Origin: an uncultured Candidatus Saccharibacteria bacterium | GTDB lineage: Bacteria; Patescibacteriota; Minisyncoccia; UBA6257; 2-01-FULL-56-20 | Direction of reading: 5' to 3' | Assembly (NCBI GenBank): GCA_964505005.1 | Contig: CAZDFQ010000001.1 | Coordinates: 114,458-178,457 of the forward strand | DNA length: 64,000 nucleotides | Shown: piece after piece, positions 1-64,000 of the stretch | How positions within the stretch are numbered: position 1 is the stretch's first letter | How the letters are laid out: the number at the start of each line of letters is the position of its first letter | Position numbers and translations under genes: made by a program | Notes under the pieces: model-generated | What the model was told of the DNA's origin: nothing | Databases searched by the model: none | What the model saw: the letters and a program-made list of their open reading frames with translations, nothing else

Positions 1-87
1 TTTTTCACCTCCTCCATCAAACAGAATCGACTCAAAAAACTAATTAAAAATAACATTGTTATATTGCCTAAGTCAACTTTACGAATC

Positions 88-2433
88 TTAATTTTTAACG
101 CTATGGCCGCCGAACTGGTTCCGCAATGCCGATAAAATCTTGCCGATGTAGCTTGGTTTCTTGGCCGAAGCGACCCGGAATTTGAAAGAATCTTTGATAA
201 TCTTCACCGGCACGCCGAGTTTTTTGGCGGTTTTGACCGTCCATTCGCCTTCGCCGGTATGAGCAACTGAACCGGATATTTCTTTAAGTTCCTGGCCGTA
301 TTCGGAAAACGCTTTTTTGAGCCAGTCAACCAAGCGCGACTGGATAACGCTACCGTTATCGTAGATAGCCGCTATTTTCCTCAAATCAAACCCGTATTTT
401 GACTTATTAAGAACCGCGAAGCCCTCGGCCAAGGACTGCATCATCCCGTATTCAATGCCGTTATGAACCATTTTCACGAAATGACCGGCACCGGATTTGC
501 CGACGTAACCGTAGCCGCCGGAAACCGCCAACTCGCGGAAAAGGTGTTCGTATTTTTCATAAACCGATTTCTGGCCGCCGACCATAATCGAAGCGCCATA
601 CCTTGCGCCAGCCGGGCCGCCGGAAACGCCGACATCCAGAAACTCTAGGTCGGCTTTTTTCAATTTTTTGGCTCGCTTTATTGAGTCCTCGAAAAACGAA
701 TTGCCGCCGTCAATGACCACATCGCCTTTTTCAAGTACGGCTAAAAGTTCATCAATGACTTCGTCAACTTTGGCCGATGGCACCATCAGCCAAACCAGCC
801 GCGGCGCCGCGAGCAGATTTTTGAATTCTTTAACATCTTCCGCTGCCAAGCCGCCTCCCTCAACGAATTTTTTCCGCGCCTTCTCGTCTCTATCATAAGC
901 GATTACCCGCCAGCCCTTTTCCAGAAGCCGCAGCCCCATATTCCTGCCCATTTTGCCGAGCCCAATAAGGCCGAGCTCTTTTTTAACGCTTCCTGATTCT
1001 CTTTTAACTTCTTCGATGACCGGAAAAGAACCCGGCTTATAAAACTGGAGCGGCACCAGATTTTTCTTCCAAGCCCTCAAAATTGGGTCAATGAATTTCC
1101 AGCTCGCCGTAATCTCGTCGGTGCTCACAAAAAGCGTCTGGTTGCCGGAAAAAGCGTCAAGAAGCAGCCGCTCGTAAGCGTCAACGAACAATTCTTCCGA
1201 GAAAGCGCTTTTATAATCGAAAGAAAAATCTTTTTCCTCAAGGGCCATTTCTGGACCCGGCCGCTTGACCCAGAAGGAAGTAGTAATTCCTTCTTTTGGC
1301 TGAATGTTATAGCGAAGAACGTTCCGGTAATGTTTCCTTGGCGGGCAGAGACAAGGCGACGGATGCTTGAAAGCGACGACTACTTCGACTTTTGATTCCG
1401 GCAGATATTTTCCGCTTTCCAGCTCTAAAGGGACATCTTCAAAGCGCGGCGTATCCAGAAAGGCGGTGATACGGAAATAAGTTTCCGTCATCGAACCCGG
1501 TTTCACATTTTTTTCTTCCCGATAGCCGTGGTATTGAGCGCGGGAAGTGAATTGTTTAATTTCTTCTTTTTTAAAAATTCTCAAGATTCTCAACACCTCG
1601 GCGCGCTGGCGACGGATGGAATCCGCATCGAAACTCAGAGGATTCTCCATGGTAAAAAGCGCCAGAAGCTGCAGCAGATGGTTTTGGCCGACATCGCGGA
1701 GCGCGCCCACGCCGTCATAAAAACTGCCCCGGCCCTCTAGGCCAGCGGCCTCAAAAAAACGGAAAGAAATCTTTTCAATGGAATTTTTATCCCAGGCCGG
1801 CTCCAAAAAATAATTGGAAAACCGGAAAGCCAAAATATTCTGGACCGTATCTTTAGCGAGATAATGGTCAATCCGGTAAATCTGTTCTTCTCGAAAGAGA
1901 GTCCCGAGCAATTTGTCGAGGGATTCCGCGGTTTTCAAATCCCGGCCAAAAGGTTTTTCGACCAAGACGCGGGTCCAGCCCTCTTCCGGGCTGCAGGGAA
2001 TGGTCAAGCCCGAGTCAGCCAAATTATGAAGGATTTTTTTGTAATAGGTCGGTGGCACCGCCAGATAAAAAAGCTTGTTGCTGCAAGTCCGCCACTCGTT
2101 ATCCCGATAACCGAGTTGTTCAGCCAATTTTTTATAGCCGCTCTTTTTTTCAAAAAATCCCTGGGAATAAATGAACATTTTTCTGAAAGATTCTATCGCT
2201 TCAAGAGAACCGCTTTTTTCTTTTCCGAGCGTCTCTTTGACCATTGACTGGAATTCGGCATCGGATAGATTCTGTCTTGAAAAACCGATGACCTGGAAAA
2301 GCGGCGGCAGAAGTTTTTTCCGATAAAGACGGAAAAGCGCCGGCAGAAGTTTGCGCCGGGCCAAATCGCCAGTGGCGCCGAAAATCACTAGGATGGTGGG
2401 ATTGTATGATTTGAAATCAAGTCGTTCGCTCAT
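88..2433 (-). CDS. zwf: Fused glucose-6-phosphate dehydrogenase (N-terminal) and 6-phosphogluconate dehydrogenase-like (C-terminal) protein. The longest ORF runs to 2487 via a TTG, but the ATG at 2431-2433 (MSERLDF...) avoids overlapping gdhA.
   Basis: The G6PD hallmarks GATGDLARRKL and RIDHYLAKD lie in the N-terminal ~490 aa. The C-terminal ~300 aa carries an NAD(P)-binding LIGLGKMGRNMGLRL motif and has 6PGDH/Gnd-like sequence. Confidence 0.75.
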   Translation of the reverse strand: MSERLDFKSYNPTILVIFGATGDLARRKLLPALFRLYRKKLLPPLFQVIGFSRQNLSDAEFQSMVKETLGKEKSGSLEAIESFRKMFIYSQGFFEKKSGYKKLAEQLGYRDNEWRTCSNKLFYLAVPPTYYKKILHNLADSGLTIPCSPEEGWTRVLVEKPFGRDLKTAESLDKLLGTLFREEQIYRIDHYLAKDTVQNILAFRFSNYFLEPAWDKNSIEKISFRFFEAAGLEGRGSFYDGVGALRDVGQNHLLQLLALFTMENPLSFDADSIRRQRAEVLRILRIFKKEEIKQFTSRAQYHGYREEKNVKPGSMTETYFRITAFLDTPRFEDVPLELESGKYLPESKVEVVVAFKHPSPCLCPPRKHYRNVLRYNIQPKEGITTSFWVKRPGPEMALEEKDFSFDYKSAFSEELFVDAYERLLLDAFSGNQTLFVSTDEITASWKFIDPILRAWKKNLVPLQFYKPGSFPVIEEVKRESGSVKKELGLIGLGKMGRNMGLRLLEKGWRVIAYDRDEKARKKFVEGGGLAAEDVKEFKNLLAAPRLVWLMVPSAKVDEVIDELLAVLEKGDVVIDGGNSFFEDSIKRAKKLKKADLEFLDVGVSGGPAGARYGASIMVGGQKSVYEKYEHLFRELAVSGGYGYVGKSGAGHFVKMVHNGIEYGMMQSLAEGFAVLNKSKYGFDLRKIAAIYDNGSVIQSRLVDWLKKAFSEYGQELKEISGSVAHTGEGEWTVKTAKKLGVPVKIIKDSFKFRVASAKKPSYIGKILSALRNQFGGHSVKN

Positions 2434-2437
2434 TGAA

Positions 2438-3610
2438 TTATTTGAAGGTCGAGACCCGCTGGCCGGCTTTTTTTTCGACTTTAGCAAGGGCTAATTCCCT
2501 GGCCACCGCTCTCGGGCTTCTCCCCTCTTTCAAGCTTTTAGACAAAACCATTCTAGTGCTTTTGACGATTTTTCTTTGAACTAAATCAAACATTTTTTTG
2601 GGATTGTAGCCGCGATACTCGGCGTAAGAAGAAATGACACCACCGGCATTAGCCACGAAATCAGGCACCATCATTATCCCCTTTTTAAAAAGTTCACTTT
2701 CAATGGTTTCGGTCATCGGAATGTTCCCGGCTTCGACAATGATTTTCGCCTTAATTTCGTTCTTGTTCGATTCATTGATGACATCGGTTACTGAAGCCGG
2801 AATCAAAATATCAACCGGGATTTTCCAGAAATCTTGGGATTTAACGGCTGCCTGCGGTAAGGCCTCGCTAAGAGATTCTTTGCCGCTGATAATTTTATCA
2901 ACATTATCTTTGGGAAATCCCTTCTCGTTGAAAATCGCTCCGCTCCTATCTGCCAAAGCAACAACCCTGGCTCCTTTAGCGGTCAGGAACTGATACGCAA
3001 AAGTGCCGACATTGCCAAAACCATGAATGGCGACTGACGATTTATTGATATTAAGACCGAGGAGGGCTGCCGCGGTTTCAGTTGCTTCAGCTACTCCGAA
3101 ACCAGTGCTGCCGAATTCATGAGGGATGCCGCATTTTTCGCCTTTTTTTCCGAACAAGGCCATGCAGTAATTGGCCGGCTTGCCAGTGGCGCTCCGCCAA
3201 TTGCCGGTGGCTTCGACAAACCATTCCATCTCTTCCTCGCCGGTATTGACATCCGGACCGGCAATGTACTGGCGGGGAGTAAAAATCTTTATGGCTCGCG
3301 CAAAACTCTGGATAAATTCTTTTTTAAGTTTATCTGAACCGTCCCTGCCCGCCGTAGCTTCAGCGGAGGCGGGTGGCCAAACTATACCAGCTTTGGCGCC
3401 GCCAAAAGGGATGTCAGCCAAGGCATTTTTCCAGGTCATGGTCCGCGCCAAGCGAAATACTTCCTCGATATTCACATTGTTAGTCATCCGAATCCCGCCT
3501 TTGCCTGGCCCCAAAGCCGTATTATCAATCACCAAAAAACCTTCCATTCCGATTCGGGAATCATAAACTTCCACCAGATATTCTGGGCCGAATTTGTCTT
3601 TAGTTATCAT
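2438..3610 (-). CDS. gdhA: Glutamate dehydrogenase (Glu/Leu/Phe/Val dehydrogenase family).
   Basis: GPGKGGIRM motif; Rossmann motif GFGNVG; length of 390 aa. Confidence 0.8.
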   Translation of the reverse strand: MITKDKFGPEYLVEVYDSRIGMEGFLVIDNTALGPGKGGIRMTNNVNIEEVFRLARTMTWKNALADIPFGGAKAGIVWPPASAEATAGRDGSDKLKKEFIQSFARAIKIFTPRQYIAGPDVNTGEEEMEWFVEATGNWRSATGKPANYCMALFGKKGEKCGIPHEFGSTGFGVAEATETAAALLGLNINKSSVAIHGFGNVGTFAYQFLTAKGARVVALADRSGAIFNEKGFPKDNVDKIISGKESLSEALPQAAVKSQDFWKIPVDILIPASVTDVINESNKNEIKAKIIVEAGNIPMTETIESELFKKGIMMVPDFVANAGGVISSYAEYRGYNPKKMFDLVQRKIVKSTRMVLSKSLKEGRSPRAVARELALAKVEKKAGQRVSTFK

Positions 3611-3771
3611 TTTCTTCCTGAACGGCTAATTTGGTAATTTCCAAATTGCAACTTCTGTGTTCGTGGCACCAAGCTTCGCACTTTTCGGCTGTTTCTTTGC
3701 TAAGATATTTGAAACCGCAATCCTCGCAAACGTATAAATCCCCTTTTTCTCTGGGTAAAATTTTAACCATC

Positions 3772-4044
3772 TTATCTGCCGAGAGCCCAATGTCTCAAAT
3801 TTTCATAAACATCCTCGCCGCAAATGTATTTCCCGGTTTCGGTGTTGAAGAAAAATGGCACGCCGCCGCAAAAGCCCTTATCGTATTCCCTCATTTTTTG
3901 GGCGTTTTCCTCGTTATGCCAAACCTCGTATTTCTCCATGTTCAAACCCTCTTCTTTTTCGAGCCGTTCAACCAGCGAGTCCATCCGGCGGCAGTGCGGA
4001 CACTCTTCGCCGTAAAATTCTAAAAGCATTTTTAAAATCTTCAT
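3772..4044 (-). CDS. Glutaredoxin-like thioredoxin-fold protein with a CPHC active site.
   Basis: CPHC redox motif; ~90 aa; C-terminal GGVP/thioredoxin-fold pattern. Confidence 0.5.
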   Translation of the reverse strand: MKILKMLLEFYGEECPHCRRMDSLVERLEKEEGLNMEKYEVWHNEENAQKMREYDKGFCGGVPFFFNTETGKYICGEDVYENLRHWALGR

Positions 4045-4066
4045 TATCCCGACCTTTAGGAGAATC

Positions 4067-4717
4067 TCATTTTAACAAAACCGCCCGAACTGGCGAGGCC
4101 TCGGCCCCTTTTATTTTAAGCGGCAAGCCGATGAAAAAATAGCGGCCCGGTTTTACCTTCTTAAAATTCAGTCCTTCGTAAATCAAAATTCCGCCCTTGA
4201 GAAGCAGCGGGTGAACCGTATCCGGTCGCAAACGGAATTTTCTGATTGACGGGCCGTCAATGCCCACAGCTTTAATTTTTGACTTTATAAGAACTTTGGC
4301 CGCAGCTTCGTTGATATGGATAAATTTCGGATTAAAGCGCCTGGATTTATTCAGTGAATTTTTCGTTTTTAAGAGGATAATTTCGCCGGTTTTGGGCCGA
4401 ATTTTTCTGATTTCCCTTTCGCTGATTTCGCTTTTGATTTTCGTGAAGTCAACCACCCGGCACCAACCCAGACATTTCCCGAGCTGAATTCTGTCCACCA
4501 GCAAGCCGTTTTTCAAATAATGAAAGGGGGCATCAAGATGGCTCCCGTTGTGAAGACCAAAACTTAAAGAGGACGAATTAGAGCCGTCTTTTTTGAAAAT
4601 TTTATCTCGCCGCAAAATAACCGGCTCGTTGCCGGGATAAAGCGGTTCGCCTTTACTTAAAGGACGGCTGATATCATAGATTCTGATAAATTTTTCGGCG
4701 AATTTTCTCTGAAACAC
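4067..4717 (-). CDS. Putative cyclase / kynurenine formamidase-like hydrolase.
   Basis: HxGxHxDAPxH-like motif (FGLHNGSHLDAPFHY). Confidence 0.55.
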   Translation of the reverse strand: MFQRKFAEKFIRIYDISRPLSKGEPLYPGNEPVILRRDKIFKKDGSNSSSLSFGLHNGSHLDAPFHYLKNGLLVDRIQLGKCLGWCRVVDFTKIKSEISEREIRKIRPKTGEIILLKTKNSLNKSRRFNPKFIHINEAAAKVLIKSKIKAVGIDGPSIRKFRLRPDTVHPLLLKGGILIYEGLNFKKVKPGRYFFIGLPLKIKGAEASPVRAVLLK

Positions 4718-4721
4718 CTTC

Positions 4722-5036
4722 TCATTTTATTTCAAAATTTTCGAATTTTCCAGTCCGCCTGCCTGCCGGCAGGCAGGCTTTGCCGTATGAAAATTCAATC
4801 CGTTCGACATTGGCAAGCGGCGGCCCCTTTTTGCACCATTCCAAAAATCTCTTCAAGTTTTTCTCGTCTCCTTCGGCTTCGATATAAACCGAGCCGTCGT
4901 CTTCATTTCTCGCCAATCCTTTAAGGCCCGACTCGTCGGCTTTAATTTTCGCCGTATGCCTAAAAAATACTCCTTGGACCCGGCCAAAAATTTTAATTCT
5001 AAGAAATTTATCCGCCATATCCTTTTGGATTTTCAA
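4722..5036 (-). CDS. acyP: Acylphosphatase whose C-terminal ~25 codons are encoded by a dispersed repeat (the CCTGCCTGCCGGCAGGCAGG module).
   Basis: Acylphosphatase signature-like VQGVFFR plus G-x-V-x-N-x-x-D-G. The tail ...ACLPAGRRTG is coded by repeat family A. Confidence 0.6.
   Translation of the reverse strand: MKIQKDMADKFLRIKIFGRVQGVFFRHTAKIKADESGLKGLARNEDDGSVYIEAEGDEKNLKRFLEWCKKGPPLANVERIEFSYGKACLPAGRRTGKFENFEIK
4745..4835. repeat. Family A repeat copy (CCTGCCTGCCGGCAGGCAGG module) inside the acyP 3' coding end.
   Basis: The 20-nt perfect palindrome CCTGCCTGCCGGCAGGCAGG plus the ATTGGCAAGCGG arm. Confidence 0.6.
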
Positions 5037-5049
5037 CTTTAACCCCTTA

Positions 5050-5075
5050 TTCTCTAATTCGCTCGAATTAGAGAA
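5050..5075. repeat. Family B palindrome TTCTCTAATTCG-NNN-CGAATTAGAGAA (copy 1 of 6), immediately 3' of the yfiH-like gene stop.
   Basis: 26-nt near-perfect palindrome. The other copies are at 9121-9147, 12976-13000, 14969-14994, 15290-15315 and 41285-41310. Confidence 0.7.
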
Positions 5076-5077
5076 GG

Positions 5078-5830
5078 CTAATTTTTAATGCCGACTACCG
5101 TTGCCATCCGGCCTTCGGGTTCGCCGGTTTTCCGCGACCGATAATGGGAAAAGAAATTTTTGTCAACGATAGTATCCACATCTGCGATTTCAATGTTCTC
5201 TCGGTTTATACCTGCCGAAACAAGCTGATGAATATTATAGCCAACCAAATCTATTCCTGTCTTCCCGTTTTTTGAATCAATCAAAAAATTTTTCCATTCG
5301 TTATGACCAATGATACGTTTCGTTAATTCATCTCCATCAAATAAATATGATTCTTTGCGGACGCCGGGACCGATGCCTACAAAAATATCTTTAGAGTTAC
5401 TTCCCGCTTTCTCAAATTGCTCAATGATTTTTTGAACAAACATCTGCGGCGTATTAATCCTACTCAAATGCGCGAGCGCCAATATTCTTTTTGAGAAATC
5501 ATAGAAAATTATCGGCAGGCAATCGCCAGTTGGCAGAAACAAAAAAAGATTTTTCTCGGCGGTTATGGCGGCGTCAGCTTTCGGCCCGCCATTGGGACCA
5601 TTCACCCCCTGTCCCTTGAACGACTTATCAACTGAAATTATATCGGTGCCGTGGAAATCATCGAGGCGAATGCAATTCTCAAAGCCGATGCCCAGCTTGC
5701 TCAAAAACCTTTTACGATTGTCGACGACTTCTTCGGGCGCCCCGAAAGAAAAAGACATATTGCTGTCGGATTTATCGGAAAAACCGTGAATGAGATTGGG
5801 GAATTTTTTCAAACCCGGCAGTTGATACAT
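5078..5830 (-). CDS. YfiH/PgeF-family (DUF152, laccase-domain) purine-nucleoside phosphorylase / peptidoglycan editing factor.
   Basis: N-terminal IHGFSDKSD(GG) pattern, a conserved His/Cys arrangement, and ~250 aa length. Confidence 0.6.
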   Translation of the reverse strand: MYQLPGLKKFPNLIHGFSDKSDSNMSFSFGAPEEVVDNRKRFLSKLGIGFENCIRLDDFHGTDIISVDKSFKGQGVNGPNGGPKADAAITAEKNLFLFLPTGDCLPIIFYDFSKRILALAHLSRINTPQMFVQKIIEQFEKAGSNSKDIFVGIGPGVRKESYLFDGDELTKRIIGHNEWKNFLIDSKNGKTGIDLVGYNIHQLVSAGINRENIEIADVDTIVDKNFFSHYRSRKTGEPEGRMATVVGIKN

Positions 5831-5881
5831 TTTTCAAATCCTAATATCTAATTATTTAATAATTCGGATGGGCGCATTCGT

Positions 5882-5968
5882 ATGAAGCTTCGCTTCATCA
5901 ATCGGTTCGCTCGGCAATCGCAAGAATTTTATATTCTTGTGTTGCCTCGCTGCCGATTGTAGGACGCT
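5882..5968. repeat. Dispersed repeat family A, copy with the GGCAATCGCAAGAAT core (GAAGCTTCGCTTCATCAATCGGTTCGCTC...TCGCTGCCGATTG).
   Basis: Near-identical copy at 28964-29045. The arms CATCAATCGGTTCGCTC and CTCGCTGCCGATTG are related inverted segments. Confidence 0.7.
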
Positions 5969-6582
5969 ATTCGGATGCCGCCTTTCCGCAAAACCGAGAT
6001 TTTGCCGTGAGCCAATTTAATCAGAGCCGACGGCCGGCTGACAACTTTCCCGGCATCCACATAAAAATCAACTTTGCGGCCGAAATATTTTTGCGCTTCT
6101 TTTATGGTTTTGGCCGGCGGCCGACCTTCGATATTCGCACTCGGCGCCACCAGCGGACCGGTTTTCTTCAATAGCTTGCGGAGGTTATCTTGGGCGGGCA
6201 GTCGGAATGCTAATGTCTTTGTTCCGCGATGAAGATGAGTTGAGCGAAGCGCCAATCGCTTATCGCTAATCGGCAAAATCACGCTTACCTTCCCGGGCCA
6301 AATTTCAGCAAGAATTCTGTTTGTATTTCTATCAAGAGAAATTCCGAAGTGCTTCAGCTCTTTTTTCGAACTGACTAAAACAATCATCGGCTTGTCCGGC
6401 CGGCGCCGGCGCAAACGATAAATCCGGCTGACGGCTTTTTGGGAAAACGCCGAGCCGACAATTCCATAGATGGTGTCAGTGGGGATAACGCCGACTCCGC
6501 CCCTCTTCAGAGTTACGGCAACTTTCGAATTGAGTCCTGAAAAAATTTTCATCAGAAGAGTATCAAAATCAGGAGGGCTCAT
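5929..6582 (-). CDS. tsaC: L-threonylcarbamoyladenylate synthase (YrdC/Sua5 domain, TsaC).
   Basis: PTDTIYGI motif and YrdC-domain length. Confidence 0.7.
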   Translation of the reverse strand: MSPPDFDTLLMKIFSGLNSKVAVTLKRGGVGVIPTDTIYGIVGSAFSQKAVSRIYRLRRRRPDKPMIVLVSSKKELKHFGISLDRNTNRILAEIWPGKVSVILPISDKRLALRSTHLHRGTKTLAFRLPAQDNLRKLLKKTGPLVAPSANIEGRPPAKTIKEAQKYFGRKVDFYVDAGKVVSRPSALIKLAHGKISVLRKGGIRIASYNRQRGNTRI

Positions 6583-6585
6583 TTA

Positions 6586-6624
6586 CTATTATTATATCGC
6601 ATATGCGATATAATAATAGTAATT
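6586..6624. promoter_or_regulatory. Family D AT-rich palindromic element (CTATTATTATAT-CGCATATGCG-ATATAATAATAGTAATT) placed 4 nt upstream of the tsaC start codon. It contains TATAAT on both strands.
   Basis: Conserved arms with a variable palindromic core; other copies at 7518-7556 and 58819-58857. Confidence 0.4.
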
Positions 6625-6654
6625 CGTTCTTGATAAACCTCCTTGAATCTTCTT

Positions 6655-6760
6655 GTATTTGGCAGCGAGTCCGCAAGGAAAACGAATTTTATCTGCGGCG
6701 AGCCCTGCCTTGCCACCTGTCCGGCGACAAACAGGGTAGGCAGGAAACCAAATGAAAAAA
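6655..6760. repeat. Family A repeat copy (degenerate) upstream of tsaC.
   Basis: TTTGGCAGCGAG...GCGGCGAGCCCTGCC...CAGGGTAGGCAGG. Confidence 0.5.
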
Positions 6761-6781
6761 ATGTTACGCGCCGTGACATTT

Positions 6782-7480
6782 TTAGATTTTATAAATAACG
6801 TCTTTCCGTTCCACTACTACCGGCCATTTTCTTTTTCTGGCTATCCGGTACAAATTGGCGTTCGGATTGAAACAAATCGGCTTTTCGACTATTTTCAAAA
6901 ACGGGATATCCGATTCGGTGTCACCGACACCGATGGAATCCTTAAGCGTCAAATTTTCTTTCTCAACCGCCCGTTTTAAAATTTTAGCTTTATCAAAAAT
7001 AAGTTCTTCGTAAAGTATTCTGCCAGTAAAACGATTTTTCGAATCAATCTCCAGCAGCCGGCCGTAAACCTTATCGAAACCGAGGATTTTTCCGAAACGG
7101 CCGACCACATACATCGGCGAATGGGAAATGGCCAAGAGATAATAATTTTTCTTTTTTAATTCTTTCAGCAAATCGCGGGTATAGCGATAGAGGCGGTTTT
7201 TGTGGAAGGAGATAACTTTTTCGACAACCGGCCGAACAGCTTTTTCCGGCACGCCCTTGATATTTTTATCAAATGCCTTGATAACCGCTCCGATGTATTT
7301 TTCGTAGCTGTCTTTCCGGTCGAGCCAGCGTTTGTATTCCCGGGAATAAATTTTACGGACTTTTGCAGGAAAAACACCTTCAAGAATAAGCGCTTCCGCC
7401 AGTTCAATCAACAAACTCGAACGGAAAATCGTCCCGTCAATGTCAAAAACTACGACTTTCCGCTTTATAGATTTATTCAT
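6782..7480 (-). CDS. HAD-superfamily hydrolase (phosphatase).
   Basis: N-terminal DxDGT motif (VVFDIDGTI) and a later GDxxxD-type motif (GVGDTESD). Confidence 0.6.
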   Translation of the reverse strand: MNKSIKRKVVVFDIDGTIFRSSLLIELAEALILEGVFPAKVRKIYSREYKRWLDRKDSYEKYIGAVIKAFDKNIKGVPEKAVRPVVEKVISFHKNRLYRYTRDLLKELKKKNYYLLAISHSPMYVVGRFGKILGFDKVYGRLLEIDSKNRFTGRILYEELIFDKAKILKRAVEKENLTLKDSIGVGDTESDIPFLKIVEKPICFNPNANLYRIARKRKWPVVVERKDVIYKI

Positions 7481-7517
7481 CGTCCAAATTATTAATTAAC
7501 TAAATTCAAGCTGTTTA

Positions 7518-7556
7518 CTATTATTATATTACAATTGTAATATAATAATAGTAATT
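7518..7556. promoter_or_regulatory. Family D element (core TACAATTGTA) between the rnhA stop and the HAD hydrolase start.
   Basis: CTATTATTATATTACAATTGTAATATAATAATAGTAATT. Confidence 0.4.
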
Positions 7557-7562
7557 CAAAAT

Positions 7563-8021
7563 TCAAAGTCCTTCTTCATTCTCATCCAACACTTTATTTA
7601 CGATTCTGTCGGCCCGGCGGTTTTCGCTCCGCGGAATGTGAATAAAAAAAACTTTTTTGAAATCGATTTTCAGGTTCCAAACCTCGAGAAAGAGCGGCTG
7701 AAGCTCCGGCTCTTCGATTTTGTATTCGGCGTTCAGCTGCCGAACCACCAGTTCGCTGTCCAAACGCATTTCTATTTCTGCTTCTCTGGCTTTTTTCTTG
7801 CCGATAAGTTGTTTTATTTTTTTGAGCGCGAAAATCACCGCTAAGTATTCGGCCTGATTATTTGTTTTCTTGCCAAGAAATTCGCCATATTCTTTGCCAC
7901 GAATGTTCCGAATTGGTGATTCGAATTCTATAACAACGCCGAGTGCGGCTGGCCCAGGGTTACCCCTGGAACCGCCGTCCGCATAGACAATTATTTTTTT
8001 CTCGGATAATTTCGCGACCAT
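7563..8021 (-). CDS. rnhA: Ribonuclease HI.
   Basis: ADGGSRGNPGPAA motif with catalytic DEDD pattern; ~150 aa. Confidence 0.75.
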   Translation of the reverse strand: MVAKLSEKKIIVYADGGSRGNPGPAALGVVIEFESPIRNIRGKEYGEFLGKKTNNQAEYLAVIFALKKIKQLIGKKKAREAEIEMRLDSELVVRQLNAEYKIEEPELQPLFLEVWNLKIDFKKVFFIHIPRSENRRADRIVNKVLDENEEGL

Positions 8022-8023
8022 TT

Positions 8024-8962
8024 CTATCTTAAGTTATTAATAATTTTCTGAACCGCGGCTTGAACTAATTTCCTGAATTTAAAAGTTGCACCAGCAGCGT
8101 CGTGATGGCCACCGCCGCCGAAATTTTTTCTCAAAAATTCGCCGAGGTGGACTCTGTTTTCCCAGCGGCGCCAGGGATTGGCACTTAACGATAAACTAAA
8201 TAAGCCATTATTGTATCTTTTAGCCGCCAATCCATAAACGACTTTGGGGTAAATATAAAAAGACGCCACTCTTAATTCCCGAATTTCTGTTCGGGACAAG
8301 TCAATAAAGGTGATTCTGCCGATAAGCTTAAGATTCCGGCGATAAAAAGCAAAAGATTTTTTCCTCTGGGTTTTAAGCTCCGGCAAAAATTTTCTAATCC
8401 GGTTGTCTTTAACGATTTTTTCTAGCGGCAGATTGGCGAGTATTCTGATAAACCACTCGCCGAGTTCGTCTTTGGTTTTCCGGCTATCAATAAATTCTTC
8501 AAGCTGAAGTGCCGGCTCTTTTTTTTCAATGACTTGCTTGGCTGAACGAAAATGAGCGCTATCAATCATATCCAGCCAGCGGGCTAATTCTTTTATGTGT
8601 TTCGGCGGCTGGTAGTCGAAATCTTTTTCCAGCGATTTTACAATCAAGCCGCAACAGGACGGCGCTTTCGGGTCCCAATGAAATAATCGACTCGGTCTGA
8701 ATTTCCTCTGCCAGCCCTTTTTCAAAAAAGTTGTCTCGTGGTGGTCGAACCAAGCGGCGGCTTCCGGATGATAAGGAAAATCAACCACAATCGCCGGATT
8801 GCGCCGATTTGAAGCGGCAATTTTTCTTTTCTGCCAAGAGATATTGAAATCAACAGGATAGAAATTTTTTATTGAATCGCCCCGGCTTTCTAGAAAATTC
8901 AGCATCACGGCGGCTGAAGACCGGCCGTCGAAATCATCGTGAAAATAAATGTCGTAAGTCAT
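8024..8962 (-). CDS. DHH-family phosphoesterase (NrnA-like).
   Basis: HDDFDG (DHH motif I) at the N-terminus and GGGHxxAAG near the C-terminus (DHHA1-like). Confidence 0.6.
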   Translation of the reverse strand: MTYDIYFHDDFDGRSSAAVMLNFLESRGDSIKNFYPVDFNISWQKRKIAASNRRNPAIVVDFPYHPEAAAWFDHHETTFLKKGWQRKFRPSRLFHWDPKAPSCCGLIVKSLEKDFDYQPPKHIKELARWLDMIDSAHFRSAKQVIEKKEPALQLEEFIDSRKTKDELGEWFIRILANLPLEKIVKDNRIRKFLPELKTQRKKSFAFYRRNLKLIGRITFIDLSRTEIRELRVASFYIYPKVVYGLAAKRYNNGLFSLSLSANPWRRWENRVHLGEFLRKNFGGGGHHDAAGATFKFRKLVQAAVQKIINNLR

Positions 8963-8976
8963 AATAATAAGAATTT

Positions 8977-9078
8977 ATGAAGCTTCGCTTCATCAATCGG
9001 TTCCCTGCCTGCCGGCAGGCAGGGCTCGCCGGAAATAAATGTCTTGCATTCACTTCCTTCTCGCTGCCGATTGGAGAA
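8977..9078. repeat. Family A repeat copy with the CCTGCCTGCCGGCAGGCAGG module.
   Basis: GAAGCTTCGCTTCATCAATCGGTTCCCTGCCTGCCGGCAGGCAGGGCTCGCC...TCGCTGCCGATTGG. Confidence 0.7.
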
Positions 9079-9120
9079 AATAGAATTTAGAATGTAGAAG
9101 TGTGAAAAAGATGTTTTTTA

Positions 9121-9147
9121 TTCTACGATTCGCTCGAATTAGAGAAG
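9121..9147. repeat. Family B palindrome copy (variant left arm), 3' of the Cys-rich paralog 1 stop.
   Basis: TTCTACGATTCGCTCGAATTAGAGAAG. Confidence 0.6.
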
Positions 9148-9155
9148 ATAATTTC

Positions 9156-10988
9156 CTACGCTACTTCTTGATTGTAGCATTCTTCGCAATACACGATTTC
9201 CGGACGCTCCGGCGCATAAGCGGTCTCGAACTCATTCGGGCAGGGTTCGGCCCCGTGAAAATGTCTCGTAGTATTTTCATAGACGATTTGCGTTTGGCTC
9301 TTGGCGCTTTGCAAGCCTGTGCACATACATTTCCGCTTCTGCAGTTTCATCGGATTCCGGTTTTTCAATCTTTCGGCATAGCGGCAGCTCGGGCACAAGC
9401 GCGGCAGGGGCAAGCCGAATCTTTTGTAGAAATCGAACTCGTTCCTGATGAACCGAAAAGCGCCGCCGCATCTCAAACAGCCGATGGTCTTGGCCAATAA
9501 ACTCTCGTCTGCGTCTTTGATATGGTCAGGTAAATCAACGGCTGGCACAGCAATCCAGAATTCTCTTTTCTTGGGCTCGCGCCAGAAATAGCCCCTGGCT
9601 TCGGCAGCGGCGCGGCTCAACGGATAATAATCCTGGGCCTTGGTCTCGTTATAGGCGAGCGGCGAAAATTCCGGCGGGAAAAACTCCCCATACTTGTAAA
9701 CAATTTCCCTTGTCTCTTGTCCCTTGCCTGCCCCGTTGGAAGCTTGCTTTCCTGCGGGGTTGCTTGTCACTCGTGAAATATAGGGCATTTCATCCATATG
9801 TCTGACAATTTTCTCCCGCAGAGAAAAATATTCATCTTTTGAATACTCTTTATTGAGAATGCAATACTGCTGTTTTTTCAGGCCAACGCAGCCGAAGAGA
9901 TCGGAAGAAGAATGGCAATTTACTGAATACTCCAAGTCGCGGCAGGCCGGCCAGCAATCAAAACAGAATTTTAAATTATGGCAGCTGTCGCCGCAATTCA
10001 CCGACTCATATATTAGTTCAACATTCTCGCCCCAATTGCTGTAATCATAAGAATCCTTAACATATTGGCTAGTATTATGAATGAATTTGGAATTTTCCAC
10101 GCCGCCCACCTCGTAACAATGACGGGCGTTCTTAGACCAATAAACATAGTCGCCGCTGATGTTAACGCAGTCCGGCGTCGAATGGATGTATTTAACCGGA
10201 AAATGCAAACGGAATTCCTCGAATTCTTTTTTTATTTTGAGAAGCGACTGATAAGAGCCAAGGTTAAATTCTTTGAGTTTTTTCTCGTGGTCCTCTTTGG
10301 TGTAGGGCGTGTTGAAAATATGATATTTTTTATGGCTCAAGCTGACGCAGCCAAAGCAATTCTGACAATCAGTACAATCCACTAAAAACCATGAATTCAG
10401 GCAGTCCGCCGCCTCTTCGCTGAAAAATACCTGATAACAATTGTTGACCCGATAGAGCTCATAACACAATTCACTGGAAAGAGTGCAATAAAAATCGAAA
10501 GAGCTGCGCATTCCAACAAACGCCACGCCGTAGGCACAATCTTCGCCATTGCCGGCGTTAAAACAGAGATAACAATTTTTCAAATAAGACGCCTTGTCAG
10601 AATAATCGCTATTTATCAGCCCCCTTATCGAACGCGAGGGCCAAGGCACCGAATAATAAAGTTCTTTGAACTGCTCGAAAAATGGCCGCGAGAAATCGTA
10701 ATCCCGGCCGTAATCCAGGGGATTCCATTTATCCGACCACCAGTAATCGTGCTCGTAAATTTTAAGCGGCGCTTCTTCTGGCCAGCCCGAAAACAACCCC
10801 TTGCCGGTTAAGCTGTCTTTGTTTCGAAAAAGATTATGCTCATTCCAGAAAATCAGCCGGCGCACGGCCCGGCACTCCGGACACCAGGTCGGCGCCGGCA
10901 CGCTCATTCTTTTGTAAAACTGAAAATCATCCGGCTCAATGACGAATTCCGATTTACAGTTTTGACATATTTTGGTTTCTCGAGTCAT
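9156..10988 (-). CDS. Cysteine-rich paralog 1 (610 aa). Zinc-ribbon-like motifs sit at both termini with internal Cys-rich repeats; family and function unknown.
   Basis: N-terminal CQNCKSEF...FYxKxxVPAPTWCPECR. C-terminal ...FxFYxxxxLPLPRLCPSCR...HFHGxxxCPNEFETAYAPERPEIVYCEECYN. Internal repeated NCFGCVxLxxKxYCIxNKxYSKxEY units. It shares all of these with the ORFs at 11183-12958, 13013-14842 and 38711-40489. Confidence 0.7.
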   Translation of the reverse strand: MTRETKICQNCKSEFVIEPDDFQFYKRMSVPAPTWCPECRAVRRLIFWNEHNLFRNKDSLTGKGLFSGWPEEAPLKIYEHDYWWSDKWNPLDYGRDYDFSRPFFEQFKELYYSVPWPSRSIRGLINSDYSDKASYLKNCYLCFNAGNGEDCAYGVAFVGMRSSFDFYCTLSSELCYELYRVNNCYQVFFSEEAADCLNSWFLVDCTDCQNCFGCVSLSHKKYHIFNTPYTKEDHEKKLKEFNLGSYQSLLKIKKEFEEFRLHFPVKYIHSTPDCVNISGDYVYWSKNARHCYEVGGVENSKFIHNTSQYVKDSYDYSNWGENVELIYESVNCGDSCHNLKFCFDCWPACRDLEYSVNCHSSSDLFGCVGLKKQQYCILNKEYSKDEYFSLREKIVRHMDEMPYISRVTSNPAGKQASNGAGKGQETREIVYKYGEFFPPEFSPLAYNETKAQDYYPLSRAAAEARGYFWREPKKREFWIAVPAVDLPDHIKDADESLLAKTIGCLRCGGAFRFIRNEFDFYKRFGLPLPRLCPSCRYAERLKNRNPMKLQKRKCMCTGLQSAKSQTQIVYENTTRHFHGAEPCPNEFETAYAPERPEIVYCEECYNQEVA

Positions 10989-10994
10989 GTTCTA

Positions 10995-11110
10995 CATTTG
11001 GCAGCGAGGAGAAAAGTGAAAATTAACAATTTTCATTTTGGCCGAGCGAACCAAATGAAAAAACGAAGTTTTTCATATTTGGCAGCGAGAAGCAAAATGA
11101 AAAAATGAAG
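10995..11110. repeat. Family A-derived degenerate repeats (two TTTGGCAGCGAG units) upstream of paralog 1.
   Basis: ACATTTGGCAGCGAGGAGAAAAG...TTTTGGCCGAGCGAACCAAATG...ATATTTGGCAGCGAGAAGCAAAATG. Confidence 0.5.
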
Positions 11111-11155
11111 TTTTTTAATTTTTAGCGCTATGTTACGGCCGCTGTTACACAGTTA

Positions 11156-11177
11156 GTGTTATGCTATAGCATAACAC
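11156..11177. repeat. Family C palindrome GTGTTATGC-N4-GCATAACAC (copy 1 of 4), 6 nt 3' of the paralog 2 stop.
   Basis: Other copies at 44425-44452, 48394-48420 and 48594-48614. The loop nucleotides vary while the arms are conserved. Confidence 0.7.
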
Positions 11178-11182
11178 TTTAT

Positions 11183-12958
11183 TCAGATAACTTCTGCGTT
11201 GTAGCATTCCCGGCAATACACGATTTCCGACCGGTCCGGAGCAAAAGCTGCTTCAAATTCATTAGAGCAATGACTGGCGCCGTGAAAATGTTGCGCCTGA
11301 TTTTTATACACGCTGTTTTCGCTTCCTTGTCCCAGGCACTGACATTTTCTTTTCCAGAAGCGCAAAGGATGCGGCTGGTCCTTTAATTTTTCCCGCAAGC
11401 GGCAGAAAAAACACTGGCGCGGCAAAGGGACATTCATCTGCCTGGAGAATGAAAGTTCCTGCGGAATAATGCGAAAGGCGCGGCCGCAGGTCTTACAGCC
11501 GATGGTTTCTTTCAGAATCGACTCGGAAACATCGCGAATGTGGTCAGGAATATCGTCCGCTGGCAAAGTAATCTGATATTCTGTCGGTTCAACATCTTTC
11601 CATTCGTAACCCTGGGCTAAGGCCTCTTCTTTGCTTAAAGGAAAATAAACAAAGGCAAATGATTCGTTGTAAGCCAATGGCGAAAGCTCGAGTGGGAAAA
11701 ATTCGCCGTAGCGATATACCCTCCCTCGCTTATCTTTATAGGGAGCGGCTGACATTTGCTGGATAATCCTCGGCACAAGTTTTTCGTATTCCTCTTTGGA
11801 ATATTGTTTGTTAAGAATGCAATACTGCTTTTCCCGGAGCGAAACGCAGCCGAAAATATTGCTGCAGGCGTCTATACACATCCAGCCATACTGCACCTCG
11901 CGAAGATTGTCATAACAATTGGCCGTAAATTTTATGTTAAAAATATTCAAGCCGCTCATCGCCACTTCGTAAATCAATTCCGCCACGTCTCCCCAGGCAA
12001 AATAATCATAGGCGCTGGCTACCGGCTTTGTTTCAACAAATGAAACATAGCGAGAATCTTCTACGCCTTTCACCTCGAAGCATTTCTGGCAGTTTTTTGA
12101 TTCAAACACCAAAAGCCCGGTTACGTCCTTGGAAAATTCCTGCCAAGATGTTTTCACCGGATATTTCAGCCAGTGTTTTCTGGCTTCTTCTTTAAGCCAA
12201 GTATAAATTTTATACGAGCCGAGGTCCCATTCTTTGAGTTTTTCAAAATATTCCTCCTTAAGATAGGGCTTATTAAAAATGTAGTATTGTTTGTTCCGAA
12301 GATTGGCTGAAGCAAAACAATTCTGGCAGCCCCAGCACTGCCAGAGAAAAGCCGAGTTGTTCGATTCGTTGGTCCAGTTAAGATTCACGCCGCCATAATC
12401 TTTCCAGCAATGAAACAAGTCATAAGAATATTCGCAGGAATCGGCAAAAACAATGTTATAGCAATCTTTTGAACGATTGACAAAATGGCCATAAGCGCAG
12501 TTCTCAATGTAATCCGCTTCAATAAGAAGATAGCAGTTTTTGCCGTGGCCAAAGAGGTTGTTATACGGCGAAGTCGGCGAAAAAACCGGATAATCGGTCC
12601 ACAGCCCAAGGTGCGGTACGCGCCTCATCAGCTCGTCGAGCTGTTCGAAAAACGGTCTGGAAAAATCGTAGTCGCGGCCGTATTCCAGCGGGTCCCAATT
12701 GTCAGACCACCAACAAGAAGTGCAGTAAACCGTGTAGGGCTTATCTGCCGAGTAAACTGAAATGAATTCTTTACCGCACAAATCGCATTTTCTTTTGTAT
12801 AAACTGGCGAAACTGACCTGAGCCATCCGCCGCTGGAGCCGGCACTCCGGACACCAAGTCGGCGCCGGGACTTTTATTTTCTCGTAGAATAAAAAATCCT
12901 CGGGTTCTATTACGAACTCCGATTTGCAATTCTGACAAACCTTCTTTTCTGACTGCAT
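11183..12958 (-). CDS. Cysteine-rich paralog 2 (591 aa), which retains an extra CxxC...CxxC pair near the N-terminus.
   Basis: It has the same N- and C-terminal motifs as paralog 1. A second ribbon, CDLCGKEF...YCTSCWWSDNW, is present where paralog 1 has lost the cysteines. Confidence 0.7.
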   Translation of the reverse strand: MQSEKKVCQNCKSEFVIEPEDFLFYEKIKVPAPTWCPECRLQRRMAQVSFASLYKRKCDLCGKEFISVYSADKPYTVYCTSCWWSDNWDPLEYGRDYDFSRPFFEQLDELMRRVPHLGLWTDYPVFSPTSPYNNLFGHGKNCYLLIEADYIENCAYGHFVNRSKDCYNIVFADSCEYSYDLFHCWKDYGGVNLNWTNESNNSAFLWQCWGCQNCFASANLRNKQYYIFNKPYLKEEYFEKLKEWDLGSYKIYTWLKEEARKHWLKYPVKTSWQEFSKDVTGLLVFESKNCQKCFEVKGVEDSRYVSFVETKPVASAYDYFAWGDVAELIYEVAMSGLNIFNIKFTANCYDNLREVQYGWMCIDACSNIFGCVSLREKQYCILNKQYSKEEYEKLVPRIIQQMSAAPYKDKRGRVYRYGEFFPLELSPLAYNESFAFVYFPLSKEEALAQGYEWKDVEPTEYQITLPADDIPDHIRDVSESILKETIGCKTCGRAFRIIPQELSFSRQMNVPLPRQCFFCRLREKLKDQPHPLRFWKRKCQCLGQGSENSVYKNQAQHFHGASHCSNEFEAAFAPDRSEIVYCRECYNAEVI

Positions 12959-12975
12959 ATTTTTGAAGTCCCTTA

Positions 12976-13000
12976 TTCTACCATTCGCGCGAATTAGAGA
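12976..13000. repeat. Family B palindrome copy (degenerate), 3' of the paralog 3 stop.
   Basis: TTCTACCATTCGCGCGAATTAGAGA. Confidence 0.55.
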
Positions 13001-13012
13001 TAGAGAAAGATA

Positions 13013-14842
13013 TTATACAACTTCAGCATTATAGCAGGCTTCGCAATAAACGATTTCCGGCCTGTCGGGAGCGTAAGATGTTTCAAATTCATTGGGGCAA
13101 TGGTTAGAGCCATGGAAATGCTTAACAGCATTCTGGTAGATTATTTCTTGGTTCTCGCCGGCCCGCGATGAGCTTGTCGAACCTGCGCATTGGCATTTCC
13201 TGTGCCAGAGTTTGAGAGGATTCCTTTGTTTAATTCTCTGATAATGGCGGCAGTTGGGGCAGAAACGGGGCAAAGGCAGATTCATTTTCCGGTAAAACTG
13301 AAGTTCCTGAGGGATAATTTTGAAGGCCGTGGTGCAGCCGGCCGCTTCTTGTTCAAGAGTCAAACCCTTTCGGGCACCGGCGTTGCTGGCGCATTCGATT
13401 ATTTCATCAAGCATGGAATCCTCGACATCCTTTATGCGGTCTGGCAGTTGGTCGGCGGTCATCGTTATTTTGTAATTTCTTTCTTCGGGTTCTTTCCAGC
13501 CGTAGCCCTGTTTCTCTGCTTCTTCTTTAGTCAGAAGAAAATATTCCTGGGCAATGGTTTCGTTATAGGCGAATGGAGAGAGTTCCGGAGGGAAGAATTC
13601 GCCATACTTATAGATTCTGCCTTTTTTATCTATATAAGGCAGAGAATCCATCTGCTCAATGAGGCGAGGCAATAATTTCTCGTATTCTTCTTTAGGGTAT
13701 TGCTTGTTCAGAATGCAGTAGGATTTGTTGCGGAGGCCGATGCAACCGAAAAGATTAGAAGAATTATGACAATTGAAACTATAAAATACATTGTATGAAC
13801 CATAGACAACGCTTGTGCTGATAAGATGATAGCTCTGTCTGTCTCCTGAATCGAAAACTTCGTACATCAATGAACCTAACCCCGCTCCGGGGCCGGCATC
13901 ATATGAATCTTTCAACTGGACGCCTGCCCATTCAAGAAATTTACAATCTTCGGCTCCCTGAGCAATATCAAAACAAAAATGGCAATTTTTAGAATTTTCA
14001 ATATGGTCGCCGGTGACATCTACTGACCTCTGGATAGAGGCATAGCGATGGATGGATTTTTTTAATTCTTCCCGAAAAAGCGCTCTGAATTTTAAAAGGT
14101 TCGAATATCTTCCTAAATCGAATTTCTCGATTTTTTTAAGATATTCCTCCTTTGAATATTGCTGATTAAAAATGCAATAGGATTTATTTCTGAGATTCAC
14201 ACAACCGAAGCAATTTGAACAATTTTTGCAATCGTAAAGAAAAAAGGAATCGGTGCAATTGCCGCAGTCATTACTAAAAAACAACCGATAGGCCTTTTCA
14301 CAAAAGAGGTCATCGTAGCAAAGTTGCGATTCAATGACAGTATAAAGGTCCATTGAGTCCTTAACATAGAGAATACGATTTGAATACATTGTATTCTCGA
14401 TAAAACCCGAGGCAGAAATAAGGTAGCAGTCCTTACTGTCCATAGCCACATTACAATACTCGCTGTTGATGGCATTAGTGTTAGAAAGAGCAATCAGCGG
14501 GAATTTATCCCGAAGCATCCGGAATTGCCGGAAAAATGGCTGAGAAAAATCGTAATCGCAACCGTAATCGAGCGGATTCCACTTATCCGACCACCAATAT
14601 TTTTGGTCGTAAACCGTAAGTTTTTTTTCGGGAGAATAAATAGAAATAATATCATTACCGAAAGCGTCCTTCCGTTTGTAAAGCATCCTTTCGTTCCTGA
14701 AAGCCATTCTCCTTTTAAGTCGGCACTCCGGACACCAAGTCGGCGCCGGAACCTTGATTTTTTCGTAGAACAGAAAATCCGAAGTGTCTATAGCGAATTC
14801 GCTCTGACAATTTTGACAAACTCTTTTTTCAGAAATAGCCAT
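13013..14842 (-). CDS. Cysteine-rich paralog 3. The ATG at 14840-14842 (MAISEKRVCQNC...) is the likely start; the longest ORF extends to 14878 via a TTG.
   Basis: Conserved family motifs are present. The start was chosen by homology with the paralogs, which all begin M-x4-6-CQNC. Confidence 0.65.
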   Translation of the reverse strand: MAISEKRVCQNCQSEFAIDTSDFLFYEKIKVPAPTWCPECRLKRRMAFRNERMLYKRKDAFGNDIISIYSPEKKLTVYDQKYWWSDKWNPLDYGCDYDFSQPFFRQFRMLRDKFPLIALSNTNAINSEYCNVAMDSKDCYLISASGFIENTMYSNRILYVKDSMDLYTVIESQLCYDDLFCEKAYRLFFSNDCGNCTDSFFLYDCKNCSNCFGCVNLRNKSYCIFNQQYSKEEYLKKIEKFDLGRYSNLLKFRALFREELKKSIHRYASIQRSVDVTGDHIENSKNCHFCFDIAQGAEDCKFLEWAGVQLKDSYDAGPGAGLGSLMYEVFDSGDRQSYHLISTSVVYGSYNVFYSFNCHNSSNLFGCIGLRNKSYCILNKQYPKEEYEKLLPRLIEQMDSLPYIDKKGRIYKYGEFFPPELSPFAYNETIAQEYFLLTKEEAEKQGYGWKEPEERNYKITMTADQLPDRIKDVEDSMLDEIIECASNAGARKGLTLEQEAAGCTTAFKIIPQELQFYRKMNLPLPRFCPNCRHYQRIKQRNPLKLWHRKCQCAGSTSSSRAGENQEIIYQNAVKHFHGSNHCPNEFETSYAPDRPEIVYCEACYNAEVV

Positions 14843-14844
14843 AG

Positions 14845-14958
14845 ATTTCAGTACAAATAGAGCGGAGTCCCGCACCAAGCTTTACTTTGGTGCGCGGGTT
14901 CCGGTTCGATAGGGAACTCGATTTTACAATTCTGGCAGGTCCTGCTCTCTGATTCCAT
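14845..14958 (-). pseudogene. Degraded N-terminal fragment of a further Cys-rich paralog (~37 codons).
   Basis: The minus-strand translation is MESESRTCQNCKIEFPIEPEP...AWCGTPLYLY*. It matches the family N-terminus (CQNCKSEFVIEPEDF...PTWCPEC) but carries deletions and a premature stop. Confidence 0.55.
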
Positions 14959-14968
14959 AATTTTATTA

Positions 14969-14994
14969 TTCTCTAATTCGAGCGAATTAGAGAA
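14969..14994. repeat. Family B palindrome copy overlapping the ArsR-family gene stop.
   Basis: TTCTCTAATTCGAGCGAATTAGAGAA, exact. Confidence 0.7.
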
Positions 14995-15256
14995 GAGTCA
15001 AAATATTCTTGGCAGCCACTGGCTTATCGTCTGCCAAACGATAAAACATCTGCAAACTTCTTTGTTCTTTCTCAACAATATCGGCAGCTGCCAGAATCGC
15101 CAGATGTTTGGAGGTCGCTTTGAAAGAAAGATTTATCTCATCAGCGATTTCTCCAACCGGCGCTTCGCGATGTTCTTTGAGATAGCGGAGAATTGCCAAT
15201 CGCCGCCGATTCGCCAAGGCCTTTAATTGTCTCTCCAATTCTTTTTCTTTCATCAA
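14987..15256 (-). CDS. ArsR/SmtB-family HTH transcriptional regulator.
   Basis: LANRRRLAILRYL...VGEIADEINLSFKATSKHLAIL winged-HTH pattern; 89 aa. Confidence 0.7.
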   Translation of the reverse strand: MMKEKELERQLKALANRRRLAILRYLKEHREAPVGEIADEINLSFKATSKHLAILAAADIVEKEQRSLQMFYRLADDKPVAAKNILTLL

Positions 15257-15289
15257 TCAAATTATACTACATTATCCTTAATTCTCTTA

Positions 15290-15315
15290 TTCTCTAATTC
15301 GAGCGAATTAGAGAA
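15290..15315. repeat. Family B palindrome copy 3' of the pgk stop.
   Basis: TTCTCTAATTCGAGCGAATTAGAGAA, exact. Confidence 0.7.
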
Positions 15316-15344
15316 GAAAACTTTTTTGATTTGAATAGAAAAAT

Positions 15345-16439
15345 TTATTTCCGCAAGGCCTCGATCCCCGGCAGTTTTTCACCGGCCAAGAAATCAAGCA
15401 TTGCGCCGCCGCCGGTGGAGATAAAGCTGAATTTTTTGTCTAGGCGGTGTTTTTTTAAAAACATCACGGTTTCGCCGCCGCCGGCCACGGAAAACGCTTT
15501 TTTGTTGACAGCAATGGCTTTGGCAACCGTCAAAGTGCCTTGAGAAAATTTCTTTTTTTCAATCATCCCCAGCGGCCCGCTCCAGATAATGGTTCTGGCC
15601 GGCCTGATTTTTGAGACAAAAATTTTCTCGGTTTTCGGGCCGATATCCAAGATTTGATTTTGGGAGAGTCGATAATCAACCGGCAAAACGAGATTTTTGT
15701 AGCAAGAAACCATTTTCAGCATTTTTTTGTCGGCTTTTTCCGTGTCAATCAGAGATTTTTTTACATCAGCGCCTCTGACCCATAAAAGCGTGTTGGCGGC
15801 CGCGCCGCCGAGCAAAAACCAATCGGCTTTGTTCCTGAAAAATTTCAAAACGCCGAGTTTGTCATGGGCTTTGGCGCCGCCGAGAATAATCACCAGCGGC
15901 TTTTTCGGTCTTCCCATAATATGGGACAGAAACTTTATTTCTTTTTCCAATTCCAAACCAGCATAACTCGGCAGAAATTGAGTTAGGGCAACCACCGAGG
16001 CGTTCTTCCGGTGAGAAACCGCAAAGGCATCATTCACATAAAAATCTCCGAGGGACGCGAGATTTTTGGCAAGCCGCCTATCATTTTCCTCTTCGCCTTT
16101 CAAAAACCGCAGATTTTCCAGAACAAAGATGGATTTTCTCGGACCTGCTTTTATAAATTTTTTTATTTCGGCAAATCTAAAATACGGTATGAAATTAACT
16201 TCCTTTTTTAATAATCTTTGGAGATTTACCGCGTCTTTTTTCAAGCTCAGTCTTTTTTCAAAGCCATTCGGGCGGCCGCGGTGGCTCAAAATAACTATCC
16301 TGTCAGCTTTTCTTAACAGAAACTTTATCGTCGGAATCGCCGCTTCCAGCCGCCATTCATCTTCAGTGTTGAAGTCAAGACGCAAAAGCACAGTGCCCTT
16401 GAGAAGTTCCGGCCGGACTTTGTTTAAAAGTTGGAACAT
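15345..16439 (-). CDS. pgk: Phosphoglycerate kinase.
   Basis: LLRLDFN N-terminal motif, an internal GGGA glycine-rich motif (FLLGGAAANT), C-terminal STGGGAMLDFLAG-type sequence, 364 aa. Confidence 0.8.
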   Translation of the reverse strand: MFQLLNKVRPELLKGTVLLRLDFNTEDEWRLEAAIPTIKFLLRKADRIVILSHRGRPNGFEKRLSLKKDAVNLQRLLKKEVNFIPYFRFAEIKKFIKAGPRKSIFVLENLRFLKGEEENDRRLAKNLASLGDFYVNDAFAVSHRKNASVVALTQFLPSYAGLELEKEIKFLSHIMGRPKKPLVIILGGAKAHDKLGVLKFFRNKADWFLLGGAAANTLLWVRGADVKKSLIDTEKADKKMLKMVSCYKNLVLPVDYRLSQNQILDIGPKTEKIFVSKIRPARTIIWSGPLGMIEKKKFSQGTLTVAKAIAVNKKAFSVAGGGETVMFLKKHRLDKKFSFISTGGGAMLDFLAGEKLPGIEALRK

Positions 16440-16441
16440 CT

Positions 16442-17128
16442 TTATATGTTTTTGATATGCCGGATTCCGACTTCCGGAAATAAAACATGGTCGGGCAAAG
16501 AAACGACATAAGCCACCAGTTCAGCCACTTCTTCTGGCAAAAGGGCCGAATCCCAGTTTCTTTTTATTTTGCTGCTGCGGAAAAGACTGGTTTTCATAAA
16601 GCCGGGGTAAAGGCCGGTTACCCGAATGCCGACTGGAGAAAGCTCCTGCTGAAGCGACTTGGTAAAGCCGGTGATTGCCCATTTCGAGGTGTTATAGACG
16701 CTCCGTTTGGGTTTGGCGTAAAGCCCGGCTTGAGAAATGACATTGATGATAAGGCCGCTCCCCTGCTTTTTCATATAAGGGATAATCTCCCGGGAAAGCA
16801 GCATTACGCCGAGCGTGTTCACTTTCAGAACTTTTTCGATTTCTGCCGGTTGGTTTTTTTCAAGAAACCCTTCAATCCACAGCCCGGCGTTATTTATCAA
16901 ACAATCGATTCGCCGATATTTTCTGACAACCGCCCGGACAATCCTTCTAATATCGGCTGATTTAGAAACATCGCCCACTTGGAAATCGCATTTAAGCGAC
17001 CGCGAGACCGTCTTTAACCTTCTTCTGTCAGGAGAAAAAATAATCACCCGATGAAACGGAGAAAGTTCCCGGGCGATTGCCTCTCCCAAACCGCTGCTGC
17101 CGCCAGAGATTAAAACCACTTTTCCCAT
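16442..17128 (-). CDS. Short-chain dehydrogenase/reductase (SDR).
   Basis: TGxxxGxG (ISGGSSGLGEAIA), NNAG motif, catalytic YxxxK (YNTSK). Confidence 0.7.
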   Translation of the reverse strand: MGKVVLISGGSSGLGEAIARELSPFHRVIIFSPDRRRLKTVSRSLKCDFQVGDVSKSADIRRIVRAVVRKYRRIDCLINNAGLWIEGFLEKNQPAEIEKVLKVNTLGVMLLSREIIPYMKKQGSGLIINVISQAGLYAKPKRSVYNTSKWAITGFTKSLQQELSPVGIRVTGLYPGFMKTSLFRSSKIKRNWDSALLPEEVAELVAYVVSLPDHVLFPEVGIRHIKNI

Positions 17129-17172
17129 AGCTTTAACTTTAATTATAAATAACCCCCTATTATAATCAAAGA

Positions 17173-18480
17173 ATGGAGAAAAAACGCATTGTCATCCTCG
17201 GAGCCGGCTTCGGCGGCCTTCACGCCGCTTTTTTAATATCCAAAAAACTTAAAAAATTGGGGTTGCTTGGAAAATACGAAGTCATTATCGTTGACCGCAA
17301 CGAGCACCAAACCTATACTCCCCTTTTGTATGAAGCCGCAACCACATCCAAAATGACCGCGGACTCGACCGAGCTCCATTCGGTTGTCGCTTACAGCATT
17401 GCCAAACTGATTAGACGGCTGCCGATAAGATTTATCCAATCAGAAGTAAAAGACATCGACATCCCCCAAGGAGAGGTTAAGCTCGCTAATCAAAGAAAAT
17501 TGGCATCTGATTATCTTGTTCTAGCGTTGGGCTCGGAGGCAAACTATTTCAACATCCCGGGATTAAAAGAAAATTCTCTGCCGTTAAAAACATTCATCGA
17601 CGCGCTCAGAATAAGAGATACGATTCTGAACCTGATTGAAGGCGGAGACAATAACTTAAAAATCGTCATCGGCGGCGGCGGCTCGACCGGCGTGGAACTC
17701 GCCGGCGAACTCAAAATGTGGTGCGGCGAGCTGAGCGACGAAGAATATAATAAATGCCGCATTGACATCGCCGTCATCGAAGCAGCACCGACTATCTTGC
17801 CCGAATTTTCTCCGAAAGTAATCTCGTTGGTCAAAAAACGTTTGTCCTCTCTCGGCGTTAATTTAATCGAAGGCCAAACAATCGAAGAAGTCGGGAAAAA
17901 TGTTATGGTTTTGAAAAGTTCTTCGACCGGGTTCGGTGCCAGCGGCAAAAAAATAAATTTCGATATTCTAATTTGGGCCGGCGGCGTCAAGGCCTCGTCC
18001 CTCATTGAAAATCTCCCCTTAAAAACTGAATCGCGAGGCAGATTCGAAGTTGCCGAAAATATGAGGTGTTTGCCAAAAACCCCGGATTTAAAAATTTATC
18101 CCAAGGTCTACGCCATCGGCGACAACGCCTGCGTCTATGACAAAAACAAAAAACCGATTCCCGGCGTGGCCAGAGCGGCAATCAAAGAAGCTGAAATCGC
18201 GGCGCACAACATCATTGAAGAAATAAAAAATTCAGAGTTCAGAAATTGGAAATTAAAAATTAGAAATTACGCGCCGCGCCAATATCCCTATGTCATTCCG
18301 GTGGGCGGCAAATTCGCGGTTGCCGAAATAGGCTCTTTCGTCCTTTCCGGATTTCTCGGCTGGATTTTCAAAGGACTCGTCGAGCTCAATTATCTTTTGT
18401 CAATTATGCCTGTTTGGAAAGCGCTGTTGGTTTGGTTAAAAGGACTAAAGATATTCATCCAGAACGACCGGCTAGGTTAA
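17173..18480 (+). CDS. FAD/NAD(P)-binding oxidoreductase, type II NADH:quinone oxidoreductase-like.
   Basis: Two dinucleotide-binding motifs (ILGAGFGGL and IVIGGGGSTGVELAGEL) and the GD motif AIGD. Confidence 0.65.
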   Translation: MEKKRIVILGAGFGGLHAAFLISKKLKKLGLLGKYEVIIVDRNEHQTYTPLLYEAATTSKMTADSTELHSVVAYSIAKLIRRLPIRFIQSEVKDIDIPQGEVKLANQRKLASDYLVLALGSEANYFNIPGLKENSLPLKTFIDALRIRDTILNLIEGGDNNLKIVIGGGGSTGVELAGELKMWCGELSDEEYNKCRIDIAVIEAAPTILPEFSPKVISLVKKRLSSLGVNLIEGQTIEEVGKNVMVLKSSSTGFGASGKKINFDILIWAGGVKASSLIENLPLKTESRGRFEVAENMRCLPKTPDLKIYPKVYAIGDNACVYDKNKKPIPGVARAAIKEAEIAAHNIIEEIKNSEFRNWKLKIRNYAPRQYPYVIPVGGKFAVAEIGSFVLSGFLGWIFKGLVELNYLLSIMPVWKALLVWLKGLKIFIQNDRLG

Positions 18481-18640
18481 ATAAAAAAATTGACAAAATA
18501 TTACTAATTTATTATTGTTGTTATCGTTCCTTAAAAACTGAATAATCAAAAACTACCGCAGCAAATGGTGCTTAAATGTTTTTGAACATCACTTGTTGCG
18601 GTAGAGCAAGAATACAACCCAACAACCGAGGAGGTGCGAA

Positions 18641-18817
18641 ATGAAGAAATTTCTCAGGCGAGTTTGGCAAGTGTTTTTCTCTCTATTCGCGGAAGCGATA
18701 GAAGAAAGCGTCCGCGAAATAAAGGAGGGTATCTGTGGAATCGTCAAGATGACGAAGGATGTAAAAAGAGAAGTCGCGTCAGCGGGGAAAGCGCGGGGAG
18801 GAGGCAGAAATGCATAG
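18641..18817 (+). CDS. Small hypothetical protein (58 aa) that overlaps the start of the downstream gene. It is below the 60-aa ORF-track cutoff.
   Basis: The RBS GAGGAGG sits 7 nt upstream of the ATG, and the open frame reads MKKFLRRVWQVFFSLFAEAIEES...GGGRNA*. Its stop (TAG 18815-18817) overlaps the ATG at 18810 of the next gene, implying translational coupling, and a 12-bp-stem hairpin precedes it. Confidence 0.35.
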   Translation: MKKFLRRVWQVFFSLFAEAIEESVREIKEGICGIVKMTKDVKREVASAGKARGGGRNA

Positions 18818-19142
18818 ATGGGTAGCTTTCCTTTTAGTTGTGATAACAGGTTGTGCTCCTCAAACTTCCCAGACAATCCAATGGGTAGGCCCTACTTTAG
18901 ACCTCAACTATCCGACGCCGGAGGAGGTTAAGAGGACCGTCCGAGAAGTATGGCGGGATGCTCAATCAAGGGGATGCCCCAACCAAAACATCGATGTGCT
19001 AGCGAACATCGCTAGGAGTATGAATTCGGAAGGAAATCCCCAAGGCCCCTTCATTTTTGCAACTGTTAGAGCGTTATGTTTGAGAAAGGAGGTGGAGAGG
19101 GAAAAAATAGAAATGCCGCCGCCCTTGAAGAAGGGGTTTTGA
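18810..19142 (+). CDS. Putative small lipoprotein (signal peptide plus lipobox ITGC).
   Basis: N-terminal MHRWVAFLLVVITGCAP is a hydrophobic h-region followed by an L-x-x-C lipobox. Local GC is higher than in its neighbours. Confidence 0.45.
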   Translation: MHRWVAFLLVVITGCAPQTSQTIQWVGPTLDLNYPTPEEVKRTVREVWRDAQSRGCPNQNIDVLANIARSMNSEGNPQGPFIFATVRALCLRKEVEREKIEMPPPLKKGF

Positions 19143-19237
19143 TTCGTCTATCGGCTGGGCGCGTAGTAGTTCCCACGCTACCGCCCCTCACCTAAGTTCG
19201 TCATTCAAGTTTATGATGATTTTAGGTGAGTATATGA

Positions 19238-20998
19238 CTATTTCCTGATTTTCTCCATCGCGTATTTTACATCCACGCCGACTTTTTTGCGGGGGTTGAA
19301 AATGTTGAGCGGGTCGAAAATTTTCTTGACCTCTTCGAAAAGTTTATAAATTTTTTCGCCATACATCATTTTGAGATATGGTCCGCGAATCAAACCGTCA
19401 TTATGCTCGGCAGTGATGGACCCGCCGTATTCGAGAACGAGCTGGTAAATTTTTTCCATAGAATCGAACATAATCCGGGGAACTTCCGGGTCTTTAAGGT
19501 CAACCAGCGGAATAATGTGGAAATTGCCGTTGCCCGGATGGCCGGCAATGGTATAAATCAATTTATCTTTGTGTTCGTCGAGAATGGCGTTCACCTTCGG
19601 CAAAACTTCCGGCAGATATTCCGGCTTGACAATGACGTCGTCAACGAACGGCGCGGCGTATAATCCTTTGATATGACTGTGAAGAAGCGCGAAACTCTGG
19701 CGCCTGATGGTCCAGTATTTTTCCGCTTCTTCTTCGTTTCTGACGGCTCGGACTTGAACCGGAAACTTTTTCGCGGCCTCAATGACTGATTTTATTTTGC
19801 CATTCAATTCTTCTTCATCATCCGAACTCAATTGAACGAGAATGGCCATTCTCGGAATGCCGCCTTTTAAAACCAACCAAAATTCCGGCAGAAATTCGAA
19901 GGCGAGCTTGATGATGTTGCCTTTCATCATTTTAATGAGCGAAGGCAGAAATTTCAGGGCCAGACCAAGCGTTTTGTCGTCATAGGATTCGATGCTTTCT
20001 GGCTTGAAAGGCAGAATCATTTTCACCAGTTCCGGCACCGGCTCGAGAGTTTTAGAGAAAATGACAATGAGTCGTGAAAATTTTTTCTTTCTGACGAGCC
20101 GCAGCTTGGCTTCGGTCACAAGCCCCAGCGTACCCTGACTGCCGACGATAAGTTTTACAAGATTGAAACTCTTTTTGTCCCAGACATTCCAGAGGGCGTA
20201 GCCGGCCGAGTTTTTGGAAACATCCGGCTTGGCTTTTTTGATGGCTTCGTAATTTTTTTCAATAAGTTCGTAAATCTGCTTATAAATTCTGCCTTCGAAA
20301 GATTTTTCTTTTATTTTTTTCTGGAGCTCTTTTGCCGAAAGCGGTTTTATTTCGTGCTCTTCGCCGTCTGCCAAAACAATTTTCAGCGATTCCACATAAT
20401 CCTCGGTTTTTCCATATTCAAGGGTTTTCTCGCCGCCGGAGTTATTGCTGACCATTCCGCCGATGGCGCAAAGGTCTTTGGAAGCCGGAAAAGTCGGAAA
20501 AAGCAGACCTTTCTCGTCAAGGGCTCTCTCCAGGTCGCGATAGTAGACGCCGGGCTCAACCATAACACGACCACTACCCTCGCCAGAACGAGAACCGGAC
20601 ATTCCAACATTCTGCAGAATGTTGGAATGTTTTTTATTGGGAGATGGAGCCGAATCATCGGGAAGGACAACAATTTCCTTTATGTGGTTAAAATACTTAG
20701 TAAATGAAATGACTATCGAATCGTTGAGCGGGCCGCCGGACATATCCGTGCCGGCCGAGCGGGCAGTCAATGATAGCTTAGAGCTTTTTCCGCCCAAGGC
20801 GGATCCGCCTTGGGCGGAAGCTTTTAGTTTAGAGCTTACGAATTTTACGAGATTTTTGACATCTTCAGCGTCTTTCGGAAAAACAACCGCCTGGGGCGTT
20901 ATTTTAAAAATCGAGGCGTCAACGCTATATTCGTCCAAAATTTTCGGCTCAGCAGAAACATCGCCTTTTAGGATTTTTTTCAGGTCATTAATTAACAT
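19238..20998 (-). CDS. FAD-linked oxidase (GlcD / D-lactate dehydrogenase-like) carrying an in-frame palindromic insertion.
   Basis: It has the FAD-binding PCMH-type N-terminal domain and a C-terminal FAD-oxidase domain. A 30-nt perfect palindrome at 20600-20629 codes ...HSNILQNVGM... within a low-complexity SGSRSGEGSG segment. Confidence 0.65.
   Translation of the reverse strand: MLINDLKKILKGDVSAEPKILDEYSVDASIFKITPQAVVFPKDAEDVKNLVKFVSSKLKASAQGGSALGGKSSKLSLTARSAGTDMSGGPLNDSIVISFTKYFNHIKEIVVLPDDSAPSPNKKHSNILQNVGMSGSRSGEGSGRVMVEPGVYYRDLERALDEKGLLFPTFPASKDLCAIGGMVSNNSGGEKTLEYGKTEDYVESLKIVLADGEEHEIKPLSAKELQKKIKEKSFEGRIYKQIYELIEKNYEAIKKAKPDVSKNSAGYALWNVWDKKSFNLVKLIVGSQGTLGLVTEAKLRLVRKKKFSRLIVIFSKTLEPVPELVKMILPFKPESIESYDDKTLGLALKFLPSLIKMMKGNIIKLAFEFLPEFWLVLKGGIPRMAILVQLSSDDEEELNGKIKSVIEAAKKFPVQVRAVRNEEEAEKYWTIRRQSFALLHSHIKGLYAAPFVDDVIVKPEYLPEVLPKVNAILDEHKDKLIYTIAGHPGNGNFHIIPLVDLKDPEVPRIMFDSMEKIYQLVLEYGGSITAEHNDGLIRGPYLKMMYGEKIYKLFEEVKKIFDPLNIFNPRKKVGVDVKYAMEKIRK
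20600..20629. repeat. 30-nt perfect palindrome CATTCCAACATTCTGCAGAATGTTGGAATG, inserted in-frame in the FAD-oxidase CDS.
   Basis: Self-complementary, so both strands encode ...HSNILQNVGM... A related copy is at 38678-38703. Confidence 0.75.
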
Positions 20999-21186
20999 CG
21001 ATTTTCCAACTGTGGATAAATACTTGACTTACTTACGAAATACTTCAAGATATAATTATATTATCACAATAATATGAAACATAGAATTTCTCCCAACAAG
21101 TGGTGGAACTCGCTCTTCACTCAAGGAGCGAGATTTAGGTTGGTATAAAATAACTTCCAGGACCTCCAAGGATTTACGAATCTAAA

Positions 21187-21215
21187 ACCCGCTCCTCGAG
21201 CGGGCGTTTTATTTT
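21187..21215 (+). terminator. Orphan rho-independent-type terminator (CCCGCTCCTCGAGCGGGCG followed by TTTTATTTT) about 37 nt upstream of the 21252 start codon.
   Basis: GC-rich 7-bp stem plus T-run. A-run on the other side. No upstream plus-strand gene. Confidence 0.55.
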
Positions 21216-21251
21216 GTGAAACGCAGAGGCACCTTGAAAAGGAGGATATGA

Positions 21252-22061
21252 ATGGATACTGCCGAACTGAACTGGAGGAAAATCTGTAATGCGGTCAGGC
21301 AGGGACAAAGAGAGATAGCTAACCCTCGGGGGCTGGAATCAGTGATTGATTGCCTGCAGCAGCTGATTCCGAAGTGCGGCCCGGCTTCCCAAACTGCCCA
21401 GATGTGTCAAAGGATTGGCAAGATAATGAGCAACGAAAACTATTCGGTTTTGGCACCCTGCTGCCCGGATTACGCTCACTGTGACAGCCGGTATATCTTT
21501 GGCGGGTTGAGCGGGAACGTTTCCCTTCTCGCCCAGAAACATATCTCTTTCCTCAAAGAGATAAGGCATCTCCTGCCGGGGGCAAATTTCGTTTTGCTCT
21601 ACGCTGACCAAGAATCGGAGGATGAAGCGCTCTTGCAATCCACAAAAACAACTAGAGAAGAATTCCGGGGGTTGGTCCGAAAAAGCGTTGAACAAACACG
21701 AACGGAAGTTGCGGAATTCGGCTGGCAGGTGAGAATGATGACGGAAGAAATCCCGGACATTACCTTAGAAGAAAAGGAGGTTTCCGACTGGATAAGAAAC
21801 AACCTGAAGTTCAAAATAAGGATAAATACGGAAACAATCTACCGAGCCGAGATGTACTGGAAAATCGCGCTATCAGCTGGAAAGCGGTTTTCGGCAGAAG
21901 AGATGACCGAACGAACTATCAGGACAGCGGCTCAATATGTAGCCGTGGGACGTTTCGCGTCCTCTAAAAAGTCCTTGGTCTCTAACCATACAACGGTAAA
22001 TCTCTCCTGGTACCTCCAAACCGAAGCGGCAGTGCTCCACAACCCTGTCGACGTCTATTAG
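21252..22061 (+). CDS. Hypothetical protein (269 aa), preceded by a structured leader.
   Basis: Strong RBS AAGGAGG 6 nt upstream; no recognisable motifs; the composition differs from its neighbours. Confidence 0.5.
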   Translation: MDTAELNWRKICNAVRQGQREIANPRGLESVIDCLQQLIPKCGPASQTAQMCQRIGKIMSNENYSVLAPCCPDYAHCDSRYIFGGLSGNVSLLAQKHISFLKEIRHLLPGANFVLLYADQESEDEALLQSTKTTREEFRGLVRKSVEQTRTEVAEFGWQVRMMTEEIPDITLEEKEVSDWIRNNLKFKIRINTETIYRAEMYWKIALSAGKRFSAEEMTERTIRTAAQYVAVGRFASSKKSLVSNHTTVNLSWYLQTEAAVLHNPVDVY

Positions 22062-22103
22062 CTTGCCGGGAGCTGAACCAAATCAGCTCCCGGCCGCCCA
22101 ACT

Positions 22104-22700
22104 ATGATTAAATTCATTAAAACTCTTGAATACGAAACGCGACCCGAAAATACGGATGTTTTCGATTATTTATGTGATGTTGCCTCGCAAAAAATCGATC
22201 CTCCCACAAAATCAATGAGGCTTTTCGACCTCGAAAGCGACATAGTGATTTACTCTTCCGCCAGACGCGTGGCCGAAACGATAAAAATAAACAATAAAAC
22301 AAGGTACATCAAGACTTCCCTATTAAAGGAGATTCCCTTTGACTTGCGCTCCTTGTGCGCGAAAACAGAGTGGGAACAAGGCGGAAGCGCCGCGGTTCGA
22401 AAGGGCTTTATTAAGGCCTTTATTGACGATACCCTCCTATTGCCAAGGGAGAGAATTTTTAATGAAATCAAAAAAATCTTAGATTTCTGCGCCAAGCAGT
22501 CGACTTTTCAAGAAATCGCCGTCATCTCTCATTCTTTCCGCCTTAAAATATTTGAGGCCTTTATTTATACCGAAGGCGACATAGAAAAAAATTCCTGTCT
22601 TATAAAATGTTTTATCCAACCAGAACAAAAAACTTATGATTTTGGGAAGGGATTTTCGGTGTCTAAAAAGCGAATTTCCTCGCTAGCTTTACGCTTGTAA
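22104..22700 (+). CDS. Hypothetical protein (198 aa), AT-rich. It may be a degenerate histidine-phosphatase-like protein (VISHSFRLK); I cannot assign it.
   Basis: ORF with an AT-rich composition that continues into the R-M island. Confidence 0.4.
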   Translation: MIKFIKTLEYETRPENTDVFDYLCDVASQKIDPPTKSMRLFDLESDIVIYSSARRVAETIKINNKTRYIKTSLLKEIPFDLRSLCAKTEWEQGGSAAVRKGFIKAFIDDTLLLPRERIFNEIKKILDFCAKQSTFQEIAVISHSFRLKIFEAFIYTEGDIEKNSCLIKCFIQPEQKTYDFGKGFSVSKKRISSLALRL

Positions 22701-22732
22701 TTTTTATCTCCCGCAATCGTCTAATTTTTGTT

Positions 22733-22762
22733 GGCCAAGTCATACCAACATTCTTAAGTTTA
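22733..22762. repeat. Direct repeat (copy 1) flanking the small HTH regulator gene: ACCAACATTCTTAAGTTTATAGGTATG.
   Basis: The second copy at 23088-23112 is in the same orientation. The ACCAACATTCT start resembles the 20600 and 38678 palindromes. Confidence 0.6.
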
Positions 22763-22774
22763 TAGGTATGTTTA

Positions 22775-23050
22775 TTATGCCCGCCGGAAGAATTTTAAAA
22801 AGCGTACGAATGTTTGTCCGTATGGAGAAAGCGAATGTTCTACAAATTTACCGCGATATTTTTTATTGATAAGTCCCGCCTGAGAGAGCCGCCGGGTATG
22901 TTCGCCAATCGTTTTCTCGTTTGCTCCTATTTCTTTTACTATATCTTCCAACGTGATTCTGTCTCGATTAGCAATAAGAAGTAATATTTCAATACGATAA
23001 TGATTGGCAACGCCCTTAAGGTGGCGCTCCATCTGTTTTGCGGTCTTCAT
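22775..23050 (-). CDS. Small winged-HTH regulator (ArsR-like, 91 aa) flanked by ~30-nt direct repeats. It is a candidate controller of the adjacent R-M genes.
   Basis: HYRIEILLLIANRDRITLEDIVKEIGANEKTIGEHTRRLSQAGLI HTH pattern. Direct repeats ACCAACATTCTYAAGTTTATARGTATG lie at 22733-22762 and 23088-23112. Confidence 0.6.
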   Translation of the reverse strand: MKTAKQMERHLKGVANHYRIEILLLIANRDRITLEDIVKEIGANEKTIGEHTRRLSQAGLINKKYRGKFVEHSLSPYGQTFVRFLKFFRRA

Positions 23051-23087
23051 TTTACCCGTATCTTTACGATGTATTTAATCATACACA

Positions 23088-23112
23088 ACATACCAACATT
23101 CTCAAGTTTATA
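23088..23112. repeat. Direct repeat (copy 2) upstream of the HTH regulator gene: ACCAACATTCTCAAGTTTATAAGTATG.
   Basis: See copy 1. Confidence 0.6.
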
Positions 23113-23411
23113 AGTATGTTATTTGTTGGTTTAGTTAGAATTGTTTAGTTTAAACTATCGAAATTATTCCTTGAGCCCCTTGATTCTTTCTTCGATTACC
23201 TTCCGGAAATAAGCCCGCAGCTCGAGTGGAGATCTCTGCCGTCTCGCGGACAACACCCCTCTCATCCCCTAAGTCATTTATAAATCACCTCTTCTATTTC
23301 CTGACGCTGTATTTTGGGCTACCTTCTGTTATGCGTCGCTATCGAAACTATTTTAAAAATATCATCTCCGGCTTGAGGTGTCTCATCAATAAGTTCCATA
23401 TACTTAAGCCG

Positions 23412-24350
23412 CTATTTTCTTTTGCTTTTAAGCAATTTCCAGGCCTCGGGATTATTAACTCTGAAGTTAATCTTACTAGAAGAAGTATTTGAATCATCCG
23501 GTAAATATTCTCGTTTATTATTTTTGCTCTGATACAAAATCTTAAATTCGGCATCCTTAAACAAAGAATTATTGATGCCTAATTTATTTTTAATAATATC
23601 TAAGTATTGTTCATTTATTTCATAGCCGATAGAACTTCTGCCTAAAGAAGCCGCGGCCTTCGTAGTTGTCCCGCTCCCCAAAAAGGGATCAAGCACTGTT
23701 TCGCCAACAAAGCTAAACATTTTAATAATCCGCCTTGGTAGTTCTTCTGGAAACATAGCAATATGACCATTTTGTTTTACGCCGGCGAAATTCCAATGGC
23801 CCGTGAAATATTTCCTCCATTCTTCTTTGGTTAGCTTTGATTTTTCTTTAATTTCATCGCTTATATTATTTGGAGATTTTCCTAACTTTTTAAAAATTAA
23901 AATAAATTCATAGTCAATTTCTATCAAGCCGTTGCGAGGATAAGGAAAAGAACCCATTACTGAAGCGCCCCCAGTGGTATTCATTGTTGTTTTTTTCTGC
24001 CAAATAATTGCCCCCATATAATCAAACCCTATTGATTCGCAAAACCTAATTATCTCTTCGCGAATAGGGATTATTTTGTAGCGTCCGTAAGTAACTGCCC
24101 GGGCAAACTGGTCTCCGATGTTAATTATTAAACGGCAACCTGGATAAAGAACGCGATAGCATCCCTGCCACACTTTATTCAAATTCTCTATGTACCCCTC
24201 ATAAGTATCATTAAAACCAATCTGTTCAATTGAGCCGTAATCTTTCAACTGCCAATATGGCGGCGAAGTAACAACAAGGTGAGCTGATTCATCCTTGAGC
24301 TCTGTCATACCGCGCGAATCTCCAACTATTATTTTATGTGTGGTTTTCAT
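23412..24350 (-). CDS. Beta-class DNA methyltransferase (N6-adenine or N4-cytosine; ParB-less).
   Basis: Motif IV SPPY (VVTSPPYWQ) is N-terminal and motif I DPFLGSGTT is C-terminal, which is the beta-class order. Confidence 0.8.
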   Translation of the reverse strand: MKTTHKIIVGDSRGMTELKDESAHLVVTSPPYWQLKDYGSIEQIGFNDTYEGYIENLNKVWQGCYRVLYPGCRLIINIGDQFARAVTYGRYKIIPIREEIIRFCESIGFDYMGAIIWQKKTTMNTTGGASVMGSFPYPRNGLIEIDYEFILIFKKLGKSPNNISDEIKEKSKLTKEEWRKYFTGHWNFAGVKQNGHIAMFPEELPRRIIKMFSFVGETVLDPFLGSGTTTKAAASLGRSSIGYEINEQYLDIIKNKLGINNSLFKDAEFKILYQSKNNKREYLPDDSNTSSSKINFRVNNPEAWKLLKSKRK

Positions 24351-24370
24351 AATTTATATGCTTTCATCAA

Positions 24371-25054
24371 TTATAGCACGTCATCGGCATAAATTTCTAG
24401 GCCGGATTTCGTCTTTTTATAAAAGATAATTTTTACTCCAATTTCTTCTCTAAGAGCATTCTTAGTCTTGTATGTTATCGGTTTTATTGAGACCGGCGTC
24501 TTATCTATAAAACCATCAATTCCTCTGGATTCTTCTTCTGGAGTCGCTAAACGATAAGAGGTATCTTTCAAATTGGCAATCTTTTTCAAAACCGCCTCTT
24601 GGAACCGTAAACCAACAAATGTTTTTTCTAATACTAAATCCTCTACCCAGATTTCAACCATATCTTTGTCTATTCTACCTATTGCCTCTTTTAATTTCTC
24701 AATCATATCATTAATTTTTCCAGAGGCATTTTTAATAGCACTTGGATAATTTTCAAGGCACCATTCTTTCCACGCTCCGTAAGTTTTAGCTTTAGATGAT
24801 TTTACAAGTTCGGAAAGCTGCCCAACAACCCTAGGTCGCGTTCCTTGAGAATTTTGATTAGCAAGATTAATAATTTGGGTTGTATATTTCGGGAATTCTT
24901 TAATCTCACCTATCAGCTCACGAATTAATTCTTCGTTTTTTATTTTAATCATCATGTTTTTACTCCCTCTATCTCTTATAAATCGCTTCTTTGATTTCCT
25001 GCCGGGCTGCCTTAATTCTTTATAATTATGGGCCGTTTTAAGGTCAGAGGACAA
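24371..25054 (-). CDS. Putative type II restriction endonuclease partner of the methyltransferase.
   Basis: It lies 20 nt upstream in the same orientation as the MTase and shares the AT-rich island. A possible PD...(D/S)xK-like segment is GIDGFIDKTPVSIKP. Apart from that possible segment, the call rests on context. Confidence 0.35.
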   Translation of the reverse strand: MSSDLKTAHNYKELRQPGRKSKKRFIRDRGSKNMMIKIKNEELIRELIGEIKEFPKYTTQIINLANQNSQGTRPRVVGQLSELVKSSKAKTYGAWKEWCLENYPSAIKNASGKINDMIEKLKEAIGRIDKDMVEIWVEDLVLEKTFVGLRFQEAVLKKIANLKDTSYRLATPEEESRGIDGFIDKTPVSIKPITYKTKNALREEIGVKIIFYKKTKSGLEIYADDVL

Positions 25055-25152
25055 CCCTATTTCCGCCTTTTTGGTTATCCACAGGTGGCATTGACTTTTG
25101 ACAAGCGCTTGTCATACTATAATTAATCACTACGAAAAAGACCCTTATGCGG

Positions 25153-25686
25153 TTAGTCCGTATCGGGGGCTTTTTCTTTTTGGGCTTGCAAAATCGACCT
25201 CTTATCGTTTATATAAACAATTCTGGCATCGGTTCTCTTTAAAAGAATAGAACATTTTTCCTGAATGCTTGGTGATAGAATAACAATTAATTTATCTCTT
25301 TCTTTCAAAAATTTAACTAAGCCTGCATAGTCGCCGTCGCTCGCGACAATAACAGCTTTCTTGAATTTGTTTTCATAGGCATCGCTTGTCGCCTGTAATA
25401 CTAAATCGGCATCGCAATTGCCTTTCGGTTTACCAGAACCGTCATATACCACCTCTTTAAATATCAAAGTAAATCCGCATTCCTATAAATAAGTATAGAG
25501 ATTTTTATATTTGGGAATCAGGCCTATAAAAATATATGCTCGTTCAATGCCGTACTTTTCTGATAACCAAATCCTAAATCTTTTATAATCTAAAACCCAT
25601 CCGAGTTCTTCCATCGCCTCGTATAAATTAGCTCCATCTAGGTACGCAAAATTATTATTTTCTTTAGACATAGTTCTTATTCCCAA
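25153..25686 (-). pseudogene. NYN/LabA-like (PIN-fold) nuclease-domain gene interrupted by a single in-frame TAG at 25483-25485.
   Basis: The N-terminal half (AYLDGANLYEA...) and C-terminal half (NCDADLVLQ...VIVASDGDYAGLVKFLKER) are in the same frame. Only a TAG plus 5 sense codons separate them. Confidence 0.6.
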
Positions 25687-25705
25687 AAACCGAATTTTAA
25701 ATTCC

Positions 25706-28078
25706 TTATTCCCTTAACCGCTTGTAAATTTCCTCCTCGATTTCTTGGCGGTCCCTGCCGTATTTGGCGCGGGACTGGTTTTTCAGCCGGTCGGCCAGCT
25801 GGCGGTCGCCGCGCTCGAGCGCTAGGGTTTCGATGTTGAACGGCTTGGTGGTTTGGCCATTGACGAGAATTTTCACATAGGCATTGAAATTGTCGATGTT
25901 CAATAAATCGTTCTGGCTGAAAACCGGCTCGAACTGTTTGATCAGAAACTCGGCATCCTGGGCCCCGACCCGGAAAACAATCTGCGAGCCGACATTGCCG
26001 AAAACCGCGTCCCGGATTTTTTCCGTCAGCTGGGCGATGAACTGATGCGCCATCGTCAAGTTCAGGCGATACTTGCGCGCCTCGGAAAGAATCGTGGAAA
26101 TGGAATCAGTGGTGAAATTCTGGAACTCGTCAATGTAGAGATTGAAGTCGCGGCGCTTTTCGACTTCGGGAATGTCCACGCGCGAGAGCGCGGCCATCAA
26201 GAGTTTGCCGCTGAAAATCATCCCCAGCAGGCCGGCATTGATGTCGCCGATCCGGCCCTTGGAAAGATTGACTAAAAGAATCTTGCCTTCATCAATCACA
26301 TAACGGAAATTGAAAGCGGATTTGGGCTGGCCGATGACTGGCCGCATATAATCGTTGGCGATGAAATTGTTGAATTTGGAAGTGATGTAGGGCGTCATAT
26401 TGGCAAGCGAGGCCTCGCCGCCGGCTTTAACCGCTTCTTTCTCCCAGAAATCAATGACCACCGGGTTTTGGATTCTTTCCAGTTTGCGAAGACGATATTC
26501 GCTGTCCGTGAAAATCCGCGGCACTTCAATAAGCGTTGCCGGCTCGTTAGGCATATCTTCCATCAACAGCAGCAAAGCATTCCGCATATACTGTTCGAAC
26601 ATCGGCCCCATGGTTTCCGGCGGAAAAAGCTTGTTGAAAATCCCCTGCATTTCGTTGACGATGAAAGTTTTTTCTTCGGGTCGGTTGAAAGAATATTCGA
26701 GCATATTCAAGCCGAGCGGCCGGAAAATGTCCGCGGTGTCGAAATAAATCACATCTTCGAGGCGATTTGACGGAATATAGCCGAGAGCGTTCTCGGCCAA
26801 ATCGCCGTGCGGGTCAATGATGGCCACGCCTTTACCTTTGGTAATGTCGTCAATAATCATATTGCCAAGCAAGGTGGATTTGCCGGTGCCGGTCTGGCCA
26901 ATGATGTAAATATGCCGGCGGCGGTCATCGTCGGTTATCCGGACCTCGCGGTATTCCCCGCGGAAGCGGCTGCGGCCGATTAAAACACCGGCGGCCGGCA
27001 GATTGGACGGCGGCTCGGATTCTTTGGCTTTGAGCCATTTGATGCGCGGAGTTTCCGTGGAAGAAATCGGCAGATGATAAAGGCTCGCCAGTTCTTCGGA
27101 ATTCAAAATCATGGTTTCCCGGGAACTGAAATTCCGGAAACTCAATTCATAAGCCAGTCGTTGAACATTCCTTGATTTGACAACTTTGAAGTCGTTTCGC
27201 ATCGGGCTGGCGAACTGGCTGAAGCTAGCAATCAGGCCGTCGAGAATGTCGTTCGCCTGGAACGGGGTGCCGCCCGAAGCGGCCAGCCGGACATTGACCT
27301 CGAAAAGCGGCTTAGAAATTTTGGCGGTCAGGGCCTTAACTGCTTCCTCGTCAACGACTTTTTCTTCTTTCTTTTTTTCTTCTTTTTCGGGCGCGAGGGC
27401 TTCTTTCAGTTCCTCGGGCTGGAAAGGAAATTCCTGGCCGAGCACGCGCTTCAAGGGCTTGCCAACTTTCAGGCTTCTGATGTAGGCCTCGATTTTCTTT
27501 TTCTTGTCTTTGTCAGCCGGCTTGACGACGAGCTGGAGCATTGCGCCTTCGCCGACTTCGTTTATTTTGGAAAAAGAACCGGCAATCGCCGCAAAAGTGT
27601 CCAAGCCGATTTCCTGGTAAGTCCTGATGGGCAAAGCGTAACTTTCCGACTGCAAAAGATAAGCAGCCGCCGCGGCTCCCTGAGAATTAAAAATGTTGTA
27701 ATCGTCGGCCGCCCGCTCCACCGAAGCCGCCCGCCACAACCCCTGAATCTGTTTAACAGCCACTTCGCTCAAAACCCGCGGCACCGCCAGATAAAAATGA
27801 ATTTCCTCGCCGATGTGCGGCACCGCCACTTCCAGAACAAAGGGCTTTTTGAGTGCCGCCAAATTGCTCAATAATTGTTCGGTTAAATTTATCTCCTGCT
27901 TGAAATCTTTTTGGGCTGAACCAGCAGCCGGCGCTTCTTTGGGGATTTTTATGAGGAATAAAACCAGGCCAAGGGATTCCCTGAGCCGGCGCTTTTGCCA
28001 GAAACGAAAAATCAAATAAACCGCGGCGGCCAAGGCGCCTATGAATAAAACAACGGCTAAAAATATCAGAAAGGGCAT
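25706..28078 (-). CDS. Membrane-anchored P-loop ATPase of the FtsK/HerA/TraG-VirD4 superfamily (T4SS coupling-protein-like).
   Basis: N-terminal TM helix, Walker A GQTGTGKST, Walker B-like LYIDEFQNF, 790 aa. Confidence 0.45.
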   Translation of the reverse strand: MPFLIFLAVVLFIGALAAAVYLIFRFWQKRRLRESLGLVLFLIKIPKEAPAAGSAQKDFKQEINLTEQLLSNLAALKKPFVLEVAVPHIGEEIHFYLAVPRVLSEVAVKQIQGLWRAASVERAADDYNIFNSQGAAAAAYLLQSESYALPIRTYQEIGLDTFAAIAGSFSKINEVGEGAMLQLVVKPADKDKKKKIEAYIRSLKVGKPLKRVLGQEFPFQPEELKEALAPEKEEKKKEEKVVDEEAVKALTAKISKPLFEVNVRLAASGGTPFQANDILDGLIASFSQFASPMRNDFKVVKSRNVQRLAYELSFRNFSSRETMILNSEELASLYHLPISSTETPRIKWLKAKESEPPSNLPAAGVLIGRSRFRGEYREVRITDDDRRRHIYIIGQTGTGKSTLLGNMIIDDITKGKGVAIIDPHGDLAENALGYIPSNRLEDVIYFDTADIFRPLGLNMLEYSFNRPEEKTFIVNEMQGIFNKLFPPETMGPMFEQYMRNALLLLMEDMPNEPATLIEVPRIFTDSEYRLRKLERIQNPVVIDFWEKEAVKAGGEASLANMTPYITSKFNNFIANDYMRPVIGQPKSAFNFRYVIDEGKILLVNLSKGRIGDINAGLLGMIFSGKLLMAALSRVDIPEVEKRRDFNLYIDEFQNFTTDSISTILSEARKYRLNLTMAHQFIAQLTEKIRDAVFGNVGSQIVFRVGAQDAEFLIKQFEPVFSQNDLLNIDNFNAYVKILVNGQTTKPFNIETLALERGDRQLADRLKNQSRAKYGRDRQEIEEEIYKRLRE

Positions 28079-28097
28079 TATTGAAATTTTTGATTGG

Positions 28098-28535
28098 TCA
28101 TTCGCCGGTCCAGCTCAAGAGCCATTTGGGTTTTATCATGATGATGATTCGCGAACCGCCGGCTTCCATAAGCTCTTGGAAATACTTGCCGGCCTTTTCT
28201 TTGGGAAGGTAGCGATGAGCCAGCCGTTCCAGAAGTTTGCCATCAGTATCGTCTTCGATTGTTGCCTCGCCGTAGCCGATGACTGCTTTATAAGGCAATT
28301 GATGTTCGGCAATAGAGAAACCGGCGCGGGGATTGGTTGCCAGATTTCTGGCTTTCTTTCGTTCTCTCGTCGTGCTTATCCGGAAATTTTTTCCGTCGTA
28401 TTCAAACCAAACCGGCGTCACATGCGGATAGCCTTCCGACGTAATAGTCGCCAAATCCAGCAGATGCGGCTCGGAAAGAAATTTGCGCAATTGTTCCGGA
28501 GTCATTTGGGAAGTGATGGGATTCGATTTAGTCAT
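28098..28535 (-). CDS. Pyridoxamine 5'-phosphate oxidase-family (FMN-binding split barrel) protein.
   Basis: ~145 aa; LATITSEGYPHVTPVWF pattern typical of the PNPOx-like fold. Confidence 0.55.
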   Translation of the reverse strand: MTKSNPITSQMTPEQLRKFLSEPHLLDLATITSEGYPHVTPVWFEYDGKNFRISTTRERKKARNLATNPRAGFSIAEHQLPYKAVIGYGEATIEDDTDGKLLERLAHRYLPKEKAGKYFQELMEAGGSRIIIMIKPKWLLSWTGE

Positions 28536-28538
28536 TTT

Positions 28539-28940
28539 TTATTTAAGAATTCCTCGTTTTTGCAATTCCGGATAAAGCTTGTTGGCCAAAGCGTCGTGGA
28601 AAGCGTCCAAGACGAACGGGCTGGATTTTTTGGCTTCGGCCGCGGCTTTTTCGAGACCGTGGTGAATTGCCAAATCAAGGAGATATTCGACTTCAAGTTT
28701 TGCTTCTGCCGGCGCCTCCTGAAGATAAGCCGGCAGGCCCGAGGGCTGCTGGGGCGAAGCCGGAGCTGACGCCGCTGGCGGCGCGCCGGTTAAGGCCTGG
28801 ATGGTTTTCTTGACCAGCTCGCGCTCGGTCAAACGGCCGGCTTCCGGCCCTTCGCGGCGTTTAGCTATTTCTTCAGCCAGCCGTTTGATGTCGGCCTCCA
28901 GGGCTTCGTGTTGAAATTCTTGTGAAGGTTGTTCAGCCAT
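28539..28940 (-). CDS. Hypothetical protein (133 aa), Ala/Pro-rich.
   Basis: ORF only; no recognisable motifs. Confidence 0.35.
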   Translation of the reverse strand: MAEQPSQEFQHEALEADIKRLAEEIAKRREGPEAGRLTERELVKKTIQALTGAPPAASAPASPQQPSGLPAYLQEAPAEAKLEVEYLLDLAIHHGLEKAAAEAKKSSPFVLDAFHDALANKLYPELQKRGILK

Positions 28941-28963
28941 AAGAATTTGAGAATGTAGAATGT

Positions 28964-29045
28964 ATGAAGCTCTGCTTCATCAATCGGTTCGCTCGGCAAT
29001 CGCAAGAATTTCATATTCTTGTGTCGCCTCGCTGCCGATTGTAGA
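28964..29045. repeat. Family A repeat copy, near-identical to the 5882-5968 copy.
   Basis: ATGAAGCTCTGCTTCATCAATCGGTTCGCTCGGCAATCGCAAGAATTTCATATTCTTGTGTCGCCTCGCTGCCGATTG. Confidence 0.75.
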
Positions 29046-29054
29046 ATGTAGAAT

Positions 29055-30881
<1,827 letters not shown>

Positions 30882-30886
30882 GAAAG

Positions 30887-31585
30887 ATGCTGCCACGGCT
30901 AATAATTCTCCATGGCTGGGGCCAGAACAAACAATTCTGGGCGGAATTCGCCAGCCGCTTTCCCAAAGACCAAGTATTGATTCTGGATTTGCCTGGCTTT
31001 AGCAGCCCTCTGACCGCTACCTATGTAAAGGATGAAAAAATTATCGATGTTACCAGCTGGGGCATCCCCGAATATGCTGACTGGCTTAAAAATAAAATTG
31101 AAAATCTGAAAGAAAAAAATATCGTGCTTTTGGGTCATTCGTTCGGCGGCCGAATCGCCAGTTTAGCGGCGAGCGACAACCCCGGCTGGCTAAAAGGCCT
31201 AATTCTCTACGCCAGCCCCTGTCTTTACCGGCCGAGTTTTTACATTCGTTTTAGAATCGCGCTGGCGAAATTGGCCAAAAAAATCGGCTTTACCAAAATC
31301 GGCAAACCCCAAGAATTGCAGGAAGCTGAACAAAACAAAATAGCCGGAGTTTTCCGGCGAGCCGTTTCTTTTGACCAAACTGACCTTCTGCCTAAAATCA
31401 AAGTGCCGACTTTAATTATCTGGGGGGAAAAAGATGCTGAAGTGCCATTGAAAATCGGTCAGGAAATGAATAATTTGATTAAGGGCAGCCGTTTGGTAGT
31501 AATGGATGCTGTCGGCCACAATGCCCATCTTGAAAATCCCAATCTTTTCTATGGAATCGTCAAAAAATTTATCGAGAATCTTTGA
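30887..31585 (+). CDS. Alpha/beta-fold hydrolase.
   Basis: Nucleophile elbow GHSFGG; catalytic His near the C-terminus (VGHNAHLE). Confidence 0.65.
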   Translation: MLPRLIILHGWGQNKQFWAEFASRFPKDQVLILDLPGFSSPLTATYVKDEKIIDVTSWGIPEYADWLKNKIENLKEKNIVLLGHSFGGRIASLAASDNPGWLKGLILYASPCLYRPSFYIRFRIALAKLAKKIGFTKIGKPQELQEAEQNKIAGVFRRAVSFDQTDLLPKIKVPTLIIWGEKDAEVPLKIGQEMNNLIKGSRLVVMDAVGHNAHLENPNLFYGIVKKFIENL

Positions 31586-31689
31586 AATAATTTAATAACC
31601 CCTAAAAATTTGCATCATTCGCATCCATTCGTAGATTAGTATTATATTCAAGCCGCTTGGTATCGATGCCAATATACAAATGATGCTAC

Positions 31690-31790
31690 AATTGGCAACG
31701 AGGAGAAAGTAAATGAGAATACATTTATTTTCGGCGAGCCCTGCCTGCCGGCAGGCAGGGAACCGATTGAGGAAACGAAGTTTCAATGAT
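31690..31790. repeat. Family A repeat copy (reverse orientation, CCTGCCTGCCGGCAGGCAGG module).
   Basis: AATTGGCAACGAGGAGAAAG...GGCGAGCCCTGCCTGCCGGCAGGCAGGGAACCGATTGAGGAAACGAAG. Confidence 0.65.
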
Positions 31791-31805
31791 ACGAATGACT
31801 AATTT

Positions 31806-33197
31806 ATGAAACAGTTTCTTAATATTCTGCTACCGTTCAGCGACTTTCTCTACATTCTTCAACAGGAAGATTACAATACCCAGCGCTTTTTCAAATGGCT
31901 GCCGCGGTTTTTCTGGCGAAGAAATTTTCAGAAGCGCGACCGGCTCAAATACACGAAACGGGCAACGGCCACTTTGCTCACTGCGGCGATTGTTTGGCTG
32001 GTCTCTTTAATTTTCGCAATGAGCGCTTTTCGTTTTCGGATTTTACCAGAACTGCTGATAATTTTTTCATCTCTTCTTTTGATTCCGCTTTTTGTGGCCT
32101 TGGCCAACATTTTATTGATTCCTGTTTCTAACTTATTGAAAATACCGCTCATTCGCCGGGCCAGCGACAAACTAAAACAGCAAAAAGATTTGCGCATCAT
32201 TGCGGTGGCCGGCAGTTTCGGCAAAACCACCACCAAGAATTTCATCGAGCAGCTGGTTCGCTACAACTATCCGACTCAGCTCATCTCCGGCAACATCAAT
32301 ACCACTTTAGGAATAGCCAACTGGCTCAACAGTAACTTGAAACCCGCTACCAAACTTCTCATTGTGGAAATGGACGCTTACAAAGCCGGAGAAATCAGAC
32401 AAAGCTGCTTCATTGCGCCGCCGGATATTGCCATTCTCACGAACATCGGCGACCAGCACCTGGAGCGCTTCGGCAGCAAAGAAAAATTAGCCGGTGCTTT
32501 AAAAGAGATTTTCTTATATGCCAAACAGAATGCCAAGCTGCTCTGCACCGAACAAACGGCTTCAGCCATCAATCTTGTGGTGAGGCCGTCGAACCATTTT
32601 CAGCACCAAGCCAGCCAAGAAATGATAATTGTCGGCCTTGATGCTCTTTCTTTGCCGGAGAATGTCAGAAAATCCATCGTCAGCCGTTTTTCAATTTCCA
32701 ATCGCGTTAATCTGGCTTTTGCCGTCAGAACCGCGGAACTTTTGAACATCCCTCAAAAATTCATTATTGACACCTTGCTGAAATTAGAAATTCCGGCCAG
32801 ACGGCAGAATATAACGGAATTCTCCGGCTATGACTGCGTGGACGATTCATACAACATCAGCTTCACCACCAGCCAAGCCGGAATTAATTTTGCAAGAGAA
32901 TTTGCCAGGCAAAAAAGAAAAAAATTGTTGGTGATTACCGCCGGCATTCCGGAACTCGCGCCAACTGACCGGGACAAAAATGAGGCCTTGGGAAAAATCC
33001 TGGCGGGAAAAGCCGATTATGTCGCGGTCCTGAAAAGCATTTTCTGGAAAGACCTTGTCAAAGGTCTGGCTGATTCGGATAAATATTCAGTTTTTGAGAG
33101 CTTGAAAAGTTTTCTGAAAGAAGCTGACAAGAAATTCCCGCCTCAAGAATGGGTGATTCTTTTGCAGCCGGAGCTGACGGATCTCTATTACGGATAG
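31806..33197 (+). CDS. Mur-ligase-family protein (MurF-like) with an unusual N-terminal transmembrane extension.
   Basis: P-loop AVAGSFGKTTTK; Mur-ligase central and C-terminal domains; two predicted TM helices within the first ~110 aa. Confidence 0.55.
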   Translation: MKQFLNILLPFSDFLYILQQEDYNTQRFFKWLPRFFWRRNFQKRDRLKYTKRATATLLTAAIVWLVSLIFAMSAFRFRILPELLIIFSSLLLIPLFVALANILLIPVSNLLKIPLIRRASDKLKQQKDLRIIAVAGSFGKTTTKNFIEQLVRYNYPTQLISGNINTTLGIANWLNSNLKPATKLLIVEMDAYKAGEIRQSCFIAPPDIAILTNIGDQHLERFGSKEKLAGALKEIFLYAKQNAKLLCTEQTASAINLVVRPSNHFQHQASQEMIIVGLDALSLPENVRKSIVSRFSISNRVNLAFAVRTAELLNIPQKFIIDTLLKLEIPARRQNITEFSGYDCVDDSYNISFTTSQAGINFAREFARQKRKKLLVITAGIPELAPTDRDKNEALGKILAGKADYVAVLKSIFWKDLVKGLADSDKYSVFESLKSFLKEADKKFPPQEWVILLQPELTDLYYG

Positions 33198-33346
33198 CCA
33201 CGGATATAAGACTGATAGCCACGGATCACGGATCCGTGATTAGTGACTATTCGCCCGCTATCAGGGGCAATTAGTGTTTTCGTCTCGATTTAAATTCTGC
33301 CTGCCGAGCCGCCCTCGCGCTTGATATATTTCGGGGGAAGAAAAAG

Positions 33347-33379
33347 GCGGCTAACAAACATTGTGGCTTGTTAGCCGCC
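33347..33379. terminator. Hairpin between the convergent murF-like and cysS genes (GGCGGCTAACAA-N9-TTGTTAGCCGCC). Likely a bidirectional terminator.
   Basis: 12-bp stem located between convergent stop codons. Confidence 0.5.
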
Positions 33380-33436
33380 CTATGTTGTAAGGCTGTCTCG
33401 CATGGCGGTTATCTCCAGTAGATTTTAACTGAAAAC

Positions 33437-34843
33437 CTATAACCCCCTGCGGACAACCTTTGGACCGGCAGGCGCGTCCCTGACCTCGTACCCTTTTTCG
33501 AGTATCTCCTGACGCAAGCGGTCTGACTCTTTCCACTGCCTGTTTCTTCTCAATGATTCCCGATCTCGAACAAGCACCATGACTTCCTCCGGGATTTCTC
33601 CGGCAGAAGAATGCGCAAGTCCCAGATTGAGAACCCTATCGAATTCCAGGAGAGTAGCCCTCTTCTTTTCTGGAGTCAAAGAAGAGTCAGCGACTTCCCA
33701 CAACAGTGCTATCGCTTGAGGAGTGTTGAGGTCGTTGTTTACTCGAATCTTGAACTCCTTGAGAAGTTTTTCGTCGGGGATGGCATGGCCGTTCCCCCAA
33801 CTCAAAACTTTTTCGCGCAGAGACATCAGGGCTTTTTGAGCCCCCTTAATGCCTCGCCAAGTGAAGTTCAAGCTTGAGCGGTAGTGAGAAGTCAGAGCAA
33901 GATAGCGAAAGGCGAGTGGGTCGTAACCTCTCTGAACGACGTCTTTCAGGGTTACGAAATTTCCCTCGCTTTTTGCCATCTTTTTACCTTCGCTTGTCAG
34001 GAAAGCAACGTGCAACCAGTAGCGGGCGAACTGTTTGCCGGTGGCCGCTTCCGACTGTGCTATCTCGTTGGTGTGGTGAATCGGGATGTGATCGACGCCG
34101 CCCGTGTGGATGTCGATTGTTTCTCCCAAATACTTCATCGCCATGGCACTGCACTCGAGGTGCCATCCCGGAAATCCAACTCCCCAGGGGCTCGGCCATT
34201 CCATCTGCCTTTTTTCGCTCTTGGGAGAGAATTTCCACAGAGCGAAATCGGTCGGGTTCTTTTTCCCCCCGAGGTCAACTCGAGCTCCCGGCTCGATGCC
34301 CTCGACATCTAACCGAGCGAGGTAGCCGTAATTTGGCAGCCGACTGGTGTCGAAATAGACTCCATCGGAAGTCAAATACGTATATCCCGCTTTCTCCAAC
34401 CGCCGGACCAAAGCTATCTGATCATCAATATGATCAGTCGCCTTGCTCCAAACTGTCGGCGGCTCTACGCCAAGGTCGAGCAGATTCTGCTTGAAGATCT
34501 CCGTGTAGAATTCGGCGATCTCAAACGCAGACCGCTTCTGCTTGCGAGCGCTTAGTTCAATCTTGTCTTCGCCGGAGTCAGCGTCAGAGGTCAAGTGCCC
34601 TACGTCCGTGATGTTGATTACGTGCCGCACTTGGTATCCATTGAGCTCAAACATTTTGCGGAGCGTGTCCGCAAAAATGTAAGCCCGGAGATTCCCAATG
34701 TGCGGATAATCATACACCGTTGGTCCGCAGGTGTATACCTTGACCTTGCCTTGCTCAAGTGGGATGAACTGCCTTTTTTCTCTTTGATAAGTATCAAAGA
34801 GATAGATGGGGCTATTCATGTGTTTTCTCCTTTCTTGTTTCAC
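33437..34843 (-). CDS. cysS: Cysteinyl-tRNA synthetase.
   Basis: HIGN (HIGH-type) motif, KMAKSEGN (KMSKS-type), zinc-ligand cysteines; 468 aa. Confidence 0.85.
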   Translation of the reverse strand: MKQERRKHMNSPIYLFDTYQREKRQFIPLEQGKVKVYTCGPTVYDYPHIGNLRAYIFADTLRKMFELNGYQVRHVINITDVGHLTSDADSGEDKIELSARKQKRSAFEIAEFYTEIFKQNLLDLGVEPPTVWSKATDHIDDQIALVRRLEKAGYTYLTSDGVYFDTSRLPNYGYLARLDVEGIEPGARVDLGGKKNPTDFALWKFSPKSEKRQMEWPSPWGVGFPGWHLECSAMAMKYLGETIDIHTGGVDHIPIHHTNEIAQSEAATGKQFARYWLHVAFLTSEGKKMAKSEGNFVTLKDVVQRGYDPLAFRYLALTSHYRSSLNFTWRGIKGAQKALMSLREKVLSWGNGHAIPDEKLLKEFKIRVNNDLNTPQAIALLWEVADSSLTPEKKRATLLEFDRVLNLGLAHSSAGEIPEEVMVLVRDRESLRRNRQWKESDRLRQEILEKGYEVRDAPAGPKVVRRGL

Positions 34844-34942
34844 GATTATGATGGATAGCCCTTTGCGTAAAACTCACAAGGAACTATCTATCTTATATCA
34901 CCTTTTTGTATTGAAGTCAATAGTAAAAGATATGTATAAATT

Positions 34943-35827
34943 CTAGCTATTTATTAGCCGATGAGCAATGAGTTTTACTTTGCTCTTGAAAGATTCAAGC
35001 TGTTTCGGTTTGTCAATTAACATTTTTTCAAAAAGCCCGGTTATATCTTTCACCCCCTTGCAACCTTCTAACTCCTCATCAAATTTATCAATTGTGATAT
35101 TGCTTAATTCTGGAAAAATCGCCTCCAATAAACCTGTCTTTTTAATCTTTGTAATGAATGAACGAACATCTGCGGACTTAACAATCGCCTTGAATATATT
35201 GAAATAAGAATGTTCTTTGGCATAAACGATATGGAAGCACTCTTTATGCTCCCACGATTTTATTCTTTTGGATAACGACTTTGAAAACAAGAAAAGTTTC
35301 TTGTTTTTACGAAAATCAATATTAAAACGGGCGCAAAGATTTAAAAGCCGCGACGCCAGTATAAACGGATTTTCTCCATCAACCGAAATAACCGGCATTA
35401 GTTCTTTCTTCTTTAAAGCATTTATGGAATCGTACGGATCGTATATTTTCCCGGACGGAAAGTGCCAAAAAATACTTTCCCAATTAAAATGTCCCAGATA
35501 TTTAATATCTTTGACTATAGCTATGTCCAAATGGATCGGCTTTCTAACGGTGACTATTTGAAATGCCTTATTAAGCTTCAAGTAGTAAGGCCCTTTCCTG
35601 ATGATAGAGAAACTGTTGGCCCCCAGCGTCCTTAGAACAGATTTAAACTTCCTCTCGCCGCCTATAATCGCCAAGTCATAGTCGTTTATCTTAAAGTTAA
35701 CCCCCAAACTTTTCGCTACCTCTTTGTATGTTATACTGCCGCCTAGCCAAAATCCAGTTAAACCGCTTTTCTTTGATATATGTTCAAGAATTAGAAATTG
35801 CCTCCTATTGACATGCGAATTTGTCAT
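34943..35827 (-). CDS. Hypothetical protein with a possible Pol-beta-type nucleotidyltransferase motif (GGS...DYD); AT-rich island gene.
   Basis: LGGSITY...(17 aa)...DYDLAII, with a later HLDIAIV acidic residue. Overlaps the decarboxylase gene by 4 nt. GC is far lower than in flanking genes. Confidence 0.3.
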   Translation of the reverse strand: MTNSHVNRRQFLILEHISKKSGLTGFWLGGSITYKEVAKSLGVNFKINDYDLAIIGGERKFKSVLRTLGANSFSIIRKGPYYLKLNKAFQIVTVRKPIHLDIAIVKDIKYLGHFNWESIFWHFPSGKIYDPYDSINALKKKELMPVISVDGENPFILASRLLNLCARFNIDFRKNKKLFLFSKSLSKRIKSWEHKECFHIVYAKEHSYFNIFKAIVKSADVRSFITKIKKTGLLEAIFPELSNITIDKFDEELEGCKGVKDITGLFEKMLIDKPKQLESFKSKVKLIAHRLINS

Positions 35828-37485
35828 CTCTTTTTGGAAACACGAAAATCAGACAATTGCTTTTTTAACTTTCCGACTTCCTCTTCTACACTACTGAAAT
35901 CCATATGCGGAGAAACAAAGCAATATTTTAATCCCGAAATGGATTTCCCTGTTTTTGTCTTGTAGAAACTCTTTGAGAAAGAGCAACCCAGACGTTTAAT
36001 GTTTCCATCGCCTTTAAGACAGAATTCATAAAAAGATTTTACATCTTCGTTAATTCGATCCAATAAATCACTATCCCCATCAGTGAGTTCCAGAAATTCT
36101 TTCCAAGTCATTTTTTTATTGCTAGGAGATATTAGTATCATGGTATTGAATCCTAAGGCATGAGGGTTACCGACCAAAAAATCGTCCTCGGCGGAAATTA
36201 AATCTCTAAAGACTTTAGTATAAAAAATTTGATTCGCAAGAAATCTCCTGAAACCGTTTTTGCCCATAGATAATAGAGAGCCTACAGCTGAAAGTGCTTC
36301 GCCGGCGGAACGAGAAGTTTCAAGAGTGATATCCGAAGGATCTTCTAACGACCAGTCAGTGCCGAGATGATGTGTATCAATACCTCTTTCTTTTTTAGAG
36401 AGCAGAAGTAATTCACTCCTATTGTTTGAAACAAAAAGACCGCATGGGGTTGGGCAACCGCCCATTCCCTTGTGGAAATCTACACCCCACGAGTCAGCTC
36501 TTCTTAATTGATATACTCTCTCAAATTGTTTCTTTATGATTGGTAATATTTCCGGTGGGATTTTTAGAGGATTCAATTCAAAGTTATATCCGTTAAACAT
36601 TAACCAAATCCATCCGATAACAGAATCAACGTGAATGTGCGGGGTGAAAGAAAGTTTATATTCTCTGACGAGTTTATCTCTCAATTCTACGAATGCGTTA
36701 ATATCGTCAACAGCAAAATCATAGAACGGACCTCCATTTATCTGGAATCCTGCGATAATCCCGCCCTTTTCGATTATAGATCTTGCTTTTACTTCCGCGT
36801 CTTCAACAATGGATCTGCTTTCTTCATCTGACTCAATTTGCACTAAACGATCAATGCCTACACCAAGCCAGTCACCAACCGTCTTATGTGAAAAATGAGC
36901 TTTTTCGGTAATCATTATGTATAAGTTAGAGGGAACTCCAATCTTTCCGGCGTTAGGAACCGCTTTATTGATAGAAAGTTTCATAGCATACATATTTGAA
37001 GCGGTGCCACCAAACGAAAAGAGTGCTTTGACTTTATCTTGAGGTAGGCCTATAAGATCAGCCATCATTTCGGAAATAACTTTTTCCGTAAGCAAACAAT
37101 TTCCGGCAAAATCGGTGCTTATATTATGTATGTTCATTTCTTGCCCTAAACTCAAAAGAGTTTGGGCTACCGTATTAACCGGTGCGCAAATGTTATATTG
37201 TAGTTTCGGGCTGCGCCAGTTAGGCGCACCCGGGAAAAATCCTCCAATCGCCATAAATATTATCTTTTCAGGCGACATTCCTTCTTCGGGAATTTTATTT
37301 GGGATTTTCTCAAAATTACCTTTCTGTTTTAGAAGCCATGGCTTGTTAGAGCTTTTGAAAATTTTCTGTAACTTTTTTAAGCCGAGAGCTAAAAACCTTA
37401 ACGAAGTTTTTGCCCCGATTGAGGTTGGAAATAAAATTCTTAGACGCCTCCTATAAAAATTTGGCCATGGGTGTTTATCTTTCAT
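35824..37485 (-). CDS. Group II pyridoxal-phosphate-dependent decarboxylase (glutamate/tyrosine decarboxylase / SPL-like).
   Basis: GGTASNMYA motif; PLP-lysine motif SWGVDFHKGMGG; 553 aa; AT-rich. Confidence 0.6.
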   Translation of the reverse strand: MKDKHPWPNFYRRRLRILFPTSIGAKTSLRFLALGLKKLQKIFKSSNKPWLLKQKGNFEKIPNKIPEEGMSPEKIIFMAIGGFFPGAPNWRSPKLQYNICAPVNTVAQTLLSLGQEMNIHNISTDFAGNCLLTEKVISEMMADLIGLPQDKVKALFSFGGTASNMYAMKLSINKAVPNAGKIGVPSNLYIMITEKAHFSHKTVGDWLGVGIDRLVQIESDEESRSIVEDAEVKARSIIEKGGIIAGFQINGGPFYDFAVDDINAFVELRDKLVREYKLSFTPHIHVDSVIGWIWLMFNGYNFELNPLKIPPEILPIIKKQFERVYQLRRADSWGVDFHKGMGGCPTPCGLFVSNNRSELLLLSKKERGIDTHHLGTDWSLEDPSDITLETSRSAGEALSAVGSLLSMGKNGFRRFLANQIFYTKVFRDLISAEDDFLVGNPHALGFNTMILISPSNKKMTWKEFLELTDGDSDLLDRINEDVKSFYEFCLKGDGNIKRLGCSFSKSFYKTKTGKSISGLKYCFVSPHMDFSSVEEEVGKLKKQLSDFRVSKKR

Positions 37486-37535
37486 AGGTTTTAAGAGATT
37501 TTAAAAGATTTTAAGAGAATTCTATGGCTCTAAGG

Positions 37536-38678
37536 TCAAGACACGAATTTTCCCACAATGTCGGTTTCATATTCCAAACGCCGGCTTTTGGCTTCAGCCG
37601 CGTCAACTACGGCTTGTTCGATTAAATCGGAAATTTGCTGTTTGAAAGAAATACCGCTCGCTTCCCAGAGATAAAAAGCCATTGAGCCGGGAATGGGATT
37701 AATTTCGGTAAGATAAAGTTTTTTATCATTGGTGTACATAAAATCAATCCGCACCATTCCCTTGCACCGGCAGGCCACAAAGGCCTTTTTGGCCGATTCC
37801 TGCAAACGCTTTTTCAGGTCATCGTCTATTTTGGCCGGTAATTCCCTTTGCAAAGACGCCATGCCGGCGCCGGTTTTTTTGCCGCCCCGCTGGTATTTAT
37901 CGGCAAAACTCAAGATTTCATCTTTGGAAAAAGGCCGCTCGATTTCGCTCGCTTCTACTTTGCCGCCAACGACCCTGACGCTGCAGTTGTATTCGACAAA
38001 CGAAGAAAGATATTTTTCCACCAGAATTTCATTGTCAATAAAAGCTGCTTCCAGCAAAAATTTTTCCAGCTCCACTTCGCTGCGGCTGATTTTAATGCCG
38101 ATGCTTGACCCCAGATGAACCGGCTTGATGATGGCCGGTAAACCGAGTTTTTGAATGATTTTTTTGCTGGAGTTTTCCACATCTTCTTTAATTTCAAAAG
38201 AAAATAATCTCGAGCCGGGCGCGGTCTCAATCCCGGCTTCGCTGACGACCTGTTTCGTCAAATACTTGTTCATCGTCAACACTGACGCTTCCTGATTGGG
38301 AGAAGTGAAAGGAATGCCGATGGTTTCAAAAAGCCCCTGGAGAGGGCCGCTTTCTCCCTGGCCGCCGTGGAAAGCGAAATAAGCCGCATAAGGATAAATT
38401 TTTTTAGGCAACCAGCGGCCGGTTTTCATAAAACCGCCGCGGGCATCCAAGCCGAACACTACCGGCTTCCGGGAAGAGCGGAAAAAGCCGCTCCGATTTT
38501 TAAGCTGCGGCAGATAAAGAATCTCGCCTTTTTTGGCCAGATAAATCACATAAGGCTCGTAAAGGCCGGTGTCAATATTTTCAAGAACCTGCAGACCGGT
38601 AATGACTGAAACCTCGTGCTCGGAAGACACGCCGCCGAAAGCGATGATAACGGGTTTAACCATAAGATAATCAGACAT
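37536..38678 (-). CDS. ddl: D-alanine--D-alanine ligase (ATP-grasp).
   Basis: N-terminal IIAFGGVSSEHEVSVITG; ATP-grasp C-terminal domain; 380 aa. Confidence 0.7.
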   Translation of the reverse strand: MSDYLMVKPVIIAFGGVSSEHEVSVITGLQVLENIDTGLYEPYVIYLAKKGEILYLPQLKNRSGFFRSSRKPVVFGLDARGGFMKTGRWLPKKIYPYAAYFAFHGGQGESGPLQGLFETIGIPFTSPNQEASVLTMNKYLTKQVVSEAGIETAPGSRLFSFEIKEDVENSSKKIIQKLGLPAIIKPVHLGSSIGIKISRSEVELEKFLLEAAFIDNEILVEKYLSSFVEYNCSVRVVGGKVEASEIERPFSKDEILSFADKYQRGGKKTGAGMASLQRELPAKIDDDLKKRLQESAKKAFVACRCKGMVRIDFMYTNDKKLYLTEINPIPGSMAFYLWEASGISFKQQISDLIEQAVVDAAEAKSRRLEYETDIVGKFVS

Positions 38679-38703
38679 TCTAACATTCTGCAGAATGTTA
38701 GAA
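38678..38703. repeat. 26-nt perfect palindrome TTCTAACATTCTGCAGAATGTTAGAA between the paralog 4 stop and the ddl start codon.
   Basis: It shares the AACATTCTGCAGAATGTT core with the 20600 copy. It differs by a symmetric (compensatory) A/C..G/T change in the arms. Confidence 0.7.
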
Positions 38704-38710
38704 TATTAAT

Positions 38711-40489
38711 TTAGACCACTTCGATATTATAGCATTTCTCACAATAAACAATCTCCGGCCTTTCCGGCGCGTAAGCCGTCTCAAATTCATTCGGACAATG
38801 ATTAACGCCGTGAAAATGGCTGGTTTGATTTTGATAAACCGCATTCTCTGATTGCTCGCCCGCACACTGACATTTCCGATGCCACAGCTGTAATGGGTTC
38901 AACCACTTCAGCCGTTCTTCGTGCCGGCAGTTCGGACAAAGACGAGGTAGAGGGAGGTTCATTATTTTATAAAATTGAACTTCTGCTTGCGTAATTTTAA
39001 ATGCCGAAGTGCACTGATGTTCACACCCGCTCTTATGCAAACAACCAATGACTTCCTCGGTTAGTTCATCAGGAATATCTCGGACGTTATCTGGCAGTTT
39101 TTCAGCCAGTAAACTGATGCGATAATTCTTCTCTTCATAATCTTTCCATGGGAACCCCTCATCAATAGTCTCTTTTTTGTTAAGCGGATAATACAATTGC
39201 GCAACTGTTTCATTATAAGCAAAAGGAGAAAACTCTGGCGGAAAAAATTCTCCAAAGCGATATTCTAATCCTCGAGCACCGCGATAGGGTATCTCTATCA
39301 TTTGTCGTTTAATTCCTGAAACAAGACGCTCATATTCGCTTTCAGAATACTGCTTATTAAAAATGCAGTATGATTTTTGTCGCAGGCTGATACAGCCGAA
39401 AACATCATGGCAGTTATCTATATACTCGGAATAACATACATTATGACCAGTCCAACAACGATTGGTAAACGTTACGCGGTAAACTGAAAGGGCAATGTTT
39501 AAATCTTCATATAAAAGCTCGGCGTTTTCTCCGGCAGTATCCACATCATACACATCGTGGATATTATTCAAAATATGAAGCGAATATTTACAATTCTCCG
39601 CCTGATAGGCAAAAAAGCAATGCCGGCAGTTTCTAACGTCAGTCATATAATTGCCCGTTGAATTAACTCCGTTAATAATATCAACAAAACGCCGCGGTTG
39701 GGTTAGATAAAAAGCTTCTACTTTTTTTGCCGCTTTTTCAATCCCGGTTCGGGTTATCAAGTTGAAACTGTTTAAAGTTTCCTCATACTCTTCTTTAGTA
39801 AGTTGTTTATTAAAAATGCAATATTTTTTGTGACGAATATTAATGCAACCGAAACAATTGTGGCAATCAAAGCAATATTTTAAAAACCAGCTCTCGCTGC
39901 AGTTGTATATGGCGGGGTAACTATAACGCACCTTGAACGAATCGAAAGCGGCATTGGTCTCATAGCAGAGTTCTACGCGAGTGCCATAAGCATTATCCAC
40001 ACTATCTTTGCAGTGTTGCATCCAATAGCCGTGCTGAAGATTTTCGTTATAGGAACTCTCTACAAGAAAGTAGCAATTTTTATTATTGGTTGACAAATGA
40101 GAGTAATGAGTATTTAGGCTGTTGCGATTTATGAGAGCGATTCTCGGCACTTTATCTGACAGCTTTTTCCACTGCTCGAAAAACGGTTTTGAGAAATCAT
40201 ATTCCTGGCCGTAAAAAAGAGGGTCCCAGTGGTCTGACCAGTAGCATTCTTGACAATAAATCGGAAAGGGAGCTGAGACGGAATAAATTGAGATAACGTC
40301 TTTTTTGCAAAGCCCGCATTGGCGGCGATAAAAATTCCGCTCATTGCGAAAAACAGCGCGCCTCGCTGTTCGGCACTCCGGGCACCAAGTGGGCGGCGGG
40401 ACGCGGAGGCGATCGTAGAAATTAAAGTCATCCGACTCAATCGTGAACCGGTTCTTACAGTTCTGGCAAGTTTTTGTTTCAGGGGTCAT
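38711..40489 (-). CDS. Cysteine-rich paralog 4 (592 aa) of the family at 9.1-14.9 kb.
   Basis: N-terminal CQNCKNRFTIESDDFNFYDRLRVPPPTWCPECR and C-terminal ...LPLPRLCPNCR...HFHGVNHCPNEFETAYAPERPEIVYCEKCYN. Confidence 0.7.
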   Translation of the reverse strand: MTPETKTCQNCKNRFTIESDDFNFYDRLRVPPPTWCPECRTARRAVFRNERNFYRRQCGLCKKDVISIYSVSAPFPIYCQECYWSDHWDPLFYGQEYDFSKPFFEQWKKLSDKVPRIALINRNSLNTHYSHLSTNNKNCYFLVESSYNENLQHGYWMQHCKDSVDNAYGTRVELCYETNAAFDSFKVRYSYPAIYNCSESWFLKYCFDCHNCFGCINIRHKKYCIFNKQLTKEEYEETLNSFNLITRTGIEKAAKKVEAFYLTQPRRFVDIINGVNSTGNYMTDVRNCRHCFFAYQAENCKYSLHILNNIHDVYDVDTAGENAELLYEDLNIALSVYRVTFTNRCWTGHNVCYSEYIDNCHDVFGCISLRQKSYCIFNKQYSESEYERLVSGIKRQMIEIPYRGARGLEYRFGEFFPPEFSPFAYNETVAQLYYPLNKKETIDEGFPWKDYEEKNYRISLLAEKLPDNVRDIPDELTEEVIGCLHKSGCEHQCTSAFKITQAEVQFYKIMNLPLPRLCPNCRHEERLKWLNPLQLWHRKCQCAGEQSENAVYQNQTSHFHGVNHCPNEFETAYAPERPEIVYCEKCYNIEVV

Positions 40490-40520
40490 AGTTCGCCTGG
40501 TGACATTTTGACCGGCGGAA

Positions 40521-40832
40521 CTAAACCTTTATAATCTCCAGTTCAGTGTACGGCTGGCGGTGGCCTTTTTTCTTGCGATAGCGGGTTTTGGAGTGATAAC
40601 GGAAAACGATTTTCTTTTTGGCTCTCCCTTGTTTTACGATTTTGGCTTCAACTTTTCCGCCGTTAAGATAAGGAGTGCCGATTTTGACATCATCGCCGTC
40701 AACGCGCAAAAGGACTTTGTCAAAAACAAAATTACCGCCTTCTCCGGCAGCCAATTTTTCAACTCTGATTTTTTGGCCGGGAGAAGTTTTGTATTGTTTG
40801 CCGCCGGTCTCGATGATGGCAAATGAAGACAT
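40521..40832 (-). CDS. rplU: 50S ribosomal protein L21.
   Basis: MSSFAIIETGGKQYKTSPGQKIRVEKL, canonical L21 N-terminus; 103 aa. Confidence 0.85.
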   Translation of the reverse strand: MSSFAIIETGGKQYKTSPGQKIRVEKLAAGEGGNFVFDKVLLRVDGDDVKIGTPYLNGGKVEAKIVKQGRAKKKIVFRYHSKTRYRKKKGHRQPYTELEIIKV

Positions 40833-40923
40833 AGAGTATCGATGCGAATATACTAATATACTAATTATACAAATGCAAGGTTATTGGAATTTCTTTCTTG
40901 CATCAGTATCGATACAAGCAATT

Positions 40924-41262
40924 TCAGTTCACGCTGATAATTGCGGCAAAGCCGATGAAAATCAAGATACTTACGAAAAGGCCAGCCGCGGCCACTAACT
41001 TTCCCCAAAACCAATCTTTTTTTTCAAACTCAAAAGCCAAGAAGAAATCAGCAATGACGGTGATGATTCCTAAAATCGCTATGGCTGTCAAATCCTTTAA
41101 GCTGCCTATCTGATTGATGCTGGAATCGTTGAAATGAAGAATCAGCGGCTGGGAAATCTTCCGCAAAGTCAAAAAGGCCCAGAGCCAGCCGCTGGCTACA
41201 AAAAAAATACTCAGAAAAAACGCCGCGCTGATAATTTTAAATTTCAAAAATTTTTTGAACAT
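40924..41262 (-). CDS. Hypothetical small membrane protein (3 predicted TM helices).
   Basis: Hydrophobic segments; no motifs. Confidence 0.4.
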   Translation of the reverse strand: MFKKFLKFKIISAAFFLSIFFVASGWLWAFLTLRKISQPLILHFNDSSINQIGSLKDLTAIAILGIITVIADFFLAFEFEKKDWFWGKLVAAAGLFVSILIFIGFAAIISVN

Positions 41263-41284
41263 CGGTGCATTCCTTTGTATCTTA

Positions 41285-41310
41285 TTCTCTAATTCGAGCG
41301 AATTAGAGAA
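41285..41310. repeat. Family B palindrome copy 3' of the galT-like gene, next to a tandem octamer repeat.
   Basis: TTCTCTAATTCGAGCGAATTAGAGAA, exact. Confidence 0.7.
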
Positions 41311-41324
41311 ATAAACTTATAGTC

Positions 41325-41390
41325 CTTCTTCTTATTTCTTATTTCTTATTTCTCATTTCTCATTTCTTATTTCTTATTTCTTATTTCTTT
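41325..41390. repeat. Tandem octamer repeat (TTCTTATT/TTCTCATT, about 8 units) overlapping the last codons and stop of the galT-like gene.
   Basis: Periodic 8-nt units are readable directly. Confidence 0.7.
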
Positions 41391-42406
41391 AACATCTTCG
41401 CCGCTTCATTGGGGTCAACGACATTTATTTCCACGCCGGTACTGAGTTCGAAACCAGCTGGAATGGAAATTTTCGGCAGAATTTCAATGTGCCAGTGGTA
41501 ATGTCTGTAGGCCGATTGATATTTTAACGGCGCGGTATGGATGAAAAAATTCAAATCCGGGTCGCGAAGATTTTTCCTGATTTTCCGGAGCGTCAGCTGC
41601 AAAATGGAAACAACCGGCTGAAGTTGAGCAGCCGGCGTCTTTTCGAAATACGACTGGTGTTTCAAAGGAAAAACTCTGATTTCAAATGGCTGGCGGGAAA
41701 CAAATGGCGCAATCGCCACGGCAAAAGAATTTTTGGCAATTATCCGTTTTTTGTTTTTCTCTTCGAATCTGAGCATCTCGCAATGAACGCAGCGCCGGTG
41801 TTTTTTGAAATAATGGTGCGAACCGGTGAGCGAATGCTGGACATCGGGTGGAATAATCGGCAAGGTTAGCATCTGATAATGAGGATGAGAAAGCGAAGCG
41901 CCGGCGCTTCCCCCGTAGTTGAAAAAAGTGGAAGTATAGGCGAAACATTTATCTTTGGAAAGTCGGCGGTAGCGACTCTGAATCATTTTGAAAGCCTCGG
42001 TTGCTTCTTCGAATTTCAAATCAGGGAGGTTGCGTTCATGGTCTCTGGTAATTACCAGTTCATGGTTTCCAATCCCGCTTAAAATTTCGTAGGGTCCCCG
42101 AGTGAAAGACGAAGCGCAGACCTCCCGATGGATGAGGGCCGGATATTTGTTGGGGATAACGGCGATGCGCCAGCTCCGACGCTTGCGGTCGGAGTCCCGA
42201 CCAGCGGCGTCGGGATTCTTCTCTTTAGGATATATATCAATCGGCGGCCAATTACCTGATTTTTCCAAATCTTCAAAAGGGCAAGTTGATGGCGGCGATA
42301 TCGGCCGTTTTTTCTTTTTGGGCAAAAGGCCATGCGGCCGCTTGGCCCGCTCCGGCGCCAGAATTATCCAGTCGCCGGAAATCAAATCTTGTCGAAATTC
42401 AGACAT
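41381..42406 (-). CDS. Galactose-1-phosphate uridylyltransferase-like (GalT/HIT-like nucleotidyltransferase).
   Basis: HPHYQ (HxHxQ) active-site motif; N-terminal Cys/His metal-site remnants; ~340 aa. Confidence 0.55.
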   Translation of the reverse strand: MSEFRQDLISGDWIILAPERAKRPHGLLPKKKKRPISPPSTCPFEDLEKSGNWPPIDIYPKEKNPDAAGRDSDRKRRSWRIAVIPNKYPALIHREVCASSFTRGPYEILSGIGNHELVITRDHERNLPDLKFEEATEAFKMIQSRYRRLSKDKCFAYTSTFFNYGGSAGASLSHPHYQMLTLPIIPPDVQHSLTGSHHYFKKHRRCVHCEMLRFEEKNKKRIIAKNSFAVAIAPFVSRQPFEIRVFPLKHQSYFEKTPAAQLQPVVSILQLTLRKIRKNLRDPDLNFFIHTAPLKYQSAYRHYHWHIEILPKISIPAGFELSTGVEINVVDPNEAAKMLKK

Positions 42407-42414
42407 AATTCAAA

Positions 42415-42518
42415 CATCAGCATATATCAGCCGTCATCAGCATTTATCAGCGTCAAGAGTCCTGTTCTACATCTCAAACGCTGATTTATGCTGATTTGCA
42501 ACTGATTAATGCTGATAA
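42415..42518. repeat. Long imperfect inverted repeat built from ATCAGC-containing 10-mers (four ATCAGC units, 26-nt spacer, four GCTGAT units), downstream of mrdA.
   Basis: CATCAGCATATATCAGCCGTCATCAGCATTTATCAGCGT...ACGCTGATTTATGCTGATTTGCAACTGATTAATGCTGAT, with ~10-nt periodicity. Confidence 0.65.
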
Positions 42519-44389
42519 GTTTTTATCCTGTTCCAATAATACCAGTTCAAAACGTCTTTGGCTATTGGCACAGCGTTCAAACTGCCTTCGCGGGAGTTTT
42601 CGACGAGAACCAGGATGGCGATTTGCGGATTGTCGGCCGGAGCATAACCGACGAAGAAAGCATTCTCTTGTTGGTTGCTCATTATTTGGGCGCTGCCGGT
42701 TTTGGCTTCAACCGGAAATCCTAAATCAGCCAGAAGATTGGCGGTGCCTAGCGGAGAGGTCACGGCCTGACGCATCCCTCTTCTGACTTCCTGAAATTGC
42801 GATTCAAAAGAAGACAAATCAGTTAGAATCTTCGGCTGGCTGTCCTTATTTATCCTCGGCTGATAAATTTTTCCGCCGTTGGCAATCGCGCTGATATAGT
42901 TCAAAAGCTGAATTGGCGTTAAAAGCAAATCACCTTGACCGATGCTGACGTTATAAGTGTCGCCGAGCAGCCAAGGCTTGGAGGTTTTCTTTTCTTTCCA
43001 GTCCGGGGACGGCAGAAAGCCTTTGGCTTCGCCCGGCAAATCAATGCCGGTTAAATTGCCGAGGCCGAATTTTTGCCACCACTCTCGCAAGCGGCTGATG
43101 CCGAGGCCTGGTTTTAAATCCGGGCCGCCGCCACCGACTTCGTAAAAATAGACATTCGATGATTGGGCGATGGCCGCCGATAAATCAACCCATCCCTGCT
43201 CGCGCCAATCAAGAAAGCGCGTTGGCGAATCAGGATTATAGGGATTGGGAATATCGAGATAGCCGGGTGAAAAAATTTTCACGGTCGGGGTGATGACTCC
43301 TTCCTTTAACGCCGCCACTCCAGCGAGCGGTTTGATTGTTGAACCAGGATTGTAGAAGCCGCCAATGGCGCGGTTGAAAAGCGGCTGGTCGGAAGAATTC
43401 AAAATTCTCTGTTTTTCTTCATTGCGGCCGCTTCCGCCTAAAATGTTATTATCAAAAACCGGGAAGCTAACCATTGCCAACACCTCGCCATTCTGCGGGT
43501 TCAACGCCAAACCGACTCCTTTTGTCCGGCCGAGAAAATCTAAGCCAGTCTTCAACCGCTGATAAAAATATTTCTGGAAATCGGCATCAATGGTCAGCTG
43601 AAGCGATTTCCCTGTCTGAGGAGTAGTTATCTCTTTGTCGCCGATAGGCCGACCTCGAGCATCGCGTTTCTGAACAATTCTGCCAGCCTCCCCTTTAAGA
43701 AGATCGTTATAAAATAGTTCGGCGCCGGCTTTGCCTATTATTTCATCCCCGCGGAGTTCGGGGCTGGCTGCCAAATCAGCGGCTGAAACGAAACCCGTAT
43801 AACCAATAACTGATGAAAAAACTTCTCCCGCGGCGTACCGTCTTATAAAACCGTCTTCCCCAACCAGCGCCGGCAAATCTAAGCCTTTCAATTTCACGGC
43901 TCGTTCCTGACTCAGGTTAGTCCTCAAAACAATCAGATTGTTCCCGCTGCCAACGTCATTTTTTTCAATCTCAGACCAGACCTCATCCGCTGTTAAACCG
44001 AGGATATCGTTTATGGCCTCAAACGTTTCTTTTTGAAGATCGGGTTTGTGAAGGAACTCATTAACATCAAGAACCGCCGAAAAAACCGGCAGATTCTCAG
44101 CCAAAATTTTGCCGGAGCGGTCATAAATAAGACCCCGGGGAGCCGGCAGAATCTCGACCTGGTTAAGATTGGCCTCAGCTCGGCTGACATAAATTTCTGA
44201 TTTGAGAACTCCCAAATAAAAAATCCGGCCGATGACGATTAAGCCGATAATGAAAATCAGGGCGCTCCAGTAGACAAGCGGTTTATTGCTGAGCGGCACT
44301 TCAACCAAGCCGAAGTCCTTCTGCCATTCTTCGCTCAATGATTCTTCTAAATCAACGGCGTTTTCCCTAATTCTATGGCTATTTTTCAT
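42506..44389 (-). CDS. mrdA: Penicillin-binding protein 2 (class B transpeptidase).
   Basis: N-terminal TM helix; SxxK (STIKP), SxN (SSN), KTG (KTGSA); downstream of mreBCD. Confidence 0.8.
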   Translation of the reverse strand: MKNSHRIRENAVDLEESLSEEWQKDFGLVEVPLSNKPLVYWSALIFIIGLIVIGRIFYLGVLKSEIYVSRAEANLNQVEILPAPRGLIYDRSGKILAENLPVFSAVLDVNEFLHKPDLQKETFEAINDILGLTADEVWSEIEKNDVGSGNNLIVLRTNLSQERAVKLKGLDLPALVGEDGFIRRYAAGEVFSSVIGYTGFVSAADLAASPELRGDEIIGKAGAELFYNDLLKGEAGRIVQKRDARGRPIGDKEITTPQTGKSLQLTIDADFQKYFYQRLKTGLDFLGRTKGVGLALNPQNGEVLAMVSFPVFDNNILGGSGRNEEKQRILNSSDQPLFNRAIGGFYNPGSTIKPLAGVAALKEGVITPTVKIFSPGYLDIPNPYNPDSPTRFLDWREQGWVDLSAAIAQSSNVYFYEVGGGGPDLKPGLGISRLREWWQKFGLGNLTGIDLPGEAKGFLPSPDWKEKKTSKPWLLGDTYNVSIGQGDLLLTPIQLLNYISAIANGGKIYQPRINKDSQPKILTDLSSFESQFQEVRRGMRQAVTSPLGTANLLADLGFPVEAKTGSAQIMSNQQENAFFVGYAPADNPQIAILVLVENSREGSLNAVPIAKDVLNWYYWNRIKTYQH

Positions 44390-44424
44390 TGTCTCATTTT
44401 GTGTATAGTTAAAAATTCATTTGG

Positions 44425-44452
44425 CCGGTGTTATGCTGTAGCATAACACCGG
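44425..44452. repeat. Family C palindrome copy between mreD and mrdA.
   Basis: CCGGTGTTATGCTGTAGCATAACACCGG. Confidence 0.7.
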
Positions 44453-44549
44453 ACCTTGCTATCACCTCCTACCTTTATGGATGAGGAACTCCCGCGAGGA
44501 ACTCCCGGTGAGTTAAAATTATTTGAGGATAATGTGGCGCAAATAGTAT

Positions 44550-45050
44550 TCAGATTCTAATGGAGTAAAAATAGCGAAAAACCTGGAAAATAAAAATGCC
44601 GAAGATTGACGCCCAAATAATGATTTCCGCAAAAAACAGCGGATTATTTACCAAAGAAATGTAATTCGAAGCTCCGTAAAATACAAGAAAGGCAGAGATA
44701 ATTGCTAAAAAATGGTTTATTTCGACTCTCCAAAGGAAATATCTTTTTGTCGCCGAAACCAAAAGCGGCAGAGCTATCAATAAAAAGATTTCTAAACTGA
44801 TAGCTGGCTGCCAGTTCAAAATAATCGCACTGAGCAAACTCAGAAATAAAACTTCCAGAGAGCCGAAATAAAAAGCTAAAGTTATAAGGGTGGCCAGCGC
44901 AAAATCCGGAGACCAGCCAAAAAAAAATTTAATTTCGGCCTGAAGGATTGAAGCTATGAAGACAACGAGAACGGCCGATAGAAATTTGACCGCTCTCGCC
45001 TCGAGAGCCCTGAATTTTACCATCCTATTCATTGTAATTTTCCGTAACAA
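44550..45050 (-). CDS. mreD: Rod shape-determining protein MreD (polytopic membrane protein).
   Basis: Synteny after mreC; ~160 aa with multiple TM helices. Confidence 0.55.
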   Translation of the reverse strand: MLRKITMNRMVKFRALEARAVKFLSAVLVVFIASILQAEIKFFFGWSPDFALATLITLAFYFGSLEVLFLSLLSAIILNWQPAISLEIFLLIALPLLVSATKRYFLWRVEINHFLAIISAFLVFYGASNYISLVNNPLFFAEIIIWASIFGIFIFQVFRYFYSIRI

Positions 45051-45768
45051 TGAAAAGCGATTTTAAATCCGCGGGGTTATAATTCGTCTCTATGTCCGCT
45101 TCTTTAAAAAACTGATTGGCAGAAATCCGAGGGTTAGCCAAAACGCCGAGCGTCAAACCATAGGGCAATTTTGGCTCTGTCGAATAAACGGCGTCTCCCT
45201 CAGCCACTTCAACGTCTTTAGGTATTAAAAACAACTCGGGTTCATTGCCGCCTTTAAGAAGAGCGCTGACTCCGTTTTTGCCTATTCTGACGCTCATCTG
45301 AAATCGCGAATCATAAATTGTCTCAACCAGCGAAGTATTTTCAAAAACTTTTTCTACTTTCCCCGCGAATATCGGGCTCGCCATAATCGGCTCGCTGCTA
45401 ACCAAAGGGAAAATCACGGCTGCCTGCCCTGATTTTGCTCCCTGCTTTTCGCCGGCGTTAACCAAAATCTCATTTTTAAAATTGAAAGGATAACTGGAAT
45501 AAACCAGGGCGCCTAATAACGAATTCTTGGTCGGCCAACCGGCGAGCGGCAGTCCGCCGGCTGGCGGATTCTGCAACTCCTGAAGTTTGGCAATCTCCGC
45601 TTTCAGCGATTCGTTCTCCAAAAGAAGATTTTGTTCTGTCCCAAGCGACTGCTGAGCAGTCCGGTAAAAAAATGACTGAATTTTCCAGCCAAACGAAGGA
45701 TATAAAAGGAATAAAAAAGCGGCGATTAAAATTAAAGCGAGTAAAAACCAGTTCTCTTTTTTCATCAT
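45025..45768 (-). CDS. mreC: Rod shape-determining protein MreC.
   Basis: N-terminal TM helix, coiled coil (LENESLKAEIAKLQEL), beta-rich C-terminus; synteny. Confidence 0.65.
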   Translation of the reverse strand: MMKKENWFLLALILIAAFLFLLYPSFGWKIQSFFYRTAQQSLGTEQNLLLENESLKAEIAKLQELQNPPAGGLPLAGWPTKNSLLGALVYSSYPFNFKNEILVNAGEKQGAKSGQAAVIFPLVSSEPIMASPIFAGKVEKVFENTSLVETIYDSRFQMSVRIGKNGVSALLKGGNEPELFLIPKDVEVAEGDAVYSTEPKLPYGLTLGVLANPRISANQFFKEADIETNYNPADLKSLFIVTENYNE

Positions 45769-45774
45769 CAGTAT

Positions 45775-45880
45775 TAATCAGCTATATCGGTATTAATCAG
45801 CGTTGACAATTTGTTTGGGTGAAATAAAATCTTTACCGCTGATTGATGCTGATATTGCCGATATATGCTGATAAAATTTA
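45775..45880. repeat. Second ATCAGC/GCTGAT periodic inverted-repeat element, between mreB and mreC.
   Basis: CATCAGTATTAATCAGCTATATCGGTATTAATCAGCG...CGCTGATTGATGCTGATATTGCCGATATATGCTGAT. Confidence 0.65.
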
Positions 45881-46933
45881 CAGCGAAATTTCAAGGGGTT
45901 TTAAAGGACTGGCTAAAAATTGCTGATGACCTTGAAAATCATCGATAATCCGTCCCAGCCCTCTGGCGACCGCTCGCAAGGGGTCATCAACAACTCTCGC
46001 CGCCACTTGAGTTTCTTTAGCGATTAATTCGTCCAAGCCACGGAGAAGCGCGCCGCCGCCAGAAAGATAGATTCCTTCTTTCAACATATCGCCAACGAGT
46101 TCCGGTGGCGTCGCTTCGATTATCTCGCGCAAAGCTTCAATAATGAAACGGAGGGATTTGGAAAGCGCCGCTCGGATGTGGCTGTTTTTAACGACTATCT
46201 CTTTGGGCAAACCAGTAGAAAAATCTCGACCGCGGATAACGGTCTCCAGACGTTCATCCAAAGGAATGGCTGAACCGACGGCGATTTTGGCAAATTCGGC
46301 TGTGGGTTCGCCGACAGCCAATCGGAATTCGTCTCTCAAAAACTTGGCAATGTCATCATTGAATTTATCGCCGGCGACTTTAAGAGTTCGGGAAACAACG
46401 GTGCCGCTAAGGGAAATTACGGCAATATCAGTCGTGCCACCGCCGATGTCGACAATCAAGTTGGCCAGAGGCGACTCCACCGGTAAACCGGCGCCGAGAG
46501 CCGCAGCCAGCGGCGAAGAAACAAGATAAACTTTGGCGCAGCCGGCGGTTACGGCCGCATCTTCGACCGATTTCCGTTCTACTTCAGTTAAATCATCAGG
46601 GGCAGCCAAGACCGCCCGCCGGATGCCGGCAAATAAATTGTTCCCGTTCAACCGCTTAAGAAACTGACGGAGTAGTTCCTGAGTCATATCGAAATCAGAA
46701 ATAACGCCGTTGACCAGCGGTCTAATGACGTTAATGTGCCCCGGCGTTCGGCCGATCATTTTTTTGGCTTCCTCGCCGACCGCCAAAATTTCATTCGTCT
46801 TGTTATTGACCGCGGCCACCGTCGGCTCGTTCACTACCACTCCTTTATTTTTCTGGTAAATAAGAGAGTTAGCGGTGCCAAGGTCAATTCCGATTTCTTT
46901 GAAAAAATTATGGAAAATAGTCATAGCTTGCAA
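45878..46933 (-). CDS. mreB: Rod shape-determining actin homologue MreB.
   Basis: IGIDLGTANSLIY N-terminus; actin-fold motifs; 351 aa. Confidence 0.85.
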   Translation of the reverse strand: MQAMTIFHNFFKEIGIDLGTANSLIYQKNKGVVVNEPTVAAVNNKTNEILAVGEEAKKMIGRTPGHINVIRPLVNGVISDFDMTQELLRQFLKRLNGNNLFAGIRRAVLAAPDDLTEVERKSVEDAAVTAGCAKVYLVSSPLAAALGAGLPVESPLANLIVDIGGGTTDIAVISLSGTVVSRTLKVAGDKFNDDIAKFLRDEFRLAVGEPTAEFAKIAVGSAIPLDERLETVIRGRDFSTGLPKEIVVKNSHIRAALSKSLRFIIEALREIIEATPPELVGDMLKEGIYLSGGGALLRGLDELIAKETQVAARVVDDPLRAVARGLGRIIDDFQGHQQFLASPLKPLEISL

Positions 46934-47011
46934 TATCTATAAGTATCAATCTGTATCTTGTTGATATTCATTGATGCTCGCTCCGCGATACTAAAATATT
47001 ACTGGGATTTA

Positions 47012-48235
47012 TCACTTTTTTAATAAATTAATTAATTCTGCCTGGTTTATCAATCTTGTTTTCTCTTCGTTCCGGCGCTTGATTTCCACCTGAGCGCCGG
47101 TTTTAGGGCTGACTATGAGCCGAAGCGGCAAGCCAAGGAAATCGGCCTCAACGAGCTTTTCGCCGGCGGAAAGCGACCTTTCGTCGTAGAGTACTTCAAT
47201 GTTCTTTTTTTGTAAATCGGTGTAAAGTTTTTCAGCCGTGGCGCCGGGAAACTCGAGAAGATGAACGCTGAACGGCGCCACGCTTTCCGGCCAGATGATT
47301 CCTTTGTCGTCATGCGAAACCTCAACAATGGCGCCCAGCAATCGGGTCAAACCGATGCCGTAACACCCCATTTCCACATCCTTCTCCCGCCCTTTTTCAT
47401 CTTTATATTTCAAACCAAAAGGGACAGAATACTTGGTTTTCAATTTAAAAATATTGCCGACCTCAATGGCTTTTTCTGGTTTTAATTTCTTATTGCCGCA
47501 CTGCGGACAGGAATTCTGCTCTTTGATTATTTCTTTATTGACCGCCAGCCGGCACTTAGCGCAGAGATAAACAACATCTTCGCCGGCCGAGGTTAGGGTC
47601 TGGAATTCATGGGAATATTTGGAAAAAGTCCCGCCGGAAGCGAAAGTCAGGTAAGTCAAGCGGCCTATGCCGACCCGCCTGAAAACATTGAAATAGGCCT
47701 TTTTCATGAGCTCGTAATATCTATCCAAGTCATTCTCGTCAACATGGAACGAATAAAGGTCTTTCATCAAAAATTCCCGCGTCCGCAGCAGTCCGGACTT
47801 GACGCGGGGTTCGTCGCGGAACTTATTCTGAATCTGAAAAACAGATTGCGGCAAATCTTTCCAGGAAAAAACGAATTTTTTGAGCAAGGGTGAAACGATT
47901 TCTTCGTGGGTCGGCCCCAAAGCATATTCCATTTTCGAATAATAACTCCTGAACCTGAAAAGAGAGTCGTAAACTTCCCAACGGCCGGTTTTCTGCCAAT
48001 TGGCTTTGGGCTGGAGCGTGGGCATCAAGATTTCCTGGCCCCCGGCGGCTTCCATTTCTTCCCGGATGATGTTTTCGATTTTCTTCAGCACCCGAAATCC
48101 CAGCGGCAAAATGGAATAGACGCCGGCCATCACTTTGTCGATGAAGCCGGCGCGAATCAAAAGCCGGGCGCTTATCGCTTCCTCGTCTCGGGGAAAACTC
48201 CGTTTAACTTTGGTAAAAAGCTTCGACTGGAACAT
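47012..48235 (-). CDS. proS: Prolyl-tRNA synthetase, short form lacking the INS editing domain. A small CxxC...CxxC ribbon sits at the INS position.
   Basis: ISARLLIRAGFI...YSILPLGFRVLKKIENIIREEM N-terminus; class II motifs; C-terminal anticodon-binding domain; 407 aa. Confidence 0.75.
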   Translation of the reverse strand: MFQSKLFTKVKRSFPRDEEAISARLLIRAGFIDKVMAGVYSILPLGFRVLKKIENIIREEMEAAGGQEILMPTLQPKANWQKTGRWEVYDSLFRFRSYYSKMEYALGPTHEEIVSPLLKKFVFSWKDLPQSVFQIQNKFRDEPRVKSGLLRTREFLMKDLYSFHVDENDLDRYYELMKKAYFNVFRRVGIGRLTYLTFASGGTFSKYSHEFQTLTSAGEDVVYLCAKCRLAVNKEIIKEQNSCPQCGNKKLKPEKAIEVGNIFKLKTKYSVPFGLKYKDEKGREKDVEMGCYGIGLTRLLGAIVEVSHDDKGIIWPESVAPFSVHLLEFPGATAEKLYTDLQKKNIEVLYDERSLSAGEKLVEADFLGLPLRLIVSPKTGAQVEIKRRNEEKTRLINQAELINLLKK

Positions 48236-48393
48236 GCTGAATATAAAACAATGTTATCATAACAATTGTTGATAGGCAAAATCCGTTTTATCTGCGCCGC
48301 TGGGCCATCGCCGTTATGATGTGCCCTAGCGACAGGCCGACTTATTGCTGCGCTTTTCATTTTACTCGGCGGCCTTATGAAAAAAGTTTAATC

Positions 48394-48420
48394 AAGTGTT
48401 ATGCCTGGGCATAACACTTG
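48394..48420. repeat. Family C palindrome copy (first of a pair 170 nt apart) between mraY and proS.
   Basis: CAAGTGTTATGCCTGGGCATAACACTTG. Confidence 0.7.
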
Positions 48421-48593
48421 ATTATTCCGTCGCGTTATAAATAGCCGGCTATCTCGACTGCTGATAAAACCTATTTGGAGATGCGAATATCGCCGATTTT
48501 GAAAAGGTTGTGGGAGTGAAGAGTTATAGAAGCGAGAGGATTATGGAAGTTGAACTTCAATAGAGGGTTTCAATAATAGTTGCTTACTAGAAG

Positions 48594-48614
48594 TGTTATG
48601 CCCGGGCATAACAG
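48594..48614. repeat. Family C palindrome copy (second of the pair) 42 nt 3' of the mraY stop.
   Basis: GTGTTATGCCCGGGCATAACAG. Confidence 0.65.
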
Positions 48615-48655
48615 GGCTTACTCCCTCCTTCATCTTCTGATTTAATATTTAAATT

Positions 48656-49729
48656 TCAAAAAAATCTTGCCAGAAAGAAAAGCACCAGGCCGAAGGCCGC
48701 GGCCACGGCCGAAACAATCCAGAAACGCATCGTCACTTGGGACTCGGGCCAGCCGAGTGCCTGAAAATGATGGTGAATCGGCGCGGATAAAAACACTTTT
48801 TTATGGAAAAATTTTTTGGAAGCGAGCTGGATGATGACTGAGGCGGACTCGACCGCTAAGACGAAACCGATGAGCGGAAGGAAAAGAACGGAGTTAGTCA
48901 GGAAAGCGATGACGGCCAAGGTCACGGTCAATCCCATAATGCCGGTCTCGCCCATATAGAATTTGGCCGGATGGACATTAAACCAGAGATAAGTGGCGAG
49001 AGCCCCGACAATCACGATAATGAAAGCCACCAGGTCATAAGCGCCGCGGGCATAGGCAATGACACCAAAAGCTGCAAAAATCGGCGCCAAAACGCCGGCT
49101 GACAGACCGTCCAAGCCGTCGACCACACTTGAAGAAAAAGTCGCCAGCACCACCAGTACAAAAAGAAGAATGTACCAGCCGTCGATTTCGATGTTCCCGT
49201 AAAAAGGAATATAAATGCTCGACCATTCCAATTTGAAATAGAACCACCAGGCGCCGAGCAAAGCAATCGAAGTCACTAACAAAAGACGAACTTTTAATCT
49301 GATGCCGCCGCCGATGTATTTGCCCTTGTTCTTAACAACCAGAATATCGTCAATCAAACCAAGAAGTGAAGCGGAGGCCAGCGCGAAAAGCGGCAGATAG
49401 GTCTGGGAGCGGGAGACAAAATTCATTCCGGTCCAAAAAGGGCCGCCGAAAAATTTGTCTGCTAAAAACATTAAGCTGGTCACCACCAACACGGTCCACC
49501 AAATGAGAATGCCGCCCATCCGCGGCGTGCTTATCTCTTTCTCGGCGTGAAGTTTCGTGAAAATGGGCGTTTTTTCTCCGCCGAAAGTTTCTTCCCGCGG
49601 TTTTTTCTTCCAAGCCTTGAATTTATAAAGAATTCTAATCAGAACCGGCGCGGAAATAATTGCCACCGCGAACGAAAGGATGAAAAGCAGCAGCGTCCGG
49701 ACTATTAAGAAGACAGGAACTTGATACAT
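48656..49729 (-). CDS. mraY: Phospho-N-acetylmuramoyl-pentapeptide transferase (GT4 / MraY family).
   Basis: Polytopic membrane protein; DDxxD-type (LIDDILV) and GLDGL motifs; 357 aa. Confidence 0.7.
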   Translation of the reverse strand: MYQVPVFLIVRTLLLFILSFAVAIISAPVLIRILYKFKAWKKKPREETFGGEKTPIFTKLHAEKEISTPRMGGILIWWTVLVVTSLMFLADKFFGGPFWTGMNFVSRSQTYLPLFALASASLLGLIDDILVVKNKGKYIGGGIRLKVRLLLVTSIALLGAWWFYFKLEWSSIYIPFYGNIEIDGWYILLFVLVVLATFSSSVVDGLDGLSAGVLAPIFAAFGVIAYARGAYDLVAFIIVIVGALATYLWFNVHPAKFYMGETGIMGLTVTLAVIAFLTNSVLFLPLIGFVLAVESASVIIQLASKKFFHKKVFLSAPIHHHFQALGWPESQVTMRFWIVSAVAAAFGLVLFFLARFF

Positions 49730-49773
49730 CTTAGTTAAAAATCTCTAATTTCTAAATCCTAATTTCTAAATAA

Positions 49774-49790
49774 TCCGCCAGGTGGCGGAT
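49774..49790 (-). terminator. Hairpin ATCCGCCAGGTGGCGGAT downstream of the dacA-like gene (minus strand), followed by T-rich sequence.
   Basis: 7-bp GC stem; T-rich sequence follows on the minus strand. Confidence 0.4.
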
Positions 49791-49858
49791 AAATGACCAA
49801 AATCCAAAATTAAAAATTTTTGAAATTTGAATTTTGAGATTGTTTAGGATTTAGGGGT

Positions 49859-50938
49859 TTATCGATTTGCCGTTCGCCGGAAATTATTCTTGAACCATTC
49901 GAAAATTCTCTCGGTTTCGCCGAAGCGGTTAGCGGTACCGAGGACGACTATTAAAATCGGCCGGCGCTCGTAAGAAAAAACGGAAACGAGATTGCCGCTG
50001 GCTTCATCAGTATAGCCGGTTTTGCCGCCGAGAAAATCGCTTTGGCCGGCAAAAATATTGATGTTGCCGATGGTCGTTTTCCGGCCGGAATTCAGTTCTG
50101 TAATGAGACCGACTTTCCGACGTGTGAGTTCAAAAATTTTGGGCTCGTTCCGCTCGATGAAAATCGCCAGTTTTTTGATGTCTTCAGCGGTTGACTGATT
50201 GACGACGGAGAGACCAGTTGGTCCCTCGTAATGAGTGGAACTCATACCTAATTCTCTTGATTTTTCATTCATAAGAGAAACGAATTTATCAAGACCATAA
50301 TTGTCAGCCAAGGCCTGAGCGGCTTCGTTCTTGGAAAGAAGGAGCATCGTGCTTATAACATCGTTTACCGAATAGACGTAACCGGCTTTGAAGAACTCAT
50401 TTTCTTCAGCGTTGGCAAAATCAGCCGCTGACAAAGTAAGACGGCTTTTCGAATCGAGGTTTTCCGTAGCCACCACAGCAGTCATCAGTTTGGTCAGCGA
50501 TGCCAGAGGCCAGCGCTTATCAGAGTTAAAAGAAAAATAGGTTTCGCCGGAACCAAGATCTGTCACTAAAGCTGCTTCGGCATTCACGACCGGGGGTGGG
50601 TCGTTCGTGAAATAGTAAAAAAACGGCGTTGGCAGCATTCCGGAAGAACTAAGGGAAACATTTCGAGAATTATTTAAATAATCAACATTGTCAACGGCGG
50701 GCCCCAATTCACTGGTCGCCTTCCCGACAGTCGAAGCAGAACCGTTAAAACCCGGATTTCGACTGATATCAGCGACGGCGGCGACTCCTTTCAAAAAAGG
50801 CACCGTGTCAGGCCCAAAAAACTTCAATCGGCTATCCCCAGAGACATCATTGTTATATTGGAAGCCGCTAAAACGGCTGCCGAGAAATATCATAAAAACG
50901 ATTGCTATAGCAAAAAAAATTTTTTGGAAATTGGTCAT
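49859..50938 (-). CDS. D-alanyl-D-alanine carboxypeptidase (PBP5/DacA-like serine peptidase).
   Basis: SxxK (ASLTKLMT), SxN region, KTG (GKTGYT); N-terminal signal/TM helix. Confidence 0.7.
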   Translation of the reverse strand: MTNFQKIFFAIAIVFMIFLGSRFSGFQYNNDVSGDSRLKFFGPDTVPFLKGVAAVADISRNPGFNGSASTVGKATSELGPAVDNVDYLNNSRNVSLSSSGMLPTPFFYYFTNDPPPVVNAEAALVTDLGSGETYFSFNSDKRWPLASLTKLMTAVVATENLDSKSRLTLSAADFANAEENEFFKAGYVYSVNDVISTMLLLSKNEAAQALADNYGLDKFVSLMNEKSRELGMSSTHYEGPTGLSVVNQSTAEDIKKLAIFIERNEPKIFELTRRKVGLITELNSGRKTTIGNINIFAGQSDFLGGKTGYTDEASGNLVSVFSYERRPILIVVLGTANRFGETERIFEWFKNNFRRTANR

Positions 50939-50940
50939 AA

Positions 50941-51075
50941 AAGTTCAAAATGCAAAAATCTCAGCCCGAGGCAGTCCCTGCTCGTCCGGCAGGCGGGCGG
51001 CAGGCGGGCGCCTTTGGCGGGAAAATGCAAAATGACAATGTAAAATTAAAAATTATTAAAATCGGATTTGAAATT
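50941..51075. repeat. Partial copy (one arm plus centre) of the 52684 MITE-like element, between the dacA-like gene and scpB.
   Basis: AAAGTTCAAAATGCAAAAATCTCAGCCCGAGGC...GCCTTTGGCGGGAAAATGCAAAATGACAAT...AAAATTATTAAAATCGGATTTGAAATTAA. Confidence 0.6.
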
Positions 51076-51817
51076 AAGCAATCGAATTCGGCATTTCATT
51101 TTTTGGAATTTCGCTTTCTGTCGCCTCCGGCGCGCCAGGAAGCTCCGCTTCATCAATCGGTTCGGCCCGCCCGCCTGAGTTGCTCTCAGACAAGTCGGGC
51201 GCGGTCGCCGAAAACAAACTGGTGTTTACTTTCTTCTCGCTGCCGATTGGGAGAAGAAGCGACCGGAATTTTTCATAATCCGGCAATTCTTCTTTTTTGC
51301 TGAGACCCAGATGTTTAAAAAGCTCGAAGCTTAGCTGATAAAGATAAGCCGCGGGATTGTTAGGATCGGCGAATCTTTCGAGCAGACCGCGGAGAAGAAG
51401 GTTTCTCAAAGTAAAAGATGAATTGACTCCACGGCGATATTCTATTTCGCTTCTCGAAATAGGGCCGAGATAAGCCACTATAGAAAGTACCTCCAAACTG
51501 GCCGGCGTTAAATCCTCGCTGAGTTCTTCCTTGACAATATTTTCCAAAAATTTTCCGAAGGCTGGTTTGGTAACCAATTGAATCTTACCGCTGTCGCTGA
51601 TTAAAGCCAATCCCCGGTCTTCGGTTTGCAGCCGCTTTTCGAACTCCTCAAGAAGAGGAGAGGCTTCTTTTTGGGGTAAGTCAAGCATCTTGACGACTTT
51701 CTCCCGACTTAAGGGCTCGCCGTAAATAAAAAGAAGCGCCTCCAGTTCAGCTAATTTTTGTTCCAAATTCATAGTATAGATTACGCCACTCGAATATCCC
51801 GAAAACACCCGAATCAC
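51074..51817 (-). CDS. scpB: Segregation and condensation protein B, with a C-terminal tail encoded by repeat family A.
   Basis: LEALLFIYGEPLS motif and two winged-helix domains. The tail ...AEPIDEAE... corresponds to the dispersed repeat. Confidence 0.75.
   Translation of the reverse strand: MIRVFSGYSSGVIYTMNLEQKLAELEALLFIYGEPLSREKVVKMLDLPQKEASPLLEEFEKRLQTEDRGLALISDSGKIQLVTKPAFGKFLENIVKEELSEDLTPASLEVLSIVAYLGPISRSEIEYRRGVNSSFTLRNLLLRGLLERFADPNNPAAYLYQLSFELFKHLGLSKKEELPDYEKFRSLLLPIGSEKKVNTSLFSATAPDLSESNSGGRAEPIDEAELPGAPEATESEIPKNEMPNSIA
51139..51250. repeat. Family A repeat copy inside the scpB 3' coding end.
   Basis: AGCTCCGCTTCATCAATCGGTTCGGCCCGCCCGCC...TCTCGCTGCCGATTGGGAG. Confidence 0.6.
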
Positions 51818-51860
51818 TCAAATAAGAAAAATCTTTCGAGGCATTCGAGTGGAATTTGAG

Positions 51861-52631
51861 TCATTTGAGTCGCTTAATCATTATATCAGAAAACCGGCTC
51901 TTTTGTTCTATCTGAATAAGCCGTTCGTGAGCCAAATGAAGAATCGCCAGAAAAATAGCAATCATCTCCGCTCGCTGGCCTTTTTTGGAAATCTGGCGAA
52001 AGCTCAACTCGCCTATTTCCTGAATCCGATTGATTATTTCTTTGATTTTTTCTTCAATAGAAATAATTTCTTTGGCGACTGTTTCTTCTTCATAAAAATT
52101 CTTGAAAATTTCGAAAATTTTTTGAAGCGCGTTGGTTAGGGCGGCGACTGAAAGATTCTGGCCTGGATAAAAAAACTTCGTCTTCTCGCCGGCGCCGGTC
52201 GGACTGAAACCGGCTGGAATTGCTCCGGTTGAACTCAAAAAATACGGCCGGCTGAATTCGAAATCGCCGGTTCTCCACAATCTAAAAAGGTGGTTCATCG
52301 CCGGCTTGAATTCTTTGTAGAGTTTTAGGCGGTTTTCTAAATCTCTGATTTCCGCCTGCTCCTCGTCGGTCAAAGAAATGTCGGGCAAAAGCGATTTTGA
52401 TTTTATGAAAACCAAGCGGCTGGCAATCTGAATGAAATCCGCCAATAAACGCAAATACTCCGTCTTGTTGTCGCCGGCTATTTTCTCCAGCTTCCTCAAA
52501 TAAGAAAGGAAATCGTCGGTTACCTCAGCTAAACTGATTTCCGTAATTTCGAGCCTCCTTGCTTCAATCAATTCAAGCAGTTTATCAAGCGGCCCCTGAA
52601 AATTTTCCAGTTTTAGTTCGTAGAACATCAT
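51861..52631 (-). CDS. scpA: Segregation and condensation protein A (kleisin).
   Basis: FQGPLDKLLELIEARRLEITEISLAEVTDDFLSYL N-terminus; immediately upstream of scpB. Confidence 0.75.
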   Translation of the reverse strand: MMFYELKLENFQGPLDKLLELIEARRLEITEISLAEVTDDFLSYLRKLEKIAGDNKTEYLRLLADFIQIASRLVFIKSKSLLPDISLTDEEQAEIRDLENRLKLYKEFKPAMNHLFRLWRTGDFEFSRPYFLSSTGAIPAGFSPTGAGEKTKFFYPGQNLSVAALTNALQKIFEIFKNFYEEETVAKEIISIEEKIKEIINRIQEIGELSFRQISKKGQRAEMIAIFLAILHLAHERLIQIEQKSRFSDIMIKRLK

Positions 52632-52683
52632 CTCAGGCTTGCTGTTATACTAAATTATAACACTTGGAATTATTTGCTAAATT

Positions 52684-52905
52684 TAAAGTTCAAAAATCTC
52701 AGCCCGAGGCTGATCCGCCTTTGGCGGAAAAATTAAAAATGACAATCCAAAATCAGAAATTATCAATTTATTAAAATCGGATTTTGAAATTAATACATTT
52801 TGTAATTTTGAATTGTCATTTTCCCGCCAAAGGCGCCTGCCGGCCGGACGGGCAGGAATCCGTCTCGGGCTGAGATTTTTGCATTTTGTATTTTGCATTT
52901 TTATA
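52684..52905. repeat. ~220-bp MITE-like element with long inverted arms (AAATCTCAGCCCGAGG...CCTTTGGCGGGAAAATGACAAT around an AT-rich centre).
   Basis: Left arm 52688-52745 and right arm 52807-52885 are reverse complements with indels. A partial copy lies at 50941-51075. Confidence 0.65.
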
Positions 52906-54223
52906 AGGAGTAATAATTGTTCGCCGGGTCCCAGAACAGCCAGCCGGCAAAATCAGTGGCGGTGCCTGAAGAAGCATTAAAAACATCCTTAACGGCCTGA
53001 ACCTCCTGTTCAATCATCGCTGAATTATAAACGGCGCCCAAATCAAAGGCCTGCAACCACGGCCGTAACTTGGAATTATGAATGATGAATGATGAATTGG
53101 GGATTTGGGCTGTTGTACTTGTCGTGCTCGTTTCATTATTCATAATTCCTGATTCATAATTCTTAAGTCGTTTCAACGCCTGCTCCAATGAATATTTTAT
53201 GACTTCATAAGGATATTTGGCCGGATTTTTATAACCAAGGAACTCTGAAGCATAATGTGAAGGGTAAACCATCGGATCGACATAATCAAAATAGGGATAA
53301 GCATCTTCGATAACTTGACCAATGCCCATATCGTCCCAGTTATCGACAGTGGAGAGTCCAAAAAAGTCGGCTGAAATTTTGGCCTCGGGAAGATTTTCTC
53401 TCAGATAAGCGAAGAAATTTTTAATAATTTTACGACGAGGGATTTTCTGGTCCCAAAAGGGATAACTGATGATACTGAGGTCGCCATCGGAAACAAAACG
53501 GATGTAATCAAAATTTATTTCGTCAAACCCGCGGTTCAAAGCGTCTTTGGCAATGGCGATATTATAATCCCAGACCGGCGGGGCCGCGGCATCCAGCCAA
53601 GCCAATCCCCGCTTATCGGTCCAAACCTTGCCGGTGGTTTTATTTTTAAGCGCCCATTCCGGATGGGCCTTGGCTAAAACCGGGTCCTGAAAAACCGTGA
53701 TTCGGCCGATAACATAGATGTTTTTATCATGAAGTTTTTTAATCAGCGCATTGGGCCTTGAAAGGCGCAGCTGGTTCTCGGCGCCGCTGGCCCTGGCTTC
53801 CGGAACATCCACGGCGTAAGACACATAGCCGGAATAATCTTTTATATCAATTACCACGGCATTGAGCCCTTTTTTAGCGATTAAATCGAGCAAGTAATTC
53901 AATTTTGAATCAGAACCAGCTGACCAGCCTGTCAGATAAATGCCTTTGACGATTTCCGGAGGATTGGTCAGCCGCGGCTGATTAGGAAGGTCATTTGAAG
54001 AATTATTGGAAATTATTGCTGACAAATTTGGGATATTTCGCGAGAGCTCGGTCGAAGTAGGGGTCGAGGCTTCGGGAACATACAAATCCGGAACAGACTG
54101 CCTGATGGCGGCGTTAAGTTCCGAATCCGGATTATCCAAGATAATGATTCGCTGGGGCAAAAACAAAAATAAGCTGACGCCAGCTAAAATAACGACCACT
54201 GAGGCGACTGCTAAAACTTTCAT
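52901..54223 (-). CDS. Putative TIM-barrel glycoside-hydrolase-like protein (DUF4015-like) with an N-terminal TM helix.
   Basis: GIYLTGWSAGS...NAVVIDIKDYSGY pattern; 440 aa. Confidence 0.45.
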   Translation of the reverse strand: MKVLAVASVVVILAGVSLFLFLPQRIIILDNPDSELNAAIRQSVPDLYVPEASTPTSTELSRNIPNLSAIISNNSSNDLPNQPRLTNPPEIVKGIYLTGWSAGSDSKLNYLLDLIAKKGLNAVVIDIKDYSGYVSYAVDVPEARASGAENQLRLSRPNALIKKLHDKNIYVIGRITVFQDPVLAKAHPEWALKNKTTGKVWTDKRGLAWLDAAAPPVWDYNIAIAKDALNRGFDEINFDYIRFVSDGDLSIISYPFWDQKIPRRKIIKNFFAYLRENLPEAKISADFFGLSTVDNWDDMGIGQVIEDAYPYFDYVDPMVYPSHYASEFLGYKNPAKYPYEVIKYSLEQALKRLKNYESGIMNNETSTTSTTAQIPNSSFIIHNSKLRPWLQAFDLGAVYNSAMIEQEVQAVKDVFNASSGTATDFAGWLFWDPANNYYSL

Positions 54224-54248
54224 ATTACAACTAATTCTATTCCACCCC

Positions 54249-55775
54249 TTATTCCCATTCCATGGTGGCCGGCGGCTTATTGGTTATGTCGTAAACAACC
54301 CGATTTACTTCTTTAATCTCATTGGTTATTCGCGTGGAAATTTTTTCTAAAATTGAAAAAGGAATTTCAGCAAAATTAGCGGTCATAGCGTCTTGCGATT
54401 CCACTATCCGCACGACCACGGGGTATTTATAACTTCGTTCGTCGCCCTGGATGCCGACGCTTCTTATCGGCAACAAAACCGCGAAGCTCATCCAGATTTT
54501 TCCCCAAAATCCCGACTTTTTCAACTCATCTTCGATTATTTTACCCGCTTGTCTGACGATTTCTACTTTATCGGGCGTTACCTCGCCGATTATTCTTATT
54601 GCCAAGCCCGGACCCGGAAAAACCTGCCGGCTGATTATTTGTTTCGGCAGACCGATGGCGCGGGCGATTTTCCTTACTTCGTCTTTATATAAGTCTCGGA
54701 GTGGTTCATAAACCTTCAATTTCAAATTTTCGGGAAATCCGCCCACATTGTGATGCGATTTTATTCTTGATGAGTACTTGGTTAAACCGCTTTCAATCCT
54801 GTCCGAATAAATCGTCCCCTGAACAAGAAATTTCGCCTTTTCTTTCTTCGCAATTCTATAAAAAATATCCGCAAAAAGTCTTCCGATAATTTTTCTTTTT
54901 CGCTCCGGAGAAGTGATTCCTTTGAGCGCCCGGAAAAATTGTTTTTCAGCCCGGATAATTTTCAGATTTAAATTTCTTCTCCCAAATGCTCTTTTTATAA
55001 ATTCCGTCTCTCTTTCTCTCATCAAGCCGGTGTCAACATAAACCGCAGTCAAATTTTTTCCGATTGCTCGGCTAACCAAAGCCACGGCAACTGAAGAATC
55101 AACACCGCCGGAAAGACCGATTATGGCTTTATTGCCCCCTATTGTCTCCTGCGCTTCTTTTATAATGTTTCTGACAGTTATTCTCGGCGACAACGATTTT
55201 TTGCACCGGCAAACGCCGGAAACGAAATTTTTTAGGATTTTATCTCCTTTTTCCGTATGGCTTACTTCCGGATGAAACTGGACCCCGAAAATTTTTTTAT
55301 CTCTACTGGCAAAAGCTGCTATTTTTGAATGCTCGGTGCCGGCCAGCGGAGAAAACGATTGGGGAAGCGAGGCGACTATATCGCGGTGATTCATCCAAAC
55401 ATTCAGAGATTTTCCGAGACCAGCCAAAATAGCGACAGAGGTACTGATATTCAGTTTCATCAAGCCGTACTCGCCAGATTTTCCAGACACAATTCGGCCG
55501 CCCATTTTATGGACAATAAGCTGATGGCCGTAGCAAATGCCTAAGATGGGCAAACGAAGTTTTAAGATTTTTCTATCAAATTTCGGGGCATTCTTGTCGT
55601 AGACCGAGCGGGCGCCGCCGGAGAGAACAATCCCTTTTATCTCTTTATCGCTTCCTAATTGACTGGCTGGCACATTTGAAGGAAAAATTTTGGTGGTTGC
55701 TCCAAGGTCTCTGAGCCGGCGCGAAATCAGATGGCAATATTGTCCGCCGAAATCCAAAATGGCGATTTTATCCAT
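54249..55775 (-). CDS. guaA: GMP synthase (glutamine-hydrolysing).
   Basis: N-terminal class I GATase (ILDFGGQY, catalytic Cys ICYGHQ), ATP-PPase SGGVDSSV motif, C-terminal dimerisation domain. Confidence 0.85.
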   Translation of the reverse strand: MDKIAILDFGGQYCHLISRRLRDLGATTKIFPSNVPASQLGSDKEIKGIVLSGGARSVYDKNAPKFDRKILKLRLPILGICYGHQLIVHKMGGRIVSGKSGEYGLMKLNISTSVAILAGLGKSLNVWMNHRDIVASLPQSFSPLAGTEHSKIAAFASRDKKIFGVQFHPEVSHTEKGDKILKNFVSGVCRCKKSLSPRITVRNIIKEAQETIGGNKAIIGLSGGVDSSVAVALVSRAIGKNLTAVYVDTGLMRERETEFIKRAFGRRNLNLKIIRAEKQFFRALKGITSPERKRKIIGRLFADIFYRIAKKEKAKFLVQGTIYSDRIESGLTKYSSRIKSHHNVGGFPENLKLKVYEPLRDLYKDEVRKIARAIGLPKQIISRQVFPGPGLAIRIIGEVTPDKVEIVRQAGKIIEDELKKSGFWGKIWMSFAVLLPIRSVGIQGDERSYKYPVVVRIVESQDAMTANFAEIPFSILEKISTRITNEIKEVNRVVYDITNKPPATMEWE

Positions 55776-55880
55776 ATTTGCTTTTGTAGATTATAACTTG
55801 GCAGTTGCTGAAAGCAACGATTTACCGTAAAATAAATCCGTTCAGGATTTAGAACTTAGAGATTAGAGATTTTAATTGAT

Positions 55881-56984
55881 ATGGCTTTGGCGCTCTACCG
55901 CAAATATCGGCCGAAAAAACTCGACGAACTGTTAGGCCAGGAAACCAATGTCGAGATTCTCAAAAACGCTGCCAGCCAGAACCGGCTGGGTCAGGCCTAT
56001 CTTTTCTACGGTCCAAGAGGCACGGGTAAAACCACCACGGCCCGGCTGATTGCCAAACTGTTGAACTGCGAGCGCCGGCACCAAGACCCGGAATTCCAGA
56101 AACTCGGCGAACCCTGCAATGAATGCCGGAGTTGCAAAGAAATCGACTCTAATATTTCATTCGATGTCGTGGAAATCGACGCGGCTTCGAACCGCGGCAT
56201 TGACGAAATCCGGAATCTTAAAGAAAGCGTCAAAACCGCGCCGGTCGGCAGCCGATTCAAGGTCTACATCATTGACGAAGCCCATATGCTGACTGGTCCG
56301 GCTTTTAATGCGCTTTTAAAAACCCTGGAAGAGCCGCCAGCGCATGCCATTTTCGTGCTGGCGACCACGGAATACGAAAAAATGCCGGCCACGATTACTT
56401 CGCGCGCTCAGCGCTTTCTTTTTAGAAAACTTCCCAAAGCAAAGATTCTTGAAAAACTCACTGGTATCGCCAAGGCGGAAAAAATTGACATTGAACCAGC
56501 GGCCTTAGAGTTGGTGGCGGCCGCGGCTGAAGGCAGTTTCCGCGACGCCGAATCGCTGCTTGACCAAATCAGCTCGTTCCATTCCAAAATCGATTTGCCA
56601 ACCGCCGAACGACTGACTGGCCGGACTGGTTTCAAAAAAATCGAGGAACTGGCCGAACTTATCGTCAAAAACAATCTCCAGGGCTCGCTCGACTATCTTT
56701 TACAAATCAACGAAGAGGGGCACAACCTCATCCAGCTGACCAAAGACCTGATTCATTATTTAAGAAAGATTCTCTCGCTTAAACTTAATCCAAATCTGGA
56801 AAAAATTTTTGAACTGGAGCTGACCTCGGACGAAATTCTCCGTCTAAAAAAAATGACGCTTCACGCTGAGCCGGCAAAAATAATCAAACTGCTCAAGGCC
56901 TTCATCCGCGCTTATTCAGAAATGCGCTACAGTCCGTTTTTGACAATCCCCTTGGAGATTGCCTTAATAGAAAATCTGTCTTGA
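55881..56984 (+). CDS. dnaX: DNA polymerase III gamma/tau subunit (short form, domains I-III only).
   Basis: Walker A GPRGTGKTT, zinc module CNECRSCKEI, SRC motif region; 367 aa. Confidence 0.75.
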   Translation: MALALYRKYRPKKLDELLGQETNVEILKNAASQNRLGQAYLFYGPRGTGKTTTARLIAKLLNCERRHQDPEFQKLGEPCNECRSCKEIDSNISFDVVEIDAASNRGIDEIRNLKESVKTAPVGSRFKVYIIDEAHMLTGPAFNALLKTLEEPPAHAIFVLATTEYEKMPATITSRAQRFLFRKLPKAKILEKLTGIAKAEKIDIEPAALELVAAAAEGSFRDAESLLDQISSFHSKIDLPTAERLTGRTGFKKIEELAELIVKNNLQGSLDYLLQINEEGHNLIQLTKDLIHYLRKILSLKLNPNLEKIFELELTSDEILRLKKMTLHAEPAKIIKLLKAFIRAYSEMRYSPFLTIPLEIALIENLS

Positions 56985-56993
56985 ACGAAGCTA

Positions 56994-58505
56994 TTACCAC
57001 TGACTCGCCGAGTTCTGCGGCGTGGGCGCGGCCGAAATATGAAAAGAATTGCTGCTCCAAGAATCGCGGACATAGCTTTCATCTTTGGGAATCTCGTTCC
57101 AGCTAACTTCATCGGTTTTGACGCCGCCTGAATCATAAAGAATAACGGCGTTTTGGGTGTAAGCCAGGGTGTAGGATTTGGGCCATAAAACATCGGGAGT
57201 CAGCGGCAGTGTAGCGCTGGCATTGGCTGCCAAAAAGTAGTGGTTTGGCAGGATTTTCAAACCCTCCAACCGCGAAGCGGCGACCAAAATTGATTCTGAG
57301 CCGGTCGAGCTTCGTTTTTTGATGGACCAGCCAGTTAAATCAATCGCCTGGCTGCCGGCATTATAAAGTTCCACAAATTCGTCATAAGAACTAACGTTGC
57401 TGCCAGCCATTATTTCGCTTATCAGAATGCGGCTGGCTAGAATCTGGCTGCCGCTGCTGACAGCCGAAGAATTTTGCGTTCCAGTAGCCGTCGTTGAGGC
57501 GGTGTTATTATCAATTGTTGAGGCCGGAATTTCTGACTGGGGCATCGACGTTACCGACCCTGAAATTTCAAATGCCATTGTATTTTCCGCTTTGGGCGTG
57601 CCGCCGGGGTTGGCACTCGTGTGCCAGCTCAAATCCAAGAAACTTCGTTCCATTGTCTTCTTGGCAGAGTTATCGCCGGCCGGCCATTTTTTGGAAGCAT
57701 CTATTTCGTCAGCTAGTTCGCATTCCGGCGAAAAAATTTTCAGCCGGACACCGCTGTTCGCCAGGGCGCCGCTATAAATTTTATCTGCCGGAACATTCGG
57801 CGCCGAATTGTCGTCGCTTCTTTCCAAAAGAAAAAGTCCGCCGGCTTTCAAATAATCTTTTTCTTCAAAAATAATTTTTATATTTTCATCGCTTGATAAA
57901 ATATGCCAGCTGGCCAAACTCAAATCGCGGCCGGAATTATTTTTCAGTTCCAGCCATTCATCGCCGCTGTTTTCTTTACTGCCCATCCAAGCGAGCTCGC
58001 TGAACAAAATTTTGTGGCTAGGAGATTGGACAACTGAAAAATTGCAAGCGACCGATGACGATTTTTTATTTTCCGAATTTTCGGAAATAGTCGTTTCTGG
58101 AACCGAGGCGCTTGAAGAAGAACTATTTTTATTGACGCTCGATTTAGTATCAGAATTTTCTGAAAATGAATTTAGGTTATTAGATTTTCCGGCAACCGAT
58201 TTCCCAAGAGCTCTTGTTGACAAAAATTTGTTTTCTCCAACAGAAACAGAACTACTTGCTTCCCTATTTTCTCCCAAATCAATTTCCATCGCCGGTTTAT
58301 TCTCCCCGGCTGAAAATATCTCCTTGAATGTTCCGGAAACAAGTCCGGCGGTCCGCTGAAAAAAATTTTGCGAACTATCAGCCGAAGAAAATTTCCACGA
58401 AACAAAGGCGATGGAAACGATAAACAATCCTCCCAAAATAACGACCAGGGCCAAAGCCGAAACCCCGGCCCGCCGAAAATTACTTTTTTCTGCCAGTTCC
58501 GGCAT
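56994..58505 (-). CDS. Secreted or membrane-anchored protein with two lamin-tail domains (LTD).
   Basis: N-terminal TM helix, then a Ser/Asn-rich linker. Two LTD-like motifs are present: LFSELAWMG...DEWLELKNNSGRDLSLASW and ILISEIMAG...DEFVELYNAGSQAIDLTGW. Confidence 0.6.
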   Translation of the reverse strand: MPELAEKSNFRRAGVSALALVVILGGLFIVSIAFVSWKFSSADSSQNFFQRTAGLVSGTFKEIFSAGENKPAMEIDLGENREASSSVSVGENKFLSTRALGKSVAGKSNNLNSFSENSDTKSSVNKNSSSSSASVPETTISENSENKKSSSVACNFSVVQSPSHKILFSELAWMGSKENSGDEWLELKNNSGRDLSLASWHILSSDENIKIIFEEKDYLKAGGLFLLERSDDNSAPNVPADKIYSGALANSGVRLKIFSPECELADEIDASKKWPAGDNSAKKTMERSFLDLSWHTSANPGGTPKAENTMAFEISGSVTSMPQSEIPASTIDNNTASTTATGTQNSSAVSSGSQILASRILISEIMAGSNVSSYDEFVELYNAGSQAIDLTGWSIKKRSSTGSESILVAASRLEGLKILPNHYFLAANASATLPLTPDVLWPKSYTLAYTQNAVILYDSGGVKTDEVSWNEIPKDESYVRDSWSSNSFHISAAPTPQNSASQW

Positions 58506-58559
58506 AAATTTAAGAAATTTCCCCTAAAATTAACCGCCGAAAAACTTTTATCTATTTTA

Positions 58560-58740
58560 CAATCGGCAGCGAGGCAACACAAGAATAAGTAAATTCTTGC
58601 GATTGCCGAGCGAACCGATTGATGAAACGAAGTTTCATTCAATCGGCAGCGAGAAGAAAGCAAATGAGAATATATTTGTTTTTGACGAGCCCTGCCTGCC
58701 GGCGGACAGGGAGCCGATTGATGAAGTTAAAGTTTCATGA
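58560..58740. repeat. Two tandem family A copies (one of each core type) in reverse orientation.
   Basis: AATCGGCAGCGAGGCAACACAAGAAT...CGAGCGAACCGATTGATGAAACGAAG is followed by AATCGGCAGCGAGAAGAAAG...CCTGCCTGCCGGCGGACAGGGAGCCGATTGATGAAG. Confidence 0.7.
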
Positions 58741-58818
58741 GATAGCCCCCGATTTTCTCAAAAACCTCGAAGTCGCCATTGCCGAGCAACTTATCTCCGG
58801 CACATCTTACCCGCTTTA

Positions 58819-58857
58819 CTATTACTAAATCACAATTGTGATTTAATAATAGTAATT
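58819..58857. promoter_or_regulatory. Family D element (core CACAATTGTG) in the divergent intergenic region between the LTD gene and nrdJ.
   Basis: CTATTACTAAATCACAATTGTGATTTAATAATAGTAATT. Confidence 0.35.
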
Positions 58858-59241
58858 TTGCCTCTGCTTCTATTTCTGTCTAGGTCTGTTTAGGCAAAAA
58901 AGACCAACGGTGGCTTTCCTTCTTCTAAAAATCTCCTCGGTCTCAGTTTCTTCCTTATTATAAGGCAGGGCTCAGACAAATTTTGCGACAAATCAGAACA
59001 AAAAATGACTTTAAAAGGCCTTGGAGCCAGCCGAAATGGGAAATTCGTTCTTTTTTCCAATAAAAATTTCGAAGAAGTCGATAAATTTCGACTTAATTCT
59101 TGGCAGCGGAGAAAAATTTTGCCAATTATCCAGAAAAATGTTTTTCTATGACTTTTTGGGGAAAAATCCCTCTTGATTTCGCTGAGCCGGAAAGTGGTAA
59201 AATGAAAGCCGAAAGGTTTAAAGAAAATTTCTCGCCTCGCC

Positions 59242-62200
59242 ATGAAAGAAACGAAAAAAAAATTTCAATCAACCGCCGCTCAGCCGAACCACCGCTGGTT
59301 AACTGAAGCTGAAATGGGAAAAGTCAACGCCTCATTTTCGGAAAACGCCCTGAAAATGATGAAAAAGCGCTATCTTCTGACTGATGACAGCGGTCGCCAA
59401 GAAACGCCGGCAGAAATGTTTCATCGCGTGGCCCAGGCTTTAGCCCAGGTTGAAAAAAAATACGGTCATGATGATAAGTTTGTCGACAAAACTGAAAAAG
59501 AATTTTTCGAAATTCTGTCAAAAAAAGAATACACCCCAGCCGGCCGAACTTTAACCAATGTCGGCGGACCAACGCCGCTCGTCGCCAACTGCATCGTTCT
59601 GCCGATAATGGACTCGATGGAGAGTATTTTTCAGACCCTGAAGGACGCGGCTCTTCTTCAGCAGGCTGGTTCGGGACTGGGTTTTGATTTTTCCCATTTG
59701 CGGCCGGCCATGTCGCCCACCAAAAAATCGCGCGGTGTTTCTTCGGGCCCGGTTTCCTTTTTGAAAGTTTATGACGCGGCTTTCGGAACCATCAAGCAGC
59801 AGGGGCGGCACGGCGCCAATATGGCGATGATGGATGTCCGGCATCTTGATATTCTGGATTTCATCCGCGCCAAAAAAATTGAGGGCGAAATAAGAAATTT
59901 CAACATCTCAGTCAAGCTCACCGACGAGTTTATGAAAAAACTACTCGAGAGTCCGGACGAAAAATGGCTCGGCGAATGGAACGGCCAGAAAATGAAACCT
60001 CACAAAGTTCTCCGCGCGCCGAACGGCTCGGTCTTCGCTGCCGAAGAAATCGACATCACGGTCAAAGAAATTTTTGACGAAATCGTCAATTACGCCTGGT
60101 TGAACGGCGAACCGGGAATCGTTTTCATCGACGAAGTCAATCGCACCAACCCTCTGCCCGGTCTCGGCCCCATCGACTGCTCCAATCCTTGTGTAATTGG
60201 CGAAACATTGGTGGCGACAGAAAGAGGATTCATCAAGATGGAGGAACTTGCAGAAAGTTATGTTTCAGGCGGAATTAAAATTTCAGTTGATAACCGCCTG
60301 CCGAAAGCAGTGAAAATTTCCTCGTTAAACAGGATCTCAATCAGTCAAGGAGGAACAATTCGCGAAACAATGCCGCTGATTGATTTCTCTCGATTAGGAA
60401 GCGCATCTGGAGAAATGCTCCGCGCTTTTCCAACCGGCATTAAACCAGTATATAAACTAACCACCAAATCCGGTTATGAACTGGAGGCCACTGCTGACCA
60501 TAAAATATTTACGCCCCGGGGGAAAGTGCCACTTCTCGAATTGAGAGCTGGCGATAAAGTTCTCATCCAATCAAATGAAGGGCTATGGAACAATGATTTT
60601 CAACTGCCTTTCGATTATCCGAATGTAATTGAAGGCAAAAACAGACATATTTACCACTACAATTTCCCGAAAACTTGGAGCAAAGAGTTGGGCCGAGTTC
60701 TCGGCTGGCTTATTGGCGACGGCTGGCTCAGAGACAAAAAGCGCGAATACGCGGTTGGTTTTACATTTTCCGAAGACGATAAGGAGGTGATGAGCGAATT
60801 TAGAGATATTTTGAACGATTGGTATAAAAACAGCGAGCGAAAAGAGATTAAAAGGAAAAATGACGTCTATCATCTGATATATGGTTCAAAGGACTTTGTG
60901 GAGTTTTTCAAAAAACTTGGCGTTAAACCAGTTTTGGCAGCAGAAAAAGAAGTGCCCGCCTCTTTGTGGCGAGCGCCGGCCGAGGCGGTCAGCGGATTTC
61001 TGCAAGGCATTTTCAGTGCCGATGGCACAATCAACATCTATGAAAAAAATCAGACGCGCTACATCCGCTTAACGTCAAAATCAGAGAAATTACTCAAACA
61101 AATTCAAATTCTTCTTATCAACTTCGGCATTCGCTCAACGATTTATAACAGAACAAGAAAACCGCGGCTGGCTTTCGGTTATAAAAACGACGGTATTTTA
61201 TATGAGCTGGAAATTTCCCGCGATAACATACCTATTTTTCTGAGTAAAATCGGTTTCCTTGGAACGCATTACAAAGTTAAAGCCAAAACGCTTAAAGAAA
61301 AATCGTATTACCGAGAATATTTTGAAGACAAAATAGAAAAAATTAAATATATCGGTAAAAAGAGGGTTTACGATTTGACTGAAGCAACCACGCATTCATT
61401 TATCGCTAACGGCATCATCATCTCAAATTGCGGCGAACAATTTTTGCATCACTACGACAACTGCAACCTTGGCTCCATCAATTTAGCGGCTTTCGTTAAA
61501 GACGGTCGCGTGGACTGGGGCCAGCTGCGCCGCGTAACGAGAATCGCCGCACGGCTGATGGACAACGTTATTGACATTTTTGATTTTCCGATTCAGCAGG
61601 TCACTGACCTCGCGAGAAAAAACCGGCGCATCGGCCTCGGCATTATGGGTTTTGCCGATATGCTTTATCAGCTGGGTATTGCCTACAACTCCCCGGAAGG
61701 GCAGAAGTTGGCCGAAAAAACAATGAGAACCATTACGGAAACAGCCCACCAGATGTCCCAGGAACTCGCCAAAGAAAAAGGCGCTTTCCCGAATTTACCT
61801 TTGAGCGTTTTTGCCAAGAAAAAAATTAAAATGCGCAATGCGGCCCTGACCACCGTGGCGCCAACCGGTTCAATCTCGATGATGCTTGATTGTTCCTCGG
61901 GCGTGGAGCCGAATTTCGCCCTCTCTTATGTCAAGCAGGACAAAGACGGCCACCAGTATCACTATTTCAACCGCTATTTCGAACAAGCGCTCAAAAAATA
62001 CCAATTCAGCGAAGCTAAAATAAAAGAAATCAAAGATGAAATAATCAAGACCGGCAGCATCCAACGCCTGACCGACCTAGCCGAAGAACTGCGGCGAACC
62101 TTCGTGGTGGCTATGGATATTTCGGCCGAAGACCACATCAAGATGCAGGCCAGTTTCCAGCGTTATGTGGACAATTCCATTTCCAAAACCATCAACTTTC

Positions 62201-62967
62201 CCAATTCCGCAACCAAAGAAGATGTGTTCACGGGTTTTGTGCTGGCTTGGAAAATGAAGTGCAAGGCCTGCACTGTTTACCGCGATGCGAGCCGCGAAGT
62301 GCAGATTTTGAACCTCGGCACCGGCGAAAACATCAAGGCGCCGACCGAACTCGGGGCTAAAAAATCCGCCGAGGCGCCGCTTCAGATTCCGGCTGACAAG
62401 AACCGCCTGGAAGCCCGGCAGCGGCCCGAAGTGCTGACCGGCAAAACCTACCGGATGAAAACCGGCTACGGCAATCTTTATGTGACCATCAATAACGACG
62501 AGAAAGGAGTGCCGTTCGAGGTCTTCGCGGTTATTGGTAAGAGTGGCGGATTTTTCCAAGAGCAAAGCGAAGGCATCTGCCGACTGATTTCGCTTTCTCT
62601 CCGGACCGGCGTAAAAATCGAAGAAATCATCGACAACTTAAAAGGCATCCGCGGACCTATGCCGACCATCACCGACAAAGGCACGATTCTCTCCCTGCCG
62701 GATGCCATCGGTCAAATCCTGGAAGAGCATGCGCGGACCAACGGCGGCCACAATCCCCTTCTTCAGGAGCATTCGCCCACTGAGCCGATGATGCTTCAAG
62801 AAAAAGAACCGGCCAATGTCGCGGCTTTGCCCCAGAGCTACGAGGCCTCCAAAAAATCGCTAGCTGATTACGGATTTATGCCCGGCTGTCCGGACTGCGG
62901 CGCACCGCTGATTATGAGCGAGGGTTGTCTAAGCTGCCGCAGCTGCGGATTTACAAGATGCTTCTAA
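59242..62967 (+). CDS. nrdJ: Class II (adenosylcobalamin-dependent) ribonucleotide reductase NrdJ, interrupted by an intein and ending in a C-terminal zinc ribbon.
   Basis: Exteins splice to ...SNP|CGEQ... (the NPCGEQ catalytic motif). RNR ten-strand barrel motifs; C-terminal CPDCGAPL...CLSCRSC. 1241 aa including a 413-aa intein. Confidence 0.8.
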   Translation: MKETKKKFQSTAAQPNHRWLTEAEMGKVNASFSENALKMMKKRYLLTDDSGRQETPAEMFHRVAQALAQVEKKYGHDDKFVDKTEKEFFEILSKKEYTPAGRTLTNVGGPTPLVANCIVLPIMDSMESIFQTLKDAALLQQAGSGLGFDFSHLRPAMSPTKKSRGVSSGPVSFLKVYDAAFGTIKQQGRHGANMAMMDVRHLDILDFIRAKKIEGEIRNFNISVKLTDEFMKKLLESPDEKWLGEWNGQKMKPHKVLRAPNGSVFAAEEIDITVKEIFDEIVNYAWLNGEPGIVFIDEVNRTNPLPGLGPIDCSNPCVIGETLVATERGFIKMEELAESYVSGGIKISVDNRLPKAVKISSLNRISISQGGTIRETMPLIDFSRLGSASGEMLRAFPTGIKPVYKLTTKSGYELEATADHKIFTPRGKVPLLELRAGDKVLIQSNEGLWNNDFQLPFDYPNVIEGKNRHIYHYNFPKTWSKELGRVLGWLIGDGWLRDKKREYAVGFTFSEDDKEVMSEFRDILNDWYKNSERKEIKRKNDVYHLIYGSKDFVEFFKKLGVKPVLAAEKEVPASLWRAPAEAVSGFLQGIFSADGTINIYEKNQTRYIRLTSKSEKLLKQIQILLINFGIRSTIYNRTRKPRLAFGYKNDGILYELEISRDNIPIFLSKIGFLGTHYKVKAKTLKEKSYYREYFEDKIEKIKYIGKKRVYDLTEATTHSFIANGIIISNCGEQFLHHYDNCNLGSINLAAFVKDGRVDWGQLRRVTRIAARLMDNVIDIFDFPIQQVTDLARKNRRIGLGIMGFADMLYQLGIAYNSPEGQKLAEKTMRTITETAHQMSQELAKEKGAFPNLPLSVFAKKKIKMRNAALTTVAPTGSISMMLDCSSGVEPNFALSYVKQDKDGHQYHYFNRYFEQALKKYQFSEAKIKEIKDEIIKTGSIQRLTDLAEELRRTFVVAMDISAEDHIKMQASFQRYVDNSISKTINFPNSATKEDVFTGFVLAWKMKCKACTVYRDASREVQILNLGTGENIKAPTELGAKKSAEAPLQIPADKNRLEARQRPEVLTGKTYRMKTGYGNLYVTINNDEKGVPFEVFAVIGKSGGFFQEQSEGICRLISLSLRTGVKIEEIIDNLKGIRGPMPTITDKGTILSLPDAIGQILEEHARTNGGHNPLLQEHSPTEPMMLQEKEPANVAALPQSYEASKKSLADYGFMPGCPDCGAPLIMSEGCLSCRSCGFTRCF
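60190..61428 (+). mobile_element. Intein (413 aa) with a LAGLIDADG homing-endonuclease domain, inserted at the catalytic Cys of the NPCGEQ motif of NrdJ.
   Basis: It starts CVIGETLVAT and ends ...GIIISN, followed by Cys. Endonuclease motifs are LGWLIGDGWL and LQGIFSADGTI. The frame is continuous with the exteins. Confidence 0.75.
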
Positions 62968-62977
62968 TCTGCTGAAC

Positions 62978-63077
62978 AAATCTCAAAATTCTAATCTCTA
63001 ATTTCTAAACAATATCAAATTCATAATTTCAAATTTCAAAAATTGTTTAGAGATTAGGATTTAGAGATTAGAAATTT
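62978..63077. repeat. Imperfect inverted repeat built from CTAATCTCTAA(A)TTTCTAAACAAT arms, 3' of nrdJ. Related segments lie at 49741-49770, 49835-49860 and 55845-55878.
   Basis: Left arm CTAATCTCTAATTTCTAAACAAT and right arm ATTGTTTAGAGATTAGGATTTAGAGATTAG. Confidence 0.5.
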
Positions 63078-63095
63078 CCGATAATGCCCCAGGAT

Positions 63096-63122
63096 GAAAA
63101 ATCCGCCCCAGGCGGATTTTTC
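63096..63122. terminator. Terminator hairpin downstream of nrdJ (AAAAATCCGCC-CCAG-GGCGGATTTTT).
   Basis: Perfect stem flanked by an A-run and a T-run; could act bidirectionally. Confidence 0.6.
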
Positions 63123-63151
63123 ATTTACCGGAACTTGGCGAGGGAGTTTGA

Positions 63152-63259
63152 CCCCGCACCTTTTCCAGAAACAATTTTGCTTTTACACGATTTAAAGACG
63201 GAGTCGCCTATCGGCTCTGAAAATGCCTAGGCACTATCTCTGCTAGAAAAGGTGCGGGG
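63152..63259. ncRNA. Candidate structured RNA (~108 nt) closed by a 14-bp perfect helix (CCCCGCACCTTTTC / GAAAAGGTGCGGGG), between the nrdJ terminator and tRNA-Asn. Its identity and strand are unknown.
   Basis: A long perfect closing stem encloses a ~80-nt interior containing the smaller palindrome TGCCTAGGCA. It lies in a non-coding gap next to a tRNA. Confidence 0.3.
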
Positions 63260-63296
63260 TTTGAAAAATTTTGTGGAGTTGGTAAAATTTCCGTAT

Positions 63297-63371
63297 TCCG
63301 GCGTAGCACAACGGTAGTGCGGCTCCCTGTTAAGGAGAGGGTTGTAGGTTCGAATCCTACCGCCGGAGCCA
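63297..63371 (+). tRNA. tRNA-Asn (anticodon GTT), CCA-encoded.
   Basis: Acceptor stem TCCGGCG/CGCCGGA, D-arm TAGCACAACGGTAGTGC, anticodon loop CTGTTAA, T-arm GGTTCGAATCC, 3' GCCA. Confidence 0.8.
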
Positions 63372-63748
63372 TAAAGCTAGATACGAGCTCTGAATTTTGA
63401 GATGAAAGTGTTCGCTCGCGGGCAAAAAATGGAGGGGTTTTAGGGAGAGGAAACGCCTTGCCCGCGAGCGTAGTCCCGCCGCCCGCGCGTAGCGCTGAAC
63501 CGAGCAGAAAAATTGTTTTTTCCTTTTAGAAGAATTTTTTGGTGGCGCGCGCAAAGAAAAAATGTAAAGATAATTTTTCTGCGAGGCTGGCCGCGGTTCA
63601 ACGGAGGTTTCGCTCTTGCCCGTCCGTAGCTTTAGCGAAGGCGGGTTTTGGATCTGTGTATCAGGTTTGGTAAAATAATTTTAAAAGCATGCCCCGTAGG
63701 GAATTTATTCTCCTTCAGGGTTTAGGCGGAAATTAAATCGGGAGTCAA

Positions 63749-64000
63749 ATGACAAAAAGAGTACTCATTGCTGTTATCGTACTCTTCCTCGCCACCGCGA
63801 GCGGCTATTTCTATTGGCGCCTGACGCGCCCGGAGCCGGTCGCCTGCACGCTCGACGCCAAACAGTGCCCCGACGGCTCTTGGGTCGGCCGCGTAGTGCC
63901 CAAGTGCGAATTCGCCGTCTGCCCGGCTCCGGATATGGACATCTCAAGCTGGAAGTCAAAAACGACCGCCGAGGGCGTGAGCTTCCGCTATCCGGAAAAG
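63749..64000 (+). CDS. Partial CDS (5' end only; continues beyond the window) encoding an N-terminally membrane-anchored, Cys-containing protein in high-GC DNA.
   Basis: RBS GGGAG 5 nt upstream of the ATG. The 84 codons to the window edge contain no stop. A hydrophobic N-terminus (VLIAVIVLFLATASGYFYW) follows. GC-rich third positions contrast with the rest of the window. Confidence 0.5.
   Translation, partial: MTKRVLIAVIVLFLATASGYFYWRLTRPEPVACTLDAKQCPDGSWVGRVVPKCEFAVCPAPDMDISSWKSKTTAEGVSFRYPEK

Follow-up and report, generated by a model that had tools for sequence, protein, structure and literature searches.

What is a sequence that recurs, on either strand and beside unrelated genes, along a single stretch of a Candidatus Saccharibacteria genome? 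The window analysed here, 64 kb of one contig of an uncultured bacterium, carries such a repeat, referred to below as family A. A first, sequence-only reading had described it as conserved arms around a variable core, present in about ten copies and recently mobile in the manner of REP or MITE elements. Family A is probably a new structured, non-coding and non-autonomous dispersed repeat of Patescibacteria (CPR) – similar in kind to ERIC, REP and MITE sequences – and, in this main reading, its single-stranded fold is best regarded as the feature on which selection acts.

The proposed architecture of conserved arms and a variable core was borne out by both arm counts and covariance models. In the window, the arm GAAGCTTCGCTTCATCAATCGGTTCGCTC occurs five times at three mismatches or fewer, against 0 expected by chance, and the arm CTCGCTGCCGATTG eight times at two mismatches or fewer, against 0.5 expected; a 20-nt GC palindrome is found three times exactly and once with two mismatches. 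A census with two covariance models (R1 and R2), run with filters off, yields eight full copies in the window, to which are added a divergent copy, a copy with an internal deletion and two fragments of doubtful status; the copies are roughly 80–116 nt long and share no conserved reading frame. Of the ten or so copies originally counted, eight therefore stand as full elements, while the one placed at 6655 is divergent, that at 4745 proved to be the palindrome alone and that at 59095 is matched by neither model. With the ‘+’ strand defined as the one reading ATGAAGC...CCGATTGTAG, four copies lie on + and five on − (the divergent copy included), so copies do occur in both orientations, as had been claimed.

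The full short-type copies are found at 5882–5962 (+; R1 92.6 bits; RNA fold z = −6.9), 10992–11076 (−; R1 74.3 bits), 28964–29044 (+; R1 85.9 bits) and 58557–58638 (−; R1 90.2 bits). The near-identity noted between two of them is real, the 5882 and 28964 copies being 95% identical (repeat family D15). The 5882 copy sits between a Cu-oxidase_4 gene and a Sua5/YrdC gene. Just 3 nt separate the end of the 10992 copy from the start of the gene at 9156–10988, and abutting this copy head-to-tail is the internally deleted one (11077–11116, −; recognised by reading the sequence; repeat family D18), which retains the 5′ hairpin, the 5′ arm, the 3′ loop and the 3′ arm. Among the long-type copies, those at 8977–9076 (+; R2 63.9 bits) and 31686–31786 (−; R2 58.4 bits; with the GC palindrome) match each other at 93% as an inverted repeat (I1); a Mur ligase gene lies 19 nt downstream of the latter, and both of its neighbour genes are antisense to it. 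The copy at 51137–51252 (+; R2 42.1 bits) has a different GC-rich extra hairpin, and that at 58639–58738 (−; R2 41.9 bits) is the upstream member of a tandem completed by the 58557 copy, with a junction, CCGATTG-A-ATGAAAC...GTTTCAT-CAATCGG, that forms a 14-bp hairpin. The divergent long-type copy (6657–6752, −), recognised by reading the sequence and matched only partially by R2 (13.5 bits), has arms CATTTGG/CCAAAT, yet another GC-rich extra hairpin and a degenerate 5′ hairpin. Two pieces have no covariance-model match: an isolated 22-nt GC palindrome, GCCTGCCTGCCGGCAGGCAGGC (4757–4778), which is a module common to long copies but here lacks the rest of the element, and a possible remnant seen by eye, TTGGCAGCGGAG...GCCAA (59095–59125). 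This candidate remnant falls within the ORF 58890–59243.

What unites these copies is a three-helix fold. A 5′ hairpin, ATGAAGC-TTC-GCTTCAT, is followed by an outer stem, CAATCGG/CCGATTG, on which this 7-bp hairpin stacks. Within the outer stem, of 7–8 bp, lie internal loops of conserved sequence (TTCGCTC / CTCGCTG), a 2-bp GC clamp and a hairpin that varies. The GC palindrome, first taken for an alternative core, turned out to be an optional extra hairpin that separates TTC from GCTCG in the 5′ loop; its insertion creates a three-way junction – as does the extra hairpin CCTGCCTGCCGGCAGGCAGG of the 8977 copy. The variable hairpin of long copies, AAATAAATG...CATTTACTT, is also of a second type, specific to them. 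Fold prediction, suggested with the sequence-only reading as a check, gives z = −6 to −7 for both strands, computed as RNA and as DNA, and the sequences covary accordingly: over 26 copies, pairing is found in 88% of cells, a share that falls to 33–46% once the partners are slid, and 20 of the 31 base pairs show double (compensatory) changes, values reached by none of 500 shuffles. The changes can be extensive, the outer arms of the L034 copy being completely different (CCCGA/TCGGG), the 5′ hairpin of L026 comprising 13 bp of unrelated sequence, and covariation in the 10992 copy affecting both the arms (CATTTGG/CCAAATG) and the 5′ hairpin (GAAAAAC/GTTTTTT).

Strongly covarying stems and conserved loop nucleotides are also what one would expect if family A were a non-mobile functional RNA of the host – a protein-binding or processing site, or an mRNA stability or termination signal – inherited vertically and lost sporadically, an alternative that we consider rather unlikely. 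It gains from the bottom strand, on which the loops read CAGCGAG/CGAGCGAA, so that they contain tandem G.A in a CGAG context, with the small hairpin becoming C(GAA)G; such purine-rich loops are typical of structured RNA. Stability in DNA is established for C(GAA)G mini-hairpins and for tandem G.A pairs within YGAR, which is in keeping with the improbable reading of family A as a single-stranded-DNA recognition structure for an HUH enzyme (relaxase, Rep, Y1 transposase or RAYT). The bottom strand folds the more stably in 22 of 27 copies (for the 8977 copy, −46.1 against −38.8 kcal/mol for the top strand), with 38 G.U pairs on the bottom strand against 17, although the short copies of this genome go against this trend and favour the top strand. 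In the L035 copy, perfect pairing takes the place of the conserved loops, which is awkward for a host RNA.

A third possibility, that the unit is a short protein-coding module (an ATG-to-TAG mini-ORF or a cassette extending C termini), arises from the fact that short copies span 81 nt from ATG to TAG or TAA and that three genes, scpB, Sua5 and acyP, read into copies or the palindrome. At the 3′ end of scpB, the inserted 51137 copy is translated from its opposite strand as LPIGSEKK...EPIDEAEL, giving a tail of about 58 residues that ScpB homologues (183–205 aa) do not have; in the minus-strand Sua5/YrdC-family gene, the last 34 nt of the 5882 copy encode the 11 C-terminal residues and provide the stop codon. 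The C-terminal coding tails of the sequence-only reading are thus real for scpB, whereas that of acyP contains the GC palindrome alone (4757–4778). Yet the ATG frame closes early in many copies (e.g. L001, L006 and window 10992), insertions and deletions shift it between copies, the tails are translated from differing strands and frames, and compensation takes place at the level of base pairs, not of codons. A coding module is accordingly very improbable, being effectively refuted by the analysis of frames.

Family A is not confined to the window, a restriction that the sequence-only reading had named as the result that would speak against it, as more than 20 further contigs of Patescibacteria also carry it. 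The matches comprise three GTDB genomes (Paceibacterota, Patescibacteria and ‘Saccharibacteria’) and about 18 metagenome contigs, and no copies were found in phage collections, plasmid collections or IMG/VR. Density differs markedly: nine copies in the 64-kb window, or about one per 7 kb, compared with about one per 36 kb in relatives, the latter calculated from four copies in 146 kb of loci picked independently of the element. Judged from this 64-kb window, the best reading is an approximately five-fold amplification of family A in this genome. Its contigs assembled from short reads terminate inside the 5882, 31686 and 58557 copies. For a vertically inherited host RNA, the roughly five-fold difference between genomes is hard to accommodate, as are the near-identical copies within this one, the tandem and internally deleted copies and the copy inside the 3′ end of scpB.

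Copies sit in AT-rich spacers, in either orientation, beside unrelated housekeeping genes. Comparison of orthologous loci, another proposed check, revealed sites that differ in occupancy among relatives, namely the scpB 3′ end, the rpoA–rplQ spacer and the PMT_2 promoter region. The rpoA–rplQ spacer holds a copy in L009 and is empty in L032, L033 and L034. The copy-derived tail of scpB is unique to this genome, L026 instead having a copy between scpA and scpB. The 28964 copy fills a 114-nt divergent spacer between a conserved gene of 133 aa and a PMT_2-like glycosyltransferase gene; the same site is occupied, in the same orientation, in L003 and L035, while the spacer measures 69 nt in L036 and only 15 nt, empty, in L037.

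Such orthologous retention, seen in three genomes at the PMT_2 spacer and, in L014 and L016, where a MurE/MurF-type Mur ligase gene ends, speaks for a host RNA, the more so because the L014/L016 element is more conserved (95% identity) than its coding flanks (70–80%). Several copies are old rather than recent, since they share orthologous sites although the flanking proteins are only 47–63% identical. Retention at orthologous sites and conservation above that of the flanks nevertheless fit a persistent selfish element just as well as a host function. Also on the side of a host RNA are a −10-box-like sequence just 3′ of the element (TA, R, any base, A in 74%, T in 67%) and a copy, beside LAGLIDADG ORFs, whose position shortly downstream of a 23S rRNA gene could mean that it is transcribed as part of the rRNA operon. 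Orientation relative to the flanking genes is mixed, however, at roughly two-thirds to one-third, which prevents any one RNA strand from acting at every site; furthermore, the neighbouring genes are unrelated, and neither an intrinsic-terminator U tract nor a consistent promoter was found at the copies.

If family A is, as we favour, a non-autonomous dispersed repeat, its copies would have inserted, in either orientation, into intergenic spacers rich in AT or into the final codons of a gene, with a candidate enzyme supplied in trans recognising the folded strand. In this genome they have multiplied; once in place, copies persist over long periods and keep their structure, are probably co-transcribed with neighbouring genes and sometimes provide them with stop codons or C-terminal tails. 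The 64-kb window contains no gene for a transposase, HUH enzyme, integrase or reverse transcriptase. Traces of insertion are only suggestive: exact flanking direct repeats of at least 9 bp accompany 5 of 26 copies, whereas shuffling the flank pairs gives them in 5% of cases, and TAGAATGT lies on both sides of the copy in the window and in L035, but the offsets are inconsistent and many copies lie in heptamer arrays, which generate repeats themselves, so that these are no more than possible target-site duplications.

No Rfam family matches family A, the best hit being the lactis-plasmid motif (RF01742), of which the bottom strands of all three copies tested are full-length but sub-threshold matches (28.9, 23.6 and 21.3 bits against a gathering threshold of 70), with the CGAG...CGAGYGAA loops and the 3′ hairpin aligned; the scores are far too low for membership. 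The two share an outer stem, the loops A-CGAG ... CGAG-YGAA around a variable hairpin and, with family A read on its bottom strand, another small hairpin towards the 3′ end. In 349 plasmids of Lactococcus and Enterococcus, of which 230 are typed as mobilizable, RF01742 lies directly upstream of mobC; it is followed by ...CCCAAGTGCG, which to our eye resembles a MOBQ nick region, and the lactis-plasmid motif may be an oriT region. As a structure recognised by an HUH enzyme, family A might be related to it in design and spread as a single strand, by ‘peel and paste’ or nick-and-join, a reading that we hold to be improbable. The absence of terminal inverted repeats would suit such a mechanism, as would the tandem junction, in which the element can be viewed as a topological rod nicked between two stacked helices. 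Besides the low scores – in the reverse test, R1 gave one lactis-plasmid instance just 14.3 bits – several observations weigh against it: no HUH gene was found in the window or in the loci examined, the orientations in the window lack the bias of IS200/IS605 insertions, and the possible 8–10-bp flanking duplications are not expected of Y1 transposition. Compared with RF01742, the outer stem of family A is half as long, and RF01742 is a single-copy feature beside mobC on Lactobacillales plasmids, whereas family A is multi-copy and chromosomal.

Family A was also set against other known classes. Palindrome-associated elements derived from IS200/IS605 are marked by subterminal hairpins at both ends, insertion 3′ to a set tetra- or pentanucleotide, a replication-linked strand bias and the lack of a target duplication. 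Family A has hairpins and a 3′ boundary with conserved TA(G/A); its orientations in the window are four + and five −, and direct repeats may flank some copies. It is not an integron attC site: its arms are CAATCGG/CCGATTG instead of RYYYAAC...GTTRRRY boxes, its copies face both ways among housekeeping genes, unlike the one-way arrays of integron cassettes, and no integrase (IntI) was found in the window. Nor is it an intrinsic terminator, as most copies have no T run and one-third to two-thirds are misoriented for either strand; only the small hairpin of the 8977 copy was flagged as terminator-like. Like the Rickettsia palindromic elements, it is palindromic and can be read in frame within coding genes or at their termini (here scpB, Sua5 and acyP), but it is mostly intergenic and unrelated to them in sequence.

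There is a resemblance, too, to MITEs (Correia, RUP) and BOX elements, which are likewise under 300 bp, non-coding, amplified within a genome and located near gene ends. Family A is short, non-coding and multi-copy (nine copies in 64 kb, some 95% identical), and its modular build recalls BOX A-B(n)-C, whose inner modules vary in number. It differs in its conservation across very divergent genomes and in having no terminal inverted repeats, a mark of DDE-transposase-derived MITEs: the 5′ end, ATGAAGC..., bears no relation to the 3′ end taken in reverse complement (CTACAATCGG...), and the inverted arms lie internal to the 5′ hairpin. With REP/BIME and REPIN sequences, which RAYT transposases mobilise and which usually flank the RAYT gene, it shares an extragenic location, structure, multiple copies, persistence within lineages and a single-strand fold that is likely the feature recognised. 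REPs, though, are imperfect 20–40-nt palindromes with a 5′ GTAG, set as inverted doublets in REPINs; family A is a three-helix fold of at least 81 nt with GTAG only at the top-strand 3′ end (18 of 27 copies) and pairs head-to-tail, and no RAYT (Y1 transposase) gene was found in the window or in the relatives’ loci examined. With several copies old, and no terminal inverted repeats, transposase or RAYT found, the REP/MITE analogy first drawn is thus one of behaviour, and membership of either class is not established.

ERIC sequences (IRUs) offer a further behavioural parallel. These small, imperfectly palindromic intergenic repeats, with a consensus of 127 bp, lie in either orientation, form longer variants through insertions at fixed internal sites, vary widely in copy number between related genomes and keep some copies at orthologous sites; to our knowledge, no transposase has been assigned to them. 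In all of these respects – small size, imperfect palindromy, intergenic position, either orientation, fixed-site internal insertions, variable copy number and some orthologous retention – family A behaves alike. The comparison is one of behaviour, with no sequence similarity apparent, and the hosts are CPR bacteria rather than Enterobacteria or Vibrio. Family A is also the shorter of the two, and is distinguished by its separate 5′ hairpin and conserved internal loops.

Family A is a genuine, structured, CPR-wide dispersed repeat family that has been amplified in the genome of the window. There, the long arm GAAGCTTCGCTTCATCAATCGGTTCGCTC occurs five times with at most three mismatches (0 expected by chance) and the short arm CTCGCTGCCGATTG eight times with at most two (0.5 expected), and the 20-nt palindrome is found three times exactly and once with two mismatches; a repeat finder yields the same sets of arms and palindromes and shows the copies at 5882 and 28964 to be 95% identical. 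Covariance models built from 21 copies (A1/R1) and 29 copies (R2), run over the window without filters, recover eight full copies – 5882–5962, 8977–9076, 28964–29044 and 51137–51252 on the (+) strand, and 10992–11076, 31686–31786, 58557–58638 and 58639–58738 on the (−) strand. These counts and copies show the repeat described in the sequence-only reading to be real, with some corrections to its inventory: the copy placed at 6655 exists as a divergent (−) copy with arms CATTTGG/CCAAAT at 6657–6752 (identified from sequence and R2), that at 4745 consists of the GC palindrome alone, and neither there nor at the supposed fragment at 59095 do the covariance models find a copy. An internally deleted copy, recognised in the sequence at 11077–11116, abuts the one at 10992. 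Orientations in the window are mixed, with four copies (+) and five (−).

The top strand of the unit reads ATGAAGC...CCGATTGTAG and, as folded, opens with P1, a 7-bp hairpin with a 3-nt loop (ATGAAGC-TTC-GCTTCAT), immediately followed on its 3' side by the outer stem P2 (CAATCGG(T)/(G)CCGATTG). Of the two internal loops, the 5' one reads TTCGCTC and the 3' one CTCGCTG, and together they can pair as a 2-bp GC clamp; after the 5' loop comes the variable hairpin P3, which falls into a few subfamilies recurring across genomes (GGCAATCRCAAGAAT..., GCCGAAAATAAATG... and GGCAAAAATAAAAGC...), and the element ends in TA(G/A). Its topology is that of a rod nicked between P1 and P2. Long copies hold one more hairpin, GC-rich and placed between TTC and GCTCG, which gives them a three-way junction; this hairpin is the palindrome CCTGCCTGCCGGCAGGCAGG in three copies and has other sequences at 51137 and 6657; the palindrome, formerly read as an alternative core, is therefore an added module. 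At the junction of the tandem pair, CCGATTG-A-ATGAAAC..GTTTCAT-CAATCGG forms a 14-bp hairpin. One subfamily carries a further small palindrome, TAGCTTAATAAGCTA, directly after the element (loci L002, 5759–5775, L004, and L033, 1660–1676), and in L004 a perfect 12-nt inverted repeat, ATTAATGTCTGT/ACAGACATTAAT, encloses the whole unit.

As RNA and as DNA alike, each strand is much more stably folded than its shuffled controls; the short copies reach z-scores of −6 to −7. Across 26 model-aligned copies, 88% of the cells assigned to pairs are indeed paired, against 33–46% when partners are slid by one to three columns, and changes on both sides are seen in 20 of 31 pairs, values reached by none of 500 shuffles. 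The search method itself fixed the arm sequences, but arms also vary in copies found by the models alone: those at window position 10992 and in locus L034 have covarying arms (CATTTGG/CCAAATG and CCCGA/TCGGG, respectively), and that in locus L026 has a 13-bp P1 of unrelated sequence. The copy in locus L035 has perfect pairing where the internal loops would be, so that these loops, though strongly conserved, are dispensable.

Read on the bottom strand, the loops are CAGCGAG/CGAGCGAA, with a tandem G.A in a CGAG context, and P1 turns into C(GAA)G, two motifs known to be stable as RNA and DNA alike. It is this strand that yields the stabler RNA in 22 of 27 copies, and it has 38 G.U pairs against 17 on the top strand, excluding the near-invariant T.G at the base of P2; by fold energy, the short copies of the window genome slightly favour the top strand. 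Taken together, G.U counts and predicted energies lean towards the bottom strand, short of being decisive.

The family is not confined to the window: the exact two-arm pattern occurs once each in three GTDB species genomes (labelled Paceibacterota, Patescibacteria group and 'Saccharibacteria') and is also present in 18 metagenome contigs, besides two chance matches, and the covariance models add copies in the compared loci L005, L023, L026, L033, L034 and L035. Nine copies in the 64-kb window compare with four in 146 kb of loci fetched through their proteins and thus picked independently of the element; family A can fill about 1.4% of a genome region. The Logan short-read assembly of SRR5161805, from the same genome, breaks within three of the copies, those at 5882, 31686 and 58557, which is the behaviour expected of a genome-wide repeat. 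The window itself is ordinary CPR chromosomal DNA, and the closest relatives of its ScpB and L17 are named Liptonbacteria, Paceibacterota or Patescibacteria. Carriage by phages or plasmids was rejected, as IMG/VR, INPHARED and PLSDB yielded no hits, three loose-pattern matches in IMG/VR being due to chance.

Copies lie in short AT-rich spacers separating unrelated housekeeping genes, with the top strand sense to the neighbouring genes in about two-thirds of cases and antisense in one-third. Some run into coding sequence. The proposed C-terminal tail of ScpB holds: the conserved part of the protein ends near residue 188, homologues have 183–205 aa, and the roughly 58 further residues are encoded by the bottom strand of the element and downstream sequence. 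For acyP the parallel claim stands in part, since the tail reads through an isolated palindrome, with no full copy present at 4745. Elsewhere, a copy supplies the final 11 residues and stop codon of a Sua5/YrdC gene, and the Mur ligase stop codon in loci L014 and L016 is the TGA within ATGAA of the element. In locus L018, a copy at 999–1080 lies 9 nt upstream of a LAGLIDADG endonuclease ORF and just downstream of a 23S rRNA gene (LAGLIDADG ORFs at 516–989 and 1907–2488; 23S rRNA gene at 2484–5826), a position from which it may be inside or beside the rRNA transcription unit.

Several functional readings of the unit were considered. A mini-ORF (ATG...TAG) was rejected, many copies having a closed or shifted frame, as was a terminator, for lack of a U tract. 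An outward promoter, kept as a side idea, would draw on a −35 box in the variable hairpin, which suits one subfamily only, and a −10-like TAGAAT at the 3' boundary; a bias towards −10-like TARNAT is seen at that boundary, and a consensus promoter scan gave no consistent promoter placement on the copies. Intergenic spacers in these genomes also comprise arrays of a 7-nt unit (TAGAAAT, TAGAGAT or TAGGATT) resembling −10 boxes, found in the window at 18237–18269, 41332–41395, 49739–49774, 55840–55873 and 62978–63082 and flanking copies in loci L005, L009, L017, L020, L032 and L034. Family A is often embedded in such arrays, which frequently consist of two inverted sets that form long AT-rich hairpins (e.g. 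62980–63021 with 63041–63082).

Comparison of equivalent sites reveals both occupied and empty states. In the scpA-scpB-S11 block of loci L025 and L026 the scpB 3' end is free of the element, and in L026 a copy is placed between scpA and scpB instead; the rpoA-rplQ spacer holds a copy in L009 and none in L032, L033 or L034. The divergent spacer between a conserved gene of about 130 aa and a PMT_2 glycosyltransferase gene is occupied in the window, L003 and L035, always in one orientation, measures 69 nt in L036, and is empty and only 15 nt long in L037, where its sequence, GATAATGTATAATGT, is similar to both flanks of the window copy (GAGAATGTAGAATGT ... TAGAATGTAGAAT). Exact direct repeats of at least 9 bp flank 5 of 26 copies, the rate for shuffled flank pairs being 5%, with variable offsets and with heptamer arrays as a confounder; among them, ATTCGGATG borders the copy at 5882 and TTTAGARAT each of the two in L017, and the copy at 31686 is flanked by a 10-bp repeat with one mismatch. 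Retention can be long: the copy common to L014 and L016 is 95% identical, against 70–80% in the flanking coding sequence, and differs by a compensatory G-C to A-T change.

Other repeats and genes accompany family A. Two 152-nt repeats (29646–29797 and 30225–30376; 92% identity) lie in frame inside the PMT_2-like glycosyltransferase gene and match insertions of some 45 residues (..QMTNQAQ.PNDKNFSNL.F.RPSQPKRLLRWSRRFDWRFGFWIL) missing from the L003 orthologue; a third insertion occupies residues 113–155. The L014 Mur ligase gene contains an in-frame, 39-nt GC-rich palindromic stretch (GGCCCGCTTCGCCCGCGAAGCGAGGCGAGCGG; ~4890–4930) that the L016 orthologue lacks, and in these genomes both genes and family A elements seem to receive insertions of GC-rich hairpins. 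The palindrome TTATTCTCTAATTCGAGCGAATTAGAGAA, which could be an operator or terminator, has six copies (5037–5086, 9108–9157, 12963–13012, 14956–15005, 15277–15326 and 41272–41321), most adjoining paralogues of about 600 aa and a small ArsR-type HTH gene (14987–15256). Of these paralogues there are four (9156–10988, 11183–12958, 13013–14878 and 38711–40489), their only family assignment being a C-terminal treble-clef zinc finger; similar unannotated 580–600-aa genes stand beside the same 130-aa gene in L035, L036 and L037. Separate repeat families are a perfect or near-perfect 40-nt AT-rich palindrome, TTACTATTATTATATCGCATATGCGATATAATAATAGTAA (6583–6622, 7515–7554 and 58816–58855), and a further one (CGCCTTTGGCGGGAAAATGCAAAATGACAAT and AAAGTTCAAAATGCAAAAATCTCAGCCCGAG; 50940–51060 and 52675–52897) whose copies, in inverted orientation, bracket scpA-scpB. 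The window also encodes a ribonucleotide reductase (59242–62967) with an intein bearing a LAGLIDADG endonuclease domain, and an MjaI-type (CTAG) restriction endonuclease gene adjoining an N4/N6 DNA methylase gene (23412–25054), near a VirD4/TraG-like ATPase gene (25706–28078) that is syntenic in L035 and L037.

Most likely, family A is a non-autonomous element that would spread through recognition of a folded strand and afterwards persist, its effects on adjacent genes being incidental and now and then, perhaps, useful. Other possibilities are a purely host-functional RNA and a single-stranded DNA element recognised by an HUH enzyme. Among about 50 proteins from the window and 29 neighbours at other loci, Pfam and NCBIfam searches revealed no partner enzyme. 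CPR genomes are tiny and usually described as having few repeats and little mobile DNA. Family A breaks short-read assemblies, changes gene ends – supplying stop codons and adding a 58-residue ScpB tail – and resides in divergent promoter spacers. It offers a handle on the spread of small elements and the function of intergenic spacers in CPR, and on better assembly and annotation of their genomes, and its covariance model could become a curated family.

Searches of the literature for CPR repeats, MITEs or RNA motifs brought up nothing relevant, so family A appears to be undescribed, though of a known kind. At gathering thresholds, Rfam reports only tRNA-Asn in the window and no family for the element; in an E-value scan, the sole consistent weak match is the lactis-plasmid motif RF01742, on the bottom strand, scoring 28.9, 23.6 and 21.3 bits against a threshold of 70. 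Attempts to fit known structures failed: consensus boxes exclude attC, and by-eye comparison with hammerhead, box C/D and K-turn cores did not give the motif order needed. RF01742 instances were located in 349 plasmids (230 typed as mobilizable), where the motif adjoins mobC, immediately upstream, followed by ...CCCAAGTGCG; at 2501–2620 of plasmid NC_008504.1 (L028), as in 348 others, it overlaps the mobC start, and a hairpin and AAGTGCG follow. Judging from this plasmid context, the region may be oriT-like, a DNA structure and not an RNA, a reading absent from the motif's original description (PMC2864571).

We consider it unlikely, though worth stating, that the conserved core, made up of the outer stem, the CAGCGAG/CGAGCGAA loops with their tandem G.A and the C(GAA)G hairpin beside them, is the recognition or catalytic structure of an undescribed, CPR-specific mobile class, either a single-stranded DNA element with an HUH or relaxase-like enzyme, distantly related to the oriT-like lactis-plasmid motif, or an RNA with its own activity; if true, either form would account for a core that stays constant across very divergent CPR lineages despite variable surroundings. 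When aligned, RF01742 and family A share an outer stem, a 3' hairpin and CGAG...CGAGYGAA loops that surround a further hairpin; given the sub-threshold scores and a weak reciprocal R1 match of 14 bits, this likeness is a lead and not membership. By behaviour, and not by demonstrated membership, the closest analogues of family A are ERIC/IRU, REP/REPIN, BOX and other MITE-like repeats, with RPEs as the counterpart of its in-frame cases.

What the first reader, a model, noticed from the sequence alone, without database searches (positions are those of the whole stretch)
9156..14958. Tandem array of three ~600-aa cysteine-rich paralogs plus a degraded fourth copy: an uncharacterised protein family with zinc-ribbon-like motifs at both termini
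Three same-strand genes (9156-10988, 11183-12958, 13013-14842) and a 37-codon remnant (14845-14958) share several motif blocks. The N-terminus is M-x5-CQNCKSEF-x-IEPxDFxFYxKxxVPAPTWCPECR. A central block is YGRDYDFSRPFFEQ. Internal units NCFGCVxLRxKxYCIxNKxYSKEEY occur twice per protein. The C-terminus repeats the N-terminal theme (FxFYxxxxLPLPRLCPxCR...RKCQC...HFHGxxHCPNEFETAYAPxRPEIVYCxECYN). Paralog 2 retains an extra CxxC...CxxC pair that paralog 1 has lost, so the copies are diverging. I recognise no enzymatic motif and no signal peptide. The N- and C-terminal ribbons look like duplicated modules of one ancestral Zn-binding unit. Tandem amplification plus a decaying copy suggests rapid turnover, as seen in conflict or defence or host-interaction systems. 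The function is entirely open.
Basis: seen in the sequence. Interest (0 to 1): 0.85.

Follow-up and report, generated by a model that had tools for sequence, protein, structure and literature searches.

The report
Patescibacterial zinc-finger β-solenoid paralog array
The window carries four old, diverged copies of a very large, completely uncharacterised protein family of ultra-small (Patescibacteria/CPR) bacteria, built from zinc-finger modules flanking two cysteine-lined β-solenoids; elsewhere its gene arrays sit right behind an "orphan" type-IV-secretion coupling-type ATPase, which makes these proteins the first concrete candidates for what that ATPase works on.

Summary
In detail: there are three tandem minus-strand genes (610, 591 and 609 aa; 44-47% identical) plus a 36-codon 5' remnant. 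A fourth full copy at 38711-40489 was missed.

The family has about 2,200 clusters at 50% identity, nearly all from Patescibacteria. It forms same-strand arrays of up to 11-12 copies.

The paralogs are ancient: dS is saturated, and 95% of copies have a closer relative in another genome. "Rapid turnover / defence" is therefore not supported.

Arrays start directly downstream of a highly conserved VirD4/TraG-like ATPase, subtype B (24 of 81 family loci; 5 of 5 in the reverse test). They show no such link to subtype A (0 of 80).

A divergent branch is single-copy, lacks the Zn ligands, and is recurrently fused to a GNAT acetyltransferase.

Best reading, at moderate confidence: these are cytoplasmic target-recognition scaffolds that act as clients of the coupling-type ATPase.

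The parts
9156..10988 (-). Paralog 1 (610 aa). Full family architecture. Zn site 2 is lost (DTEY). It carries a ~20-aa low-complexity insertion after solenoid 2.
   Evidence: Pfam zf_Tbcl 29 bits (cutoff 24)
11183..12958 (-). Paralog 2 (591 aa). All four terminal metal sites are intact. This is the reference copy used for the model and for residue numbering.
12704..12952 (-). Paralog 2 residues 3-85: N-terminal double treble-clef module. Site 1 is C8, C11, C36, C39; site 2 is C58, C61, C79, C82. The module is basic (pI 8.4).
12605..12703 (-). Paralog 2 residues 86-118: family-wide conserved linker, WWSDxWDPxxYGRDYDFSRPFFEQ plus a helix.
12230..12547 (-). Paralog 2 residues 138-243: β-solenoid 1 plus its cap. 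The coil is 12 residues with Cys or small residues at register positions 1, 4, 7 and 10. The cap begins CxxCxxC(F[GA][CS]) and continues NLRNKxYxIFNKPYxKEEY.
11768..12103 (-). Paralog 2 residues 286-397: β-solenoid 2 plus its cap (FGCVSLRxKQYCILNKQYSKEEY). This is the high-confidence part of the model and the region matched by β-solenoid structures.
11513..11758 (-). Paralog 2 residues 401-482: highly conserved extended segment with the motifs YGEFFPxExSPxAYNET, GYxW and PDHI.
11195..11512 (-). Paralog 2 residues 483-588: C-terminal double Zn module, homologous to the N-terminal one. Site 3 is C488, C491, C516, C519. Site 4 is C539, (C541, H557, H559), C564, C582, C585. The module is basic (pI 8.9).
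13013..14842 (-). Paralog 3 (609 aa from the ATG at 14842). Zn site 2 is lost. It has an ~16-aa insertion inside site 3.
14848..14958 (-). Remnant: a 36-codon ORF. The first 20 codons are a family N-terminus holding only the first CxxC knuckle; the rest is unrelated sequence containing an imperfect GC-rich inverted repeat.
   Evidence: comparable remnants or truncations at L003:15242-15418 and in L166
38711..40489 (-). Paralog 4 (592 aa), a fourth full-length family member outside the reported interval. Sites 1-4 are intact.
25706..28078 (-). VirD4/TraG-like (FtsK-HerA superfamily) membrane ATPase, subtype A (790 aa, N-terminal TM helix). It lies between paralog 4 and the array, about 10.7 kb from each. 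In other genomes this subtype, and especially subtype B, abuts family arrays.
14987..15256 (-). 89-aa ArsR-family wHTH regulator directly upstream of the remnant and array. It has no Cys and only one His, so no recognisable metal site. Flanked by two perfect palindromes.
14973..14990 (.). Palindrome CTAATTCG-NN-CGAATTAG, 15 bp upstream of the remnant start. Further copies lie at 15294-15311 (upstream of the regulator), 12980-12997 (upstream of paralog 2, 3 mismatches), 9125-9142, 41289-41306 and 5054-5071.
   Evidence: 6 found, 0.56 expected; co-occurs with ArsR homologues in L057 and L058

Best explanation
What it is (shown).
- The four genes are members of a very large, uncharacterised protein family, essentially specific to Patescibacteria.
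- The proteins are soluble and cytoplasmic, about 550-610 aa.
- Their internally duplicated architecture is A-B-B'-A'. In order: a basic double treble-clef metal module; a conserved aromatic linker; two narrow β-solenoids, each closed by the same cap motif; a conserved extended segment; then a second basic double metal module.
- The solenoid coils are the most variable parts. The termini, caps and linker motifs are the most conserved.

How it most likely works (inferred).
- Each paralog is a non-catalytic target-recognition scaffold.
- The variable solenoid faces bind a paralog-specific macromolecular ligand.
- The conserved terminal modules and linker motifs dock the protein to a common partner.
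- In Parcubacteria-type genomes that partner is the highly conserved, membrane-associated VirD4/TraG-like 'orphan coupling protein' ATPase (subtype B, with its DUF8128 and p173 partners), behind which the main arrays are encoded.
- On this reading the paralogs are the ATPase's clients, either adaptors that bring substrates to it or the translocated cargo itself. The array is a repertoire of specificities.
- The window's arrays are satellite arrays of the same repertoire. Here they are probably controlled by a small ArsR-type repressor through the intergenic palindrome.
- In a divergent, single-copy branch that lacks the Zn ligands, the same scaffold is fused to a GNAT acetyltransferase. There the partner activity is supplied in cis.
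For: Architecture.
- Pfam finds only the terminal zf_Tbcl and zf_Tbcl_2 domains.
- The metal-ligand columns are invariant in 63 of 63 sequences for sites 1 and 3.
- The AF2 model has pLDDT 88.1 and pTM 0.87.
- Both duplications score above 99% probability.
- Cys occur only at register positions 1, 4, 7 and 10 of a 12-residue coil in 200 sequences.
- The proteins have no TM segment or signal peptide, and both termini are basic.
- The variable solenoid and conserved ends are shown by the entropy profile.

Repertoire.
- Arrays reach 11-12 same-strand copies, often with 4-bp overlaps.
- The paralogs are old and mutually distinct.
- Array content differs between genomes whose flanking SecD is 83% and ATPase B 94% identical.

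Partner.
- An ATPase lies in 33 of 81 family-centred loci from different species, on the same strand in 32 of those 33 and within 1 kb of a family gene in 28.
- The canonical order is σ70r4/HARE-HTH > DUF8128 > p173 > ATPase B > (CutA1) > family array > ATPase A, with interleaved variants.
- In the reverse test, 5 of 5 ATPase-B homologues picked blind on long contigs have family genes starting within 2 kb downstream. This holds even where the rest of the cluster is absent, as in L169.
- ATPase B is 78-100% identical across species, against about 45-60% for family proteins. That is the pattern expected for a constrained machine with fast-evolving clients.
- Literature: Patescibacteria carry about 2 VirD4-type T4CP homologues per genome, almost never next to virB4, and their function is stated to be open (PMC12102498).

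Fusion.
- GNAT-family fusions occur in 9 clusters at 55-62% identity. This supports a binding scaffold that recruits an activity.
Against: - The link to ATPase subtype A is one-directional. None of 80 ATPase-A-centred metagenome loci (about 1 Mb in total) contains a family gene. Subtype A sits among housekeeping genes with its own small partner.
- The reverse test for subtype B has only five loci. They come from one broad lineage (78-94% identical ATPases), so conserved synteny by descent is not excluded.
- In the window itself the array is not adjacent to any ATPase (10.7 kb away). Many family loci (48 of 81) show none within the 10-kb flank on either side.
- No physical interaction, expression, localisation or metal content has been measured.
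- Tightly folded multi-Zn proteins are not typical T4SS cargo.
- The divergent branch is single-copy, has no ATPase nearby, and has lost its Zn ligands. The ancestral function therefore cannot depend on the ATPase or on the fingers.
- The metal identity (Zn or Fe) and the formation of the sites are inferred from sequence and from a model whose coordinates I could not inspect.
Confidence: 0.38

Rival explanations
1. The proteins are ATPase-independent macromolecule-binding proteins, for example RNA-, DNA- or protein-binding factors or regulators. The basic terminal finger modules would grip nucleic acid or a partner, and the solenoid would act as a spacer or platform. Adjacency to the ATPase would be inherited synteny without functional coupling.
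For: - Both terminal modules are basic (pI 8.4 and 8.9) with invariant Arg after the second knuckle (R40, R43, R44).
- The window arrays and 48 of 81 loci lack a nearby ATPase.
- ATPase A shows no reciprocal link.
- One GNAT-fused member overlaps the stop of der and follows rnc, miaB-like and mnmA. A single-copy member lies near miaA.
Against: - The RNA-biogenesis neighbourhood is not reproduced in the second GNAT-fused locus.
- The fingers are dispensable in a whole branch.
- Whole proteins are mildly acidic (median pI 6.4).
- ATPase-B-to-array adjacency holds in 5 of 5 blind picks and survives loss of the rest of the cluster.
- No similarity to any known nucleic-acid-binding family was found.
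Confidence: 0.25
2. The proteins are a metal (Zn/Fe) buffering, storage or chaperone family. Each protein would carry 3-4 terminal Cys4 sites plus a Cys-lined solenoid whose last turn (C208, C211, C214, C217) could hold a further ion. Many paralogs together would form a significant metal pool in a very small cell.
For: - Cys content is 5-6%, with Cys exclusively at inward-facing coil positions and a CxxCxxCxxC ring conserved at 74-98%.
- Metal-related neighbours recur. CutA1 sits directly upstream of arrays (11 of 81 loci at a median of 99 bp, and in 4 of 5 ATPase-B loci). Nramp appears in L169 and VIT1 in L174.
- An ArsR-family regulator lies upstream in the window.
Against: - The ArsR-type protein lacks the Cys/His ligand sets of metal-sensing members (sequence).
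- CutA1's role in metal tolerance is itself doubtful (my own knowledge).
- Inward positions are freely replaced by Ser, Ala and Gly, so most are packing residues rather than ligands.
- 600-aa proteins with conserved non-Cys motifs and old, differentiated paralogs are an expensive and unusual way to store metal.
- A whole branch lacks the terminal ligands.
Confidence: 0.1
3. One reading: a fast-evolving conflict, defence or host-interaction system maintained by tandem amplification and decay.
For: - The family forms multi-copy arrays. There is a 5' remnant in the window, another in L003, and an IS-truncated copy in L166.
- Array content differs between related genomes.
- The family's distribution is centred on epibiotic and predatory lineages: Parcubacteria, Gracilibacteria, Peregrinibacteria and Bdellovibrionales-like bacteria.
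Against: - There is no PADLOC or PHROG match.
- The family is absent from IMG/VR contigs, phage records and plasmids.
- No recent duplicates exist: maximum same-locus identity is 66.6%, and 95% of copies have closer relatives in other genomes. dS is saturated.
- There is no effector-type enzymatic domain and no mobile-element flanks in the window.
Confidence: 0.08
4. The proteins form a structural or cytoskeletal polymer. The β-solenoids would stack end to end, in the manner of bactofilin or curli, to build a cytoplasmic filament or scaffold from several paralogous subunits.
For: - Two solenoids per chain, and many co-encoded and apparently co-translated paralogs (4-bp overlaps).
Against: - Both solenoid ends are capped by conserved cap motifs and helices, and the termini are occupied by finger modules. 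This blocks end-to-end stacking.
- There is no Pfam bactofilin or curlin match.
- Copy number and composition vary widely between genomes. That fits poorly with fixed subunits of a single structure.
Confidence: 0.06
5. The protein is a cryptic enzyme, for example a β-helix acyl- or acetyltransferase-like protein whose active site lies in the conserved GEFFP...YNET / WWSD...YGRDYDF motifs.
For: - Foldseek's top, non-significant hits are LβH acetyl/acyltransferases such as GlmU, LpxA and LpxD.
- The family-wide invariant polar residues D86, D318, N383, N431 and E501 are compatible with a catalytic or ligand site.
- Fusion to an acetyl-CoA-dependent GNAT.
Against: - No hexapeptide-repeat Pfam hit was found, and the coil length of 12-14 residues does not match the 18 of LβH.
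- Foldseek E values are all 0.009 or higher.
- No known catalytic motif was recognised.
- Ten or more differentiated paralogs per tiny genome would be unusual for an enzyme.
Confidence: 0.05

Closest known systems
Pfam zf_Tbcl (PF13451) and zf_Tbcl_2 (PF23477) / NCBIfam TIGR04272 'CxxC-x17-CxxC domain' (probable treble-clef zinc fingers)
   Same: The terminal modules match these models (residues 7-46, about 488-541 and 562-588). They show the CxxC...C-P-x-C-R pattern, with the second ligand pair at the start of a helix.
   Different: - These are small domain models of unknown function and cover under 25% of the protein.
- Only paralog 1 reaches the curated cutoff (29 bits against 24). zf_Tbcl_2 and TIGR04272 stay below their cutoffs.
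- The roughly 400-residue core has no model at all.
Short-coil β-solenoids: ryegrass ice-binding protein (PDB 3ULT), beetle antifreeze TmAFP (1EZG), spruce budworm AFP (1M8N), curli CsgA (8C50)
   Same: - Solenoid 1 has a 12-residue coil with a cysteine-filled interior, the same coil length as TmAFP.
- A neighbour-locus family member has a faint Pfam AFP hit.
   Different: - Sequence identity is 4-11%.
- Those proteins are secreted, and TmAFP is disulfide-bonded. This family is cytoplasmic and has no TxT-type ice-binding face that I could identify.
- Cys fall at register positions 1, 4, 7 and 10, rather than 2 and 8.
- The solenoids are embedded between finger modules.
Type IV coupling protein (VirD4/TraG/TrwB) with its clients, e.g. 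Xanthomonas X-Tfe effectors with a conserved VirD4-recognition domain; also T7SS EssC ATPase with adjacent variable substrate arrays (analogy from my own knowledge, not tested)
   Same: A membrane ATPase of the FtsK-HerA/T4CP type is encoded next to a variable set of paralogous proteins. Those proteins share conserved terminal modules and differ in the middle.
   Different: - No T4SS channel genes lie in these clusters. Patescibacterial T4CP homologues are generally far from virB4 (PMC12102498).
- The proteins have no toxin or enzyme domain, no immunity genes and no recognisable secretion signal.
- Nothing is known about translocation.
LIM-type tandem zinc-finger modules (protein-protein interaction adaptors)
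   Same: Two consecutive Cys4 treble-clef-like fingers form one module. There are weak sequence hits to LIM proteins (PDB 1CTL at E 0.07; Pfam LIM in 3 of 63 members, E 0.01 or higher).
   Different: - The fingers are separated by 18 residues here, against 2 in LIM.
- The hits are far below significance.
Left-handed β-helix (hexapeptide-repeat) acyltransferases and γ-carbonic anhydrases (GlmU, LpxA/LpxD, Cam)
   Different: No hexapeptide repeat, a different coil length, no trimer-interface active-site residues, and Foldseek E values of 0.009 or higher.

Membership tests
zf_Tbcl (PF13451) treble-clef zinc finger | HMM score at or above the gathering threshold (24 bits), with the CxxC-x24-CPxC ligand pattern | tested here: met
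   Paralog 1 scores 29 bits, with two stretches. Paralogs 2 and 3 score 19.1 and 16.6 bits, below the cutoff, but have identical ligand spacing. 28 of 63 members hit the model. Ligand columns are invariant in 63 of 63 sequences.
zf_Tbcl_2 (PF23477) / TIGR04272 CxxC-x17-CxxC domain | HMM score at or above the curated cutoff (27 and 36 bits respectively) | tested here: not met
   The best scores are 19.8 and 18.5 bits, at residues 562-588 of paralog 2. This is a resemblance only.
Known anti-phage defence systems (PADLOC-DB) | A match of any component to a defence-system HMM | tested here: not met
   No families at E up to 1 for the three paralogs.
Phage- or plasmid-borne gene family | Presence on viral contigs, phage genomes or plasmids | tested here: not met
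   No confirmed relative in IMG/VR. tblastn found no match in 50,697 phage records or 72,556 plasmid records. PHROG hits are insignificant.
Hexapeptide-repeat (LβH) acyltransferases | Hexapeptide repeat motif (Pfam Hexapep) and an 18-residue coil | tested here: not met
   No Hexapep hit in 63 members. The coil period is 12 residues in solenoid 1. Foldseek E values are 0.009 or higher.
Bactofilin / curlin self-assembling β-solenoids | Pfam bactofilin or curlin-repeat match, and open solenoid ends | tested here: not met
   [not shown]
Antifreeze / ice-binding β-solenoids | A secreted protein with a regular Thr-rich ice-binding face | tested here: not met
   [not shown]
Clients (substrates or adaptors) of a type IV coupling protein | Conserved genetic linkage to a T4CP-type ATPase | tested here: inconclusive
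   Subtype B: present in 24 of 81 family loci, and 5 of 5 in the reverse test. Subtype A: 0 of 80 in the reverse test. The window array is 10.7 kb from subtype A, and no subtype B lies in the window.
Clients (substrates or adaptors) of a type IV coupling protein | Physical binding to the T4CP and/or T4CP-dependent translocation; presence of a T4SS channel in the same genome | not testable with these tools
   This requires multimer modelling, pull-down assays, translocation reporters, and whole-genome access for the source MAG.
LIM domain | Pfam LIM match and two contiguous fingers with a 2-residue spacer | tested here: not met
   [not shown]
Metal-sensing ArsR/SmtB repressor (the upstream regulator) | An α3 Cys motif or an α5 Asp/His ligand set | tested here: not met
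   The HTH_5/HTH_20 match is clear. However, the 89-aa sequence has no Cys and a single His. It is an ArsR-family wHTH protein without a recognisable metal site.

The most novel reading that the evidence does not exclude
The family is the missing client repertoire of the 'orphan' VirD4-type coupling ATPases of Patescibacteria. It would be a new class of modular, metal-stabilised, cysteine-lined β-solenoid proteins. Their paralog-specific surfaces would recognise host or prey molecules, and they would be handed to, or exported by, a coupling-protein machine that works without a canonical neighbouring T4SS. This would define a new host-interaction system of ultra-small epibiotic bacteria. The same scaffold would have been reused as a targeting domain for a GNAT acetyltransferase in Bdellovibrionales-like predators. 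The solenoid interior might additionally hold an internal Cys4 metal site.
Probability: 0.2. Interest if true: 0.85.

Novelty: categorically new. Interest (0 to 1): 0.7.

Why it matters
Genome investment.
- Patescibacteria have genomes of about 0.6-1 Mb, yet they devote a striking share to this one family.
- At least 7.2 kb of the 64-kb window is family sequence. One genome has 11-12 copies, about 20 kb, on a 621-kb contig, which is roughly 3%.
- That level of investment in streamlined genomes points to something central to their lifestyle. Even so, the family has no name, no Pfam model for its core, no solved relative, and no paper that I could find.

An open question made testable.
- The link to the highly conserved coupling-protein-type ATPase gives the first testable hypothesis for an openly acknowledged gap: what the roughly two T4CP homologues per patescibacterial genome do, given that they are not encoded with the T4SS (PMC12102498).

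Structural interest.
- The fold combination is unusual: duplicated treble-clef modules flanking two 12-14-residue-coil solenoids, with cysteines at every inward position.
- It could interest protein designers and metalloprotein chemists.

Evolutionary handles.
- The Zn-free, GNAT-fused branch offers a natural experiment on what the scaffold recognises.

Tried and rejected
- Defence and phage libraries (PADLOC, PHROGs) gave nothing significant.
- PDB searches by sequence gave only noise. This covers the single sequence and the profiles of the full alignment and of the N-terminal module.
- Foldseek against the PDB gave no hit at E 0.001 or lower.
- The AFDB50 fold library was unavailable.
- dN/dS between the paralogs cannot be computed, because dS is saturated.
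- The promoter/terminator scan of the array gave counts close to those of the shuffles, so it is uninformative.
- Identity-based orthogroup clustering was too crude to define subfamilies. It showed only that array order and composition are not fixed.
- ATPase A as an obligate partner is rejected (0 of 80 in the reverse test).
- An RNA or ribosome-biogenesis context, suggested by L171, was not reproduced in L175.
- The ArsR regulator as a general family partner is rejected. It occurs in only 4 other loci and has no metal-ligand residues.
- Literature searches for the family, its Pfam identifiers, DUF8128, and CPR-expanded Cys-rich or β-helix families found no prior description.

Full report
OBSERVATION. 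The three genes and the short ORF exist as described, all on the minus strand: 9156-10988 (610 aa), 11183-12958 (591 aa), 13013-14842 (609 aa) and 14848-14958 (36 codons plus stop). The three long proteins align end to end at 44-47% identity, with tblastn E from 1e-155 to 1e-174. The short ORF matches the family N-terminus for its first 20 residues only, which covers the first CxxC knuckle (E 0.001-0.018 in the window). It sits in line at the head of the array. All four are on one 222-kb public contig, as singleton clusters without a name, and the database gene boundaries equal mine.

ARCHITECTURE: INTERNAL DUPLICATION. Profile-profile comparison proves two internal duplications. The N-terminal module (residues 3-85) matches the C-terminal module (483-588) at probability 99.4%, E 1e-21. 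Solenoid 1 plus cap (138-243) matches solenoid 2 plus cap (286-397) at probability 99.6%, E 1e-23. The negative control scored 2%. The plan is therefore A-B-B'-A'.

ARCHITECTURE: METAL SITES AND CYSTEINE REGISTER. In the window's branch the ligand columns are as follows. Site 1 (C8, C11, C36, C39) and site 3 (C488, C491, C516, C519) are invariant in 63 of 63 sequences. Site 2 (C58, C61, C79, C82) is present in about 80%; paralogs 2 and 4 keep it, and paralogs 1 and 3 have lost it. Site 4 is C539, (C541, H557, H559), C564, C582, C585. The predicted secondary structure, a knuckle hairpin followed by ligands at the start of a helix, is that of a treble clef. The remaining cysteines are not finger ligands. 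In 200 family sequences, Cys in solenoid 1 occur only at register positions 1, 4, 7 and 10 of a 12-residue coil (means 38, 52, 25 and 24%; 0% at the other eight positions). Small residues fill those positions at 54-78%, against 6-21% elsewhere. The last turn is a CxxCxxCxxC ring (C208 74%, C211 90%, C214 98%, C217 80%). The proteins are soluble (max KD19 of 1.0 or less), slightly acidic overall, with basic terminal modules.

FAMILY SIZE AND DISTRIBUTION. A word-indexed search saturated at more than 7,600 hits, all named 'hypothetical' and all from Patescibacteria. An exhaustive profile search of 1.84 billion representatives at 50% identity found 2,241 clusters at E 1e-30 or lower (3,804 at 1e-10; 5,250 at 1e-3). 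Nearly all are 545-610 aa and match end to end. They come from Jorgensen-, Giovannoni-, Sungii-, Lipton-, Staskawicz-, Nomura-, Moranii- and Magasanikbacteria and from Minisyncoccia/Paceibacterota. The family is absent from IMG/VR, phage genomes and plasmids.

ARRAYS AND THEIR AGE. Same-strand arrays are the rule. There are 258 family ORFs in 86 sources, with up to 11-12 copies in 21.7 kb of a 621-kb contig, often with 4-bp overlaps. The copies are old. Between the window paralogs dS is saturated (NG86 undefined, third-position identity about 0.5) and dN is 0.49-0.58. Across 164 genes with a same-locus paralog, the best same-locus identity has a median of 44.6% and a maximum of 66.6%. The best match in another genome has a median of 57.6% and is higher in 95% of cases. 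Array order and composition are not fixed. They also change faster than the flanks: between L003 and L166, SecD is 83% and ATPase B 94% identical, but the best family match is only 36-50%. Remnants and an IS-truncated copy occur elsewhere. This is slow birth-and-death of an ancient multigene family, not rapid amplification.

GENOMIC ASSOCIATION: FROM THE FAMILY SIDE. The window neighbours are housekeeping genes: PGK, SDR, RNase H, DHH, HAD and Sua5, and ddl, CysRS, PBP2, MreC and MreB. Clustering the neighbours of 81 family-centred loci singled out a VirD4/TraG-like P-loop ATPase. Its Pfam hits (DUF87, T4SS-DNA_transf, TrwB_AAD_bind, TraG-D_C) are all above their cutoffs, and it has an N-terminal TM helix. 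It is present in 33 of 81 loci, on the same strand in 32 of those 33, and within 1 kb of a family gene in 28. Two subtypes exist. The canonical order is σ70r4/HARE-HTH > DUF8128 > p173 > ATPase B > (CutA1) > array > ATPase A, with interleaved variants. The window has subtype A at 25706-28078, about 10.7 kb from the array and a similar distance from paralog 4. A low-GC R-M island and housekeeping genes lie in between.

GENOMIC ASSOCIATION: REVERSE TESTS. The two subtypes behave differently when tested from the ATPase side. None of 80 metagenome loci centred on subtype A (about 1 Mb in total) contains a family gene. There subtype A sits with map, ndk, adk, secY and dnaX and a small partner, which the window also has at 28539-28940. 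For subtype B, five homologues on long contigs were picked without regard to the family. All five have family genes starting within 2 kb downstream. This includes L169, which lacks the rest of the cluster, and L166, where an IS element has split the first copy. ATPase B is 78-100% identical across the best 120 hits. [quoted passage not shown] It does not mention these neighbours (PMC12102498).

A DIVERGENT BRANCH. One strong profile hit (P0260, E 2e-161) is 731 aa. It is an N-terminal GNAT acetyltransferase fused to a complete family body. It is single-copy in a non-CPR bacterium whose locus has FliI/FliH, POR and a hybrid kinase. The fusion recurs in 9 clusters at 55-62% identity, one of them labelled Bdellovibrionales, and there is one inositol-monophosphatase-family fusion. 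Its neighbourhood is not conserved. Unfused members of about 550 aa occur in Gracilibacteria and Peregrinibacteria. In the GNAT-fused, Gracilibacteria and related sequences all four terminal sites are degenerate (CSCE / CSDY / CTCE). In contrast, the non-Cys motifs (WWSDxWD..YGRDFDFxRPFFEQ, GEFFP..YNET, GYxW) and the cap cysteines remain conserved. Metal-binding fingers therefore characterise the window's branch but are not essential to the family.

INTERPRETATION. Shown: the fold plan, the duplications, the cysteine register, the size, age and distribution of the family, and the subtype-specific synteny. Inferred: the proteins are non-catalytic recognition scaffolds. Their variable solenoid faces bind paralog-specific targets, and their conserved ends dock to a partner, which is the coupling-type ATPase B in Parcubacteria or a fused GNAT in the divergent branch. 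I put this at about 0.38.

RIVAL READINGS. The main rival, at 0.25, is an ATPase-independent nucleic-acid- or protein-binding role, with the synteny being inherited. A metal-buffering role (0.10) draws on the Cys-lined solenoid and the CutA1, Nramp and VIT1 neighbours. It is weakened by free replacement of the inward Cys and by the Zn-free branch. The defence or rapid-turnover reading (0.08), a polymer (0.06) and a cryptic enzyme (0.05) are less likely, for the reasons given in the rival entries.

COMPARISON AND NOVELTY. Membership is met only for the small zf_Tbcl domain. Every other family considered failed a defining test or could not be tested: defence systems, LβH enzymes, bactofilin/curlin, antifreeze proteins, LIM, and mobile-element genes. 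The T4CP-client analogy is a statement about how the system may work, not about membership. The sequences are already public as 'hypothetical proteins'. Even so, the family, its architecture and its association with the orphan coupling ATPase appear undescribed in the literature I could search.

LIMITS.
- No coordinates were available to check site geometry.
- The subtype-B reverse test is small and phylogenetically narrow.
- Organism labels of many MAGs are generic.
- No expression or biochemical data exist.

Noticed in passing
window 14973-14990, 15294-15311, 41289-41306, 5054-5071 (perfect); 12980-12997, 9125-9142 (3 mismatches): The intergenic palindrome CTAATTCG-NN-CGAATTAG occurs 6 times against 0.56 expected. 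Two perfect copies flank the 89-aa ArsR-type gene at 14987-15256. Among the 170 loci fetched by then, the exact motif occurs only in L057 and L058. Both carry an ArsR homologue, and in L058 the motif again flanks the gene. It is probably this regulator's operator, which would place paralogs 2 and 3 and the gene upstream of paralog 4 in its regulon.
   Followed up: partly
window 23412-25054 (within the low-GC stretch ~22000-26000): A type II restriction-modification pair, an MjaI-family endonuclease (24371-25054) and an N6/N4 DNA methylase (23412-24350), sits in a region of 39% GC against about 45% elsewhere. It lies directly downstream of the VirD4-like ATPase and looks like a horizontally acquired island.
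   Followed up: no
window 59242-62967 (+): The ribonucleotide reductase large subunit (1241 aa) is interrupted by an intein that carries a LAGLIDADG homing-endonuclease domain. It also has a C-terminal TSCPD domain.
   Followed up: no
window 88-2487 (-): A single 799-aa ORF fuses glucose-6-phosphate dehydrogenase (G6PD_N and G6PD_C) to the NAD-binding and C-terminal parts of 6-phosphogluconate dehydrogenase. This is an unusual fusion of two oxidative pentose-phosphate enzymes.
   Followed up: no
window 25706-28078 and 28539-28940 (-); loci L086-L165: The fused 790-aa VirD4-like ATPase (subtype A) has a conserved small partner of about 130-145 aa, Ala/Pro-rich in the middle. In 35 of 80 metagenome loci the partner lies a median of 14 bp upstream. 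The window's 133-aa ORF is this partner, although here a PNPOx-like gene lies between the two. Subtype A otherwise sits among map, ndk, adk, secY and dnaX.
   Followed up: partly
L003:7783-9237 and homologues (P0270-P0389): ATPase subtype B is extraordinarily conserved. The best 120 hits are 78-100% identical, whereas neighbouring SecD, SecF and σ/HARE-HTH are 50-65% identical between the same genomes. It is always preceded by a separate DUF8128 protein and a ~175-aa membrane protein (p173). Subtype A looks like a fusion of a DUF8128-like N-terminal part with the ATPase.
   Followed up: partly
L166:12010-13073 and 13103-14428: An IS element (rve / HTH_Tnp_1 transposase genes) is inserted between CutA1 and the array. 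The first family copy there lacks its N-terminal ~136 residues. A second IS (DDE_Tnp_IS1595) lies between secF and the σ/HARE-HTH gene.
   Followed up: partly
window 40924-41262 (-); L058:3193-3537, L035:6595-6930, L017:8261-8608, L085:80-445: A 112-aa predicted multi-pass membrane protein lies directly upstream of paralog 4. It recurs at 47-58% identity near family genes in four other loci.
   Followed up: partly
P0410 (832 aa; no locus fetched): One family member carries an inositol-monophosphatase-family (PF00459) domain. This is a second kind of enzyme fusion besides GNAT.
   Followed up: no
window 22778-23050 (-): A second, distant ArsR-like small ORF (30% identity to the one at 14987-15256, E 3e-4) lies next to the R-M island.
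   Followed up: no

Follow-up and report, generated by a model that had tools for sequence, protein, structure and literature searches.

ArsR/SmtB repressors are autoregulated and act through inverted-repeat operators, for example the 12-2-12 sites of SmtB and CzrA. Other motifs, of 9-16 bp, lie inside open reading frames and can evolve in place, as is the case for the NBS of Noc, the SBS of SlmA, the matS of MatP, parS and the uptake sequences DUS and USS. Patescibacteria have tiny genomes with very few regulators and, to our knowledge, almost nothing is known about the control of their genes. REPs are imperfect palindromes of 20-40 nt, one end of which carries a conserved tetranucleotide, GTAG or CGTC (PMC3733652), and Rickettsia palindromic elements (RPEs) are inserted in frame in unrelated housekeeping genes, being translated at tolerated positions (PMC10969869). 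Here we describe a palindromic element in a window of 64,000 nt, the whole stretch of DNA that was analysed, from an uncultured Candidatus Saccharibacteria bacterium. The literature that we searched (DNA and peptide strings, CPR palindromes, TspO/ArsR and LexA motifs) does not describe this motif.

A PWM scan found two canonical and two variant copies in the 64 kb. Copy 1, of the C..G type, is a perfect 32-nt palindrome, ACATTCCAACATTCTGCAGAATGTTGGAATGT, at 20599-20630; it includes the 30 nt at 20600-20629 that a previous sequence-only reading had placed inside an oxidase gene, and with a PWM score of 62.3 it is the highest-scoring match within the window. The host gene (19238..20998, minus strand) encodes a FAD-linked oxidase or dehydrogenase of 586 aa with Pfam domains FAD_binding_4 and FAD-oxidase_C, and the palindrome encodes in frame its residues 124-133, HSNILQNVGM. 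The same peptide is encoded at copy 1 by an ORF on the plus strand, so that reading was right in assigning it to both strands. Copy 2, of the T..A type (38675..38706, PWM score 57.7), is perfect over 28 nt, ATTCTAACATTCTGCAGAATGTTAGAAT, at 38677-38704, and has one C..A mismatch when extended to 32 nt. It occupies the 32-nt spacer between the stop codon of a gene for a Cys-rich protein of 592 aa, one of four paralogs in the window (38711..40489, minus strand), and ddl, which is directly downstream and encodes a D-Ala-D-Ala ligase according to Pfam (37536..38678, minus strand). The upstream stop codon is 4 nt from the 32-nt span and 6 nt from the perfect core. The spacer position had been recognized correctly; copy 2 also overlaps the first in-frame ATG of ddl. 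The true start of ddl is likely 38669, since the ATG at 38669-38667 (MVKPVII...) fits the N-terminal Pfam domain of Ddl better. At locus L109, a homolog of the Cys-rich protein has the palindrome 13 nt upstream of its start codon. Over their shared span, both copies differ in one symmetric pair, TTCC..GGAA versus TTCT..AGAA; the symmetry of this difference had been noticed, its wording as CC..GG versus TA..TA being inaccurate. Two occurrences of the 18-mer core in the window compare with an expectation of 0.03, and none of 100 shuffles reached two.

Most orthologs of the oxidase have about 545-550 aa and a short turn ('G.DY') where the window protein has 31 extra residues. In the alignment, the KEI-to-EPG distance is about 7 residues in insertion-free orthologs vs 38 in the window protein, and the Pfam match to FAD_binding_4 is broken into two stretches at the insertion (approximately residues 110-144; 20567..20671, minus strand). 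In the AlphaFold2 model, only two stretches have a pLDDT under 50, residues 66-72 and 116-139, the latter being located between strands 106-111 and 143-147. Copy 1 is therefore predicted to sit in a disordered loop between two strands, in line with the in-frame insertion proposed from the sequence. The presence of the palindrome is patchy among oxidase orthologs, one of which has it at the same loop. The sequence-only reading had considered that orthologs with the peptide and without the nucleotide symmetry would point to coincidence; we found that those having the peptide also retain the palindrome. The window copy and that of locus L096 share homologous flanks, which indicates descent from one old insertion. 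These flanks have diverged to about 60% identity, whereas the palindromes are nearly identical, which fits selection better than a recent spread. The oxidase gene also has, twice, a second and unrelated dispersed GC-rich palindromic motif, TCCGCC-N3-GGCGGA.

Further copies were found in other genomes (at least 124), in agreement with the repeat family that had been proposed and that a search finding no more of them would have weakened. The 18-nt core is present at 119 or more loci in genomes of Patescibacteria and PVC bacteria, versus about 9 expected by chance, both copy numbers being lower bounds. Common flanks outside the searched core are shared by 124 of 136 sites, with a consensus of four octamers, [AACATTCY][AACATTCT]GC[AGAATGTT][RGAATGTT], while the approximately 12 sites that do not have the motif include every match outside Patescibacteria and PVC. 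The element recurs almost unchanged in more than 100 genomes of these groups, and the conserved unit is limited to 32-34 bp, with complementarity falling to background by position 22. Copy number per genome appears to be low, and several contigs of 150-600 kb have, among the matches listed, only the pair of copies that accompanies a small winged-helix (wHTH) gene. That the source is a metagenome assembly calls for general caution about coincidence or an assembly or sequencing artefact. We give this explanation a negligible chance: only 1.5e-5 perfect 32-nt palindromes are expected by chance per 64-kb window, the same element is found in over 100 assemblies produced independently in different projects, and the wHTH locus together with the adjacent GC-rich oxidase palindrome was also assembled independently from two further sequencing runs. 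A phage origin was rejected, with one match in 2.9 million viral contigs, and LexA, Fur, PadR, dif and attC were dropped given that their consensus sequences do not match the motif. A family that spans two superphyla, with in-frame copies in housekeeping genes and a candidate binder nearby, goes beyond what the sequence-only reading had seen.

The candidate binder is the wHTH protein, of 89-95 aa, whose gene is by far the most recurrent neighbour of the palindrome: 25 genes in 24 of the 119 loci, 21 of them with palindrome sites on both sides. The window contains one such gene 2 kb from copy 1 (22775..23050, minus strand), which encodes an ArsR/HTH_5-type protein of 91 aa that we call type B. 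It is 59% identical to the palindrome-bracketed wHTH of locus L112, which matches PF01022 with 28.3 bits (cut-off 22); the window protein has a precomputed assignment to PF01022. NCBIfam HTH_metalloreg gives 36-45 bits, below its cut-off of 55, and the top matches in the PDB belong to the ArsR family (E = 0.0014). There are more than 2,251 homologous clusters; identity ranges from 79 to 90% among the best 120, in which several CPR lineages are represented. The sequence of the window protein has no cysteine.

In the window, the wHTH gene has a variant, asymmetric site upstream (23087..23120, minus strand) and a second variant site right after its stop codon (22739..22772, minus strand), both detected by the PWM. 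The upstream site overlaps the best promoter-like match of the region (10/12), with a predicted -35 box TTGAGA at 23105-23100 inside the site and a -10 box TATGAT at 23083-23078, 4 nt after it. In the same way, at loci L123-L125 the site holds the predicted -35 box and is followed by the -10 box, and in type-A wHTH genes TATAAT comes directly after the site. The 3' copy of the family contains the stop codon of the wHTH gene (AAA ACA TTC TAA) and precedes the next gene, often tspO. Four genomes (L123-L126) conserve the asymmetric type-B variant in the same place, and it shows no significant RNA folding, which argues for a protein site rather than a hairpin at this home locus. The helix and the site covary loosely, GEHTRRL with GGTATGT and SQHT with GGAATGT. 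The wHTH of the window goes with GGTATGT-type sites and copies 1 and 2 have GGAATGT and AGAATGT; a type-A protein matching the latter may be encoded outside the window or be absent from the genome.

Our preferred explanation, to which we assign a probability of roughly 55%, is that the palindrome is the dispersed and ultra-conserved cognate site of this small ArsR-type wHTH, spread by a copying process; the link between both is one of gene adjacency. The copy at the wHTH gene would cover the -35 box and spacer of the promoter, which implies autoregulation, and a second one would overlap or follow the stop codon. Further copies would have been placed elsewhere by a copy-and-insert process, for which hairpin-mediated template switching or recombination is our guess, and would survive only where they are harmless, that is, in tiny intergenic spacers such as the one before ddl or in frame in disordered surface loops. 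In this sense, the oxidase copy would be translated as a floppy loop, the conserved thing being the DNA, and would probably recruit the regulator, leading to a roadblock or to local regulation. Since copy 2 lies over the start region of ddl, it could repress or couple the expression of this gene. Counting against the operator reading, we found no coherent regulon, the genes downstream of the copies being diverse except for the wHTH gene, tspO and some DNA-metabolism genes, and copies between convergent genes are unusual for operators. A -10 box beside the dispersed copies was found in 27% of the cases vs 19-21% on sides that have no downstream gene start, which is not convincing.

Genes were called with a crude ORF picker; on this basis about 111 copies could be classified, of which 20-31 lie within genes, and approximately one fifth of the copies are in frame inside a gene. 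Intergenic copies occur in every orientation (19 of 75 between convergent genes), many of them at gene 3' ends, and about a third have A-run and T-run flanks. Outside the window, about 17 copies are in frame within ORFs that are long and recognisable, and Pfam confirmed nine hosts: PGK, FBA, TsaD, MiaA, MnmA, PrmC, Mur ligase, TspO and a 6PGD-like protein. No out-of-frame intragenic copy was seen, and the C..G form has a stop codon in none of the six frames. Split genes or ribosomal bypass were also considered and discarded, since copies abutted by stop and start codons separate distinct and complete genes. Conservation of the intragenic copies exceeds that of the codons around them: comparison of three ortholog pairs gave 94 of 96 identical positions for the palindrome vs about 72% identity for the flanks of +/-60 nt, and the 14 outer bases, which were outside the search, are identical at 40 of 42 (P = 1.5e-4).

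In-frame insertion in many unrelated genes, presence in all intergenic orientations including convergent pairs, and the patchy distribution among oxidase orthologs are features that a selfish non-autonomous mobile palindrome (REP-, MITE- or RPE-like) would also produce. According to this alternative, the element would have no host function, the copies that remain would be the harmless ones, their uniformity would come from copying or gene conversion, and the element would target or carry the wHTH gene. A unit of about 140 nt common to four copies of CAZVCF01, the sole MAG with a longer unit, and the second dispersed palindromic motif of the oxidase gene speak for it as well. However, no target-site duplication was found at any boundary tested, and no transposase recurs near the copies, next to which the genes found repeatedly are those of the wHTH, of a PIF1-like helicase and of TspO (the last two absent from the window). 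The apparent low copy number, with the wHTH pair alone among the matches listed for several long contigs, and the near-identity of the window and L096 copies after one old insertion do not favour it either, and near-identity across two superphyla would need a conserved reader. For these reasons we consider a purely selfish element rather unlikely.

The sequence-only reading had also argued that dyad symmetry itself is maintained, as a hairpin or as the site of a dimeric protein, and the family agrees with the first part of this claim: at the Y/R position, 79 of 124 sites are C..G, 38 are T..A and seven are discordant (Fisher P = 2e-24), and rarer changes elsewhere in the arms are also nearly always symmetric. 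A hairpin that is read on both strands would require Watson-Crick symmetry as strict as this. Stable RNA hairpins are predicted, with a dG between -13 and -22 kcal/mol and z between -4.4 and -5.7; the dG values are -19.3 (sense) and -21.8 kcal/mol (antisense) for copy 1, z about -5.5, and -17.1 (sense) and -13.1 kcal/mol (antisense) for copy 2. Possible functions may be transcription termination (intrinsic or bidirectional), stabilisation of 3' ends or translational coupling; for example, the stem before ddl would mask the first AUG, which copy 2 contains just past the upstream stop codon, until the upstream ribosome opens it. The location of many intergenic copies at gene 3' ends and the A-run and T-run flanks are consistent with this. 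Nevertheless, wobble mismatches have no strand bias (G.U on the sense strand in 13 cases vs C.A in 14), which leaves a strand-specific RNA structure without support. Copies 1 and 2 have no U-tract on the sense strand, their T-rich tail being found on the plus strand only, antisense to the oxidase, Cys-rich and ddl genes. In addition, the conserved variant sites of the home locus have no significant hairpins, and a generic function leaves sequence identity across phyla unexplained. Rfam gave in gathering mode a single tRNA in the window and nothing on the palindrome, and in E-value mode generic hairpin noise far below thresholds at both sites. Taken together, the data lean towards a DNA-level protein site, with symmetry maintained by hairpin-related selection or a mutational process, and an RNA hairpin as the functional form seems improbable to us. 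A simple homodimer operator does not predict covariation of the arms, yet this is very strong; an extra force besides independent half-site recognition, either hairpin selection or template-switch conversion, must be acting.

Returning to the proposed cognate site of the wHTH, the analysis yields a candidate pair, a highly conserved protein of 89-95 aa and a site of 32-34 bp. A bolder version is that a transcription factor site behaving as a small mobile element colonised spacers and coding sequences of essential genes in Patescibacteria and PVC and was then kept by DNA-level selection, dictating an 11-residue peptide in enzymes; we put this forward tentatively, with doubts that outweigh our confidence. 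If such a mobile operator exists, genome-reduced bacteria with few regulators could rewire or insulate genes via ready-made sites, and the second motif of the oxidase gene would point to a general process. Furthermore, if the copies recruit the regulator, the regulon would have grown in an unusual manner, through the insertion of sites that are ready-made. Constraints at the DNA level can lie in essential coding sequences and override codon evolution. HSNILQNVGM, TFQHSAECWNV and IPTFCRMLEC may serve in MAG annotation as peptide marks of the element, which is of relevance for the alignment and structure prediction of CPR proteins and for understanding how genes can take up short palindromes and stay intact.

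Compared with NBS, SBS, matS, parS, DUS and USS, the element is likewise a specific motif kept in ORFs for a DNA-level function that constrains the peptide. Unlike those 9-16 bp motifs, a perfect palindrome of 32 nt in a loop absent from orthologs must have been inserted, and no ParB-, Noc- or SlmA-type protein nor competence receptor is linked to it. With REPs and REPtrons it shares being a short (20-40 nt), hairpin-capable palindrome scattered through the spacers between genes, in many cases at gene 3' ends, and the bracketing of a single-copy gene by two copies, RAYT there and wHTH here. In contrast, its ends are AACATTC and GAATGTT, with no GTAG or CGTC head; REPs are high-copy, extragenic and species-specific, whereas the element is apparently low-copy, intragenic and in frame in about one fifth of the cases, and nearly identical across phyla; and the bracketed gene encodes an ArsR-type wHTH of 89-95 aa instead of a Y1/HUH transposase. 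As in RPEs and in-frame MITEs, palindromic DNA is inserted in frame into unrelated genes, here in about 17 copies. However, RPEs have about 150 bp and belong to one genus, MITEs of about 100-250 bp end in inverted repeats and are flanked by target-site duplications, and the element has 32-34 bp, has no such duplication, reaches about 140 nt only in CAZVCF01, is present in both Patescibacteria and PVC, and is linked to the gene of a DNA-binding protein. From ArsR/SmtB systems it differs in the four-octamer palindrome of 32-34 bp, in a wHTH which, in the window, lacks cysteines and may have no metal site, in the second site at the stop codon and in the copies dispersed within coding sequences. 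It resembles them in that a gene for an ArsR-fold wHTH is preceded by a dyad-symmetric site over its own predicted promoter, a multi-part site that is compatible with more than one dimer.

Two canonical copies of the palindrome occur in the window, where 0.03 occurrences of its 18-nt core are expected. Copy 1 (ACATTCCAACATTCTGCAGAATGTTGGAATGT, 20599-20630) is a perfect 32-nt palindrome, with a chance expectation of 1.5e-5 per window, and lies in a minus-strand ORF (19238..20998) that matches FAD_binding_4 and FAD-oxidase_C, where it encodes residues 124-133, HSNILQNVGM. Copy 2 is perfect over 38677-38704 and occupies the whole 32-nt spacer between the stop codon of a Cys-rich 592-aa ORF (38711..40489) and ddl (37536..38678), overlapping the first ATG of the latter. 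Both copies differ by a single symmetric change, TTCC..GGAA versus TTCT..AGAA. In agreement with the sequence-only reading, one palindrome is thus in frame within an oxidase gene, a second precedes ddl, and their difference is symmetric. The stem of copy 2 (-17 kcal/mol) starts 4 nt past the upstream stop (6 nt for the perfect core) and contains an AUG; the two copies appear terminator-like on the antisense strand only. At ddl, a bound protein might repress expression, or translation might be coupled to that of the upstream gene. The Cys-rich ORF is one of four CxxC-rich paralogs of ~600 aa, 42-44% identical (the others at 9159-10988, 11186-12958 and 13016-14830), which have no match in Pfam or NCBIfam; in a homolog at another locus, L109, a copy of the palindrome precedes the start by 13 nt.

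When one genome per GTDB species was scanned with the 18-mer core, at least 119 loci were found against ~9 matches expected by chance, copy numbers being lower bounds. As the core was the query, identity of the central 18 nt among sites reflects ascertainment; the unsearched flanks are shared by 124 of 136 sites among the matches listed, so the proposed repeat family is real. Its consensus (124 sites) is [AACATTCY][AACATTCT]GC[AGAATGTT][RGAATGTT]. The ~12 listed sites without flanks are the expected chance background and include every match outside Patescibacteria and PVC bacteria (Clostridium, Methanobrevibacter, Bacteroidetes, Lachnospiraceae, Ligilactobacillus and Bathyarchaeia), the remainder being Patescibacteria contigs. 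By the submitters' own taxon labels, true sites occur in Saccharibacteria, Paceibacterota, Liptonbacteria and many other Patescibacteria, and among PVC bacteria in Kiritimatiellia, Verrucomicrobiota and Lentisphaerae. The window itself is Patescibacterial, and its oxidase shares 71% identity with a protein from Liptonbacteria. A search of viral contigs for the core gave 1 carrier only, no Rfam family matched the palindrome sites, and the motif was not found in the literature searched.

The dyad symmetry is preserved across the family, as the sequence-only reading had suggested from two copies. At the degenerate arm position, 79 of the 124 sites listed are C..G, 38 are T..A and only 7 are discordant (Fisher P = 2e-24), both types being found together within single genomes, the window among them. 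The rarer variants are symmetric too (ACATACC..GGTATGT, ACATGCT..AGCATGT, ACACTCT..AGAGTGT, ATATTAT..ATAATAT, CACATTC..GAATGTG, and AATATTC..GAATATT in the oxidase ortholog P0002). Beyond the conserved bases, arm complementarity is weak, at 75%, 50% and 56% for positions 17-19, and has fallen to the background level by position 22. Single mismatches show no sense-strand G.U preference (13 vs 14), and therefore the constraint seems to act on DNA, or on both strands, rather than on one RNA.

Gene contexts, taken from a simple ORF picker, place about 17 true copies outside the window inside long recognisable ORFs, among the matches listed. Nine hosts are Pfam-confirmed: PGK, MnmA, PrmC, TsaD, a 6PGD-like dehydrogenase, class II FBA, TspO, MiaA and a Mur ligase. 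Copies are read in all three frames, most often as HSNILQNVGM. Over six frames the C..G form contains no stop codon and the T..A form a single TAA, which terminates the wHTH gene discussed below. Intergenic copies frequently occupy the entire spacer between two complete genes; neither split genes at the copies nor target-site duplications around them were found. In one MnmA gene (L024:6659), two neighbouring element-derived peptides, HSNILKNVRM and HANILQNVSM, imply that a symmetric-variant copy, ACATGCT..AGCATGT, has another, degenerate copy in tandem with it.

Most oxidase orthologs have 545-550 aa and a short turn (KEI-G.DY-AVVEPG) at the insertion point, where the window protein has 31 additional residues. 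The palindrome is at the same loop in the orthologs P0002 and P0014 (the latter at locus L096) and absent from the closer relatives P0003-P0006; recognisable sequence shared 3' of the palindrome points to one insertion for the window and L096. Copies also occupy identical positions in PrmC of two Kiritimatiellia genomes (L029 and L097) and in a dihydroorotase-like protein of two other genomes (L054 and L086). Palindrome identity is 30/32 for the oxidase pair and 32/32 for each of the other two, that is, 94/96 pooled versus ~72% in the +/-60-nt flanks; the 14 outer, unsearched bases are 40/42 identical over the three pairs (P = 1.5e-4). The AlphaFold2 model of the oxidase is confident overall (mean pLDDT 84.7, pTM 0.87), with pLDDT <50 in two segments only: residues 116-139, which are the palindrome insertion, flanked by strands 106-111 and 143-147, and residues 66-72. 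The copy in the oxidase gene was inserted long ago into what is modelled as a disordered loop, and it is maintained at the nucleotide level.

Residues 66-72 match a second perfect, GC-rich 32-nt palindrome (TTCCGCCCAAGGCGGATCCGCCTTGGGCGGAA, 20788-20819), in frame in the same gene and read as SAQGGSALGG. It consists of two adjacent hairpins, TCCGCC-N3-GGCGGA twice, and the double motif, with differing loops, also occurs at five Patescibacteria and PVC loci (L008, L059, L065, L073 and L118). Other insert peptides (..PSEASAKEGGY.., ..SPFDSAQGNGGY.. and ..STGSGQAY..) recur in the column of window residues 110-147 in the orthologs P0005, P0007, P0032, P0035, P0057, P0062, P0073, P0076, P0079 and P0094, which suggests that other GC-rich repeat elements inserted repeatedly at this loop; the loop is an insertion hot spot. 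Elsewhere in the window, three intergenic 40-nt palindromes (6583-6622, 7515-7554 and 58816-58855), two perfect and one 95% complementary, have common outer arms TTACTATTATTATAT...ATATAATAATAGTAA with TATAAT in every arm, and no copies among the other loci examined. A perfect inverted repeat at 48389-48424 (17-nt arms, 2-nt gap, TAATCAAGTGTTATGCC..GGCATAACACTTGATTA) is unrelated in sequence to the palindrome family.

The commonest gene near copies encodes a candidate partner of the element, an 88-102-aa ArsR/HTH_5 winged-helix protein (wHTH; 25 genes in 24 of the 119 loci listed), and 21 of the 25 have sites on both sides. The 3' site includes the stop codon of the gene (AAA ACA TTC TAA) and the 5' site stops just short of a -10 box. 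The window homolog (22775-23050) is 59% identical to the palindrome-linked protein of L112 and belongs to the very conserved type B subgroup (>2,251 clusters), whose best 120 matches are 79-90% identical and span several CPR lineages. On either side of its gene stands a copy of an asymmetric variant, ACATMCTTAYAAACTTGAGAATGTTGGTATGT, in which the right half of the canonical palindrome is retained; the variant is conserved at both gene ends in three other genomes. The upstream copy contains a -35 TTGAGA, with a -10 TATGAT 4 nt past the end of the copy; no other sequence in the region resembles a promoter as closely as this predicted one. Type B variant sites showed no significant hairpin folding, so the feature conserved at the home locus is sequence, not stem. 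Recognition-helix variants loosely track site variants. The window protein contains no cysteine, and no metal-sensing residues are evident. As for neighbours, a PIF1-like helicase adjoins the wHTH gene at seven loci (L002, L005, L031, L089, L093, L114 and L116) and TspO at five (L003, L046, L089, L098 and L117) plus L123 and L125, with a palindrome in frame within tspO itself at L098; neither gene is in the window. An MjaI-type restriction endonuclease and an N4/N6 DNA methyltransferase (23412-25054) lie directly upstream of the window wHTH gene, and restriction-modification genes also adjoin wHTH genes at L093 and L098. A further ArsR-like wHTH gene (~15030-15260, minus strand) is more distantly related (36% identical to the palindrome-linked family) and adjoins an inverted repeat with 24-nt arms (14957-15006).

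The simplest account covering all observations is that the element is the predicted DNA site of the wHTH regulator. Through this site the protein would control its own gene and the one that follows it. Occasional copying would have carried the site elsewhere; survivors would be confined to spacers and to in-frame positions within floppy loops, where DNA-level selection would then maintain them. To explain the covariation of the arms, something more has to be added. Selection may act on the ability to form a hairpin or cruciform, as it would for bidirectional termination; about a third of the intergenic copies among the matches listed have A-run and T-run flanks. The second option is mutational template switching that copies one arm onto the other. 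A serious rival to the regulator-site account is that the element is wholly selfish, of a REP- or MITE-like kind. In the MAG CAZVCF01, the palindrome centres a ~140-nt repeated unit with arms of CAAAATG/CATTTTG repeats, present in at least four intergenic copies (L039:6872, L070:2003, L061:2088 and L119:3678). These four copies within a common unit favour the selfish reading, and nothing else points directly to a larger element having spread in multiple copies; that the oxidase gene carries a second dispersed motif also speaks for it.

Among known systems, REPs carry a GTAG or CGTC head (PMC3733652). The family resembles them in its short palindrome and in bracketing a gene with two copies, but departs from the features that define them: it lacks this head and a RAYT gene, and its copy number appears low. 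Rickettsia palindromic elements likewise insert in frame into metabolic genes (PMC10969869), although the palindrome described here is five times shorter, phylum-spanning and linked to a DNA-binding protein. With an ArsR-type autoregulator, both the wHTH protein and the predicted promoter layout fit.
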